A DNA stretch of 64,000 nt from Laetmonice hystrix (GCA_965235115.1 OZ249444.1:29264001-29328000), one strand, 5' to 3'. Numbered from the stretch's first letter, positions 1 through 64,000 are shown. Made by a program: numbers and translations. The notes: generated by a model not told the origin, from the letters alone.

Positions 1-2089
1 TCTCCCTACATTTTTTTTTGGGGGGGGGGAGTGTTTGTTTCTTTGATTCGTTCAAAAAAAGTCAGTCGTACTGCCACTGGTTCCTGGTTGGCTGATATGG
101 CCGAACATACTGTCATTCTAAACAGGATACTTCATTGATATGGTTGTATCAAAACGGACAGATGACCCTTCAGATTCTGTCACGTATCACAGAGTTCTCA
201 TTCTGCACCAAGATTTCAACCCAATGATTCAGCGTTCATCAACAAATGTGATACTGAGCATAAAATTCCTTCTTAAAATTTGGAAATAAAAATATTTTTT
301 GGGAGGGTCACGATATCCAACTGAAAGGAAGAAATGAAGTGTGACACATTATAGGGTCTGGTAACCTACAACACGAAAAGCTTCAGGAACTCGTATACTT
401 CAAACCTCGATTGAGAAACGGAGTAACGGAGTAAGCGTCTCTATTATAAAACACAAGATCACTCGTGATTTGTACACTTGCATCTACTCAACCCCTCGTT
501 AAAACACCGTTTAAAACACTCCTACCGTAACGCTACCAGACCACGTGAAGATCAGAGGCTTAGTGAAGTATGGGGGAGTGTAATCTAGTGGTCGCCACGG
601 TAACCACATGTACAGGTCTGAACTCGATCAAACATACACAGTCAGAATATGGCTTTTTCATTTCCTTTTCATAATATCTAGAATATTCTAGAAACAAAAA
701 ATAAATATTTAAAAAAAATAATAATTAAAAATATATAAAATTAAAAAAAGTCGGCACAGATGTAAACGTCAATGCAGATGTCAACAGCCGCAGTGGAAAA
801 CCGCCAAAATGAAAGTAACTTAAAAAGAACATTAATTTGTATAATTATCACAAGAAAAGCCTCATAGAAACATCAGGTAGCCTGGGAGAATTACTCGACC
901 AAAGAACCCAGTGTAAAAATTGACGGTAAACTGCCATACACAAATCTTATGAAGAAACCAATACAATGAAGTAGAGATGCATTGAATCATATGTAAGAAA
1001 TATAGCTAGGGTGGAGATAATGTAAGTATAATAAAGAACACATGAGCAGCAGTTAGAGGCGTAACCTCTGACTGCATACTGTAGCACAAGATCCATAAGG
1101 TACAGAGGACACTATAAAAGGTCAAATCCCTCTTCGCCAAACATTCAAGAAAGGCCAGCAAGGGAAGGCAGGCGCCGCACTTACTCTCTATTATAACAGG
1201 TCCTGAAAACAACGACAACCCAGAGTTAATCAAGCAGTATTACCAAACAAAACTGAAATATATCAAATGTCTCATAATCAAACCCTGGTCTCCATGGAGA
1301 TGGTAAACCGAATCCACCGTATCAGGGACAGGAAGCGGTGGGATATCAATCTCAAATCCTCCAACAGAAAAATCAGACAGAAAATGATAAATACAAGCCC
1401 CCAACTGAAACAACCAAACCGCCTGGCCAGTACCTCTTGACGAACGGGATGTGTGGTTTGTCGGGAAAGTAGAAAATAATGAAAGTCAAGAAATGAGGGT
1501 TATAATCTCTGGTCGAACTGCAGGCCAGCATGGAAAGCAACATCAGACTGGAAACGTTTGTATCTGGGTCGGGGAGAAACCTACACCCACAGGTTTTATC
1601 AACAAGATGTATCGGGTATTAATATTGTGTATTCAAACATGCATCTTTTTGAGCCACCATGTATGAGAAACAGAAGTGGTCAGAACTGGAACCGGAAGTA
1701 AGATCTATTTGTACGATGTGATGGGTATAAACTTCACTGATACAGACGAACCTTCTAGAAGGTCTGTCAGAGACCTACTGAGTTATTCAACGATGCCAAT
1801 AAAACAGCCAGTGATTCGGCTACTCTCCAGAGGTGAAAAGGTGTAAAATCAGTTTCATGTCCCTTTCTTTGTCCTCACTGACACTGTTCTATCGACTCAC
1901 TAAATGCAAAGAAAGGTTGATGTACAAAGGACACAGAGGGCGTTATTCACACGCTATCATCATCGCACTACTGTTATCAGACATCAGAAAATGTAACTCA
2001 GGTCAGAGTAGAAAGGTAATGCCAAAATATCAGCAGGCAGAACTAACATCTGGTAAACTCGCGGTAGGGCTGAAACTATACACTTGTGC

Positions 2090-2455
2090 CACGATATGAT
2101 ATGTATCACGATACATGACAATCGCTAGGATATGTATCACGATACATGACAATCGCTATGATATGTATCACGATACATGACAATCGCTAGGATATGTATC
2201 ACGATACATGACAATCGCTATGATATGTATCACGATACATGACAATCGCTATGATATGTATCACCATACATGACAATCGCTATGATATGTATCACGATAC
2301 ATGACAATCGCTATGATATGTATCACGATACATGACAATCGCTATGATATGTATCACGATACATGACAATCGCTATGATATGTATCACGATACATGACAA
2401 TCGCTAGGATATGTATCAAGATACATGACAATCGCTATGATATGTATCAAGATAT
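2090..2455. repeat. 31-bp minisatellite, about 12 copies (GATATGTATCACGATACATGACAATCGCTAT)
   Basis: Direct tandem units; each contains the inverted repeat ATGTATC-ac-GATACAT. Confidence 0.95.
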
Positions 2456-2574
2456 TTGTCAAAAGAATCAGATTCTGGGGCTAGATTGTCTCCGGGCCCG
2501 TTTTACCAGGCACCTGAACAACTGGAGTCTGTAGAACACACGATAACCTATTGTCAGACAACTGATTTCGAACC

Positions 2575-2712
2575 TTGCCGCAGATTGAGCCCATTGACGG
2601 GGAACGGGTTGTATTGTTTGATCTCTTTAGAAGAGTCGTGACACATAGTCGAGTTACACCCTCACCTCGCCAAATGGGCACACCATCCGAAACCATCGAC
2701 TCTTCGTACTGT
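2575..2712 (+). repeat. Dispersed repeat, diverged copy of 21548-21666
   Basis: Shared blocks tgagcc-actgacgggg, ctttagaagagt, cgagttacaccctcacctc, actcttcgtactg. Confidence 0.7.
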
Positions 2713-3863
2713 CAGGTTTTCAACAGCGTCTGTTTCTCACACAAACGGTGTTATAACCCCCCCAAACATTTTGCCAAGTTTTAAACAAATTCGGGCGAAC
2801 CTTTAAGAAATATACTGTCTTACGTCAACGATTTTTTTTATAGTAAACAGATATTTTGTAAATCACAGAGCAAAACTTGGAGGTCAGCACCCTGTCCATA
2901 TAGCAGTCATGGTTGCTTGCTGAGAGCTATTTTGATATGCAAATCAGGGTGTCAGTAGCAGGGACAGGATATGGTTAGACGCTCTATTGTTCGGCGTTTC
3001 GTTAGGCGGGCATTGTCGGAAACCTTCTGGAGGTCATTGTGGATCTATAAATACCAGCAGGCACAGGAGCTGTACTACGGGGTCGGGTTCCGAGGACATT
3101 TTCCTGTTGGCAACTAATATATGGCCTTGATACCCTAACATATTGGCTTCAGGGGTTTGTAAAGTGACTATTGCTTTAGGCTTTCCAAAGACCCGAAACT
3201 AAATATTTGAAATAAATGTAGGCCTATGTAATTTAAATATAATAAAATTAAAACAATAAAATAAAATAAATGTAGGCCAATGTAATTAAAACAAAGTGTA
3301 ATTTAACAAAATAGAATTATTAAACAAGTATGGGCCCCGGGCCACGGGTGTATCATTTTGTTATCGATATTTTGACATTCATATCCGTGACTCATAGCGG
3401 ACATAAAATATCGCAAGGCACCGATTTACTGATGAATGGTTTCAGCTCTAACTTGTAACGAGTTTATTTTTATTGAGAAGCTAAGAGTAAGGCAACATAA
3501 GACATTGTTCTTTCTATCAGTATCTACAACCTTGAGAAGAAAAGCCGTAACGTTGCATGCCTTCATAAGACGTTCACAGAGAGAGATACAATGGCGTCAA
3601 CAACACAGGTCCAGCCGACCTGTCGGAAACTTTACAAACGGTCAGACAAATTAGAATTCTATGAGTGAATTAAGAGCGGTTTGAAGGTCAAACATTGGTT
3701 GATTCTTTGGAAATAAAGAATAGTGATGGACTCATCTAGAACATCGTTTGTACAGGTTAAGGAGAAAATCTACTGACATACACTGCTGCGGTCACACGTT
3801 TTACTACTGTGACGTCATAGAAACATGCACAACAACATGGATATCACAAACCTGACTGGGTTC

Positions 3864-3975
3864 TCAACAATTCAGATTATCAAAACAAAATACACCTTCC
3901 CCCCAACAATCCGGATTATCAAAACAAAATACACCTTCCCCTCCAACAATTCGGATAATCAAAACGGAATTGACC
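3864..3975. repeat. 39-bp tandem repeat, about 3 copies
   Basis: caacaat..gattatcaaaacaaaatacaccttcccc repeated. Confidence 0.8.
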
Positions 3976-4029
3976 TTTCTCTTCAAAAGAACATTTCTAT
4001 TACATGTATAGGTATAACGTGAATATGTA

Positions 4030-4666
4030 TCGGGTGTCCCAGAAAAAGTGAACCGCTTTTTGACAAGTATTTTCTCAGTGATAGATAACCCGATTTCATT
4101 GAAAATTTTCACACAATAACCTTAGGGTATCATCAACAAGTCTGCAAAATAACTAAAAGATCTGACTGAAATTATGCGAGTATTGTCAAATTCAAAACAG
4201 CATGTCAAAAAATCCGATATCAAAACTGTCCAAAGTGACCTACATCAGGTTCATGGATTATGCCATATGGAACTCTCTGAAAGAGAAAGTTTACCGGGGA
4301 CTGAGAGACAAATTGACCGAACAGGCATTAAAGGACAGGATAATTATGTCATGAGAGAAGATATCGGTGGAAGAAATACGTACAAGCATTTCTGCTTGGA
4401 AGAAACGGCTTCCTTTAGTCGTAAAGGAACATGGAGGCCACATTGAGCATAAACTGAAATAAGTGTTTTCCTTTGATATTGGATTTTTTGACATGCTGTT
4501 TTGAATTTGACAATACTCGCATAAGTTCTGTCAGATCTTTTAGATATTTTGCAGACTTGTTGATGATACCCTAAGGTTACTGTGTGAAAAGTTTCAATGA
4601 ATTCGGTTTATCTATCACTGAGAAAATACTTGTCAAAAAGCGGTTCACTTTTTCTGGGACACCCGA
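4030..4666. mobile_element. Non-autonomous Tc1/mariner-like MITE with about 195-bp terminal inverted repeats
   Basis: TCGGGTGTCCCAGAAAAAGTGAACCGC... at 4030-4222 mirrors 4472-4666; TA on both flanks; no transposase ORF. Confidence 0.88.
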
Positions 4667-4919
4667 TATATAAGGATGGTTGTCTTCCTTACACAAGTGT
4701 GATAAAAGAGCATGTTGAGAACCCTGACAGTAAAACACTTGCCACATTCAGTACTTTTCTTTCATCACCTATACAAGTACAGTAGGAGAGCTTCATGCTT
4801 AGTGAGGTTAAACGTTAAAATCACAACGTCGTCAACATGCAGCGTCATCTACAACATCGACTTTTCTCGGTTACCATGGGAGCAGCAGTTTCCAACCAAT
4901 TGGAAACCAGCAAACCAAC

Positions 4920-4952
4920 CTTGCAAATGAGAGGGGGACTCCCGGGTTGTAG
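4920..4952 (-). CDS. unc80: Possible 33-nt exon (ATTRESPSHLQ), phase 1->1
   Basis: cttgtcccttgcag| and G|gttggt; speculative. Confidence 0.3.
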
Positions 4953-5129
4953 CTGCAAGGGACAAGTTTTAATTTATCATGGAGTCCTACCTTCCTTCTC
5001 ACCCAAGGGAACATATCCATGAAATTTGGTGGTAAAAAGTAGAAATAAACCACTTTTCCTGCCCGTAACCTTTGACCCCAATGACGTACACTAGTCTAGT
5101 TGGCCCCATCTTCAGTCTATGTTCTAGGG

Positions 5130-5371
5130 CAGGGTTTCCAGAGGTTGGCTATATTAAAATTTCATGACTTTTCTAGACCAAAACTCTCAAATTTCATGAC
5201 CAATTCCGGATAAAACTAATACTTTACAATTTAGGCCTAACAGAAACAAAAATCTGGTTCAAGAGATATCTCAAATTCCATGACTTCTTCATGACCTTCC
5301 CTTGTTTTTCTATTTTTAATGACTTTTCCAGGCTTCATTTTCCATGACTTTTCATGACCGTGGGAACCCTG
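5130..5371. mobile_element. Degenerate MITE with CAGGGTT termini and repeated TCATGA motifs
   Basis: cagggtttcc ... gggaaccctg; no clear target-site duplication. Confidence 0.5.
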
Positions 5372-5391
5372 TATTGGCCTGAGACTGATAC

Positions 5392-5562
5392 CTTCTCGCT
5401 TGACGTCAATAGGATCTCGTGGAGCGAGAACCATTGGGTCCTTGCTCAATAACTTCCCGGGAGAATCATAGTACTCCGCAACCTGACTCAATGTCAGCCT
5501 TTCTACGTCAACCAGCCTGCGATCCATCTCATTAGCAATATCTTTACCACAGTATACTCCTA
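5392..5562 (-). CDS. unc80: Possible C-terminal exon (VGVYCGKDIANEMDRRL...DVKRE), phase 1->1
   Basis: NAGNAG acceptor (cagtag) and G|gtatca; open frame. Confidence 0.45.
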
Positions 5563-6096
5563 CTGACAGTAACCTGAGCCGGAGTCCGGGTTCCATCTCA
5601 TATAAACCAGAATGAGTGGACCCACTGCCGTATCAAAATCTCAGTTAATAACTAACGGGCACATCAAGGGACACAACGAAATATTTCCTGTATCAAATTT
5701 TCAATCCAAATCATTGCTCAGGGCTTCTTATTACCTAGCTTCAGCGGACAAGCACAATATGCAAAGTTTTAATATTGAAACGCTGTCTTTAAGCTTCCGA
5801 TTCGTGAAACCAGAGATCTAAATGGTCGCATGTCTTTGGTGAAACCATCCCACCGGAAGCTGGATTTTAAATCTAATTTGGTGTACTAAAATGTATTTTA
5901 CACCAGGACCAAAAGCCCAAAGTCGCTCTTAGGTTTTTAAAATGACAAGGTCTGTATGGCGCTCATGTTCTTTACATGTATTATGACGAAAACTTGGAGT
6001 AAGTGAGTGTAATAATGCAGTTTTGCGCTGTCAGGATCAATTAGAAAGTGGAAAGTTTGGAAGTTTAAAGAGTGGAGTCTGGAATGGACAACTTAC

Positions 6097-6285
6097 CCTC
6101 TGTCGCTGTGTCATCCTCCTGTACACTGGCCTTTCGGAGAAACTTCTCCAGTATACGTGATCCCTCCTGGGCGGTGATCCTGCCCGACGCTTTACGCTGG
6201 AGGACGGGGCTGCTGGCGTCCACAGCCAGCCCCTGCGACACCTTGGGCAACCCTGACTGTGAGCTGGCCTGGGACAGCAGCGCCG
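6097..6285 (-). CDS. unc80: Probable UNC80 C-terminal exon (ALLSQASSQSGLPK...EDDTATE), phase 1->1
   Basis: gtcccacctag| and G|gtaagt; GC-rich coding-like 189 nt. Confidence 0.7.
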
Positions 6286-6352
6286 CTAGGTGGGACAAAA
6301 ACAAAACACACCGGTCAGTACATCAACAACACAATGGGAAGCTCATGGTAAC

Positions 6353-6424
6353 GTGGAGTCCTCCGATCTGGGTCGACTTCAAACATCACTTCGCTGCCAG
6401 AGCACACTCTGCTGCCATCGGATG
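6353..6424 (-). CDS. unc80: Possible exon (SDGSRVCSGSEVMFEVDPDRRTP), phase 1->1
   Basis: gatttcag| and C|gttacc; leaves a short 67-nt intron; weak. Confidence 0.3.
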
Positions 6425-7724
6425 CTGAAATCTTAATACTTTTTGTCCCATGTTGCTGAAGCATTTCAAGAAAATTTATTCTTCTCAATGGCCACTTCGA
6501 GGTGGCATTGCTCCGTTTTCCCTGATGCAATTTTGGAGTTTTATCAGACATTCGGCCCATTGTGCTGGCTCAGACATTACGGGATCGAAAGAGTTTACTT
6601 ACTTACTTTACTTACTTAAAGAGTTAAACTTGTCCTTTACTTTGCTAGCTCCATATACTGCCTGTGTATCCAGTAACTGTAGTAACTAATGTACCAAGGC
6701 CATCCAGCGGTAAAGGCGCCAGAAGTAATTTATTATTGGGGGGGGGGGGGGCCTTGGTTTCAACGGAATGCGGGGAAACATGCTTTTTTTCATTCGAGGT
6801 CCCCCATCTAGATTTCAGTGAAGAGATCTACCCCCCTTATCCGCCGGTAATCCCCGGTAATCATAGTGGTGTTTAACCCCGGTAATCATAGTGGTGTTTT
6901 CACACTGTCGTCTACTAAAGTGCAGAGGCTGTCATATATTTACACCTTGACGACCCTGGGGTGCGTTTCTCATCATGTCGTTAGCTTGTCGTATCGTTAA
7001 CTCCCAGGACAGGATAACGATAGATGAGAAGCGCCCCCTGGTGCATAGATGGTGCATGAAGAACCACTCACTAAACGGCAAACAATACATAACGCCTGAC
7101 AATTACTCCCAATACATATCATTTTTATGAAAAGTCCCTTTCATTATTATACTTCAATATTCCCAACCTTTACTCCGTTATGAAATCAAACCAATTTTTA
7201 TTAGAAAAGGTTTCAAAATTATGTGCGCGTCGGCTCTGCTGCTACGTAGATAAACAACAATAAAAATGACAAAATCAAAAAAGTGCTCAGTCTTTGCTAT
7301 CATACAACTCTCAAACACGACATGGCCTTAACGTCACCTCCACTGTAAGCATGTTATTGTAAGAGTGATCAATCTAAAAATGCGGTGTTCCATCCAGTAT
7401 GGTTGAACCCCAAGGTCAAATCCCCACGGAGTACTAAAGCTCTATCACTACTCTGACGACTAATCCTGACAACCCCGGGTGACCCATTCCGACCCGGCCG
7501 AGCACGGACTATGAGGTTGGCGTCAACTCTTCTACAATCTACCTATACATAAACACTGGTGGATTATCGTCTGGTTTAGGTACCCACAATTGTAAGAAGT
7601 TGAGTGGATGAGAAGCTGGCTGACGCTTGTACTGAGTGGATTACCGACGCCAACTGAAACCAATCGACACAGTATATGGTAACTCTGGCGTCAACTCCCA
7701 ATCGGATCCTGCAACACAACTCTT

Positions 7725-9129
7725 CAACCGGCCTTGGCAGCACCAACCTTGAGTTCCCTCCCAAACTGTTGTCTCCTACAACCGGCCTTGGCAGCACCAA
7801 CCTTGAGTTCCCTCCCAAACTGTTGTCACCTACAACCGGCCTTGGCAGCACCAACCTTGAGTTCCCTCCCAAACTGTTGTCTCCTACAACCGGCCTTGGC
7901 AACACAACCTTGAGTTCCCTCCCAAACTGTTGTCTCCTACAACCGGCCTTGGCAGCACCAACCTTGAGTTCCCTCCCAAACTGTTGTCACCTACAACCGG
8001 CCTTGGCAGCACCAACCTTGAGTTCCCTCCCAAACTGTTGTCTCCTACAACCGGCCTTGGCAGCACCAACCTTGAGTTCCCTCCCAAACTGTTGTCACCT
8101 ACAACCGGCCTTGGCAACACAACCTTGAGTTCCCTCCCAAACTGTTGTCACCTACAACCGGCCTTGGCAGCACCAACCTTGACTTCCCTCCCAAACTGTT
8201 GTCACCTACAACCGGCCTTGGCAGCACCAACCTTGAGTTCCCTCCCAAACTGTTGTCTCCTACAACTGGCCTTGGCAGCACCAACCTTGAGTTCCCTCCC
8301 AAACTGTTGTCACCTACAACCGGCCTTGGCAGCACCAACCTTGAGTTCCCTCCCAAACTGTTGTCTCCTACAACCGGCCTTGGCAGCACCAACCTTGAGT
8401 TCCCTCCCAAACTGTTGTCACCTACAACCGGCCTTGGCAGCACCAACCTTGAGTTCCCTCCCAAACTGTTGTCACCTACAACCGGCCTTGGCAGCACCAA
8501 CCTTGAGTTCCCTCCCAAACTGTTGTCACCTACAACTGGCCTTGGCAGCACCAACCTTGAGTTCCCTCCCAACCTGTTGTCTCCTACAACTGGCCTTGGC
8601 AGCACTAACCTTGAGTTCCCTCCCAAACTGTTGTCTCCTACGACTGGCCTTGGCAGCACCAACCTTGAGTTCCCTCCCAAACTGTTGTCACCTACAACCG
8701 GCCTTGGCAGCACCAACCTTGAGTTCCCTCCCAAACTGTTGTCACCTACAACCGGCCTTGGCAGCACCAACCTTGAGTTCCCTCCCAAACTGTTGTCACC
8801 TACAACCGGCCTTGGCAGCACCAACCTTGAGTTCCCTCCCAAACTGTTGTCTCCTACAACCGGCCTTGGCAGCACCAACCTTGAGTTCCCTCCCAAACTG
8901 TTGTCTCCTACAACCGGCCTTGGCAGCACCAACCTTGAGTTCCCTCCCAAACTGTTGTCTCCTACAACCGGCCTTGGCAGCACCAACCTTGAGTTCCCTC
9001 CCAAACTGTTGTCACCTACAACCGGCCTTGGCAGCACGAACCTTGAGTTCCCTCCCAAACTGTTGTCACCTACAACCGGCCTTGGCAGCACCAACCTTGA
9101 GTTCCCTCCCAAACTGTTGTCACCTACAA
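7725..9129. repeat. 54-bp minisatellite, about 26 copies (a few shorter variants)
   Basis: CCTTGGCAGCACCAACCTTGAGTTCCCTCCCAAACTGTTGTC(T/A)CCTACAACCGG units; source of the 350-400 aa repetitive ORFs. Confidence 0.97.
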
Positions 9130-9989
9130 TAACAACCTGTGCCTCTAGTTCCACCTGGCCAGCAGAATCCTTACTCCTTTCTTATGATCCGATACTTTCC
9201 GACTTTACAAATGCCAAGACTTGCACTTAAGAAGGTAGTCTGAAATCAACTTCATGCGGTTTTTTAATCAAGCCATAATGTGGTAAGAAGTAAGCCTGCT
9301 TCTATTTATTTATTTATCACACCCACCGGGCCCACACTTTTTTAACGGTTATCATCTCTGGGAAGTTCCTCGAGAGAATAAAATGACGCAGTCTCCATAT
9401 TGTTATTCCAACATAAAACTGGACTGCATTCAGACGACTATAAAATTTCCGATACAAGACGCTCTGCTCTTACAAACATGAAACCTTCACATTTATTCCC
9501 CACCTGATTGCCTTCATTCAATTTTGTATTCGAGGCAGAAAGTGTACTCTCCCATTATCTGGGCGAAATGTGTTTGCACATGTCATTTAAAGAACTTACA
9601 CAGACCTACCCCTGCTTATAATAACAACTTTACATGTATTTCATACCTATATTATATTTAATCTATATCAGAACGACAGGGAAGTTGCCCCACCACTCTC
9701 TGTCTACCTTTGAAATTCCAGCCATTTAACTTGTAATCTTTGACTTTATGGACATTTCCACACATTGATACCTGATACTTTGAGGACTTTGATACAGGGA
9801 GGACTTTGAAGGTAAAAATGTACAGCTTATACATTATACACATCACCTGAGCTTCCTGCAATTACAATCCCTGAGACTAACAGAATCCTAGACAGTTGGT
9901 GACGAAATCCTGTGTCAATTCTCTGACCTCGTCCTCCTTAATCCAGTGGTCTGTCCGTCAGTGGTTTAACACTACACGTATCATCCTGT

Positions 9990-10640
9990 TACATCCTGAG
10001 TTCTCTCACGTGTCACCTGACACATCCTGGGTTCTCTCACGTGTCACCTGTCACACCGTGTCCTCTCACGTGTCACCTGACACATCCTGGGTTCTCTCAC
10101 GTGTCACCTGTCACACCGTGTCCTCTCACGTGTCACCTGACACATCCTGGGTTCTCTCACGTGTCACCTGACACATCCTGGGTTCTCTCACGTGTCACCT
10201 GTCACACCGTGTCCTCTCACGTGTCACCTGACACATCCTGGGTTCTCTCACGTGTCACCTGTCACATCCTGAGTTCTCTCACGTGTCACCTGACACATCC
10301 TGGGTTCTCTCACGTGTCACCTGACACCTCCTGAGTTCTCTCACGTGTCACCTGACACATCCTGGGTTCTCTCACGTGTCACCTGTCACACCGTGTCCTC
10401 TCACGTGTCACCTGTCACATCCTGAGTTCTCTCACGTGTCACCTGACACATCCTGGGTTCTCTCACGTGTCACCTGTCACACCGTGTCCTCTCACGTGTC
10501 ACCTGTCACATCCTGAGTTCTACGTGTACCTGTCACATCCTGAGGTCTCCTATGTGTCACCTGTCACACCCTGATTTCTCTACATGTCACCTGTCACACC
10601 CTGTGTTCTCTACATGTCACCTGTCACATCCTGTGTCACC
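9990..10640. repeat. Composite minisatellite built on CACGTGTCACCTG modules
   Basis: Alternating about 30-bp units (cacatcctgggttctct / cacaccgtgtcctct), decaying at the right end. Confidence 0.93.
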
Positions 10641-10852
10641 TGCCAGTTTTGTCCCCCTGATTGACCTCCACTGGTACTATTGGCAATCCCTTCTTTACCT
10701 TGTAAATCTTACAAATTCTAATGTCAATTTCCTACACGACAATATCTATCTGACAAGCTGATTAGTTTAGCGGCTAACAACTAAAGTTTTATTCATGATT
10801 TTACACCAACTTTTGTTTGTTGAAATCACCAAGGAGGATGCAGGGTACTTAC

Positions 10853-10933
10853 ACTCTGGGGAGACTGCCCTAGTCATATTCTGAAGGTCAAAGTTCATAG
10901 ATTCGCTGGTAGAGGATCCACTCACATTGGCAG
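10853..10933 (-). CDS. unc80: Probable UNC80 C-terminal exon (AANVSGSSTSE...AVSPE), phase 1->1
   Basis: tgtcccag| and T|gtaagt; phase-compatible; no homology support. Confidence 0.6.
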
Positions 10934-13900
10934 CTGGGACACAACAACAAACGCCATTGGTGGAACGACACAAAAACAAAACGATTGGCTAAGAGTGTAT
11001 CCTCCCGGGGATATGTCTCAAGTCTTGTGATTGGCTCGTTGTCTGCCTTCTTCATATAATATTACAACGGGGATTATTTCCTTTACACCAATTACCTGTC
11101 GTGCTCCACACACACAACAAACATTACTAAGTGCTTCAAAACACTTTCACCTTTATTCTAAATAATTTTTAAACATTCTACATGAGAATGAGTTTGAAAG
11201 GAGATTTGTTCCAGAAACAATAAAATTACAAGTTAATACACCGATTACATTCAGAGGGTCTGTCTCAATAGGACCAAAGTAACGTTAGAGGTTTAAAAAA
11301 CCACAAACCGCCTGGTATGTGTCTCAAAACGTTGATCCCTTTCTACATGTTAATTCTCCACAGATATACTTGGATACTGTTCGCATTCAATATCAGCACT
11401 ACCAGAGCTAGGTGTCCACATGGAAGAACAGGACTTTATTTCAGCCAATAGGCAAGCACATATTTATCATATGTTGTCCTTTTGACCCAGTTTCAAGGAA
11501 AACCCCATCTGCCTGGAAGTTATTCTTCGTGAATCCAATCATTCAGATTTTTATCAATTTTCAGAAACTGGCTCAAAATGTGCAGTTGGCGGTGCCAAGT
11601 ATTGCTAGTGCCGCCCAAAGTTCTAGAAGATGGCAGAGTGCATGGCTGGACAGACGACATACACACACACTGTACAAGAGGTCACTGCTCACGATCTGAA
11701 CAAGGCAGCGTCTAATTCACTTTCTGTTTTCCGATAAAGAAACCGGAAGGACGTTACAGCAAATTTACAATCCCTCTCCTCAATGTTACAACTTGGCTGT
11801 TTTAATTACAGCATCCAGCTACGTGCTCAAGTTCATCTGCCGCATGGTCTTTGTATTTATATTTTTTTACAAATCATTGTACGAAGGATATTTAAAAGTT
11901 AGTGGCGTTTTTTCTGAGGGAACAACTCATCTTCATCCCATTGCTTTGATGAAGCTCTCATTCGAAAGCCAGAAGCCTTGGACAACGATTGGTGCAAATA
12001 GAAAGAAAATGTATAGTGTGGATCGAAAGTTATGCTTCTGTAAGTAGTGCGTGCTCAGAGGGAACGTTACACATGTGGCAGTCAGAGCTTCAGTCAGTGT
12101 CAGCAGGAATGACAATGGAGAGTCCGTCTGAACCCTTTCATGGGCAACGGACGCCCTTGTGTAAACATGATCTTGGGGGACCTGCATTCAGAGGTCTGAG
12201 GGGCATTTCAGTGACCTCACTTTCGAATGAGGGGTTCACCAAGGCAATGCAATGACTGGGGGTTGTCCTTGTCAGTAAAAACGTCACTAATTCTGGAACA
12301 TCCCTCGTAGACTGTTGACCTTGGGTTAATCTCTACGCCATGGGTCAAGTCCCCACAAACTTGGGTTTATAATATTATAATATTTGGGTTCATTAATCCC
12401 CAGGATAAGGAAAGCACAGGCAAATCAGCTAACAAATAAATCATGAAAGCTTCCTGACGGTGAAGTGAGTGCATAATTCTATAAATAGCGTGTCGGTGCT
12501 GCTGGTGTGGCGAAGCAAAGCAATGCAGACGACAAATGTGGCGTCCCACGCATAGTGCAGCAGGTAGCCACTAGGTGGCACAACAGTCAGTGTTGTATTG
12601 GGACCCGAGTGGTACACTCGTGGCTGGAGAGTGAATTAGGTCAGCCTAACTGGAACCACGGCACTCACATGCTATTGAAGGAACCATCGAGGATCCCTTC
12701 AAACTTGTACTTATGCTACACATCAAGCAAGCTGGAACCGGTCAGGAATGGATTGGTATTAAAACAGAAAAAAGGTCACCTCCATTGCGCACAGGGAATG
12801 AAAAAAAAACAATAGAAGATGTACACAGATCTAAGATTAAATCAATGGGTACAATTACTTTGAAGAAATATTTGAATTTAATAACACATCTCTCTATGCT
12901 TAATCAATAAGTAACACATGTATACTAGAAAGAATGCTTTAGATTCTAATTCTGAATGCGTAAAGACACTTTCTAACTTGCACATTAATAACTTATCGAT
13001 AACCAGATTCAGACACGAACTTTAGAGGTAAACATTTTGTTAAGAGACCAAAGCACAGAAATCGTAAAGAGTGAAACGTCATATACATATGAAAATAACT
13101 GGGACTTAAATAAAAAATATATTTGATTTCAAGTATAAGGACACGTAAACCTAACCTGAGTTTCAAAGATGAAGTGAGACACCCCAACTTCTGTCTGACT
13201 CCTAATATTTATAAAGCATCCTTTTAAAGGCTGCAGAAAACAACTTAATGTAATTTCATGCAATGGAGTAATTGCGTAGTACCGCCCCCCTAAAAACTCA
13301 AACTGCAGACAAATTCGGCATTGTCATGATGACGTTCTGACTTGGGGGTTATCTCAAAGTGTCGTACCTGTCGCCTAGACCGTCAGGTAAATGGTACACA
13401 CAGAAGGTGAAGAGAAGGTAGATCACACCTGGCAGGCTACAATGACACTCTGACCGTTCAAACTCTGGGCAGCGACAACACACACCTTTACTGGATCATC
13501 TCTCCAATGTTACTAATAATGCTTGCCTTTCATATTTTATTATTTCTACTTCCACAAATATTATGTGTGTTATCTGGAGCTTCTCTACTTAAATCTGACA
13601 TTCCACGGCAGAGTGAGGCACCTGCATAAATTGCCCTGCATAGACTGACCTACATACATTAACCTGCCTGGGATCACCTGCCTACCCCAGTTTGATGACC
13701 AGTCTTCAGTCCCAAATGACCTCAGTGACCATTGATTGTGTGACCTTATCGGCTGGGACATTAGCAGCTTTACCCCACCCCCATTATATCTACCCCTCCC
13801 TGCCACCGAGGTCACGGAGGGGTACATAACTTTACCCCACCCTGGTGGGAGATTCTGCCCGATCCAAACAGCCTTACTGATGCGATAATATTAAGATATA

Positions 13901-15334
13901 CACCATTGTAATGAACATGAAAAATATTGATTAATTTTAATACAAACTCCGCTCGGAATCAAAGGAAAAATGGTGCCTCATCATAACCCTTCATACGGAA
14001 ACCCCACAAAAACAATTATTGTGAACACAACAAAGACTTCCTACATACGTGTCTAACAACACAGACGCACATATAGTGCTGAGGGCATATCTGCCTACTG
14101 TGGCTATTTTCACGGACCCAATAACAACTGTGCACATGGAGAACATAAGATGCCCTCAATGCAAAACCGGTTACATTTGTATAATAAAGTTGGTTGCAGT
14201 TTTGCATTGGACCCAAACTGTACTCACACGCGCAAGCGAATGACTGACGTGACACAACCATCGCAGAATCTGAACCAGTACGACAGAGTAGACAAACTGA
14301 AACAGTTCGGGGTAAGGTTGATTCTTGACGTCCTCAGTGCTGCCAATCTCACATACTCATGGACAGAGGTACATTCACAAAATGTTACCAATTATAGTCA
14401 AAAGATAAGTATTTTTCAGTGGGGAGTAAATATTTACAAGATATACATCATTCGGGTCTGAACTACGCCCCAGTATCACTTTAAATGTCTACTTTTTCAA
14501 AAAATCAATATTTAATTTATCTGCGTAAAATAAAAAAAAGGATTTAGGTTTTTTTTTTTCAAATTGCGTATATTGATTGCATGATATACGGTAAATGAGA
14601 AGTTTAAAATTGTTAATTTAGGGAGATAGGTCACGTCTTTGAAGTTTGTCAGCTTACATTTCAACAACGTGAGATTTCTTTTCCCACACTCTGAAATAAT
14701 TTATATCCCGATTACAAAATAATACTGTTGGAGAAAACTCTCTCCTTCATGGGGGCTAAATAAATGCACTGAAATAGCTGGTCAAGTAATCTGTAAATCC
14801 AACCCCTCTAACGGTGTGTGCTTCAACCAATGTAACAATGAGTTAATTAAATATTGACTGTGCCTTGCGAGTCATCGAATTCCTCTACTTCAGCTGAAAG
14901 AAACCAGCAGTAATTCTCTAACTTTAGGATTTCTCTAACTCTCTAAAATACCACTATACCAGCAAACACTTTTCAATCTTTCCTTATGGTACTAAGGAGA
15001 ATATGATTTACGAAGGAGAATGTCAATTACTAAGGAGAATATTAATTACTACATCTAAGGAGAATATCAATTACTAAGGAGCATATTTACTAAGGAGACT
15101 ATCTACCGTATATTACTAAACTTACTTTCTTCATACTGACAAGGAAAGCTTTATTTGAGGAATTCCTCATCTTTTATCTATTCCACCAAGACTTATGGCG
15201 ATATTAAATCAATACCATACCGCATATTATCACCAGTCTTCCCCCACAGTATGTTAAAAATGTCTAAATTTTATGAGCTCTCATTTTAAAAGTATGCGCC
15301 TGTTTTACTAGGATGATAGGAGCACATATCCTAC

Positions 15335-15499
15335 CTTTGCTGTACTTCTTGCTGCTGTGTAGTGGCCCCATTTTCTGTAACCGTGTCTCCATCTGGTGTT
15401 CGAGAATGTCATCAATGCTGGACGACCTGATGATGGCAGACCTACGCAGTGAGTCACTCCGGTCTGTGACAGCCGTGGTCGGGGAGCGTACCCGGCGAT
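15335..15499 (-). CDS. unc80: UNC80 exon (DRRVRSPTT...SKKYSK), phase 1->1
   Basis: tttgtcacag| and G|gtagga; 165 nt open; low-conservation C-terminal region. Confidence 0.75.
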
Positions 15500-15504
15500 C
15501 TGTG

Positions 15505-15775
15505 ACAAAACACCCAAATGATCGGTAACTCAGGTTCTGGGCACAGCGTCGTTACTTGTTCTCATTAAGTGTTAACTTTAAAACACCCAACTGATCGGTA
15601 ATTAGGGTTCTGGGCACAGTCGTTACTTGTTCTCATTAAGTGTTAACTTTAAAACACCCAATCGATCAGTAACTAGGGTTCTGGGCACAGTCGTTACTTG
15701 TTCTCATTAAGTGTTAACTTTAAAACACCCAACTGAAACACCCAACTGATCGGTAACTAGGTTTCTGGGCACGGC
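15505..15775. repeat. About 70-bp tandem repeat (about 4 copies) abutting the acceptor of exon 15335-15499
   Basis: aaaacacccaactgatcggtaactagggttctgggcacagtcgttacttgttctcattaagtgttaacttt units. Confidence 0.85.
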
Positions 15776-15778
15776 GTC

Positions 15779-15997
15779 CAGGGTTTCCGCCAGAAAATAA
15801 TTAATGGGGGGGACGGGGGGCCCTCCCCCAGAATTTTTTTTTCATGAACTCAGGAGATGCGTTTTCCTGGCCTCTCAGAGCGAGAATAGCTTAAAAAAAC
15901 ACTGCTCTGCAGATTTATGGGGGGGATATCCCCCTCATGGCCCAATCATGGGGGGGATAAATTCCCCCGTCCCCCCCCCCCTCTGGCGGATGCCCTG
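15779..15997. mobile_element. 219-bp MITE with CAGGG..TCCGCCAGA terminal inverted repeats and 6-bp target-site duplication GGCGTC
   Basis: ggcgtc|cagggtttccgccaga ... tctggcggatgccctg|ggcgtc; interrupts a unit of the adjacent repeat. Confidence 0.8.
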
Positions 15998-16147
15998 GGC
16001 GTCGTGTTGCGTTCTCATTAAATGTTAACTTTATACATTTCATGGGGTAATTTGGAGCTATATCATAGACAGCGATACTAACTAGAAATCGGTAACACAA
16101 GATCTTCTGCCTTCAAGACTATAACATGGGCGTGAGGCGAAACATAC

Positions 16148-16316
16148 CATAGTGTGTGGAGGCAATCTCATCCTTTAGATGTCGGAGCTCGGCGGCCAAC
16201 TCAAACAGGATACTACCCTTACACTTGGGGTGTGGCATGTTGTAACCATGCATCTTCTGGTGGACCATGTGTTGGAGGAAATACTCCTGCTCGGTCTCAC
16301 AACGCACCTTCATCAT
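16148..16316 (-). CDS. unc80: UNC80 exon (MMKVRCETEQEY...PKCKGSILFELAAELRHLKDE...), phase 0->1
   Basis: ctgttacag| and G|gtatgt. Confidence 0.9.
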
Positions 16317-16324
16317 CTGTAACA

Positions 16325-17495
16325 GGCAACCGTCACCACTTACCAATCAACCGGCAACTGTTACAGCTTACCAAACAACCGTCACAACTTACCAATCAAC
16401 CGGCAACTGTCACCACTTACCAATCAACCGGCAACTGTCACAGCTTACCAATCAACCGGCAACGGTCACAGCTTACCAATCAACCGGCAACTGTCACAGC
16501 TTACCAATCAACTGGCAACTGTTACAACTTACCAATCAACCGGCAACTGTTACAACTTACCAATCAACCGGCAACTGTTACAACTTACCAATCAACTGGC
16601 AACTGTTACAACTTACCAATCAACCGGCAACTGTTACAACTTACCAATCAACTGGCAACTGTTACAACTTACCAATCAACAGGCAACTGTCACAACTTAC
16701 CAATCAACCGGCAACTGTTACAGCTTACCAATCAACCGGCAACTGTCACAACTTACCAATCAACCGGCACCTGTTACAGCTTACCAAACAACCGTCACAA
16801 CTTACCAATCAACCGGCAACTGTTACAGCTTACAAATCAACAGGCAACCGTCACAACTTACGAATCAACCGGCAACTGTTACAGCTTACCAATCAACCGG
16901 CAACTGTCACAACTTACCAATCAACCGGCAACTGTCACAGCTTACCAATCAACCGGCACCACTTACCAATCAACCGGCAACTGTTACCACTTACCAATCA
17001 ACTGGCAACTGTCACAACTTACCAATCAACCGGCAACTGTTACAGCTTACCAATCAACCGGCACCACTTACCAATCAACCGGCAACTGTTACCACTTACC
17101 AATCAACTGGCAACTGTCACAACTTACCAATCAACCGGCAACTGTTACAGCTTACCAATCAACCGGCAACTGTCACAACTTACCAATCAACCGGCAACTG
17201 TTACAACTTACCAATCAACCCGCAACTGTTACAACTTACCAATCAACTGACAACGGTCAGAGCCTACCAATCAACCGGCAACCGTCACAACTTACCAATC
17301 AACCGGCAACTGTCACAGCTTACCAATCAACTGGCAACTGTCACAGCTTACCAATCAACTGGCAACTGTCACAGCTTACCAATCAACTGGCGACTGTCAC
17401 AGCTTACCAATCTACCAGCAACCATCAAAGCATACCAATCTACTGGCACTGGTCGGTGATTGTCAATCAACCGGCACGCGTCGCCGCTTACCAAT
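16325..17495. repeat. 28-bp minisatellite, about 40 copies, filling intron 16317-17522
   Basis: TTACCAATCAACCGGCAACTGTTACAAC units; the gene strand reads TG|GTAAG(T/C)...TAACAG. Confidence 0.96.
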
Positions 17496-17522
17496 CTACA
17501 GGAGGAGGCAGTATATACTCAC

Positions 17523-17611
17523 TCTGTACTGGATGAAGGGCTGGAGCATGATGTAGAGTGGGGTACGGATAGTCACCACAAAGTCTAGGAAGCGCCAGAG
17601 TGGGATTCCCC
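17523..17611 (-). CDS. unc80: UNC80 exon (GGIPLWRFLDFVVTIRTPLYIMLQPFIQYR), phase 1->0
   Basis: catttacag| and AGA|gtgagt. Confidence 0.92.
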
Positions 17612-17856
17612 CTGTAAATGACGTCAGCAACATTTACTTACAGATGCACATACAAACACCGCACTGATCCTGAACACATAAGATAAGAACCTTTCCTCTT
17701 TTTTTATTTTTTATTTTTTATAAAATAAGCACATTAAATATTTTCATCATGATGATACATATGTCACCCACTTTACTCATTGTGGCAAAGTTCTGTAACT
17801 TCAATCTTTATATATTGATACATATAATAGAGAGACAACAGCTAGTATACACGTAC

Positions 17857-17952
17857 CTAAGAGGCGGTGTCCCAAGTCTCTGACACACTTGGCGATCCGA
17901 TACCATTCAATGGACAGTTGTTTCTCAAAACACACCGTAATAATCTTCAACC
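17857..17952 (-). CDS. unc80: UNC80 exon (GLKIITVCFEKQLSIEWYRIAKCVRDLGHRLL), phase 1->1
   Basis: ctccgccag| and G|gtacgt. Confidence 0.92.
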
Positions 17953-18339
17953 CTGGCGGAGATTAGGATGGAGAATATTAGTGACGACACATCCTTCACC
18001 AATAGACTATATATATATCTTCTAATCGAGAGAAATTATGTATGGAAAAAAGATAAAACCAGGTAATGCTGCTAAAACCGAAATAAGGCGTGAGCAAGGC
18101 GACAAATGTGAGAGTGCTGCCTTAGGTGGCCTTGCCTTGTGATAAAGTGGCAGACTTGATGTGGGCGTTGATTCAGTATGCTATGTGAATGGGTGCAGTA
18201 ATCTTAGCACAGGGTTCGATTCCAATCTACAACGTTTTACTACACTGTACCTGCCCCCGCACCCTCCTACTCTATCATAACACCACCCCCTCTACTCACC
18301 CCCACCTATCACCCCCCCCCCCCCCCCCGACGTGCTTAC

Positions 18340-18549
18340 CTAGGAAGGCGACGTTGAGTATATTTTCCCGGGGTAGAACCTTTTTGTTGTAGGACGACAT
18401 ACTGGACGTCCGGCCTAGGTCCGTCACTGACAAGTGTTGAGTTTTGGTAGTTGTCGTGGTGGCCGCCATGTGTTTGTGTGGCGGACTGACTGCGTTCAGA
18501 ATAATTGTCAGAGCAAACGATGTGTCGATCGGACGAATCTTCGGACAGT
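18340..18549 (-). CDS. unc80: UNC80 exon (DCPKIRPIDTSFALTIILNAV...LNVAFL), phase 1->1
   Basis: ctctgtctggcag| and G|gtaagc; acceptor duplicated in the upstream 64-bp array. Confidence 0.88.
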
Positions 18550-19558
18550 CTGCCAGACAGAGAGAAATATATCAACGCGGGTCAGTGTTATACGACTCCA
18601 CTCCCGGCACTGACAGACAGAGAGAAATATATCAACGCGGGTCAGTGTTACACGACTTCACTCTCGCTATAGTCTGCCAGACAGAGAGAAATATATCAAC
18701 GCGGATCAGTGTTATACGACTCCACTCCCGGTACAGTCTGCCAGACAGAGAGAAATATATCAACGCGGGTCAGTGTTATACGACTCCACTCCCGGCACTG
18801 ACAGACAGAGAGAAATATATCAACGCGGGTCAGTGTTACACGACTTCACTCCCGGTACAGTCTGCCGGACAGAGAGAAATATATCAACGCGGGTCAGTGT
18901 TATACGACTCCACTCTCGCTATAGTCTGCCAGACAGAGAGAAATATATCAACGCGGGTCAGTGTTACACGACTTCACTCCCGGTACAGTCTGCCGGACAG
19001 AGAGAAATATATCAACGCGGGTCAGTGTTACACGACTTCACTCCCGGTACAGTCTGCTGGACAGAGAGAAATATATCAACGCGGGTCAGTGTTATACGAC
19101 TCCACTCCCGGCACTGACAGACAGAGAGAAATATATCAACGCAGGTCAGTGTTATACGACTCCACTCCCGGTACAGTCTGCCAGACAGAGAGAAATATAT
19201 CAACGCGGGTCAGTGTTATACGACTCCACTCCCGCTATAGTCTGTCAGACAGAGAGAAATATATCAACGCAGGTCAGTGTTATACGACTCCACTCCCGGT
19301 ACAGTCTGCCAGACAGAGAGAAATATATCAACGCGGGTCAGTGTTATACGACTCCACTCTCGCTATAGTCTGACAGACAGAGAGAAATATATCAACGCGG
19401 GTCAGTGTTATACGACTCCACTCCCGGTACAGTCTGCCAGACAGAGAGAAATATATCAACGCGGGTCAGTGTTATACGACTCCACTCTCGCTATAGTCTG
19501 ACAGACAGAGAGAAATATATCAACGCGGGTCAGTGTTATACGACTCCACTCCCGGTAC
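18545..19558. repeat. About 64-bp minisatellite (about 16 copies) containing the acceptor and first bases of exon 18340-18549
   Basis: Gene-strand unit ...gatatatttctctctgtctggcag|actgt... Confidence 0.95.
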
Positions 19559-19784
19559 TCAACTATTCACGTTGACATTCAGGATGACCTTGTAAAATGG
19601 TATTTGCTTGGAGGTATATGGACGCGGAAGACATCTTACTTTGGTTCCTATCCTGATACAAATCCCCGACTCTTTCAATGACCCAGATCCACGTTTTCAA
19701 GGACTACCGATCAACTAGAAGGTCATTCAAAGTCGGACCCCAGTCTGGAGTAAGTTTTGATTGGACAGAGAATGACAAACCTAC

Positions 19785-19908
19785 CTCTGCGTCCGCTGCC
19801 CATCCGAATACAGAGCGGTAGAATGAGGTTCACTAACATGTTAACTGTTTTCTCCTGTGTCGGGAACACCGACATTCCTCCACAGATCTGCTCCAGTGAG
19901 TACTGGTC
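19785..19908 (-). CDS. unc80: UNC80 exon (DQYSLEQICGG...LILPLCIRMGSGRR), phase 0->1
   Basis: ttcctccag| and G|gtaggt. Confidence 0.9.
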
Positions 19909-20376
19909 CTGGAGGAAGAACATCAATCCAGTTTTTTTAGGATTCTAGTTTATCATTTTGGAAGATCTTCCTTCAGAAGTACGCGATCAAGAAACAACTC
20001 AGAAAAGAAAAATGCCTGGTTCAGGGCTCTGTATAGATCTGCGTGTTATAACATGCCTGTAAAGGTTTTATAATTTGTTCAGAAATTTTTCATCTCATTA
20101 CATGATTTAGTTTTTTCCCATGTGCGACCGCAGTGCCATACGGTGGTTTTCATGTGACGCGTGTGAGACCAATGACGTCAATGTTATTTTAATGGCAGGA
20201 TGCCATTTTGGCCTCCGCTAGGTAATAAATCGTTTTGGTTTTAAAATATCTGGATACAAGATGAATCTCTGGAGAAATCCCGCCACACCAATTGGCACTG
20301 TGATCAAAACATGGACCTAATAGAAGACGCCCTTTATGTTAACGCTGTGTGGTACTGTCTTAAAGGTAGAACTGAC

Positions 20377-20556
20377 CCCTAGCGCCTGCATCTGCATGGC
20401 GGTAACCTTGACGACAGCTGAACAGAAGGCAGGGGGCGGGGCAATCCTGGAGAGGGGCGTGTCTAGACGGTGAGGTGGCGCCGCCTGGAGGTTGTCTCCC
20501 AGTGTCACGTGACTGTCGTCGGCCAGCACGATATTCAGACACACGGTGATCAGTGT
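20377..20556 (-). CDS. unc80: UNC80 exon (TLITVCLNIVL...FCSAVVKVTAMQMQALG), phase 0->0
   Basis: gcccacag| and GGG|gtcagt. Confidence 0.9.
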
Positions 20557-20860
20557 CTGTGGGCCAGAGATAACATTTTCAATTTTACATTTTACCAGTT
20601 TACCGTATTTTACCAGACAGTTTACCGTATTTTACCCGTATTTTCAGATATGTAGGTATGTTCCATGAAAGTTTACAAGCACTAAGTATATTTATCAAAT
20701 ACCCATGGGGCTTAGATTATTATAATTATAATGAGGATGTTTTCCTCTGACCCGCCAATTGTCACAACTCAATCTGAAGGTGCATGTAAGAAAACTTAGA
20801 GAGGGTGTTACAGATGCCACCAGGTGGCGCTGTGATCAAAACCTGGGCCTATTTGCTTAC

Positions 20861-20956
20861 CTTGAGATGGGGGAGATGTGCTATGTAAGCAAACTTGGAG
20901 AGAGTGTTATAGATGGCCTTGAGGAGGTTAGACGCCGCGTCCCAGTCCAGATGGCG
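20861..20956 (-). CDS. unc80: UNC80 exon (RHLDWDAASNLLKAIY...AHLPHLK), phase 0->0
   Basis: gttaacag| and AAG|gtaagc. Confidence 0.92.
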
Positions 20957-21195
20957 CTGTTAACGACGTCACAATATTAGCTCATCACCATAGGCCAGTG
21001 TTGGGGTAAATCTCATAACATATTGGTGAATTTTATTTCTTTCAACTTTTAGAATATGCATTCAATTTTATATTTTAAACGTGACGATACAGAATACATA
21101 TATTTTTCACACTCACAGCCGGTGAAACACTTGCCCCATAGCTACGAGTCGTGATATTCAAGGACATTATAATATAAGATTTTTAAAAATCTCAC

Positions 21196-21319
21196 CCTGA
21201 GAGCCGGTTTTTTGTATATCTTAGAGAACAGTCTCTCCATACGCCGCAGGATGAGGTTAAGGGCTGGGCGGACTGACTCCTGCGACCAGTCTGTGGCTGG
21301 TAACATCTCCAGGGTGTAC
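21196..21319 (-). CDS. unc80: UNC80 exon (YTLEMLPATDWSQESVRPALNLILRR...PALR), phase 2->0
   Basis: tttggcag| and AGG|gtgaga. Confidence 0.92.
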
Positions 21320-21547
21320 CTGCCAAAACCACAGTCATCCAAACCTTACAAACTCTTCTCAGCATCATCTCAACATCAGTGCTCAACATATATTATCACT
21401 TGTATCGAGCTGACAGTAACTAAAAATTGAGAGTACCTAAAAAAGGGGAACTGGGACAATTGGTCCAAGTCCTATACCGTTCGAAGATCTGGCGTCTGGA
21501 GACACACGGTAGCCCATTGAGAGTCAACTGGTTTGGATTCTTGCCCC

Positions 21548-21666
21548 AGACTGAGCCACTGACGGGGTAGGGGTTCTATTGCTACATCCCTTTAGAAGAG
21601 TTGGTTCCACCTATGCCGAGTTACACCCTCACCTCTCCAAGTGGACACACCAAACTCTTCGTACTG
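21548..21666 (+). repeat. Dispersed repeat, diverged copy of 2575-2712
   Basis: See paired feature. Confidence 0.7.
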
Positions 21667-21811
21667 CCCCCTGGGATTTCCATGTTTTTGTAACCCAGAC
21701 CCCAGCTCGACCGGCGCAATGACGCGCTATCACACGGTAGGCCTATCTGGTTAATGTTCAGGGGACACTCCCCCACCCCTCTTTGGGCAGGCTGCGGCCC
21801 TGAATACTCAC

Positions 21812-21891
21812 TTTTGGAGGCCGGGACATCGCATGGTGGCGGGGTCGTATGGCGCCACCTTCAGGAGTGTATGTGCAACATCAGCCAGGCG
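21812..21891 (-). CDS. unc80: UNC80 exon (RLADVAHTLLKVAPYDPATMRCPGLQ), phase 0->2
   Basis: ggtttcag| and AA|gtgagt. Confidence 0.92.
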
Positions 21892-22229
21892 CTGAAACCA
21901 GGGAACATAATTGGTCCAGTAAAACAACACACTTCATGTGTCAAAGTTAACAACACGTAAATAACGATTCTTGTGTCAAAGTTAACAATACTTAAAGAAC
22001 GAATCTTGTGGACTTTAGGTCGTATGCCAATTTGGTGACGTTTTCGTTCTTATACTGGGTCTTGCAAAGGTTACTGTGCAATAATTAACTTTTGGGACAC
22101 CCTGTATTAAACTCATCAAATTCATTGAAAAAGGTGCGCAGACATATTTTTAGTGAAAGGCCACCCAGTGGCACGTGTCATTTGGAACCATTGGTTTAAT
22201 ATATCTATATTTAAAAAGTGTTGCTCTAC

Positions 22230-22443
22230 ATTTTGGGCCTTGGAGTCGAGGAGATCAGGGACTCTGAAGGTAGGATCGGCTACGATTCTGCGCAGTTCAC
22301 GGATCCGGTTGGAGCAGTGTGAGAAAAAGTAAGCCACGATGCAGAGAAGAGAATTCCGGGGTCGACGGAAGTCATTGAGCGTCGACTCAGCCTCGTCTTC
22401 AGCAGTGACGTGGCGGCGGCGGGGGAGTCCCTCCTCCATGTAC
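22230..22443 (-). CDS. unc80: UNC80 exon (YMEEGLPR...DFRRPRNSLLCIVAYFF...LLDSKAQN), phase 2->0
   Basis: gttccaaag| and AAT|gtagag. Confidence 0.9.
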
Positions 22444-22704
22444 CTTTGGAACAATGGGAAAATAGTCAACACGAATAGGCGATATTAAAGTGGGGAACAC
22501 ACCTGACGCGATGCTACGTGATGCTATGCGATGCTATGCGATGCGACGCGATTATGAAAAGCTCCTAATGGTTTTCAGCGAGTGTGAACACACTTGAAGA
22601 TCCAGCGACGTGCAGCTTCAGGTGTGTTAACACTCACTGAAAACCCCCGCATATAGCCGTTTGAAATCTTTGCCTCAGCTGACTGTTGTGACGTCATGAC
22701 CTAC

Positions 22705-22824
22705 TTTATCTCCGACTGTTCCTCATAGATGCCATGACCTTGAGGAGAATGGTTGCTATGATTAGCTGTCGCCTTCACGTTGCTGTTAACTGTCTCTAGG
22801 TGGCGCTGTGGTCCGCTGAAATTC
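22705..22824 (-). CDS. unc80: UNC80 exon (NFSGPQRHLE...EQSEIK), phase 2->2
   Basis: ttccaacag| and AA|gtaggt. Confidence 0.85.
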
Positions 22825-23000
22825 CTGTTGGAATGAGACACGACAGACTCCTGGTATTGCGGCATGTTTCTCAAGTGTTTAGTAAAAATCCAATGGGATC
22901 CAACTATACACATGTAAACAGCTTGATATTCTTTCAATGTATGCTGCTTGGCAACTCAGATATAGCTAAAGACAAGAGCTAAAACTAGGACCCTGCCCAC

Positions 23001-23158
23001 CTTGTGAGTGACTCACAGCTGGAGACGAGAGCCCTCATGGACACGGCCAGGTTAGCAATGGCACAGAGTTCCTCCCGAGCGGCGGTGGCGCTGTCTTTCT
23101 TGGTCGTCGCTTCCTTAACGTGCTGGAGGTAGTGGGGTAGGATCGCCTCCAAGATGGT
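23001..23158 (-). CDS. unc80: UNC80 exon (TILEAILPHYLQH...CESLTR), phase 0->2
   Basis: gttgacag| and AG|gtgggc. Confidence 0.9.
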
Positions 23159-23383
23159 CTGTCAACGGAAGAGTGGTTATTCTACATGACAATATACCAA
23201 ACCCAGTTGGGGCTAGGGGTAGGATTAGGGCCAGAGCTAGAGAAGATGACTTTGGGGTAGGTTTAGACAGAGTCCAGGGGTTTTTTGCTTACTCAAATCC
23301 TTCTTTCAGACCCCCCCCCCCCAAGTCCTAGTTCCCAAATCAGGATATTCTAGAAACCCCTGATTAATTCCACATTGACTGAC

Positions 23384-23602
23384 CAGCATTTGCATGCCCC
23401 GTACGGAGTCACAGGCGTAGGCGACGACGGTGATACACATATTGATTGCGTCTAGAAGCTGGAAGGTGTCTGAATCTTCAATGTAACAGAAATCCATGGC
23501 AGTAAGAGGTTTCTCTCCCTCTACCATGTCCAGGATCTCCAGGTTATCCGGGCAGTCCTCCTCCAGGGCTAGCAGTAGGTTAAACAGTGCTTGGGTCGAA
23601 AC
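23384..23602 (-). CDS. unc80: UNC80 exon (VSTQALFNLLLALE...VRGMQML), phase 0->0
   Basis: cgttccag| and CTG|gtcagt. Confidence 0.92.
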
Positions 23603-23931
23603 CTGGAACGAGGGCGATGAATTAATGTAATGGAGTATACATACAGGACCTAACCACTGGGGGGCGTCTCACAACCACGGGTATCATTTCATGTGTTAAA
23701 ATTCCCATTGAAGATGGTTCTGAAACGTACCCCTTGTTTTCAACAGACTGTCACTCACTCTTCCATATCCAAACTGATTTCTACAATCTTTTATAAAATA
23801 CCTGACAGCCTTTCTGTGAGTCGATATGTGTTACTTATTTACACTAATGCAGGCCATAGTGAAAAAGAGTAGGCACTGAAAGTTGTAAGCTCTCAGTCAG
23901 GTTAACAAATGTTGTCCCTCCAAGGTTTTAC

Positions 23932-23997
23932 CTTGCTGAAGTCGAAGATGTTGGGATCTTCACACATATTCAGGATGGGTGCCAGACTCCCAAACAT
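23932..23997 (-). CDS. unc80: UNC80 exon (MFGSLAPILNMCEDPNIFDFSK), phase 0->0
   Basis: cctttcag| and AAG|gtaaaa. Confidence 0.88.
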
Positions 23998-24127
23998 CTG
24001 AAAGGCGGAGAGTAAAAAATCAGGATTATGTTGTACTGTCGACAATGATGGGAAACACCCTGTTATACTGAACACGGGGGGGGGGGGGGGGTAGGTACAT
24101 CAGTAATCTTCCTGTAAAATACCGTCT

Positions 24128-27100
24128 CATAAAGGGTTTACGGTGGGGAGGGTGAGCTGAGAGGTTGTTTACCTGTAACATAAAGGGTTTACGGTGGAGT
24201 GGGAGGGTGAGCTGAGGGAGAGGTTGTTTACCTGTAACATAAAGGGTTTACGGTGGAGTGGGAGGGTGAGCTGAGAGAGAGGTTGTTTACCTGTAACATA
24301 AAGGGTTTACGGTGGAGTGGGTGAGCTGAGAGAGAGGTTGTTTACCTGTAACATAAAGGGTTTACGGTGGAGTGGGAGGGTGAGCTGAGGGAGAGGTTGT
24401 TTACCTGTAACATAAAGGGTTTACGGTGGAGTGGGAGGGTGAGCTGAGAGAGAGGTTGTTTACCTGTAACATAAAGGGTTTACGGTGGAGTGGGAGGGTG
24501 AGCTGAGAGAGAGGTTGTTTACCTGTAACATAAAGGGTTTACGGTGGAGTGGGAGGGTGAGCTGAGAGAGATGTTGTTTACCTGTAACATAAAGGGTTTA
24601 CGGTGGAGTGGGAGGGTGAGCTGAGAGAGAGGTTGTTTACCTGTAACATAAAGGGTTTACGGTGGGGAGGGTGAGCTGAGGGAGAGGTTGTTTACCTGTA
24701 ACATAAAGGGTTTACGGTGGAGTGGGAGGGTGAGCTGAGAGAGAGGTTGTTTACCATAACATAAAGGGTTTACGGTGGGGAGGGTGAGCTGAGAGAGAGG
24801 TTGTTTACCTGTAACATAAAGGGTTTACGGTGGAGTGGGTGAGCTGAGAGAGAGGTTGTTTACCTGTAACATAAAGGGTTTACGGTGGAGTGGGAGGGTG
24901 AGCTGAGGGAGAGGTTGTTTACCTGTAACATAAAGGGTTTACGGTGGAGTGGGAGGGTGAGCTGAGAGAGAGGTTGTTTACCTGTAACATAAAGGGTTTA
25001 CGGTGGAGTGGGTGAGCTGAGAGAGAGGTTGTTTACCTGTAACATAAAGGGTTTACGGTGGAGTGGGTGAGCTGAGAGAGAGGTTGTTTACCTGTAACAT
25101 AAAGGGTTTACGGTGGAGTGGGAGTGTGAGCTGAGGGAGAGGTTGTTTACCTGTAACATAAAGGGTTTACGGTGGAGTGGGAGGGTGAGCTGAAAGGTTG
25201 TTTACCTGTAACATAAAGGGTTTACGGTGGAGTGGGAGGGTGAGCTGAGGGAGAGGTTGTTTACCTGTAACATAAAGGGTTTACGGTGGAGTGGGTGAGC
25301 TGAGAGAGAGGTTGTTTACCTGTAACATAAAGGGTTTACGGTGGAGTGGGAGGGTGAGCTGAGAGAGAGGTTGTTTACCATAACATAAAGGGTTTACGGT
25401 GGAGTGGGTGAGCTGAGAGAGAGGTTGTTTACCTGTAACATAAAGGGTTTACGGTGGAGTGGGTGAGCTGAGGGAGAGGTTGTTTACCTGTAACATAAAG
25501 GGTTTACGGTGGGGAGGGTGAGCTGAGGGAGAGGTTGTTTACCATAACATAAAGGGTTTACGCTGGAGTGGGTGAGCTGAAAGAGAGGTTGTTTACCTGT
25601 AACATAAAGGGTTTACGGTGGAGTGGGTGAGCTGAAAGAGAGGTTGTTTACCTGTAACATAAAGGGTTTATGGTGGAGTGGGAGGGTGAGCTGAGGGAGA
25701 GGTTGTTTACCTGTAACATAAAGGGTTTACGGTGGAGTGGGTGAGCTGAGGGAGAGGTTGTTTACCTGTAACATAAAGGGTTTACGGTGGGGAGGGTGAG
25801 CTGAGAGAGAGGTTGTTTACCTGTAACATAAAGGGTTTACGGTGGGGAGGGTGAGCTGAGAGAGAGGTTGTTTACCTGTAACATAAAGGGTTTACGGTGA
25901 AGTGGGAGGGTGAGCTGAGGGAGAGGTTGTTTACCTGTAACATAAAGGGTTTACGGTGGAGTGGGTGAGCTGAGAGAGAGGTTGTTTACCTGTAACATAA
26001 AGGGTTTACGGTGGAGTGGGTGAGCTGAGGGAGAGGTTGTTTACCTGTAACATAAAGGGTTTACGGTGGAGTGGGTGAGCTGAGGGAGAGGTTGTTTACC
26101 TGTAACATAAAGGGTTTACGGTGGAGTGGGAGGGTGAGCTGAGGGAGAGGTTGTTTACCTGTAACATAAAGGGTTTACGGTGGAGTGGGAGGGTGAGCTG
26201 AGGGAGAGGTTGTTTACCTGTAACATAAAGGGTTTACGGTGGAGTGGGAGGGTGAGCTGAGAGAGAGGTTGTTTACCTGTAACATAAAGGGTTTACGGTG
26301 GGGAGGGTGAGCTGAAAGAGAGGTTGTTTACCTGTAACATAAAGGGTTTACGGTGGAGTGGGAGGGTGAGCTGAGAGAGAGGTTGTTTACCTGTAACATA
26401 AAGGGTTTACGGTGGAGTGGGAGGGTGAGCTGAGAGAGAGGTTGTTTACCTGTAACATAAAGTGTTTACGGTGGAGTGGGAGGGTGAGCTGAGGGAGAGG
26501 TTGTTTACCTGTAACATAAAGGGTTTACGGTGGAGTGGGAGGGTGAGCTGAGGGAGAGGTTGTTTACCTGTAACATAAAGGGTTTACGGTGGAGTGGGTG
26601 AGCTGAGAGAGAGGTTGTTTACCTGTAACATAAAGGGTTTACGGTGGAGTGGGAGGGTGAGCTGAGGGAGAGGTTGTTTACCTGTAACATAAAGGGTTTA
26701 CGGTGGGGAGGGTGAGCTGAGGGAGAGGTTGTTTACCTGTAACATAAAGGGTTTACGGTGGAGTGGGTGAGCTGAGAGAGAGGTTGTTTACCTGTAACAT
26801 AAAGGGTTTACGGTGGAGTGGGTGAGCTGAGGGAGAGGTTGTTTACCATAACATAAAGGGTTTACGGTGGGGAGGGTGAGCTGAGGGAGAGGTTGTTTAC
26901 CTGTAACATAAAGGGTTTACGGTGGAGTGGGAGGGTGAGCTGAGAGAGAGGTTGTTTACCTGTAACATAAAGGGTTTACGGTGGGGAGGGTGAGCTGAGG
27001 GAGAGGTTGTTTACCTGTAACATAAAGGGTTTACGGTGGAGTGGGTGAGCTGAGGGAGAGGTTGTTTACCTGTAACATAAAGGGTTTACGGTGGAATGGG

Positions 27101-29942
27101 AGGGTGAGCTGAGAGAGAGGTTGTTTACCTGTAACATAAAGGGTTTACGGTGGGGAGGGTGAGCTGAGGGAGAGGTTGTTTACCTGTAACATAAAGGGTT
27201 TACGGTGGAGTGGGTGAGCTGAGGGAGAGGTTGTTTACCTGTAACATAAAGGGTTTACGGTGGAGTGGGAGGGTGAGCTGAGAGAGAGGTTGTTTACCTG
27301 TAACATAAAGGGTTTACGGTGCGGAGGGTGAGCTGAGAGAGAGGTTGTTTACCTGTAACATAAAGGGTTTACGGTGGAGTGGGAGGGTGAGCTGAGAGAG
27401 AGGTTGTTTACCTGTAACATAAAGGGTTTACGGTGGGGAGGGTGAGCTGAGAGAGAGGTTGTTTACCTGTAACATAAAGGGTTTACGGTGGGGAGGGTGA
27501 GCTGAGAGAGAGGTTGTTTACCTGTAACATAAAGGGTTTACGGTGGGGAGGGTGAGCTGAAAGAGAGGTTGTTTACCTGTAACATAAAGGGTTTACGGTG
27601 GAGTGGGAGGGTGAGCTGAGAGAGAGGTTGTTTACCTGTAACATAAAGGGTTTACGGTGGGGAGGGTGAGCTGAGGGAGAGGTTGTTTACCTGTAACATA
27701 AAGGGTTTACGGTGGAGTGGGAGGGTGAGCTGAGAGAGAGGTTGTTTACCTGTAACATAAAGGGTTTACGGTGGAGTGGGAGGGTGAGCTGAGAGAGAGG
27801 TTGTTTACCTGTAACATAAAGGGTTTACGGTGGAGTGGGTGAGCTGAGAGAGAGGTTGTTTACCTGTAACATAAAGGGTTTACGGTGGGGAGGGTGAGCT
27901 GAGAGAGAGGTTGTTTACCTGTAACATAAAGGGTTTACGGTGGAGTGGGAGGGTGAGCTGAGAAAGAGGTTGTTTACCTGTAACATAAAGGGTTTACGGT
28001 GCGGAGGGTGAGCTGAGAGAGAGGTTGTTTACCTGTAACATAAAGGGTTTACGGTGGAGTGGGTGAGCTGAGAGAGAGGTTGTTTACCTGTAACATAAAG
28101 GGTTTACGGTGGAGTGGGAGGGTGAGCTGAGAGAGAGGTTGTTTACCTGTAACATAAAGGGTTTACGGTGGAGTGGGAGGGTGAGCTGAGAGAGGTTGTT
28201 TACCTGTAACATAAAGGGTTTACGGTGGGGAGGGTGAGCTGAGGGAGAGGTTGTTTACCTGTAACATAAAGGGTTTACGGTGGAGTGGGAGGGTGAGCTG
28301 AGAGAGAGGTTGTTTACCTGTAACATAAAGGGTTTACGGTGGAGTGGGTGAGCTGAGAGAGAGGTTGTTTACCTGTAACATAAAGGGTTTACGGTGGAGT
28401 GGGAGGGTGAGCTGAGAGAGAGGTTGTTTACCTGTAACATAAAGGGTTTACGGTGGAGTGGGAGGGTGAGCTGAGGGAGAGGTTGTTTACCTGTAACATA
28501 AAGGGTTTACGGTGGAGTGGGAGGGTGAGCTGAGGGAGAGGTTGTTTACCTGTAACATAAAGGGTTTACGGTGGAGTGGGAGGGTGAGCTGAGAGAGAGG
28601 TTGTTTACCTGTAACATAAAGGGTTTACGGTGGGGAGGGTGAGCTGAGGGAGAGGTTGTTTACCTGTAACATAAAGGGTTTACGGTGGAGTGGGTGAGCT
28701 GAGGGAGAGGTTGTTTACCTGTAACATAAAGGGTTTACGGTGGAGTGGGAGGGTGAGCTGAGAGAGAGGTTGTTTACCTGTAACATAAAGGGTTTACGGT
28801 GCGGAGGGTGAGCTGAGAGAGAGGTTGTTTACCTGTAACATAAAGGGTTTACGGTGGAGTGGGAGGGTGAGCTGAGAGAGAGGTTGTTTACCTGTAACAT
28901 AAAGGGTTTACGGTGGAGTGGGAGGGTGAGCTGAGAGAGAGGTTGTTTACCTGTAACATAAAGGGTTTACGGTGGAGTGGGAGGGTGAGCTGAGGGAGAG
29001 GTTGTTTACCATAACATAAAGGGTTTACGGTGGAGTGGGAGGGTGAGCTGAGAGAGAGGTTGTTTACCTGTAACATAAAGGGTTTACGGTGGAGTGGGAG
29101 GGTGAGCTGAGAGAGAGGTTGTTTACCTGTAACATAAAGGGTTTACGGTGGAGTGGGAGGGTGAGCTGAGAGAGAGGTTGTTTACCTGTAACATAAAGGG
29201 TTTACGGTGGAGTGGGAGGGTGAGCTGAGGGAGAGGTTGTTTACCTGTAACATAAAGGGTTTACGGTGGGGAGGGTGAGCTGAGAGAGGTTGTTTACCTG
29301 TAACATAAAGGGTTTACGGTGGAGTGGGTGAGCTGAGAGAGGTTGTTTACCTGTAACATAAAGGGTTTACGGTGGGGAGGGTGAGCTGAGGGAGAGGTTG
29401 TTTACCTGTAACATAAAGGGTTTACGGTGGAGTGGGTGAGCTGAGAGAGAGGTTGTTTACCTGTAACATAAAGGGTTTACGGTGGAGTGGGAGGGTGAGC
29501 TGAGAGAGAGGTTGTTTACCTGTAACATAAAGGGTTTACGGTGGAGTGGGTGAGCTGAGAGAGAGGTTGTTTACCTGTAACATAAAGGGTTTACGGTGGA
29601 GTGGGAGGGTGAGCTGAGAGAGAGGTTGTTTACCTGTAACATAAAGGGTTTACGGTGGAGTGGGTGAGCTGGGAGAGAGGTTGTTTACCTGTAACATAAA
29701 GGGTTTACGGTGGAGTGGGAGGGTGAGCTGAGAGAGAGGTTGTTTACCTGTAACATAAAGGGTTTACAGTGGGGAGGGTGAGCTGAGAGAGAGGTTGTTT
29801 ACCTGTAACATAAAGGGTTTACGGTGGAGTGGGTGAGCTGAGAGAGAGGTTGTTTACCTGTAACATAAAGGGTTTACGGTGGAATGGGAGGGTGAGCTGA
29901 GAGAGAGGTTGTTTACCTGTAACATAAAGGGTTTACGGTGCA
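24128..29942. repeat. 54/55/59-bp minisatellite, roughly 100 copies (estimated from length), each with 24 nt of exon plus donor
   Basis: Gene-strand unit CACCGTAAACCCTTTATGTTACAG|gtaaacaacctctctctcagctcaccctcccactc. Confidence 0.98.
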
Positions 29943-30063
29943 GGGTGTAGAACTGTCTGCAGGCAAACTCGATGGCCTCACAGAGGACGAGGTTCGCTTG
30001 ATGGTTGGAATACACCTTGATCATGGTAGGCATGATGTAGAGGAACCCAGAAGTTGCAAACAC
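29917..30063 (-). CDS. unc80: UNC80 exon (VFATSGFLYIMPTMIKVYSNHQ...FYTLHRKPFMLQ), phase 0->0
   Basis: gatacag| and CAG|gtaaac; last 24 nt plus donor duplicated about 100 times downstream. Confidence 0.95.
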
Positions 30064-30296
30064 CTGTATCAGACACACAGTCACGGTTAGTACACGTCAT
30101 GATGTAGTGGATGATAACAAATCTTGGAAGAATTAAAAGTTCATTTGCAAAAAATAAGACTCGGATTTCCGCAAATCTGCTCTAGCTAGACAAAACACTA
30201 GATCTCCCAAAAGGCAATATAAGCCTAGTTCTGGAGTCAGAAAACAGTTACTGCTATACAAGCCAAGCCAGGACTATGGATACAAGATGAACGGAC

Positions 30297-30464
30297 CTGT
30301 TTGAAGTGTCTCGATGTGTTGATGAAGGTAGCGATAGACACACGTAGCATGGCAGTATCCTGACAGTGTAAGAGTAGCGCCCCGCTGACTACATTGAGGA
30401 ACAGTGGTAGGTCTCCAGCCAGGGTGAATGTACTCGACATAGTATTGAACATAGTGGCCATCAG
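30297..30464 (-). CDS. unc80: UNC80 exon (LMATMFNTM...LFLNVVSGALLLHCQD...RHFKQ), phase 0->0
   Basis: ttgtcgcag| and CAG|gtccgt. Confidence 0.92.
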
Positions 30465-30944
30465 CTGCGACAAACACACAGACACCAATGAGTTGAATTT
30501 ATTGCCACAGGAATTTTACTAGAATAGCATGGTTTACATAAACTAAACAATAAAGCCATATGATAGTCCAATGAATAAGGAAACGGTAATATATCATGAT
30601 GACGGAGTAAGGTACTGTGGTAATTCTGGTACTATCTTGTCCAGCAAACATAACTGCCTGCATTCATGCGTGCCAGTTTGGGGAAGTTTGGGGAAATTTG
30701 GGGTAGGCATTTCGTTACCATGGAGAATAAACAGTTAAGGTACCAGCATAAAAATCATCAGGACTTGAAGCAATTGAAATCATGATGTCACACTAAATAT
30801 ATTATTATGATCAATCAAGACTGGTCACCTACAGCAGGGACAATTTTATCTCCATTATTTTGTTGAATTACATGTATATGACAATGTAACTAATTTTTTT
30901 TTAAACAATTCTTCAAGAGCTATACTCAGGTTATATTTTCCTAC

Positions 30945-30989
30945 CTTGGTCCACACGTACTTGTGCATCATATCGACACCCCATAATTC
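30945..30989 (-). CDS. unc80: UNC80 exon (ELWGVDMMHKYVWTK), phase 0->0
   Basis: ttttccag| and AAG|gtagga. Confidence 0.88.
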
Positions 30990-31188
30990 CTGGAAAAAAA
31001 AGACATATACGTACAATATGTAAGCAGGATATAGCTTTGGAAAAGGCACCTCTGATATGTGGAAATCTTTCTGTTTTTCTGAATACAAACAAATATCTCC
31101 ACATGTGATTGATGACCGTAATCCAGACCACAGGTTAGGTGACAGGTTCAAGTATCAGCCTGAGAGCAGGGATGAAGTAACTCCTCAC

Positions 31189-31296
31189 CTTTCCCCACTG
31201 TCCTGTCAGGCTCCCAAACTCCCCCTCCAGGGCTTTACGTGGGAATGAAGGCAGTTTGAGTAACTCTTCATGGAGGAATGTCACGTGGTTCTGAAC
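31189..31296 (-). CDS. unc80: UNC80 exon (VQNHVTFLHEELLKLPSFPRKALE...WGK), phase 0->0
   Basis: tttttgcag| and AAG|gtgagg. Confidence 0.92.
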
Positions 31297-31482
31297 CTGC
31301 AAAAACAACACGACGCAAGGATCAGACAAACGTCAAGATATCACTTACCTGTGACGTCATCTGCTGATACACTGGGATTGAGTCAACTAGAGAGACAGAA
31401 AGAAAGACAAGGAAAGATGGAGAGACAGACAGACATACAGACAAACACACACACAGACAGACAGACAGCATGACTCACTCAC

Positions 31483-31560
31483 CTGTTGGGTCGGTGCCCC
31501 CGTGATGATAGAGAGAGAAAACAAAACTTTGCCCATTTCCACAAACTTCAGTATAAACGC
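31483..31560 (-). CDS. unc80: UNC80 exon (AFILKFVEMGKVLFSLSIITGAPTQQ), phase 0->0
   Basis: ctttgtag| and CAG|gtgagt. Confidence 0.88.
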
Positions 31561-31894
31561 CTACAAAGGGGAAGAAAAAGTTACATTAAAACCAAAAAAA
31601 AATTACTTTAAAACAACCCGCCTAGAGCAGCGGTACGTGTAGGTCCTTACCACTCGGTCTTCACCGTGTCAAGGTATCTCACTGCCATCAGTTATAGATA
31701 TTATATTAGTTATATTTTTGCCGTTTTAAAATCAAATATATTTTTTTTTCAATTTTTCAATTTATGGAACATGAATTTCATAAGATATACGCTTCTTATC
31801 CCTAATATCTTACAACTTTACATTGCTGTCATATGAAAAAATAAAACTATTATTATTATTATTATGAACAATCAGAATCCTATTTCAGGCTGAC

Positions 31895-32016
31895 CTGTTT
31901 TTGGAGAAGTCCGCGGGCCTCTTCCAAATCCTTCTTGACAAGGGTCAACTGGGGGTAGAAATTTCTCCGGAAAAAGTAGAAGTCTCGGACGTAGGATTTC
32001 AAGTTGTGCATCTGGT
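31895..32016 (-). CDS. unc80: UNC80 exon (NQMHNLKSYVRDFYFFRRNFYPQLTLV...LQKQ), phase 1->0
   Basis: tttttttcag| and CAG|gtcagc. Confidence 0.92.
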
Positions 32017-32110
32017 CTGAAAAAAAATGTTGGAGATGTAACATCGGTCGGTTTTCCTCCCAAACAAATAGTGTGATCTCATTATTAGAACTCAGTTCTT
32101 CGGTACTTAC

Positions 32111-32207
32111 TTGTCTTGGTGTCGACCAGGAAGTACATGTGATGTTCTTCATCAGGAATGTTGAAAAAGTCCAGACTGTCTGTGAGGATTTGGTAAAACT
32201 GCGTGTC
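32111..32207 (-). CDS. unc80: UNC80 exon (DTQFYQILTDSLDFFNIP...LVDTKT), phase 0->1
   Basis: tttttcag| and A|gtaagt. Confidence 0.92.
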
Positions 32208-32544
32208 CTGAAAAATATCAACTTTAACTCTGACGCAGGCTGATCAAATATTTAATCAGACTAATAGACTGACCAGGTTTAATGTTGATATGACAGAGTT
32301 TCCATTTCTGAACCTTTTTCACAGGCCTGGGAATGAAAAACGTGATGGGTACTGAAACCTGCCACGTGAAAACCTGTAAACCTGGGCTCAGACCGAATCC
32401 TGCAGCTCAAAGAAACCCCAACCATAGCACTATAATTATTCTGAATGAATTTTCACCAATCTCAAGAATATTGAAAATCACAAGGAAAACAGTTGGAATT
32501 TTCGGTCAGTTGGTGACATATCCTCACGTCTGGTTGGAACGCCA

Positions 32545-33565
32545 AGGTCAGGTAAGAGGACAGTGAACCAAGCAGGGAGTTGACTGAGAGAGTGTTGTGG
32601 TTAGACTCACCTCGTGTATCGGATATTGAGAGGGAATTCCTGTCTGATCAGGTCCGTGCACGATCAGGTAAGAGGACAGTGAACCAAGCTGGGAGTTGAC
32701 TGAGAGAGTGTTGTGGTTAGACTCACCTCGTGTATCAAATATTGAGAGGGAATTCCTGTCTGATCAGGTCCGTGCACGATCAGGTAAGAGGACAGTGAAC
32801 CAAGCTGGGGCTGAGAGAGTGTTGTGGTTAGACTCACCTCGTGTATCGGATATTGAGAGGGAATTCCTGTCTGATCAGGTCCGTGCACGATCAGGTAAGA
32901 GGACAGTGAACCAAGCTGGGGCTGAGAGAGTGTTGTGGTTAGACTCACCTCGTGTATCAAATATTGAGAGGGAATTCCTGTCTGATCAGGTCCGTGCACG
33001 ATCAGGTAAGAGGACAGTGAACCAAGCTGGGGCTGAGAGAGTGTTGTGGTTAGACTCACCTCATGTATCGGATATTGAGAGGGAATTCCTGTCTGATCAG
33101 GTCCGTGCACGATCAGGTAAGAGGACAGTGAACCAAGCTGGGGCTGAGAGAGTGTTGTGGTTAGACTCACCTCGTGTATCGGATATTGAGAGGGAATTCC
33201 TGTCTGATCAGGTCCGTGCACGATCAGGTAAGAGGACAGTGAACCAAGCTGGGGCTGAGAGAGTGTTGTGGTTAGACTCACCTCATGTATCGGATATTGA
33301 GAGGGAATTCCTGTCTGATCAGGTCCGTGCACGATCAGGTAAGAGGACAGTGAACCAAGCTGGGGCTGAGAGAGTGTTGGGGTTAGACTCACCTCGTGTA
33401 TTGGATATTGAGAGGGAATTCCTGTCTGATCAGGTCCGTGCACGATCAGGTAAGAGGACAGTGAACCACGGAGGGAGTTGACTGAGAGAGTGTTGTGGTT
33501 AGACTCACCTCGTGTATTGGATATTGAGAAGGAATTCCTGTCTGATCAGGTCCGTGCACGATCAG
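32545..33565. repeat. 111/116-bp tandem array (9 units) each with 57 nt of exon plus donor GAG|gtgagt
   Basis: CAGGTAAG anchors at 32549, 32665, 32781, 32892, 33003, 33114, 33225, 33336, 33447. Confidence 0.97.
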
Positions 33566-33607
33566 TTTCTTGGCGCTAGGAACGTTCGCTGTGATCATTA
33601 ACATCGG
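33509..33607 (-). CDS. unc80: UNC80 exon (PMLMITANVPSAKKLIVHGPDQTGIPSQYPIHE), phase 0->0
   Basis: tactccag| and GAG|gtgagt; last 57 nt plus donor duplicated in the downstream array. Confidence 0.92.
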
Positions 33608-33817
33608 CTGGAGTAACAACATCACGGAGATAATATATTTATAGGAACAATTTCATATTATATATAAAAAAAACTGTAAATTTGTACTCAATTTCTATCA
33701 AATACACTTCCTAGCATGGCTCTCTGACAGCTCAATATAATATACTAAGTGAACTATCGCCTCGTCTCCTCACTAAAATATTTCAATTAATAAATATTAG
33801 GATGTTGGTGGCCTCAC

Positions 33818-33970
33818 ATCACATTGCTCCTTTTTCAGAGTTTGTTTGAGATCCTTGAAGAAGATGTCATGGACGGAAGGGACGACCTGTTGGATGATTG
33901 ACAGCGCCTCACCGATCGCTTCCTGTCCGCCTTCTACTGGTGACCTCACGTAAAACATGATGTACCCAAC
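33818..33970 (-). CDS. unc80: UNC80 exon (VGYIMFYVRSP...DLKQTLKKEQCD), phase 0->0
   Basis: ttcgtcag| and GAT|gtgagg. Confidence 0.92.
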
Positions 33971-34287
33971 CTGACGAACACCACCGCACTGTGTCAGCAA
34001 CTGGTACAGACTGACGGTAACGTCAACGTCAGGGTAGAGGATGGGGCAGGGTGGGGGTGGGGGCAGGGGTTAGGGGGGAGGGTTAGGGGGGAGGGTTAGT
34101 GGCAGGAGTTGGGGTAAGGGGCAGGGTAATAATCAGAGGTTTTCTTGACTATGTGTTACAACCTAGTTTAAACATACAGTACATGAGGCATTGCTGATTC
34201 GGTGTTTGGTTATATTGAGAGTATATTTTCAGGACATGACAAGTCTGAGATGAGAGGAGCTCGGGTTGAGTTGGGTGTGTGACTAAC

Positions 34288-34374
34288 CAGGTAATTGAAG
34301 AGCGTGTGTGCAGTTTGTGCCGGGAGGTCTGGGATGTGATACATCAGCTTCCTCAGCAAGAAGATCAGCTCCTC
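34288..34374 (-). CDS. unc80: UNC80 exon (EELIFLLRKL...HTLFNYL), phase 0->0
   Basis: cccgccag| and CTG|gttagt. Confidence 0.9.
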
Positions 34375-34514
34375 CTGGCGGGTAACAACACAACTAAATC
34401 ACTTTAACCTTCTCGAAATTATCATAGTAACCAAGCACGTATCATATCAGCACATACAGTCTTACAGAAATTTTCCCATAGAGGGATTTATCAAAATAAA
34501 AGAATACTTCCTAC

Positions 34515-34615
34515 CCGTTTCTCGCTCTTGGTCAGCTTTTCAAGGAAGGTTCGCAGGAAAAGCTGTGGTTCCTCTACAAGGCATGACCAGATGACTTTCT
34601 CTGCCACTTCAGACA
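34515..34615 (-). CDS. unc80: UNC80 exon (VSEVAEKVIWSCLVEEPQLFLRTFLEKLTKSEKR), phase 1->0
   Basis: ttctccag| and CGG|gtagga; a second in-frame acceptor lies 33 nt upstream. Confidence 0.92.
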
Positions 34616-35202
34616 CTGGAGAATACACATAGACACGTGTCTTTATCACTGGAGAATACACATAGACACGTGTCTTTATCAAACTACTACCGTATTCTCT
34701 GCCACTTCAGACATTGCTGAATACACATAGACACGTGTCTTTATCAAAGTACCATTCTCTGCCACTTCAGACATTGCAGAATACACAGACACGTGTCTTT
34801 ATCAAACTACTATTCTCTGCCACTTCAGACATTGCAGAATACACAGACACGTGTCTTTATCAAACTACCATTCTCTGCCACTTCAGACATTGCAGAATAC
34901 ACAGACACGTGTCTTTATCAAACTACCATTCTCTGCCACTTCAGACATTGCAGAATACACATAGACACGTGTCTTTATCAAAGTACCATTCTCTTCCACT
35001 TCAGACATTGCAGAATACACATAGACACGTGTCTTTATCAAACTACCATTCTCTGCCACTTCAGACATTGCAGAATACACATAGACACGTGTCTTTATCA
35101 AACTACCATTCTCTGCCACTTCAGACATTGCAGAATACACATAGACACGTGTCTTTATCAAACTACCATTCTCTGCCACTTCAGACACTGGAGAATACAC
35201 AT
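34595..35202. repeat. 58-60-bp tandem array (about 10 units) containing the acceptor region and about 19 nt of exon 34515-34615
   Basis: Gene-strand unit ...gtgtattctgcaa TGTCTGAAGTGGCAGAGAA... Confidence 0.95.
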
Positions 35203-35529
35203 ACAAATAGATTGGTCAAACTACAATTCACAAATATAGATGAACTGGTCAAAGATTACTCATTTGGACTAATGTAAATCGCAACTAATAATATCTTTCA
35301 GCATATATGGGGGAAAAACCTGATATTTTCTTATGACATAATGCAAAATACAAAGTACAAAGCTGGTAAATAATATGCATAATAATGTTGTCCGGTTTGA
35401 AAACTTATATCTTACGTTCCTAAATACGACAAAACTCGACTTTTCAATTCATTCAAAAACTTCCCTATTTCAGAGCAGTAGTCTCATTCATATTGTTAAG
35501 GGTTACTGTTTTGATAATCAACATGATCT

Positions 35530-36745
35530 ACCCCTCCGTACACACAGACAGGGTTCAGTACCTGAGACACGCCCCCCCCCCCTCCGTACACCGACAGGGT
35601 TCAGTACCTGAGACACGCCCCCCCCCCCTCCGTACACCGACAGGGTTCAGTACCTGAGACACGCCCCCCCCCCTCCGTACACCGACAGGGTTCAGTACCT
35701 GAGACACGCCCCCCTCCGTACACACCGACAGGGTTCGGTACCTGAGACACGCCCCCCCTCCGTACACCGACAGGGTTCAGTACCTGAGACACGCCCCCCT
35801 CCGTACACACCGACAGGGTTCAGTACCTGAGACACGCCCCCCCCCTCCGTACACCGACAGGGTTCAGTACCTGAGACACGCCCCCCCCCTCCGTACACCG
35901 ACAGGGTTCAGTACCTGAGACACGCCCCCCCCCCCGTACACTGATAGGATTCAGTACCCGAGACACGCCCCCCCTCCGTACACCGATAGGGTTCAGTACC
36001 TGAGACACGCCCCCCTCGCTCGTTTTCTACCCCTCCGTACACCGACAGGGTTCAGTACCTGAGACACGCCCCCTCGCTCGTTTTCTATCCCTCCCTACAC
36101 CGACAGGGTTCAGTACCTGAGACACGCCCCCTCGCTCGTTTTCTACCCCTCCGTACACCGACAGGGTTCAGTACCTGAGACACGCCCCCCCCCCTCCGTA
36201 CACCGACAGGGTTCAGTACCTGAGACACGCCCTCCCCCCTCCGTACACCGACAGGGTTCAGTAGGCTACCTGAGACACGCCCCCCCTCCGTACACCGACA
36301 GGGTTCAGTACCTGAGACACGCCCCCCCCCTCCGTACACCGACAGGGTTCAGTACCTGAGACACCCCCCCCCCTCCGTACACCGACAGGGTTCAGTACCT
36401 GAGACACGCCCCCCCCCCCTCCGTACACCGACAGGGTTCAGTACCTGAGACACGCCCCCCCCCCCTCCGTACACCGACAGGGTTCAGTACCTGAGACACG
36501 CCCCTCGCTCGTTTTCCCCCTCCGTACACCGACAGGGTTCAGTACCTGAGACACGCCCCTCGCTCGTTTTCCCCCTCCGTACACCGACAGGGTTCAGTAC
36601 CTGAGACACGCCCCCCCCCCTCCGTACACCGACAGGGTTCAGTACCTGAGACACGCCCCCCCCCCCTCCGTACACCGACAGGGTTCAGTACCTGAGACAC
36701 GCCCCCCCCCCCCCCGTACACTGATAGGATTTAGTACCTGAGACG
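35530..36745. repeat. About 45-bp minisatellite (about 26 copies) with variable poly-C, each with GTCTCAG|gtact donor
   Basis: Plus-strand unit CCTCCGTACACCGACAGGGTTCAGTACCTGAGACACGCCCCC. Confidence 0.95.
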
Positions 36746-36878
36746 CCATCAGCGTTCACCTCCAGATCCTCGAGTAGGTGAATGATGGGAAGGGCCGCGG
36801 CACAGATGCATGATGGGAAGAAGTGTTGGGCCAGTTGCATGTGATGCATGTGGACATGTTCAACTCTTTCCTCCTCAC
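36738..36878 (-). CDS. unc80: UNC80 exon (GEEERVEH...MQLAQHFFPSCICAAALPIIHLLED...GVS), phase 1->1
   Basis: ggactag| and G|gtacta; conserved FFPSC motif. Confidence 0.9.
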
Positions 36879-38228
36879 CTAGTCCACAGAAACACAAACT
36901 CTCTTAATATTAACATTTTATCACTCAAATCATAATCAATACAAAAATAAAACTGCTTCAACAAAATGTGCGAAAATGGACCGGATAATGCACATCTCAG
37001 TACACGCAACGTATATAGAGAAATGTTCTCTGAAATTCGACCTTGTAAAATGTGGATTATGCCCTTACCAACTTGTATATTCTCAGATTGTTTTTCTGCG
37101 TATTTGTACCCTTCCAGTCCCTGGTATGTGGAAAACCTTTCACAAGACCCTACCGTCTTAATATCTCAGAGTTTCAACACTAAATCCGAGCTTTACTTCA
37201 GGATTGTGTGGATAGCAGTGTGACCGTTTGTCACCACGTCATGCATAGGGCAGGATTTGGGGTTCTGGTGTAATGGCCAGTCCTACAAACCTAATTCTTA
37301 GTCTTATGTGCTGTCTAAATCACCTCTAAAGCTTCGGACCTTTCTTTCTATCTGATTTCTCAGATCTTCCTACATACAAGGTGGTAGAAAAGTGGATGCC
37401 TAAAGGACTTCCTATCGTGCTTCACAAGTTTTCAATACTGCCCTATTTTCCAAGAACTGACCTCCCTTGTGGACCGATGGCTTCAGTTTTCACTGGGCCT
37501 TTAGGCTGTGATCAGTCTTACAATTTCTCATCCACAACAGGGTCTTTCAATTGTCGTGCTAGAGTTATTATACCCTTACTACATTACCACTCTAACCCCC
37601 GATCTTAAGTCTGAGTTAAAAATTAAAACATAGAACGGACAAAAAAAACCTCATATCGGTCATACGGATAATAGGCCTACATAGCAGTCATATGGACACA
37701 TAGCAGTCATACAGATAGTTTCAAAAATATGATGTACCATTAGTGTAATAAAAGTAGATCCATAGCCAAGTGATCTACCGGTGTTCACTGCCATGACAAC
37801 ATGTACTGGAGAAGACTGAGCCAGACTGAGGATACACTTCATCCTCAGGTATATACCACTACCTGCAGCAGTCATACCGGGCAAAGTCGTGCAATATGTG
37901 AAGTTTGGGGTACAAACCACACCACCATGCACACGTGCAACACCGCTAGAGGTCGCTGTGAACGCTGGCGTCGGTATACTGGAATATGTTACGACCAGTG
38001 AGCTTCAAGGAAACATACACTCTATAATAATTAATACTCAGACAAATTTAACCTTCACAACATCCAATAATCGGGAGAAATTTCTTTATTTTCTGTAACT
38101 CCAAACTCTCCTTGTTAATTCTAACACTCTCAAAGTTCTCTGAAAGTAGTCCTGTTTTCCTTTCTTTTTCCCGAAGCGTGTCTGGTCAGATGCAATGGGA
38201 CTGGTAGTTTGGCCTAGATTGCTCTCTG

Positions 38229-38421
38229 TAGCGCCCCCTACCAACAAACTCCAGTATTAGAGGCCAGGTCACCATGTGCTCAGACAGTGAACGCTCTGGT
38301 CAGTGACCGACACACACGCCACCTAGTGGCCACCAGCCTGAGAACATCCCTCGAGGGTGATCTAGGGTGATCTCCATGTAGACAGACAGCATTGCCTAGA
38401 TGGTGCTGCCCCCTGGTGGCA
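38229..38421 (-). promoter_or_regulatory. Cluster of three co-oriented CTCF-like motifs
   Basis: Minus strand TGCCACCAGGGGGCAGCA (38404-38421), TGGCCACTAGGTGGCG (38317-38332), GGTAGGGGGCGCTA (38229-38242). Confidence 0.45.
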
Positions 38422-38516
38422 TACCGGATAGATGAACACTGCGAGAGTCAGTGTCCGTGTGCGTATGCTATGCTCCCAAAAAACAAAACGATATACGAAA
38501 ACGGCACTGATCTTAC

Positions 38517-38522
38517 CAGGGC
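38517..38522 (-). CDS. unc80: Candidate 6-nt micro-exon GCCCTG (adds Pro-Gly), phase 1->1
   Basis: ttttcctcaccctacccaccgtccacag|GCCCTG|gtaaga; frame-preserving. Confidence 0.5.
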
Positions 38523-39641
38523 CTGTGGACGGTGGGTAGGGTGAGGAAAATACAGGATATCTTAGAGAAACATCACCAATAATCAACCAAACTCACTGAT
38601 ACATGCAAATAAGACTTGTAACAGAGCATTTCAATTGTATTTTATATTGTCTGTTAAAATACGTCACTGTGATCGAAGGCTTTATGTTGATCTTTGTAGG
38701 CCAAGTGTATTTATAACATGTGGCACTGCCAACCCTCATTTTAGGTTGTTACACAGTTGTGAAATATGATTTCACATCCAGGTTCCTTCTAGGAAGGTAA
38801 ATTAATTCAGCAGGTTGTTATGACTCCCATAGATACCGGCCTATTTTACCGGAGTTCCATATCTGGGGTATGTCTTTCTAAAGTTTGGTGATTAACGATA
38901 TAGTTAAATGTACCTGGCCATGAATGGGAGGCCTCTGGTTAATGGGATCGTTATTAACGAGAGACTCTTCAGTCATTCCTATTGACGTTAAGGATATCGT
39001 TAATAACCACACATTAGTAAGACAGGCCCCTGAGCTTTATCCAGTTAATATGTGCTTGTCGACACTAAACATAAAATATCACCTCACGTTCAAACCAGTC
39101 ACAATAAATCATCAGATATTTCTACAGTTTTCAACAGTAAAAGGGAAAATTCAATTTTTATTATCACAATTAACATACCATTTGTTGTACTACTCAATAA
39201 CACCCCCCCCCCTCGCCCGCCCGAATTATTCGTAGGCTTAAACACATATTGCCAGAAGCACAGTGCCACATAATTTTGGTATTAACATATGAAAACCATG
39301 TCACCAGAATTTTCACCCAGTAACTGATTATAAAACAAGTACATCTCTGTGCTACAACCATGCAAAAAATAACACGCCAAATCAAATCACTTAGTTTCAC
39401 ATTTTCACATGACAGTCCTATTTCTGACTGTCCTATTATTAAGCCACCTATAAATGGCCTTTTACCAATGACTTACCAGATCATGTCACATTATAATTCA
39501 AAGTCCTCAAGATCACCCTGATAATATGTACGATGTACCATCCGCACTCTTTCATTCATCATAACTTGGACTTGAGAGATAAGGAGATTAAAAAAAAAAG
39601 ACTCTTCTATAGAAAGAAGTTAGTATAGCGTTACTCGGTAC

Positions 39642-39782
39642 CTTCAAAGATGGTGGGCCTTGGGATGAACATGCTACCATTTCTCCATGACATGTTACGT
39701 AATTGAACGTTAGATTGCCGATTGATAGGAGCGACGGACACTCGTCGGGCAGCCAAGTTGAGGTTGATTTCTTCTTGCGCGG
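39642..39782 (-). CDS. unc80: UNC80 exon (AAQEEINLNLAARRVSVAP...PTIFE), phase 1->1
   Basis: long pyrimidine tract ...ccctctgtag| and G|gtaccg. Confidence 0.85.
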
Positions 39783-39865
39783 CTACAGAGGGTGAGACGG
39801 AAAGGACATGCAACGTTAACCGGGTACGTACGGCACCAATCACCTTCACTGACGTACTTCCTCAC

Positions 39866-40015
39866 TGAGGGATGACCTTGACTGCGGGTACTCGACCTTG
39901 GCACCGCTACCACCACCACCACCACCGCCCAACATCCACGGACCACACAGCTCATACTTCCTCTCCTCACAACGACAACTGTCCACTTTAGGAACCTTCT
40001 CCGACTTTCTACCAG
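39866..40015 (-). CDS. unc80: Candidate cassette exon with poly-Gly (AGRKSEKV...LGGGGGGGSGAKVEYPQSRSSL), phase 1->1
   Basis: cttatcag| and A|gtgagg; 150 nt open; 83-nt intron to next exon; weak pyrimidine tract. Confidence 0.4.
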
Positions 40016-40456
40016 CTGATAAGAACTTGTTTCCATTATCTTCTACTTTGAAAATTACATTTCCAGAAACTTTCCTTTCCTTTCTGTCCTTTGTGGTGTA
40101 TTTTTCTTACTTTCAAAAATCGTATTTATACAGCATAAAGTTATGTCTTATTTTTATCTTTAGGCCTGAGCTGTGGGGCCCGTTGAGTGTTCCAGAATCG
40201 GTCACAAACACCTCATGCAGGTTACCAGGACACTTGCAAATCATAACATTTACCAGGAAGAAGAGAACTTTAAGTCATAGTGAATCAGACTTGAAACCGG
40301 TTAGAGTCCAAGTGTGGCAAGTGAATGAGAAGATATACAAAGCATAGGTTCTGAACCGAGAAAAAAACCAATAAGGAAGAATTAAGAAGAAAGAAGTTAG
40401 CTCAATGACACAATCACATAATATAGTTAGAGGTTACTTAATAATGTGCCCTTGGT

Positions 40457-40545
40457 CAGGGGGCCGTTCCATAAATTCCCTTTCGCTAAAATTGCCATTG
40501 AATTTCAATGGCACTTTTAGCGGGAATTTATGCAACGGCCCCCTG
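40457..40545. mobile_element. 89-bp near-perfect foldback element (miniature MITE)
   Basis: CAGGGGGCCGTTCCATAAATTCCC...TGCCATTGAA / TTCAATGGCA...GGGAATTTATGCAACGGCCCCCTG. Confidence 0.75.
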
Positions 40546-43336
40546 CAGATTTAATAGAGAGATGAATGTAAAGTTCAATAGAGCAAGGCCACAACAAATT
40601 GATGTTAGTACGATATTCACTCGCATTATAATACAATCATCATATATATATAGATATACCTGGAGATAACGTTATATATATGATGGGCTAATTCATTCAG
40701 AGTTATGACCAAACCAAACTAGTAAACTAGATTTGGTCACCAAACTGAATGGTAAATTGTTTGATAGATTTCACAGGCTCCTCTCAACATAGCTTTCTCA
40801 TCAACGACATTTATAATCATTGACAAACTCAGGGTTTGTATGACTGCTACACACCAGACAAAGCCTGTACCTATAGTCACAATATTTAAAGGTGTATATA
40901 GATTATTGCCGGGCTACAGGCTCCTATCGTATATGCAAGAACCAGGTGCATATATTATACTACCGTACATGTATATATGTCACATATATACATGCGGAAC
41001 ATGACAAATATCGGTACGTCACTCCATCACATGCTGTGGGGAAGACAACAAAAAATAGAGTGTTGCTGCTGACCAGCGAAAAAATATCATCACCCTCGGT
41101 AGGCCCCTATAGAACCAACCTTTCTTGGTTTCTACGGTGAATTCAAATCCGTAAACCAGGTTTCGCTTCAGCAGACTTCATTCAGAAAAACGTTTCTACG
41201 CACAAAATGGTCATTCTGGGTAAATTATCCAATGTCAGACAAAAAAGGCAGCAAAGTTCATTTATTCTATTTGCTGACAGGTAAAAACGGGAAAAATTGT
41301 AGTTTTGAAATGTGAAAAAAGCCATGTATTCAAAACTAAGACGCACTCTCTATAAATTGACACAACAGACGGACACCAGGCATGAAAAACGGTTTATAAT
41401 TTGGAAATTCAAAAAAGTACACCATATATCTATATAATATATACCCTGTATATTATAGATACAATATATTCATATAAACGATAGTGTCTACATGAATATA
41501 CACGTGTAAATGAGTACGGAGTTGATCAACAGTGTTTTCAGTATACTATACAAAAACTAGTACGTGCTAAAAGCTCGTCTAGAATATATACTGTGATGAG
41601 TAATAGAATACAGGTCACCCCCAATGGTTTATACCTGAAGAGTAGGGTGATCGTTCAGGTAACGAGGGTACAGGGATCGTAACATTACCCCCACCTTCAT
41701 GATGGCCAAGGTCAGGGGGTTGGTTGGTTGTTTGTTGGTTGGTTGGTAGGGATAACACGCGGCAGAAACAGAAAAGGTAAAAAATAACAAATGAGCCTGG
41801 TCATACCATGAATATCATGAACAATACAGCGCAAAATAGACAAAAAAATGTATGTGTACCACACAAGCAAAGAATGGCCACGTTTATCGTAAACTTTATA
41901 TTATATTACCATATTATCACGTTCAAGTGACCAAGCCAACAAAAATAATAATTTGGCAATACAAGCCAAGCTGCGTTCCTTTACTTCAACAGGCAAGACT
42001 TGGTTTGACTAGTAAAGTGCAACGGCAAAGCAGCATTCACCATTGATATAATCAGCAAAGCGTTTCAAAGGAGACCATTCAAGCACTGAGCAACTTCCTG
42101 GTCACCACAGGCAAGTAATAAAATAATGTAAAACCAATCGTGATGGCGGTAAGCTGAGCCGAAAACAATGGAAAACTTCAACATTCCACAAAAACACAGA
42201 CAAGCCAGACTGCAGGCCAAAATACAGGTCAAGGGGTCACGGAGTCACGTGACTACGCTGAGAGGATCATCGCCTTGTTTTACTATAACTCCTTCCATCT
42301 CCAACACGTCACGTGGTCGACACAGCATTCTCATCTCATGCACCATTTTAACTCAAAAGATTCTTTTGGCATTCCCTCTTTAATTGATTTTAATTCCTTC
42401 CTTTTTTTATTCTAATATCTGGTAAGATTATTTTCAACGACTACATGTATTTTATTATCTGATAGGTTCTTAACAGACCTTTTGAATATTTTCAATCCTT
42501 CACATCAACTGTTACTAAATATTTTCTACTGGTTATAGTCCACCACTAAACCAAAATTCCTCCGACCTACTGGATCTAGTAGCCAACTAAACCACATAAC
42601 TTTATGGACTGGTTCTAGTAGACAACTAAAATAGGGTCAGCCCTTCGATATGTCTCTAACAATGCATGCAACCTAAACAAACTTCGCACAAATAGCAAAC
42701 TTGTCAAGTATGGCTTGTTGTTCTCGACATATATGATAACAATATTCATATAACAATGAATAATTAATATGAGAACAATTAACATTAAAAGCCTTTGTGT
42801 TAGCATCCCGTATTACGGATTCGGACAGTACTTAAGCACAACCATATTACCATTAGATCCTCGTGAATCAGGGTCTATTGGAATCTGCTGGTTTCAGGTC
42901 ATAACCTCACCAAGGTAGACCCGAGGTAGACTGGTGAACTTTCAGCCAAAGGTGAGATCGAAAAATTCCAAATCCCGACTCTATTCGATCTCTTTACAGT
43001 CCAACTCGAATATAATGGATCTATTTATAAATCCTCTCCATTACATCACGAGCAAGAAAACTTGCGCAACATGTTCTTGAGAAACTGTTAAATAAATGAC
43101 CAACAACGTTATGATTTATATATCAGTTTAAATACTGGGGTAAGTAACGTAAGAAACAACCCTAATCTACAAGTAAAAATATCCTGAGCGAAAGGGAAGG
43201 TTGACAATAGAGAATCATCTATCATCCATGCCAGTCTATTGTTAAGACGTTCCCTAACATCACACCACACGACCCCCGTAGAGCAGGCACACAGGGGTGA
43301 TCAGTAATAATGGCCGTATAACGGTTGCTAAGTTAC

Positions 43337-43523
43337 CTTCCTCATGCTCCTCGCTGGCGTGATGCAGGGCTGGCTCGTACGCCGCCTGATGAGTGACCGG
43401 GATAGCCGTCATGTGAAAGTTCTCCCGCGCCGCCTGGCGGCGATCATCCTCAGCTAATAGCGCTCGGTGGATCATCTCCTGCTGTTGTTTACGTCGGGTT
43501 GTCGTCGCCGTCACGAACGTTTT
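43337..43523 (-). CDS. unc80: UNC80 exon (KTFVTATTT...TAIPVTHQAAYEP...EEHEE), phase 0->1
   Basis: ggcgttag| and G|gtaact. Confidence 0.9.
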
Positions 43524-45594
43524 CTAACGCCACAAAAACATGAACACATCCTGTTAACATCTCTGGGCTAACCCATCTTCAATATTCACAGTTCTAAGAT
43601 TGTCAACCGTATCAAGACTATTCAAGTTGGAATCATCCAATTTGAAAAGAACGATGAAATGCGATATCATTGGGCCTACTCACATAATAACCTCTTCAAA
43701 CAAAGTTTCAGCAATATAAATGAATATCTGTCTGACATTGATGGTAGGCCTATGAGCTTGTGAAGTAGCCTACTTAAGTTTATATACCGGTATTACAAGT
43801 GTTGTCTGTAATGTGGTGCCTGAAGTCATACATGTACCGGAATTGTATTCGCAAACTTTGTTTGGTGTAGTTTATGTATGTTAGTTATATAAATTTGATA
43901 ATTAAGCATTTCATTACCTTTTCCTACAAAATAGTACGAACATCTTTTACAATACTATTACGGACACTCAAACCACAAGGACGTTATGTTATCAACATAT
44001 AACAACCCTATGTACAGCTGAGAGGCCCTAGATATGGCTACATGATATAGGCTACTGTTACTATAATAACTAATTTCATAAACGCACTGAAAATATTATT
44101 CAAACCAAAGTATTGAAGCACTGTATTACAGGCCTACTTATTCTAGTTCCACTTTTGAGCATTCTAACCTTGAGAAGGATAATTTCCCCAGTGGCTAGGC
44201 CTATTGTGATGATATTGTATTGCTGTATGTTATGTATGTCATATCGTTCAAAGATATCTCAGGAGATATAATGATGTCATGGATACAAATACATTTATCA
44301 GATCCGGAACTCATCCTCAAACTGCCCCAACAGAAACCCTGGCGAATATAAACCCTTCTCCCGGTGGCACTTTTAAACCAAACTAGTGATGACCAAAAAC
44401 CTAACAAACCAGCCCCCATATCAAACGCAAACAATATTAATTAAATTAAATATGTTAGTAATCCATGAGGGGACTAGGCCCTTTCCTAGATCGAAAGATT
44501 TTTTAAAAACCGGAAAGGGAAACTTGTAAAATCTGCGTAATAAATGGCTTCATTAGACGTCATTCTGCTGACACCCTGAATACAGGCAAACCAATCTACA
44601 CTGAGATTACAACAGGTGTAAATCTACACGTCGAGACTGCACACCTGAACAACTTTCAAAATTATCAGGAGAAGCAAGAAAATAACAAAATAATGTCGGG
44701 TTAAGTCAGATAAAGCATAAATCAGTTCAGAGAAAAACATCTAAAAAAATCACCATACCTCCTTGGTAATGTCTACACGTAAGGCCGCTCTGACCCTTTC
44801 CCCAGGAAAGGCTGACCCACACATTAAATCCAGTGCAAGACTAAGCTAACACAATAATTACTCTCATTGTGTATTATAGCCAAAGCAGTATTTTGCGTTT
44901 CTGAGCCAAACGTAGTACCATACTTGTGTCAGTACCGCACAGACATCCACCCTTCTTACCAAGTATTCAAACGTGGCTAGTAAAGGTTGCTTCAGGAAGA
45001 CAGAAGTAACAAAAAATGTTAACGAGATCTGTTAAAGTGTTAGATTAACGAATCGAGTCACCCCTTATATAACAGTTATAATACTAAACCTTGCGTTAAT
45101 GTGTTTGTGTCTTACCTAAAATTCAAATTTACTGCTAATATTAAAATGTTAAGTCGTCATAATGGTGACAATGCCAAGATACAAAAAATCTACTTACTAA
45201 AAGATGATTACTTGAAATAAATAATGAGTATTTCGTGATTACAACTTTCGAGGCATAAAAATAAGTCCTTTAAAAATCACCAAAAAAACCCTTGAGGTCA
45301 TGAGATCCACACGCTTTACGCGTGCACCACTGCACGGCGCTGCGATCGCACTGCGCCGCTGTTAATGAGTTTAATAGACACCACTCCGACAGTGACCTAC
45401 AAATTTCTGGTCACTCAAAACGGACGCAGTGGTTTCTGGGAGTCCTTCGAGTGGTAGTTGCATTTGCTTCCTTTTTTCTAATGTGCAATCTTTAGGGGGG
45501 CAGGCCCCCTCTGTCGCCCCCTGATCGACCCGTTGGAAAAACTCATGCCTTTACACCCCAAGGTCAAAGAAGACGTGATGATAGATGACCTTAC

Positions 45595-45802
45595 CGACCC
45601 CTCCTGGTTGATGGTAACCTCCTCCACTTTAGTTTTAAAGTGAGGCATCCATGGCGGGTCGATGACAGTCAGACACGGTAAGCCAATGGTTGGGGACGGC
45701 AGCACAAAGTCAATACTTGGTGGTGGGACCTTGAAGAAGGCGTTAGCACCGTCCTCCATACGGGGCCAAACCTGGTACCGGAACCTCCACAGTACCTGGA
45801 AC
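45595..45802 (-). CDS. unc80: UNC80 exon (FQVLWRFRYQVWPRMEDGA...VTINQEGS), phase 2->0
   Basis: cctcaccag| and TCG|gtaagg; strongly conserved. Confidence 0.93.
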
Positions 45803-46071
45803 CTGGTGAGGAATGGGTGAATGTAAATCTGTACCAGTCTGAATGTAAATCGGTCACGTTTGAAATGTAAATCACCCCCCTTTGAAAGGTAAATCAGTTA
45901 TAGTTGAATTGTAAATCAACATATTAATATCATTTGGCTTCTAGATATATGTTGCTTGCCTCCCCCACCCCAAAAAAAGTTTTCTGCATGGCTTTAGTTT
46001 TTCAACATGCCGATCCGTTTGCCCCCCCCCCTTCAACTCCTCAAAAAAAGTGAAATCCCCCAGATTCTGAC

Positions 46072-46180
46072 CTTAGAATGGCGTTGATTCTTTGGTTGAC
46101 TTCTTGGTGCTGAAGTTCTCGGAACATCACCTCCTGTACTTGGTCAGCTGCCTTCACTGACGACAAGATGTATACCGTCG
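46072..46180 (-). CDS. unc80: UNC80 exon (ATVYILSSVK...QRINAILR), phase 1->2
   Basis: gtgatcag| and AG|gtcaga. Confidence 0.9.
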
Positions 46181-46774
46181 CTGATCACAACAAACAAACA
46201 TTTCATAATCTGTACTCACGGCACATTGCAAGTATTTATCTCACCCTGAAAGTAAACCGGCAAAAAAATCCTAATATTCTAAATTCACAGTTGTATGATG
46301 CTTGGGAGTCTTTAATTGTAGAATGCTGCAATTAACTAATTACTTCATTGGTCAGAACTACTACTCATTCGTTACTAACCCCCAGAGTATTACCCCATAT
46401 CACCGAGTTTATTCTGAACCCCCCCCCCCAACCTCACCCTCAATGGTGTGAAATGAACCCCCACCCAGGAACACAGTACCGCCAGATGTCGCTGCCACAA
46501 AGCCTCCATTCTCATGCTCACATGCAACAGCGACATCTACTGAGAGAAAACGACATTAACCACAGACAACCTGGAGTGCGATTTAATATCAAAAGATATC
46601 TTTGCCAAAGATATTTATCCAAAGATGTCTTTAACAAAGATGTCTTTGGACTAGTGCAATCTGGATGGGGAGAGAGCGAGTGTTTCAATAAAAACCTCGC
46701 ACCTGGCTCCAGCGAGGTTTTCAGATATCTTTGGGCTTTATTGAAATGCACCCTTGGGCTGAGTTCACACTTAC

Positions 46775-46913
46775 CTGCTGCAGCAGCCAGTTCCTGGTCA
46801 CTCTCCAGTAGTAGTTCCCACGCCACGGGTAACATATCAATAAAACTTTCCTCTGACAGAATCGGGGCGGCCTTGGTGATTATAGACATCACACAGTGAC
46901 TCAAGTTCTGCAC
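46775..46913 (-). CDS. unc80: UNC80 exon (VQNLSHCVMSIITKAAP...WELLLESDQELAAAA), phase 0->1
   Basis: ttctatag| and G|gtaagt. Confidence 0.92.
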
Positions 46914-47578
46914 CTATAGAATGGCAATAACACAAAATTGGTTATAACCGGACATTTCAATAGGAGCCTTACCGGGGGTACCAAAAATAATCCCGAAATA
47001 TGATGAGACCCAAACATATCTTTAAACTTTCTAATACCTGATATCGGAGATATATGCTATGTAGACATTGTTTTGCTGATAATTCAGGATACATTGTATT
47101 GAACATTCAACCATGACGCCTGCAATCAATGACCCGCCAGTGACGCCACACCTTACATACATAATACATTAGGGGGGTGGGGTTCTTAGAACTTGCGTAT
47201 ATTCATATAGAGTAGAAGCTATTTTATTAGATGCTTTCGGTAATTTGTGGCCAGTCGGTTTCTGTGAGGCCAATAAACATTCAGTCATTTCTCTGCAGTC
47301 CCTCACTTTGAACAAATAAGGAGTCAATATATAGTTTCTCAGTCGCCCGTGTACAGTCGATGGCCGAATAATAGATGGACACTAAGTTGATTGGTCAGCT
47401 GTAGCTGGTTGTATATAAGAGTTTCTGACACTTTGAAACAACATGGGGGGTTCAGGAGATGAGGACAGATCTCACACATTCACCCCTTCAATCTGCCCTT
47501 ATTCTTTGCCCTCCCACCAATTCTGTTATTATAGCGAATCGCCGCTCTCTGACGTCTAAAAAGAGTTGTCTGACTTAC

Positions 47579-47767
47579 TTGCAGTTTCAGGTATTTCATC
47601 ATTGGTGTTTCATCCTTTGGTTTGGCAGGTTTTTTGGGTTCCTCCTTCTTGCCCTCCAGGGCAGCTGCCAGGCGAGCCCGAGCCAGTGTCACGTCTGTCT
47701 TGATTTTCTCCAGTAGAGGGGTGCTCTCCCGGCGTCTTGTGGGGGACGATGGTTGGAACATACTCTC
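47579..47767 (-). CDS. unc80: UNC80 exon (ESMFQPSS...TPMMKYLKLQ), phase 0->0
   Basis: gattcag| and CAA|gtaagt; first bases duplicated in the upstream 53-bp array. Confidence 0.88.
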
Positions 47768-49260
47768 CTGAATCAAATCATTGTAACTATTGTACACCAT
47801 TACAACACAAACATACTCTCCTCAATCAAATCATTGTAACTATTGTACACCATTAAAACAGAAACATACTCTCCTCAATCAAATCATTGTAACTATTGTA
47901 CACCATTAAAACAGAAACATACTCTCCTCAATTAAATCATCGTAACTATTGTACACCATTACAACAGAAACATACTCTCCTCAATCAAATCATTGTAACT
48001 ATTGTACACCATTACACCAGGAACATACTCTCCTCAATCAAATCATCGTAACTATTGTACACCATTACAACAGGAACATACTCTCCTCAATCAAATCATC
48101 GTAACTATTGTACACCATTACAACAGAAACATACTCTCCTCAATCAAATCATCGTAACTATTGTACACCATTACAACAGGAACATACTCTCCTCAATCAA
48201 ATCATTGTAACTATTGTACACCATTACAACAGGAACATACTCTCCTCAATCAAATCATCGTAACTATTGTACACCATTACAACAGGAACATACTCTCCTC
48301 AATCAAATCATTATAACTATTGTACACCATGACAACAGAAAAATACTCTCCTCAATCAAATCATTGTAACTATTGTACACCATTACAACAGGAACATACT
48401 CTCCTCAATCAAATCATCGTAACTATTGTACACCATTACAACAGGAACATACTCTCCTCAATCAAATCATCGTAACTATTGTACACCATTACAACAGGAA
48501 CATACTCTCCTCAATCAAATCATTGTAACTATTGTACACCATTACAACAGGAACATACTCTCCTCAATCAAATCATCATAACTATTGTACACCATTACAA
48601 CAAAAACATACTCTCCTCAATCAAATCATTGTACTATTGTACACCATTACAACAGGAACATACTCTCCTCAATCAAATCATTGTACTATTGTACACCATT
48701 ACAACAGGAACATACTCTCCTAAATCAAATCGTTGTAACTATTGTACACCATTACAACAGGAACATACTCTCCTCAATCAAATCATCGTAACTATTGTAC
48801 ACCATGACAACAGGAACATACTCTCCTCAATCAAATCATTGTAACTATTGTACACCATGACAACAGGAACATACTCTCCTCAATCAAATCATCGTAACTA
48901 TTGTACACCATTACAACAGGAACATACTCTCCTCAATCAAATCGTTGTAACTATTGTACACCATTACAACAGGAACATACTCTCCTCAATCAAATCATTG
49001 TAACTATTGTACACCATTACAACAGGAACATACTCCCCTCAATCAAATCATTGTAACTATTGTACACCATTACAACAGGAACATACTCTCCTCAATCAAA
49101 TCGTTGTAACTATTGTACACCATTACAACAGGAACATACTCCCCTCAATCAAATCATTGTAACTATTGTACACCATTACAACAGAAACACTCTCCTCAAT
49201 CAAATCATTGTAACTATTGTACACCATTAAAACAGGAACATACTCTCCTCAATCAACTAT
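47758..49260. repeat. 53-bp minisatellite (about 28 copies) containing the acceptor region and about 13 nt of exon 47579-47767
   Basis: Gene-strand unit ...gatttgattgag GAGAGTATGTTCC tgttgtaa... Confidence 0.96.
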
Positions 49261-50758
49261 TGTGTGCCATTATAAAAGGAACATACTCTGCTAAAGTATG
49301 GTTTTTTACCTCACCGGAGGTTAGCCAGACCTGATCACAAATTATCAGTACTAAGTACATGTATTGCCATGTACAAGTTCTTTACAGTTTGGGGCTCACA
49401 GTTCGGGGAGTATAAATAAGATCAGGTACTCTGGAAGATTATGCCTTGTGTGTTTCCAATGCATGACACATCAGAATACTGTACAAACTCCACAGCAAAC
49501 GTCGAACATATAATGAAGTGATATGTACATGGGATATTGGTTCCTGGATTAGATATCCAGTTATTGGGAAGACTGTACAGTAACAACCCTGGGGGTTACT
49601 CAGGATATAACACAGCCAGGAAGCAGGTATCAGTAAGTGTTATTATAATCATCATGGGTTTTCATTCTCATTGTGCTGGCGATATCCAATAAATCAATAA
49701 CAATTGTGGTGAGGATGATGGCAAGGATGATTAAGGATGGAAAGACGGTTCTAATAACTTTCCCCTTTTTCTAAAATCTGAAACTTCCACGCCAATCAAG
49801 GGCGTTAAAATATTAATATATACTCCACCCAACTCCTGACAGATCGGAGCTAACAAAAACATGACACAGAATTACTGTACATGTAATTAATTTCCATTAC
49901 TGATATTCCTCCGTGCCTACCTCTTAAATTGCATAGCTCTTCAACAAACATTTACGCGTAATTCCATCTTGTGAATAATAGTTGATTTATCGAGTGATTT
50001 CACTGTAGTTGGAGTGTACACATGAAGAGAACGTAGAGAACACACCACAAAGTACAAAGACTGTACTGACCAGCACAATATTCTGTGTACATGTGAGACT
50101 ATTTTAACACATTTCAGAAGCTGAAGGGACAACCACCACGAATTACCTTGGTAAGATTTAAATTTAAACATTAAAGTTTCAGGTACCAGGAGTGGTAATT
50201 ACATGTGCATCAGTGAGGTAATGACTGTGCGATATACCATCACCTGTGATAAAATCACCTGATACTGAGTTTATAATGTCCTACGTCCTTAGGTCCTTGG
50301 AAGATTAACTACAAAGCCCACTTACACTGACTTAATGATGTAAGCTTATGGATACTTAATGCCACCACAGACTGAGCTGACCAGGACAGAACAATTGGAA
50401 TCTGAACCTAAGTTTCTACTGGCCAAGACAATTCAATGCATACATATATACATGTAGTGTATTTACACCATCTCATCGATTTGTCTACCTCACAATTCAT
50501 GATCCCATCAGGTATTTGGATACTGCTACCCCCCTGAAAGATGTAATGCGGCCTTCCAGCATCAATGACATGGAAACATATATGTGGCCTCAATACGGGA
50601 AGAAACAGAAAATTTAAACTTTAAAGTTTATCAGTGATGGATGTCGTTTATTTAAAACGCAAGATTTCTCAAATATACCAGGGACATTGTATCATGAAGC
50701 CCTCGTCTTATTAATGTGAATTTGATGTTTATGGTTTGAAAGGAGAACTTAGACTTAC

Positions 50759-50974
50759 CCTCCGTTTGAGTTTATCCCGAAGGAAATCTTTGCGGAAGTC
50801 ATCTCGTTTACCTTCCTTCTCTTCGTTCTGATCGCCCGGTTCGCTGTCGTAGATCTTGCGGATCGCTGTAACCAGACGCGCACAACTCCGTCTCTGCCGT
50901 TCGTAACAATTCGGATGGCAGAAATTTTGGTGGTCACAGATGAAGTTGGAGGTGTTTGCCAGCTGGACCACGAC
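50759..50974 (-). CDS. unc80: UNC80 exon (VVVQLANTSNFICDHQNFCHPNCYERQRRSC...), phase 0->0
   Basis: ttctcctcag| and AGG|gtaagt; conserved Cys/His motif. Confidence 0.92.
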
Positions 50975-51598
50975 CTGAGGAGAAACCAGGAGTTAGGAAT
51001 GATTTGGGACTAGGAATAGTGATAGATATTTATCTCTTACCCCAATACATCATCTACACTCTCCTGCTGACTCTCATCTTAGTTGTTTCAGTAAGGAAGA
51101 GTATAAGGCAGAGCTGGATATCTTTTCTTTTTTTTTTTAGTAGCATATTTATTCAGGAAAAACATGGAACGGCTTACGCCGACATAAATCCATTCCCTGT
51201 AATACAACACCATGTAAGCATTATATACAAACATTTTACACAAACACAATTTTTAAACATAACACATACATTACAAAGACATTACACCATGAAACCAGTC
51301 TGTACATAATTCCTTGCACCTTAGAATGATATTTAATCATGCATAATTATCCAAGAAAAAGGTCCCAGAAATATCTGATCAATCTAGACTCTGTGGTTCC
51401 AGTGAGATGTGATTTTCTTTAAGAGTAGATTGAAGGACTCAATCTCCACTGTGCACCAGTATCAGGCGTAACCCAGTGAAGTTGACATTCAGAATGCCCG
51501 GAAAGAGAAAATTACATAACACCTACTGGAATTAACCCCAAGATTACTGCTCCCATTCGTATGAGTTTGTCTGGTGTCGGAGGTTGGTAGACGTTTAC

Positions 51599-51786
51599 CT
51601 TAATCCAAGGCATGTACTTGCAGTAGTCCTGCTCGTCTGTGTCTGGATGATCAGGACTCTCAGTGTTTTCATCACTCATCATCCCTCCGGAGTCTGCCTC
51701 GCCGCTGTGTTCACCATCGGAGCATTCTGAGCGAAGAGACTGCGTGCTCACCTTACGTGACTTGACACTCCCGAGTCGCTTCATAC
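51599..51786 (-). CDS. unc80: UNC80 exon (SMKRLGSVKSRK...YCKYMPWIK), phase 1->0
   Basis: ttcggcag| and AAG|gtaaac; conserved MPWIK. Confidence 0.88.
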
Positions 51787-51911
51787 CTGCCGAAACAATC
51801 TCAACAGTTACTGGCAGGTTGAGGTGATTCCCCCAGCATAACATTACCACGAAATTTAGGGTAGTTGTTTGTAGGAGAAAGACTAGAAATAGGGATTTAG
51901 TTTCTCTGGGG

Positions 51912-52565
51912 CAGGTCCGGGGACTGGGAGTAGGGCTCAGGGTTAGGTTGGGGCTCCAGTCTGGGGACTGGGAGTAGGGCTCAGGGTTAGGTTAGGGGCT
52001 CCGGTCTGGGGACTGGGAGTAGGGCTCAGGGTTAGGTTGGGGCTCCAGTCTGGGGACTGGGAGTAGGGCTCAGGGTTAGGTTAGGGGCTCCGGTCTGGGG
52101 ACTGGGAGTAGGGCTCAGGGTTAGGTTAGAGGCTCTGCATGGTCTGGGGACTGGGAGTAGGGCTCAGGGTTAGGTTAGGGGACTGGGAGTAGGGCTCAGG
52201 CTTAGGTTAGGGGACTGGGAGTAGGGCTCAGCGTTAGGTTAGGGGACTGGGAGTAGGGCTCAGGGTTAGGTTAGGGGCTCCGGTCTGGGGACTGGGAGTA
52301 GGGCTCAGGGTTAGGTTAGAGGCTCTGCATGGTCTGGGGACTGGGAGTAGGGCTCAGGGTTAGGTTAGGGGACTGGGAGTAGGGCTCAGGCTTAGGTTAG
52401 GGGACTGGGAGTAGGGCTCAGGGTTAGGTTAGGGGACTGGGAGTAGGGCTCAGGGTTAGGTTGGGGCTCCGCCCGGGGACTGGGAGTAGGGCTCAGGGTT
52501 AGGTTAGGGGATCCGGTCAGGTCTGGGGATTGGGAGTAGGGCTCAGGGTTAGGTTAGGGGATCCG
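51912..52565. repeat. G-rich 35-50-bp minisatellite with TTAGG motifs
   Basis: GGGGACTGGGAGTAGGGCTCAGGGTTAGGTTA(G) units. Confidence 0.93.
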
Positions 52566-53413
52566 GATAGAAATAGATTTGAAGTTTTACCACCAAATGT
52601 CGTCGAGATGTTACCTTGGGGGGATTTGTCAGAGTGCACGTAAAACTACAGGCAATCATCATTCATCCCAAAATACAACAACTATCATATAGATCTACAT
52701 CAATAAAATAAAATGATTCATTGTGGCAATTTTAGCAAAATAAACTGGGCCAGATTCTGAACTAGGAATCCTCACATTGTTTCTAGTTTTCACTTTTAGA
52801 TAATTATGATAGTCTAATATAATTGAAGAAATTTATGTTTTTCTCTCTGATACGAATAGAAAACGCCACATACTATTGGTAACAGACTTTTAGGTATACT
52901 AAAGGAAGTCAGGCCATTTCTCAAAAATAATAAATTTATGATTTAAAAAAAATGGAGGAATTCCAGTCTGTCACATTATATTACTTTCAGATCTGATAAT
53001 GCAAGTCTCCTTATTGCATTACATAAGATTTCATTCCAAATAAGGCAAGCATTGCACAGTGACGGTGAAGGGTTTTATACAAAAGGTGACAACATCTGGG
53101 AAATGGGGAAATATCTGAAAATCAGTCTGCCGAAATGTTGCAAAGACCGATGTATTAAAAGGAGATAAAAACAACAATAAATGATGGCTGATATTCATGC
53201 AGTCCCAGACTCATTCTTTTTCCCCTTTTTTTCTTTTCTTTCTTTCTTCTTTTTGTTTCCTTTTTATTTTAGTTTTTTAAATAAAATTATTAAACTCTCA
53301 TGGTATGTGAGATTTGCGAGTCACTATCAACTGTATAATTTCCAATCTTAATTACACACATATGAGCATGGAGTGATTATTTCAGTCTTTCCAGATAAAA
53401 CTGATCTGTTCCG

Positions 53414-53563
53414 NNNNNNNNNNNNNNNNNNNNNNNNNNNNNNNNNNNNNNNNNNNNNNNNNNNNNNNNNNNNNNNNNNNNNNNNNNNNNNNNNNNNNNN
53501 NNNNNNNNNNNNNNNNNNNNNNNNNNNNNNNNNNNNNNNNNNNNNNNNNNNNNNNNNNNNNNN
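53414..53563. other. Assembly gap (150 N)
   Basis: Run of N. Confidence 0.99.
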
Positions 53564-54454
53564 CGGACTCCAGTAATATCTATGAATCAACATATGAAAT
53601 TTACGGGCTCGGTCTCAACAGATACTATGGGTCAACATATAAAATCTTACGGGTTCAATCTTAACAGATGTTACAGAGAGAAAAAAAGCTGATCTTTCTG
53701 AAATTTAAAAAAGAAACAAAACCTGGCAGATTTTAAATACACCCACTAACATTGAAGTAAGTGAGACACTTTGAATGGAAGCGATTTTAGCGTTAAAAGA
53801 AAAATTACAAGTGCAGTTTGATTAAGATGAATCTGATGGTAATCTAACTGTTATAACATGACGTTTTGATTTAGAAGAGCATTGACCGTGACAGCCAGCT
53901 AGAAGTAGAGAGTGCATCCTGCTACAACAGAAACATGTCCTTGCAATGCCTTCTACTGCCTCTAAGTTTCCCTTGTTGATCAGGAGAGTGTAAAACAGTG
54001 AAACACCGGACACATTAATGGAAATGAAATGCTAATTTTGTTACCCCGACATGAATCAACAGGGGAAATGGGCGACTTGGGTGGAGCTGTAGGGAAAGAC
54101 AACCAGCATAACTTCCTTTATTTCTGGGTAATATTACCGCAGTATCGACCTAAACCTACGCATACACTACGACCAAAGGTATACATCCTATGTGAAAAAA
54201 AATGTGACAAAGAGCTTTTAGGATAAATTATGGACCAAACTTTCAGCTTTTCTTTCTTTTCACATTCTAGAATATTTAAGTATTTATCATTCTACCACAA
54301 TGCAATTACGGGAGATAGTATATCCACTGCAAATTGATTTCTGAAGCAAGGCGTTTATATACTCACAATTAGGCCTACTTTGAATGATTATGTGGGCACT
54401 ATTGTTTAATCTATGATACCAAATCATCACCATTCCATAATTCTTATCACTTAC

Positions 54455-54565
54455 TTCCTCCTTCACGTTTGAACTTGAAGCTGCAGTTGTGCCCAAAGCT
54501 GGCGTTGTGGCCTGAACCTCGCCGCATCTTCAACAACTTCTTCCCTCCGGCAGTGAGACGCCGAC
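54455..54565 (-). CDS. unc80: UNC80 exon (GRRLTAGGKKLLKMRRGS...KREGG), phase 1->1
   Basis: cccttacag| and A|gtaagt; 111 nt. Confidence 0.8.
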
Positions 54566-57410
54566 CTGTAAGGGTACATACATATACCACAGTCAGTCTC
54601 TATGGATACGTCAGGAAGATTCAAATATTGTAGGTCAGGTTTGTCCACAGACACAGCATACAGAGAACAACTATTAAACATTACAGAGTTACTGTTTGGT
54701 AACAGTCAGTGGTACGATGGCACACAGCCCCGACTTGTTGGTGAACAGGAAGGTTTGCCTTTCTTGAACGGCGATTTCTGTTTTCCTCCCCCTTTCTTTT
54801 CATTTCTCTCCTTTGAAATGCACGTAGGCCTACCATAAAATACCGTCGTGGGCCTTTTATTTTCAAGACGCTACTGTATATCAGTGATTTCCCTGAACAG
54901 AAAAAGCTCCACAAACTGAAACACCCAACTGAACCCTAACAGTCATATGACAATGACAATGAATTTAGTAGTTACCCGGTAACTAAAGTCATGATAGCCA
55001 AAGGACCTGTGTTTTCCTATTATAATAGGGTCGTTTTAATAATGGGATTCAACCTAGTCCATTAAAAATACTTTTTTTTTTATCCCCAAACGGTCTGGGT
55101 GCATAGTCTGATATAGTCTTTACCATGAAATGGACCAATGGACATGTCAAAACTACAGTTACCGTACATATTTATGTCGGTCTACATTAGCTTTAAAACT
55201 TTTGTTGCTCCACGTACGTTAAATTAAAGGGGCATGTTTCTGAACTATGTAGACAGGCTGAACATAGTACAAATAATCCGCTAAATTATCAGGAAAAACA
55301 AGTAAATTATTATTTTATGCAAATAAACATTACTATCCCTTCTGATTTTTACTCTCAAATTATTCTGAAGTGTTTCTAAATTCGATTAAGGGGTATCCCA
55401 GATTAATACCTTTCCAAGCTACGCAATATCTCAAAACGATCTTGAACGTCTTCCATTAACTGCTAAACCCGACTAATGAATTGAAAGAAATAAAAACGCT
55501 CTATAACTAGTACTACGTAAAACTGTCATGAAATATATCAAGGCGAAAACAGCAGCTACAGCAGCTTAAGCAAAGGATGCTATAAAAAAGATCCACTAAT
55601 CCTACCCTACACTGTGATTATGAGAAGATATCAATGTACAATAGTTAAATGTACATGAATACTACATAGATAGATAGAGCCATTGTACACCATGATGTCT
55701 CAATCATAGATCTGCTTCATGCACATGTGTGCAGTTTGCTTTGATTTACTCATCTCATGCTTACATACCTGTGAGTGCTTTAATCAATGCCTCATGCATA
55801 AAGGAATGATTTTATGGCGTAATAAGGCAAGTTTTAATAATGCTCAAAAGGAAGAAGTATACAATCACACATCTAGTTCATCAATGTAATTTCCGCCATT
55901 GGTATTTTTTAATTTTACCAAGGCTGTTTTGTAGAATTAAAAAAAGAAAAAAAGAAAAGTTGGCTACCTCCACATGGGGCCATCTACATCAGGATCCTAC
56001 ATATTGAGCATTAATATCCAACTCGCCTTGTGCTATAATTATCATAATAATGATGATAATTATCATCGTTATTATCATAGTTATTATACAATATGGAAGG
56101 ATCTTTAATTGTGGGAAAAATGAATAAAGGGAAGGGATCATTTTACTGAGATTACACAGTATTCAGATCAAGCCATGTTCATCTGTAATTTCTATTCCCA
56201 GTTTTTTTTCGTTTTTTTAATCGCCCCTGTTTTCCTGCAGGGTTGGTACTCAAGGAATCAAATCACAGACGTGGGCGTCTTTGACGAGCATAGCGTAAAC
56301 ATCATGACGGCATAGTTCAGTCAAACGAAGACACGTCACAATGTAATTATGACGTTTTATGTTTTGTAATTCGTGACGTTTCCACCCGGCCATATGGCGG
56401 GTACTTCATGGTGTTAGACATCCTCCTCCATCTAGACGTTTCCCGTGTATTCCCGGAGTCACACTTACATACACCGAATAGCTGATTACACCCAGACCCC
56501 CCCCCCCTCCCCAATAATGTGGTGGAAATACCTGAATGTAATCGTTCTCTCGAAAATTTGAGACAATGAATTTGCCATTGGTCAGAATCTTCTCATATAA
56601 AGTGTTTGGTAAATTTTATAAATTCCATTCTAACAAAGTGCCATAAGACTGGTTGATCCTGTTCATGACAGTCACTTAAACTTTTACGTTCTTGCCAAAA
56701 CAATGTTATCATAATATGACAACAAGTAGGAAGTAAAAGGTCTCCAAATAATACCGTAAATCGTAACAACAGGTATAAAAGGTCCCACTTTGATATGTTG
56801 TAGAATTCCTGTGAGAGCTAAGGAAATCTCTGGATACAAAGAGCATCATCAAATTCCTTTCCTTGGTCCGTTTTCACAGATCTCCTTGATCTAGTTGTAC
56901 ATTAATTATTATAATTAGAGGTGACCTTGGCAAGGATTGATCTCACTTTGTTACCTGGCATCCTATTTTCTACAAGGACAGGAACTCGATGTACCCCGGT
57001 ATGTCAGAGTGAATAAAACAAATTCTCAAAAATCTCAAAATGATATTTACCTCAAATGAAAACTGTTATGAAGTTCATTTATATACCTGACGAAAGGTTG
57101 AAGTTACTTAAAACAGTAAAACAATCATGAAGGTATTTTTTCTGGTTATCAAAACGAATCTAAATACCAACTTACCACGAGTAAATATACAGTTTATCGA
57201 GTTTCGCGAATCTTGACGGAAAAGCCAACCTGTAGACTCTATATTGGTTTTCATGACAAGTGAAATGACAGAAATCAAATACCGAACTCATTTGAAATCA
57301 TACAAGGAAACATTAAAGTGAACTGGTAATTAAAAGGGGGAGGGAAGCCATAAAGTTATAAATATAAACATGTGTGAAGTGAGCATTCACGTCTAAAAAA
57401 ATGGACAAAC

Positions 57411-57503
57411 TTTGCATCTCGTCGATGCTGGCACGAGCCTTGAGAGAGGCTCGACGCATTCCTTGTAGTATCATGCTGGCAACAGCAATGGTGAGCCTCC
57501 GTC
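57411..57503 (-). CDS. unc80: Candidate alternative exon (GRRLTIAVASMILQGMRRASLKARASIDEMQ), phase 1->1
   Basis: tttccccaccag| and A|gtttgt; 93 nt; shares GRRLT and MRRxS with exon 54455-54565. Confidence 0.5.
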
Positions 57504-57830
57504 CTGGTGGGGAAATTACCAGTCACAAGTACTTTATACTATCCAACATTACTACTCATCACAACCTGCCCATTGTCATGGAAACAACATACCTTCAGAA
57601 AACTAGCAATTCATTCGTTGCCATTTCCAAATTCTGTCATCATTAAAGTTTGATTGAATGTTATATGATGCCAGTGGCGCAATGATCACATAATACCACG
57701 ACATATTATTTAACACATATTTTCATGCCGGATTTTCCAGAATATAATATTGGTCAGGCTTTGCCTTTTTGTAGGATAACAAAAAAATACAAAGGACTGT
57801 TTCCTACAAATGTAATTTATGATAGTTTAA

Positions 57831-58143
57831 GGGCGTGTTTGTTTCACGTGCAGGTTCCGCGGACCCGGATCGCGATCACTGACCTAATTTACACGCGCAA
57901 ACAAACGCAACTGCACCCAACCCGGTTCACTCTCAGTGAACCAACGAAAACAAACGGCCAAGTCAGCGATCGCGATCAGTTTCCTTTTGAACTGATCGTC
58001 CGCCATTTTGGATCCCGGGCTGACCCACCTCGCCAGCAGGATCAGCGGGTCCCGGATCCCGATCATTGAACCAACGAAAACAAATGGCCAGGTCAGTGAT
58101 CGCGGTCAAGTTCACGGAACCAGTACATGAAGCAAACACGCCC
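57831..58143. mobile_element. PIF/Harbinger-like MITE, about 313 bp
   Basis: TAA|GGGCGTGTTTGTTTCACGTGCAGGTTCC ... GGAACCAGTACATGAAGCAAACACGCCC|TCA; about 55-bp imperfect inverted repeats; internal duplication. Confidence 0.7.
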
Positions 58144-58956
58144 TCAGTCACTGTTGGTTTCATCATCCCATTGTCATTGAGAGCGGCGCGCCCTCTCACG
58201 GTTATTTCTGGAACTATGAACGAATCGTCCAAAATTTGGATTCTACTTGTTCAGTTATACACGATGTAAAATTTGGGGTTTGTGCTGCTGTGGTGCATCT
58301 ACCCAATTCTCAAGTATATAGGGGTAACCTTACAGATAACTACTGAACATAATCTACTGAACATCTTATACCTTCCAACGTTGATCTGGTGCTCTCTTAG
58401 TCCACTAATCCAACAGATTAACCGCTAAAACACACTGTGGATATTTCCACAATTCTGGAATTCCATTTCTACTGCAAGAATAACGTTGTAATTCTGCTAA
58501 ATGCTTTTAGAAGTCAATTCAATTTAATTACTTTGCTCTGGATTTCTCCACCCGTACAGGATAAATACTCTAAATACTAATGTACCATGGCTAGATGGAC
58601 TAGAAAAACAATTCTCAAAAACTCTTCAAGTGTTGTGTAGCTTTCCAGTTTTCCACAACTTTTTTCAGTAACGAAACCAAAACGCCATACAAAACTGGTG
58701 TTAGTTGGACTTGTAGAGGGATTCTTTCCATTTCAGCATAATCTGTTTCCTTCAACATGAGGAAAAGTTTGCCAACCACACGTACTCATCTAATTCTTGA
58801 TTCATGGTATAAAATATTCTCAGGGTTGTTTCAAAGACTCCAGATATCACTGAAATGGAAACGCTCATGAGAAAATCAAGGAGGACCAAGTAGTTTAGTT
58901 TTAGGTTTGGAACCACAGTTCTGGCATCGATCCAACTTGAGAGAAATCCAGCTCAC

Positions 58957-58989
58957 ATTTTACACAACGGTCTCCGGACGGCTTCCTCT
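58957..58989 (-). CDS. unc80: Candidate 33-nt cassette micro-exon (ERKPSGDRCVK), phase 1->1
   Basis: gatgtgcag| and T|gtgagc; frame-preserving; no homology support. Confidence 0.35.
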
Positions 58990-59017
58990 CTGCACATCAC
59001 ATGCCATATACAGCGGA

Positions 59018-59373
59018 CAGAACCAGTACCAATTAGGTCAATATATAAACTTTCAGAACCAGTACCAATTAGGTCAATATATAAACTTTCAGAACCAGTA
59101 CCAGTTAGGTCATTATATAAACTTTCAGAACCAGTACCAGTTAGGTCATTATATAAACTTTCAGAACCAGTACCAATTAGGTCATTATATAAACTTTCAG
59201 AACCAGTACCAGTTAGGTCATTATATAAACTTGCAGAACCAGTACCAATTAGGTTAATATATAAACTTTCAGAACCAGTACCAGTTAGGTCATTATATAA
59301 ACTTGCAGAACCAGTACCAGTTAGGTTAATATATAAACTTTCAGAACCAGTACCAGTTAGGTCAATATATAAA
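59018..59373. repeat. 36-bp minisatellite, about 10 copies
   Basis: CAGAACCAGTACCA(A/G)TTAGGTCA(A/T)TATATAAACTTT units; ends about 30 bp from the candidate micro-exon acceptor. Confidence 0.95.
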
Positions 59374-59737
59374 AACAATATACTGGTCCAGACCAAAGCC
59401 AAGGTAGTATGTCCCTTGATTTATAAAACTTGATCTGGCTTGTATAAAAGAGTTGGTTTAGTGTAGAAGGTGTAGGTTCCAGTCCATATTCAGTCATCAC
59501 AGTGACTAGTAGTTGCTAATGAACATTTTCTAAATATGCACATGTTGAAATATATTTTTAAAATTACTCAAAGAAAATTATAGATCACCCAAACTTCTTT
59601 ATACTTTTGCAGTATGTCCGCCTAGAATTCTGTAATATATGAAAGCCTGGAATGACATTTCCTTTACAATAATTAACAAATTCAGAGAGAGAGATGAGAG
59701 ACTATATGAAGAGTCTGGCCCTTGTGGTCCACCTTAC

Positions 59738-59854
59738 CTTTGCCGTCTACTGTGGTATCAGCCATAGAGATAGAGGTAGCACTGCTGTGGAGGGAGTCCG
59801 ACCTCTCTGTATGCCCCAGCACAGCAAAGCTAATCTTGCGATCACTTGGACTAC
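59738..59854 (-). CDS. unc80: UNC80 exon (GSPSDRKISFAVL...VDGK), phase 1->1
   Basis: tttgatcag| and G|gtaagg; 117 nt open. Confidence 0.8.
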
Positions 59855-60086
59855 CTGATCAAACAACCAATCAACAAATCAAAACAGAGAAAATCAATAC
59901 TATGCTGCCAAATAACAATTTTAATAGGACCTGGCGGTACCTAACGCCTAAAGCCCTGTAGGAAACTCACCTAAACAAGTGTGGAATTTTCTGATGGTAA
60001 TTCACATAGTTCTCTCTCACCAACCATACACCAAACTGATTTATTCCTCAGAGGATTTTGTATGATATCAAGGTCATACATCTTAC

Positions 60087-60335
60087 CTACAGAGAGTCCT
60101 GGGTCACCTTGAGATGACCTCGAGTTGCTTCGCTCGGAATGGCCGGGACTGCTGAGCACTGAGCTCCAACGTCGAGATGACGTGTTCTTTTCAAAGGACA
60201 AATCTTTACGGGGTGCTTTGGTCTTAGGCAGATACTGATAGGTTTCACGTAAGAAAGTAGTTATTTCCAACAAGACCTGGCAAGCTACGATCTTCAATGC
60301 ATATGGGCAGTCAGAACCTGTGTGATTGACGGTAG
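60087..60335 (-). CDS. unc80: UNC80 exon (ATVNHTGSDCPYALKIVACQVLLEITTFLRETY...), phase 1->1
   Basis: ttgcag| and G|gtaaga; conserved LLEITTFLRET motif. Confidence 0.92.
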
Positions 60336-60679
60336 CTGCAATGTAAATACCGACTTCTGTTAACTAAACAAGGAATTATCACATAGATTCATTTATCAGA
60401 GGGTCGATAGTAGAAGATACCTCAAATTAATTGATTTAACTGAATTTTTATCCCAAATAAATGTTCATCTCACAATAAAAATTAATACTGCCCACACCAT
60501 TAATGAACTTTGATTCAAGACCTTCTAGTTGAAAATATCATGCAGTATCGGTTTGCTAGAGCTTGAACTTAAGGAATTTCATCAGCATATAATATGATAA
60601 GCCAGTGAAGCATGGCGATATGGGTTCAAGTCACTGAATGGCCGTGACGTCATAAAATAAGCAATAAACGTATAGTTAC

Positions 60680-60815
60680 CTTCATCAAGGAAGTTTTCCT
60701 CCTCATCCTCCAGGCGGAGTTCTTTCTTCTTGTTATCATCCTTGACCTGGTGGATGATTGTAAAACGGTCCGGGACTTCCTCAGTCAGCAGTTCATTCAT
60801 CCGATTACCAATCGC
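60680..60815 (-). CDS. unc80: UNC80 exon (AIGNRMNELL...EEENFLDE), phase 0->1
   Basis: tttttag| and G|gtaact; in frame with neighbours. Confidence 0.9.
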
Positions 60816-61098
60816 CTAAAAACAATCAATGAGCATTGTATGACCTTCCATGAAATTTGGAAGCCCTGACAGCCCTTTTTTGTTTTTGCTTTCACCGTCT
60901 CAGATTTTCTCTCAGACTGACCTCAGATTATCTCTCACAAGTTCCCTTCATCGGTTAAGTCCCTTTAATGATATTTTACAGTTACTTTCTGTCACATACA
61001 TTTCCAATAGATTCAATGTATCACTTACTGATAGGTGGCTTGCTATGATGATACACCTCAAACCCATATAAAGTGTGCCCCGTTAGAATGCTACTGAC

Positions 61099-61311
61099 CT
61101 CGCCCCACATGTGAAAAAGTCGCCCTGCGGCCCGCTGCAGCAGGATGTTACGTCTGTATCCGGAAGGTTGACCGCGACTGTTTAGAAGACCATTGTGACG
61201 AAAACCTGGCAGGTTGAGTTTCATCCAGTTTGGCCAGTCGCCACGGTTACAGCGGTTCACAAAGTTAGCACACTCCAGTAGGAGTGCAGCCCTGGCAACC
61301 ACCGGGGCCTC
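61099..61311 (-). CDS. unc80: UNC80 exon (EAPVVARAALLLECA...LFHMWGE), phase 0->0
   Basis: atcag| and GAG|gtcagt; hallmark UNC80 motif. Confidence 0.95.
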
Positions 61312-61725
61312 CTGATAGCAAGAAAAACCGCCTTCTATGAGAAAAATCTACACATGTATTGCAACTACAAACTGGATGGTCTAATGAGTCACTGCTGCCT
61401 CGAATTTTATACCCAACTTGTACTTGGAGAAGTAAAGATTTGGACCTCAATAGTTCTACTCCTTTGACACACACTCCTTAGCAAATCCTTCCCTCTGGAT
61501 TTGGAAACAACTTTGTTGCTATTACGGTTTTTAGGAGGAATACCTAAATACTGGAAGACACAAAGCAACTTTATTTTGTAGCAAAGTGGAAATTTTGGAG
61601 AAACCTGCCACTGACATCAGCAGCAATGTTACCTAGTGACTGCTCACGAGGTGGCAGCACCATACATTCACCATGTCCAGCTGGGCCAAGAATGCTACAC
61701 GATCCATGTTACCGCTCCTACTCAC

Positions 61726-61913
61726 CAAGTCAAGCAGAGCAGCTAGAAGATGTGGATCAGGGATAGAGCCTGGTTGGCAGCAGTCCAACATGAAATTAAA
61801 CCGCAGCATCCCAGACTTGACAGCATACGAGTTCACCAAGCGTTTCTCACGCACTATAATGACCTCTGTGCCCAGCATGTTCGCAGGATCCAGGGAACCA
61901 CGTCGATTCCCTT
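61726..61913 (-). CDS. unc80: UNC80 exon (EGNRRG...REKRLVNSYAVKSGMLRFNFMLDCCQPGSIPDPHLLAALLDL), phase 1->0
   Basis: catttag| and TTG|gtgagt; conserved UNC80-like peptide. Confidence 0.92.
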
Positions 61914-62135
61914 CTAAATGAAGACACACCTTATATTGTCTCAATTTTGCATTGTTAACTGCAGTATTCATTAAATATATGTAAAGAGAATTTCTCTGGA
62001 TTTTCATCATTTTACACTCATTATTCAACCTCAACAAAATTTCAAAAAGGCAGTCATAATTATGATACTTGCATGCTCGTAATTAAAGTTTTAAACTACT
62101 TGAATATGATTCAACAAAATTTAAACTTTACTTAC

Positions 62136-62552
62136 CGTCATCTGAACTTCCCCGCTTGCTGAGTCTTCTCTTGTTCCAATTACGGAGTCCATCTTCTATC
62201 CGTTTGCGAGCACTCAAGAGACTCATGGTTGCCTGGCTTGCAGCTTTAAAAGACATCCGACCTTTGGGACGAGAACTGTGGCCTTGACTTTGACTTCCTG
62301 ACCCTATGGGCAAACTGCCTGTACTTGCTGACCCATGGGACATCCCGTTCACTTGTCCATCTGGCCTTTCTTGTCTTTCATGTTTTTCATGTTTCTCATG
62401 TTTTTCATGCTTCTCATGTTTCTCGTGTTTTTCATGTTTTTCATGCCTTTCAGACTTTTCATGCTTCTGTGCATCATTTTTTCTCGGCTCTACGATAGGT
62501 GTTTCGCATGAGGAGTCATCATCATGGTCTGATTTTGTGGCTCTCTTCCAAG
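62136..62552 (-). CDS. unc80: UNC80 exon with (HEK)n repeat (AWKRATKSD...SKRGSSDD), phase 1->1
   Basis: ttcttcag| acceptor, G|gtaagt donor, 417 nt open. Confidence 0.82.
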
Positions 62553-62931
62553 CTGAAGAAATTAATATTTCATGTAGCTATAGTTTAAATCGCTCATTAA
62601 TGTATTATAGTTCTATAATTCCATACTGTAAGGACATCCTTCAAAGTAAAGAATCATGCATTTTACCGAAGATTGAAAGGTTGAGTGTCTCGTATATCGG
62701 TAATGGTGTAATAACTGAAGTTGAATCTAGTGAATTTACCTACGACGTCAAAATAATGTCAGGGCCCAGTCTTTCACAAATTCTCAACTTGAGTAAAGCT
62801 TACTCAAAGCTAAAGTAAAATAACAGGTTTATGATTGGCTGGTCTGCTTATTTTACTTAAGTATGCTTTACTCAAGTTGAGAATATTTGAAAAGGTAGGC
62901 CAAGGAGTTTATGTAGAACTGGTTCACTTAC

Positions 62932-63097
62932 CAATATTAAACTTGGAAAATTTTCGTTTTGGCGTACTAGACCCTGAAGGGGGGTCTTCCTCGTTGGCGG
63001 ACATGCTCACTCGGGGACTAAGTTTGTCTGCGTGGAGAGATGAAGCATCCTCCAGGATTTCAGAGTCGCTGGCACCCCCATATAGTGGAAGAACCTG
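62932..63097 (-). CDS. unc80: UNC80 exon (QVLPLYGGASDSE...KFSKFNI), phase 0->1
   Basis: Donor G|gtaagt. In-frame alternative acceptors give starts at 63109, 63097 or 63094 (NAGNAG). Joins next exon as G|CT. Confidence 0.7.
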
Positions 63098-63204
63098 CTG
63101 GGGGAAAGACTGAAACAGCCAGAGTAAATAAACTCTGAATAATTTTAGTTTAACGTTTTCATCCTTGAGTTTTAATCCATGTTGTTTTTCTACACCCGAC
63201 TCCA

Positions 63205-64000
63205 AACTCTTACTCCCAGCTCTCAGACTTCTTAAAGTCACCTATACTCATCCCTCGCCTGGGCCCTAATCCTAACTCCTACTCCCAGCTCTCCTAAAGT
63301 AACCTATACTCATCCCTCGCCTGGGCCCTAATCCTAACTCCTACTCCCAGCTCTCAGACTTCCTAAAGTAACCTATCCTCATCCCTCGCCTGGGCCCTAA
63401 TCCCGACTCCTACTCCCAGCTCTCAGACTTCTTAAAGTAACCTACACTCATCCCTCGCCTGGGCCCTAATCCCAACTCCTACTCCCAGCTCTCAGACTTC
63501 CTAAAGTAACCTATACTCATCCCTCGCCTGGGCCCTAATCCTAACTCCTACTCCCAGCTCTCAGACTTCTTAAAGTAACCTATACTCATCCCTCGCCTGG
63601 GCCCTAATCCCAACTCCTACTCCCAGCTCTCAGACTTCCTAAAGTAACCTATACTCATCCCTCGCCTGGTCCCAAATCCTAACTCCTACTCCCAGCTCTC
63701 AGACTTCCTAAAGTAACCTATCTTCATCCCTCGCCTGGGCCCTAATCCCAACTCCTACTCCCAGCTCTCAGACTTCCTAAGGTAACCTATCCTCATCCCT
63801 CACCTGGGCCCTAATCCTAACTCCTACTCCCAGCTCTCAGACTTCTTAAAGTAACCTATACTCATCCCTCGCCTGGGCCCTAATCCTAACTCCTACTCCC
63901 AGCTCTCAGACTTCCTAAAGTAACCTATCCTCATCCCTCGCTGGGCCCTAATCCCAACTCCTACTCCCAGCTCTCAGACTTCCTAAAGTAACCTATCCTC
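63205..64000. repeat. 69-bp minisatellite, 11 or more copies, truncated by the window end
   Basis: CTCCCAGCTCTCAGACTTCCTAAAGTAACCTATACTCATCCCTCGCCTGGGCCCTAATCCTAACTCCTA units. Confidence 0.95.

Follow-up and report, generated by a model that had tools for sequence, protein, structure and literature searches.

The six tandem arrays that straddle exon-intron boundaries of an unc80 homologue in the window, i.e., in the whole stretch of 64,000 nucleotides analysed, are best explained as intronic minisatellites of the 'mirage' type, which were seeded by duplications spanning a splice junction, cluster at junctions mainly for geometric reasons and are nearly neutral. We put the probability of this reading at about 0.7. 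In every one of the six arrays, the unit combines 5-57 nt of real unc80 exon sequence with the splice site and part of the adjoining intron, and while the terminal unit adjoins the exon, the remaining units are intronic. Judged from the sequence, the units are seeded from pre-existing exon-intron junctions. An earlier note on this DNA had described six unrelated arrays with just this anatomy and had stated that their units include existing intron sequence; repeat calling, the exon map, the comparison of units and the conservation of the exon ends in other species confirm this observation, and the interpretation attached to it is partly supported.

The assignment of arrays to junctions rests on a map of their host gene. 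Forty-two coding exons of unc80 were mapped, the first at 63094-62932 and the last at 15499-15335; an extra C-terminal exon lies at 6285-6095, and the gene runs past both ends of the mapped interval. When spliced, the exons yield an open frame of 2,095 amino acids with no stop codons (the two alternative frames contain 92-120), which is covered by a single HSP of 2,030 amino acids to UNC80 of Lineus, Haliotis and Lottia. We regard the map as validated because the frame is open and aligns end to end with these spiralian proteins. A match to UNC80 in the PDB supports the identity of the gene, which by homology is an unc80 homologue of about 2,095 codons on the minus strand and which we take to be spliced normally. 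The window contains no open reading frames for transposases or reverse transcriptases. Arrays were called by Tandem Repeats Finder (TRF), and the six at junctions show 82-96% matches over 9-102 copies of a unit of 46-111 nt; junctions were read on the gene strand, and copy numbers are those of the assembly (Table 1).

Table 1. Position and composition of the unc80 homologue and of the tandem arrays in the window.
Feature	Description	Position	Strand	Basis
unc80	partial homologue	15335..63094	(-)	tblastn vs Lottia UNC80 P0021 + splice-site/phase refinement
A1	acceptor array, 64 nt x16	18545..19558	(-)	TRF + exon map
A2	donor array, 59 nt (55-nt variant) x102	24128..29940	(-)	TRF + exon map
A3	donor array, 111 nt x9	32548..33565	(-)	TRF + exon map
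A4	acceptor array, 60 nt x9 + 33-nt partial unit	34614..35203	(-)	TRF + exon map
A5	donor array, about 46 nt x26-27	35531..36748 (TRF end 36744)	(-)	TRF + exon map
A6	acceptor array, 53 nt x29	47755..49263	(-)	TRF + exon map
c	54 nt x26	7725-9129	(-)	TRF
d	31 nt x22	9975-10633	(-)	TRF
f	71 nt x3.2	15507..15749	(-)	TRF + exon map
g	28 nt x41	16321..17496	(-)	TRF + exon map
o	32/190-nt periods	51915..52565	(-)	TRF + exon map
p	36 nt x10	59018..59373	(-)	TRF
r	69/207-nt periods, cut by window edge	63201..64000	(-)	TRF + exon map

In the donor arrays A2, A3 and A5, the authentic site is the first, 5'-most copy (a slash marks the junction throughout). The exon at A2 (30063-29917) ends ...HRKPFMLQ, TTACAG/gtaaac, and contributes 24 nt to each unit; that at A3 (33607-33509) ends ...LIVHGPDQTGIPSQYPIHE, ACGAG/gtgagt, and contributes 57 nt, and the distal end of this array shows a 4-nt microhomology (CTGA); that at A5 (36878-36738) ends GGCGTCTCAG/gtacta, where a G-run accompanies about 10 nt of exon in each unit. 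In the acceptor arrays A1, A4 and A6, the authentic site is the last, 3'-most copy. Here, exon 18549-18340 begins after ...tctggcag/ACTGT (A1, about 5 nt of exon per unit), exon 34615-34515 is preceded as ...ttctccag/TGTCTGAAG (A4, 19 nt) and exon 47767-47579 as ...gattcag/GAGAGTATGTTCC (A6, 11-13 nt). A4 and A5 share one intron, with the acceptor array at one end and the donor array at the other.

Comparison of orthologous introns in related species, which the earlier note had proposed, provides a view of these loci without arrays. In a relative (L001) as well as in Lottia and other spiralians, the exon ends within the units are conserved, as is the case for A2 in L001 (FYTIHRKPFMLQ/gt) and Lottia and for A3 in L001/L006. 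At all six positions, the relative has short introns free of arrays (about 100, 266, 109, 86 and 260 nt), and the six arrays are therefore young, locally derived and specific to the lineage of the window. The intron at the A2 position must predate its array because it is present without one, at 86 nt, in L001/L006; in L002, another species, there is no intron at this position. The relative possesses arrays of its own, which sit in other short introns and fill them. None of these four contains exon sequence, all abut splice sites, and their ends lie at +13, +10, -6 and -22. Between the two haplotigs of the relative, these neighbouring, non-straddling arrays differ in copy number: a 51-nt segment occurs once in one haplotig and eight times in the other, and the other arrays have 125 copies as opposed to 16, and 36 as opposed to about 20. 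Since these arrays fill short introns and vary in copy number between haplotigs, the same process appears to be at work in the relative. A search for a second copy of the locus from the species of the window found none and returned two other species only.

The earlier note had taken the phenomenon to be undescribed, and this does not hold. Tandem repeats spanning exon-intron boundaries in amphioxus have been named 'mirages', and two papers (PMC3087553 and PMC3902484, which both cite Canestro et al. 2002 NAR) list Adh3, the globin genes BflGb6 and BflGb9, troponin C (TnC) and PGBD5 as their hosts and describe them as normally spliced and length-polymorphic. Amphioxus mirages are minisatellite-like duplications whose unit spans the boundary, they affect both 5' and 3' boundaries, many of their units keep AG/GT, and each locus has its own local, unrelated unit. 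The arrays of the window likewise consist of head-to-tail minisatellite units that combine exon, splice site and intron, at three donor and three acceptor boundaries, and unit sizes overlap (10-160 bp in amphioxus vs 46-111 bp here). The differences are that the host is an annelid-like spiralian and not a cephalochordate, that up to 102 copies occur as opposed to 3 and 6 units in two BflGb6 globin haplotypes, and that six arrays reside in one gene, including the intron with both a donor and an acceptor array. Notable in the set from the window are the density of arrays, the 102 copies and an annelid-like case outside chordates. For the donor side, the 37-bp VNTR in IVS7 of human F7 is built exactly like A2, A3 and A5: its first unit spans the exon 7 donor, so that identical pseudo-donors come after the authentic one, and the most upstream donor is chosen in the 5'-to-3' direction (PMC1557585). 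This choice is known from mammalian cells and not from the organism studied here, F7 has 5-9 sites as compared with the 102 of A2, and it has no counterpart on the acceptor side.

In the scenario that we favor, a single tandem duplication of 46-111 bp would in each case have happened to cover a splice junction while the intron was still short, at roughly 80-450 nt, and the duplicate would have been amplified to 9-102 copies by unequal exchange or replication slippage. The working splice site would be the only copy still contiguous with the exon body, all other copies being intronic pseudo-sites. Among identical donors in a row, the most upstream would be used, as found experimentally for F7 IVS7, upstream acceptor decoys are crippled in A4, which has lost its AG, and in A6, which has GAG, and transcripts arising from the use of A1 decoys would carry premature stops and presumably be degraded. 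Arrays built in this manner would persist because they are nearly neutral.

The decoys themselves are numerous, as the earlier note had anticipated for the pre-mRNA: across the six arrays, decoy copies of junctions number about 187, and GT or AG is preserved in about 179 of them. They are intact in all three donor arrays, which retain 134 pseudo-donors with GT. Among the 101 decoys of A2, 96 are identical (CAG/GTAAAC) and five read ATG/GTAAAC; all eight of A3 are intact and identical (GAG/GTGAGT); and all 25 of A5 keep GT, most of them as CAG/GTACTG vs CAG/GTACTA at the authentic site. In two of the three acceptor arrays, decoys are weakened. Eight interior units of A4 read ...ttctgcaa/ and lack AG, CCAG being confined to two edge copies, and A6 has 27 ttGAG, a weak acceptor type, and one ttTAG. 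In A1, 15 of 15 keep CAG and a branch-like CTGAC motif. This asymmetry between donors and acceptors fits known rules of splice-site choice such as the upstream-donor rule (PMC1557585). Use of the nearest decoy leads to a premature stop in almost every case: it adds 60 nt with a stop after 12 codons in A1, 59 nt with a premature stop in A2, 46 nt with a premature stop in A5 and 53 nt with a stop after two codons in A6, and in A3, whose nearest decoy lies in a variant unit of 116 nt, it shifts the frame.

Whether junctions attract arrays beyond chance depends on the null model. With arrays collapsed, host introns measure 58-476 nt, apart from the A6 host with 1,548 nt, and the chance that a duplication of 46-111 nt overlaps a junction in such short introns is 25-100%. 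Six of 12 arrays straddle a junction. For this one gene, which was picked after the pattern had been seen, a uniform null on present-day introns with arrays collapsed predicts 1.2-1.3 of 12 (P = 4e-4 to 7e-4), and conditioning on the host intron predicts 2.4-2.5 (P = 0.0075-0.01). When the intron lengths of the relative are taken as ancestral, for which they are a mere proxy because it is about 85% identical at the single exon pair compared, 4.3-4.5 of 12 are expected and P(>=6) is 0.17-0.21. A significant excess thus appears only with present-day intron lengths. The earlier note had posed a choice between biased repeat birth and preferential tolerance of junction duplications, but this choice is not forced because the introns were short before expansion, those of the relative measuring about 86-266 nt. 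In such introns a large share of viable duplications of 50-110 bp must overlap a junction, and clustering would therefore be mainly geometric.

A mutational bias, by which duplication or expansion starts at exon-intron junctions above positional expectation, appears unlikely. Pausing of Pol II or R-loops at splice sites, damage or repair coupled to the spliceosome, or nucleosome phasing at exon edges could cause it, and beyond the excess over present-day introns it could draw on the non-straddling arrays g and f, which end 3 and 8 nt from AG, respectively, on the similarly placed array ends of the relative and on the over-representation of arrays per bp in short introns (8 of 13 arrays fall in the 33% of intronic bp that short introns make up, P = 0.03). 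This last enrichment and the low exon share of the units (mean 0.30, P = 0.04) are not predicted by a purely geometric model. However, with the short introns of the relative the excess vanishes and no special bias is required, arrays that abut splice sites without containing exon sequence are what crowding in introns of 80-190 nt gives, the units share no sequence feature, and the evidence stems from one gene selected post hoc. We also see a small chance for the wider idea that birth or expansion of minisatellites in this lineage is mechanistically coupled to junctions, be it through repair at exon edges, R-loops or pausing linked to transcription or the spliceosome, that mirages form a class generated at junctions throughout the genome and not just tolerated there, and that large pseudo-donor arrays like A2 could measurably shape U1 recruitment and unc80 isoform output.

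Long introns can contain ratchet points, or recursive splice sites, whose ...YAG + GT motif class is that of zero-length recursive exons. The units of A2, in which a pyrimidine-rich ...TTACAG precedes GTAAAC, resemble them at the level of the motif only, as this motif is a duplicated exon end plus donor. A selected function, in which the arrays are kept for an effect on unc80 RNA processing, is quite improbable. Runs of pseudo-donors might recruit U1 snRNP and thereby strengthen the upstream donor or keep premature polyadenylation in check, CAG/GT units (A2, A5) might serve as splice points of a recursive or 'silent' kind, or decoy use might tune unc80 output via nonsense-mediated decay. Retention of GT in the pseudo-donors and the premature stops after decoy use would agree with this, as would the 97 AGGT sites of A2, where splicing from copy to copy would regenerate the same junction. 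Yet the units are homogenized as in ordinary minisatellites, and the absence of the arrays from the orthologous introns of the relative, together with the wild copy-number polymorphism of comparable arrays between its haplotigs, speaks for rapid neutral turnover and against conservation.

Two further models were rejected. In the Rogers model, introns are gained by tandem duplication of an AGGT-containing segment (example in PMC4974935). As in the window, where the A2 and A5 junctions read CAG/GT, duplication adds splice signals and leaves the mRNA unchanged if the proper pair is used, but here the introns already existed, as they occur without arrays at all six positions in the relative, the duplicated segment includes existing intron, and no new intron or exon has demonstrably been created. 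Dispersal of a transposon-borne, introner-like repeat is contradicted by units that carry the neighboring exon's own sequence and that, compared all against all, are not significantly similar to one another, arrays o and r being the one exception. An assembly artefact, i.e., arrays or copy numbers created or inflated by mis-assembled repetitive reads, is very improbable: although copy numbers derive from the assembly, the window contains one stretch of N (53414-53563) and one amphioxus globin mirage was reported as aberrantly assembled in the draft genome (PMC3087553), the arrays show structured internal variation, distinct edge copies and higher-order periods (59/114, 64/316 and 46/85 nt) as in real minisatellites, the reading frame is intact across six independent arrays, and similar arrays occur in both haplotigs of the relative.

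The remaining arrays do not straddle mapped junctions. The earlier note had placed five of them close to an acceptor, which is correct for those at 15.5, 16.3, 51.9 and 63.2 kb but not for array p at 59.0 kb, which lies within a 5.2-kb intron, 365 nt from the donor, and near which the exon map of the window has neither exon nor acceptor. Arrays c and d are located deep in a 9-kb intron that separates exon 15499-15335 from exon 6285-6095, with no mapped junction nearby. Array g fills intron 17522-16317 from 27 nt past the donor almost to the AG; its unit is free of exon sequence, and it contains 38 GGTAAG motifs on the gene strand. Array f stops 8 nt before the next exon, or 44 nt before it if the other of two in-phase AGs is used. 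Array o stops about 130 nt short of the acceptor at 51786, on its upstream side, and array r about 106 nt upstream of that at 63094; the core of array r is related to that of array o in inverted orientation.

The window carries an unc80 homologue on its minus strand, in which one exon ORF matches residues 1329-1369 of human UNC80 (PDB 7w7g, 7wji, 7sx3) and a tblastn search with the full-length Lottia protein (P0021) yielded 37 colinear HSPs, which span residues 1015 (at 63.1 kb) to 2990 (at 16.1 kb). On top of this map, exon boundaries were set with splice-site and phase constraints. When the 42 exons are spliced, the frame is open for 2,095 codons, with 92 and 120 stops in the other two frames, and the product gives one HSP exceeding 2,000 residues each with UNC80 from Lineus, Haliotis and Lottia (55-56% identity) and is 59% identical to the protein from Owenia. 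Because of the open frame and the end-to-end UNC80 alignment, the exon map can be trusted down to the single nucleotide at the splice junctions of interest. A maximum-likelihood tree was calculated for the spliced product and 24 selected UNC80 proteins, all other matches being left out (11 molluscs, 2 annelids, 2 nemerteans, Lingula, Priapulus, 4 arthropods, a crinoid, Branchiostoma and a crocodile). The window product is sister to the annelid Dimorphilus (SH-aLRT 100) within a spiralian clade, and for this reason we call the host annelid-like. An amphioxus host, considered as the home of comparable repeats, was ruled out, as Branchiostoma UNC80 (P0063) is 40% identical over 1,767 residues compared with 55-59% for spiralians and the tree groups the product with Dimorphilus.

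Every array listed in the earlier note, among them the six junction-spanning ones (A1 to A6), was recovered at the stated coordinates by Tandem Repeats Finder (TRF), and the observation is real and accurate: read on the gene strand, each unit holds exon sequence, the splice site and part of the intron. The six lie within 31 kb of one gene, A4 and A5 sit at opposite ends of one intron, and A2 is the largest (5.8 kb, 102 copies of a 59-nt unit). Among the copies of a donor array the 5'-most is the authentic site, and decoys, i.e., intronic pseudo-site copies, follow downstream in the intron; in an acceptor array the authentic site is the 3'-most copy, with the decoys upstream. The abundance of decoys is confirmed, with about 187 junction copies in total, about 179 of them with GT or AG retained. 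They are intact in all three donor arrays and disarmed in two of the three acceptor arrays, A4 lacking AG and A6 bearing GAG; A1 is the exception to this disarmed-acceptor pattern. Use of the nearest decoy would add 59 (A2), 116 (A3), 46 (A5), 60 (A1) or 53 nt (A6) and lead to a premature stop in each case. Use of the 33-nt partial unit of A4 would insert 11 residues in frame, the only such case among the six arrays.

Arrays and other features of the window (positions in nt; slashes mark exon-intron junctions)
Feature	Position	Type and unit content	Decoys or neighbouring sites
A1	18545-19558	acceptor array; polypyrimidine tract, CAG, ~5 nt exon	15/15 decoys with CAG and CTGAC branch-like motif
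A2	24128-29940	donor array; 24 nt exon (codons for HRKPFMLQ), gtaaac, 35 nt intron	101 decoys, 96 identical CAG/GTAAAC
A3	32548-33565	donor array; 57 nt exon (LIVHGPDQTGIPSQYPIHE), gtgagt, 54 nt intron	8/8 decoys identical
A4	34614-35203	acceptor array; 19 nt exon	8 interior units GCAA (no AG); authentic site and two edge copies CCAG
A5	35531-36748	donor array; ~10 nt exon, gtact	25 decoys
A6	47755-49263	acceptor array; 11-13 nt exon	authentic ttCAG; decoys 27 ttGAG and 1 ttTAG
g	16321-17496	non-straddling array; 28-nt unit	from 27 nt past donor to 3 nt short of AG
f		non-straddling array	end 8 or 44 nt upstream of its exon
o	51915-52565	non-straddling array	end ~130 nt upstream of acceptor
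r	63201-64000	non-straddling array, cut by window edge	end ~106 nt upstream of acceptor
(AGAC)n	31389-31468	microsatellite	starts 15 nt past donor of exon 31560-31483
Coding repeat	62367-62463	9-nt tandem repeat, minus strand	inside exon 62552-62136
Large intron	36879-43336	6.5 kb	
Large intron	6286-15334	9.0 kb	
N run	53414-53563	150 N	within 2.7-kb intron between exons 54565-54455 and 51786-51599

That the units derive from existing junctions, as had been proposed, is borne out by comparison with a related species (ENA ERZ26052287), whose locus L001 is 85% identical to the window over the one exon pair aligned. Exon ends such as FYTIHRKPFMLQ/gt, ...IPSQFPIHE/gt, ...EDGVS, VNEIARKVIW... and DGPKIRQ... 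are common to both and occur in Lottia as well, so the exon sequence in the units evidently predates the arrays. The relative's introns at all six orthologous positions are short, about 100, 266 (common to A4 and A5), 109, 86 and 260 nt, and none contains a tandem array. Because the exon ends are conserved and these introns are short and array-free, the arrays are lineage-specific, local derivatives of pre-existing junctions. A second copy of the window's locus was not found, the junction-ORF search returning just two other species. In another species (L002:7649-7870; GCA_029979845.1, JARPNL010002263.1) the intron hosting A2 is missing, ...HREPFMLQ being followed directly by MFGSIAPILN..., and this intron position has therefore been gained or lost within the group.

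In other introns of the relative the same process is seen: a 12-mer array begins 13 nt past a donor, one of a 51-mer stops 6 nt short of an exon, a second 51-mer array occupies an intron of otherwise about 83 nt, and a fourth, again of a 12-mer, starts 34 nt past the donor of a further intron. Its unc80 is present on two haplotig-like contigs (L001/L004 and L005/L006), between which intronic arrays differ strongly in copy number (125 vs 16, 36 vs about 20, and 8 vs 1). The single copy is the unexpanded allele and preserves the exact pre-expansion sequence of one array, beside an acceptor. Ordinary minisatellite birth and turnover are thus directly visible in this close relative. An intron of the relative also contains a DDE_3 transposase fragment (L004:11039-11568), and a LINE-type ORF (endonuclease and RVT_1) lies at the edge of the locus (L004:1-38); no counterpart of either was seen in the window.

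We asked whether a duplication of a given unit length would straddle a junction or be wholly intronic by chance, with each array collapsed to one unit and the array cut by the window edge excluded (12 arrays); the window itself had been chosen because the pattern is visible in it. If positions are drawn uniformly from all of the window's introns after collapsing, 1.2-1.3 straddlers of 12 are expected (P for at least six, 4e-4 to 7e-4). This present-day model is dominated by the two large introns, the 6.5-kb one being devoid of tandem arrays and long ORFs. Conditioning on the host intron of each array raises the expectation to 2.4-2.5 (P 0.0075-0.01), and when the orthologous intron lengths of the relative are taken as the pre-expansion state, it reaches 4.3-4.5 (P 0.17-0.21). 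Under this last null the 111-nt unit of A3 exceeds its whole 109-nt intron, so straddling is the sole option, and the 59-nt unit of A2 in 86 nt has a straddling chance of about 0.8. The relative's four arrays, with no straddler against about 1.2 expected by hand calculation, are compatible with it. Two features go beyond pure geometry: short introns are favoured per base pair (8 of 13 arrays in 33% of intronic sequence, P = 0.03), and units tend towards a low exon share (mean 0.30, P = 0.04), the latter as expected if exon-rich decoys were selected against. A mutational bias specific to junctions is possible, being compatible with the data and not needed by them. Junction-derived units and numerous decoys stand from the earlier interpretation, which nevertheless claimed more novelty, and more need of a special mechanism, than the P value of 0.17-0.21 and the precedents described below warrant.

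Three other explanations were rejected. A common core motif or element is not apparent, as the six units are mutually unrelated in an all-against-all comparison, in which the inverted o/r pair alone exceeded chance, and the 9-mer CTCTCTCAG (69 occurrences) is confined to A2 and A3 and non-significant once all pairs are compared. Transposon-borne arrays were discarded since no TE-like ORF of at least 140 aa exists anywhere in the window. Exonisation, by which the exon ends would be products of the repeats, is ruled out by their conservation in L001, L002 and Lottia.

From the anatomy of the arrays, one tandem duplication across a junction would leave the intact junction joined to the exon and create one intronic decoy. 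Amplification by unequal exchange or slippage would then have followed, as suggested by higher-order periods, by edge copies that differ from the rest and, in A3, by a 4-nt microhomology (CTGA) where the array ends distally. In the human F7 intron 7 VNTR, the counterpart of the donor arrays, the first 37-bp unit spans the exon 7 donor, and experiments revealed use of the most upstream donor, the pseudo-sites being functional yet non-competing (PMC1557585). The same rule would leave downstream donor decoys harmless. Acceptor decoys are upstream, complete 3' splice sites; the disarmed copies in A4 and A6 are what would be seen if expansion were open only to arrays founded on a weakened decoy. 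A1, the exception, is the most likely source of unproductive transcripts.

Arrays of this kind were said not to be known as a described system, yet they have precedents. The name 'mirages' was given to tandem repeats across exon-intron boundaries in amphioxus Adh3 (Canestro et al. 2002, as cited in PMC3087553). In amphioxus globin genes they are reported at 5' and 3' boundaries, as length-polymorphic and normally spliced, and the authors suggested that they might be a general cephalochordate phenomenon and be linked to the gain of introns through AGGT duplication (PMC3087553); troponin C and PGBD5 contain mirages as well (PMC3902484). The unc80 locus fits the structural definition on all features tested. 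It differs in its host, an annelid-like spiralian as opposed to a cephalochordate, in its scale of up to 102 copies and in its density, with six arrays in one gene and both ends of one intron occupied. Intron gain does not apply, since the introns were already there. Our literature search, of incomplete coverage, turned up neither a genome-wide survey of such arrays nor an example from a spiralian, and priority is not claimed. Mirages are thus extended from cephalochordates and the lone human F7 case to an annelid-like spiralian, in which they reach high density (six in 31 kb) and very large size. We consider the locus moderately interesting, both for testing how splice sites are selected and for the caution it gives on null models. 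It offers a natural experiment with runs of 8-101 pseudo-donors identical or near-identical to the authentic one and, on the acceptor side, one array with 15 complete decoys and two with disarmed decoys. Genome scans for overlap of repeat ends with splice sites need a geometric null, with arrays collapsed and pre-expansion intron lengths; plain position shuffling makes the P value for enrichment too small by orders of magnitude. Such arrays are also traps for gene predictors and short-read splice mapping.

Further arrays had been reported to end near acceptors; the distances hold for g, f, o and r, and no exon or acceptor could be mapped near the array at 59.0 kb. Array g leaves about 30 nt of non-array sequence in its intron, or 58 nt when one unit is counted in, and contains 38 GGTAAG donor-like motifs on the gene strand; the real donor, AGA/gtgagt, is the source of none of them. 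The cores of arrays o and r (CCTACTCCCAG and its complement) are related but inverted relative to each other. This is the sole significant similarity among 14 array units compared (z = 5.4), and the two arrays may be members of one dispersed repeat family. The relative's intron orthologous to that with the (AGAC)n microsatellite has a large 51-mer array in its place. The coding repeat encodes an (HEK)n run, HEKHEKHEKHEK, and constitutes an in-frame coding minisatellite in a poorly conserved part of UNC80.
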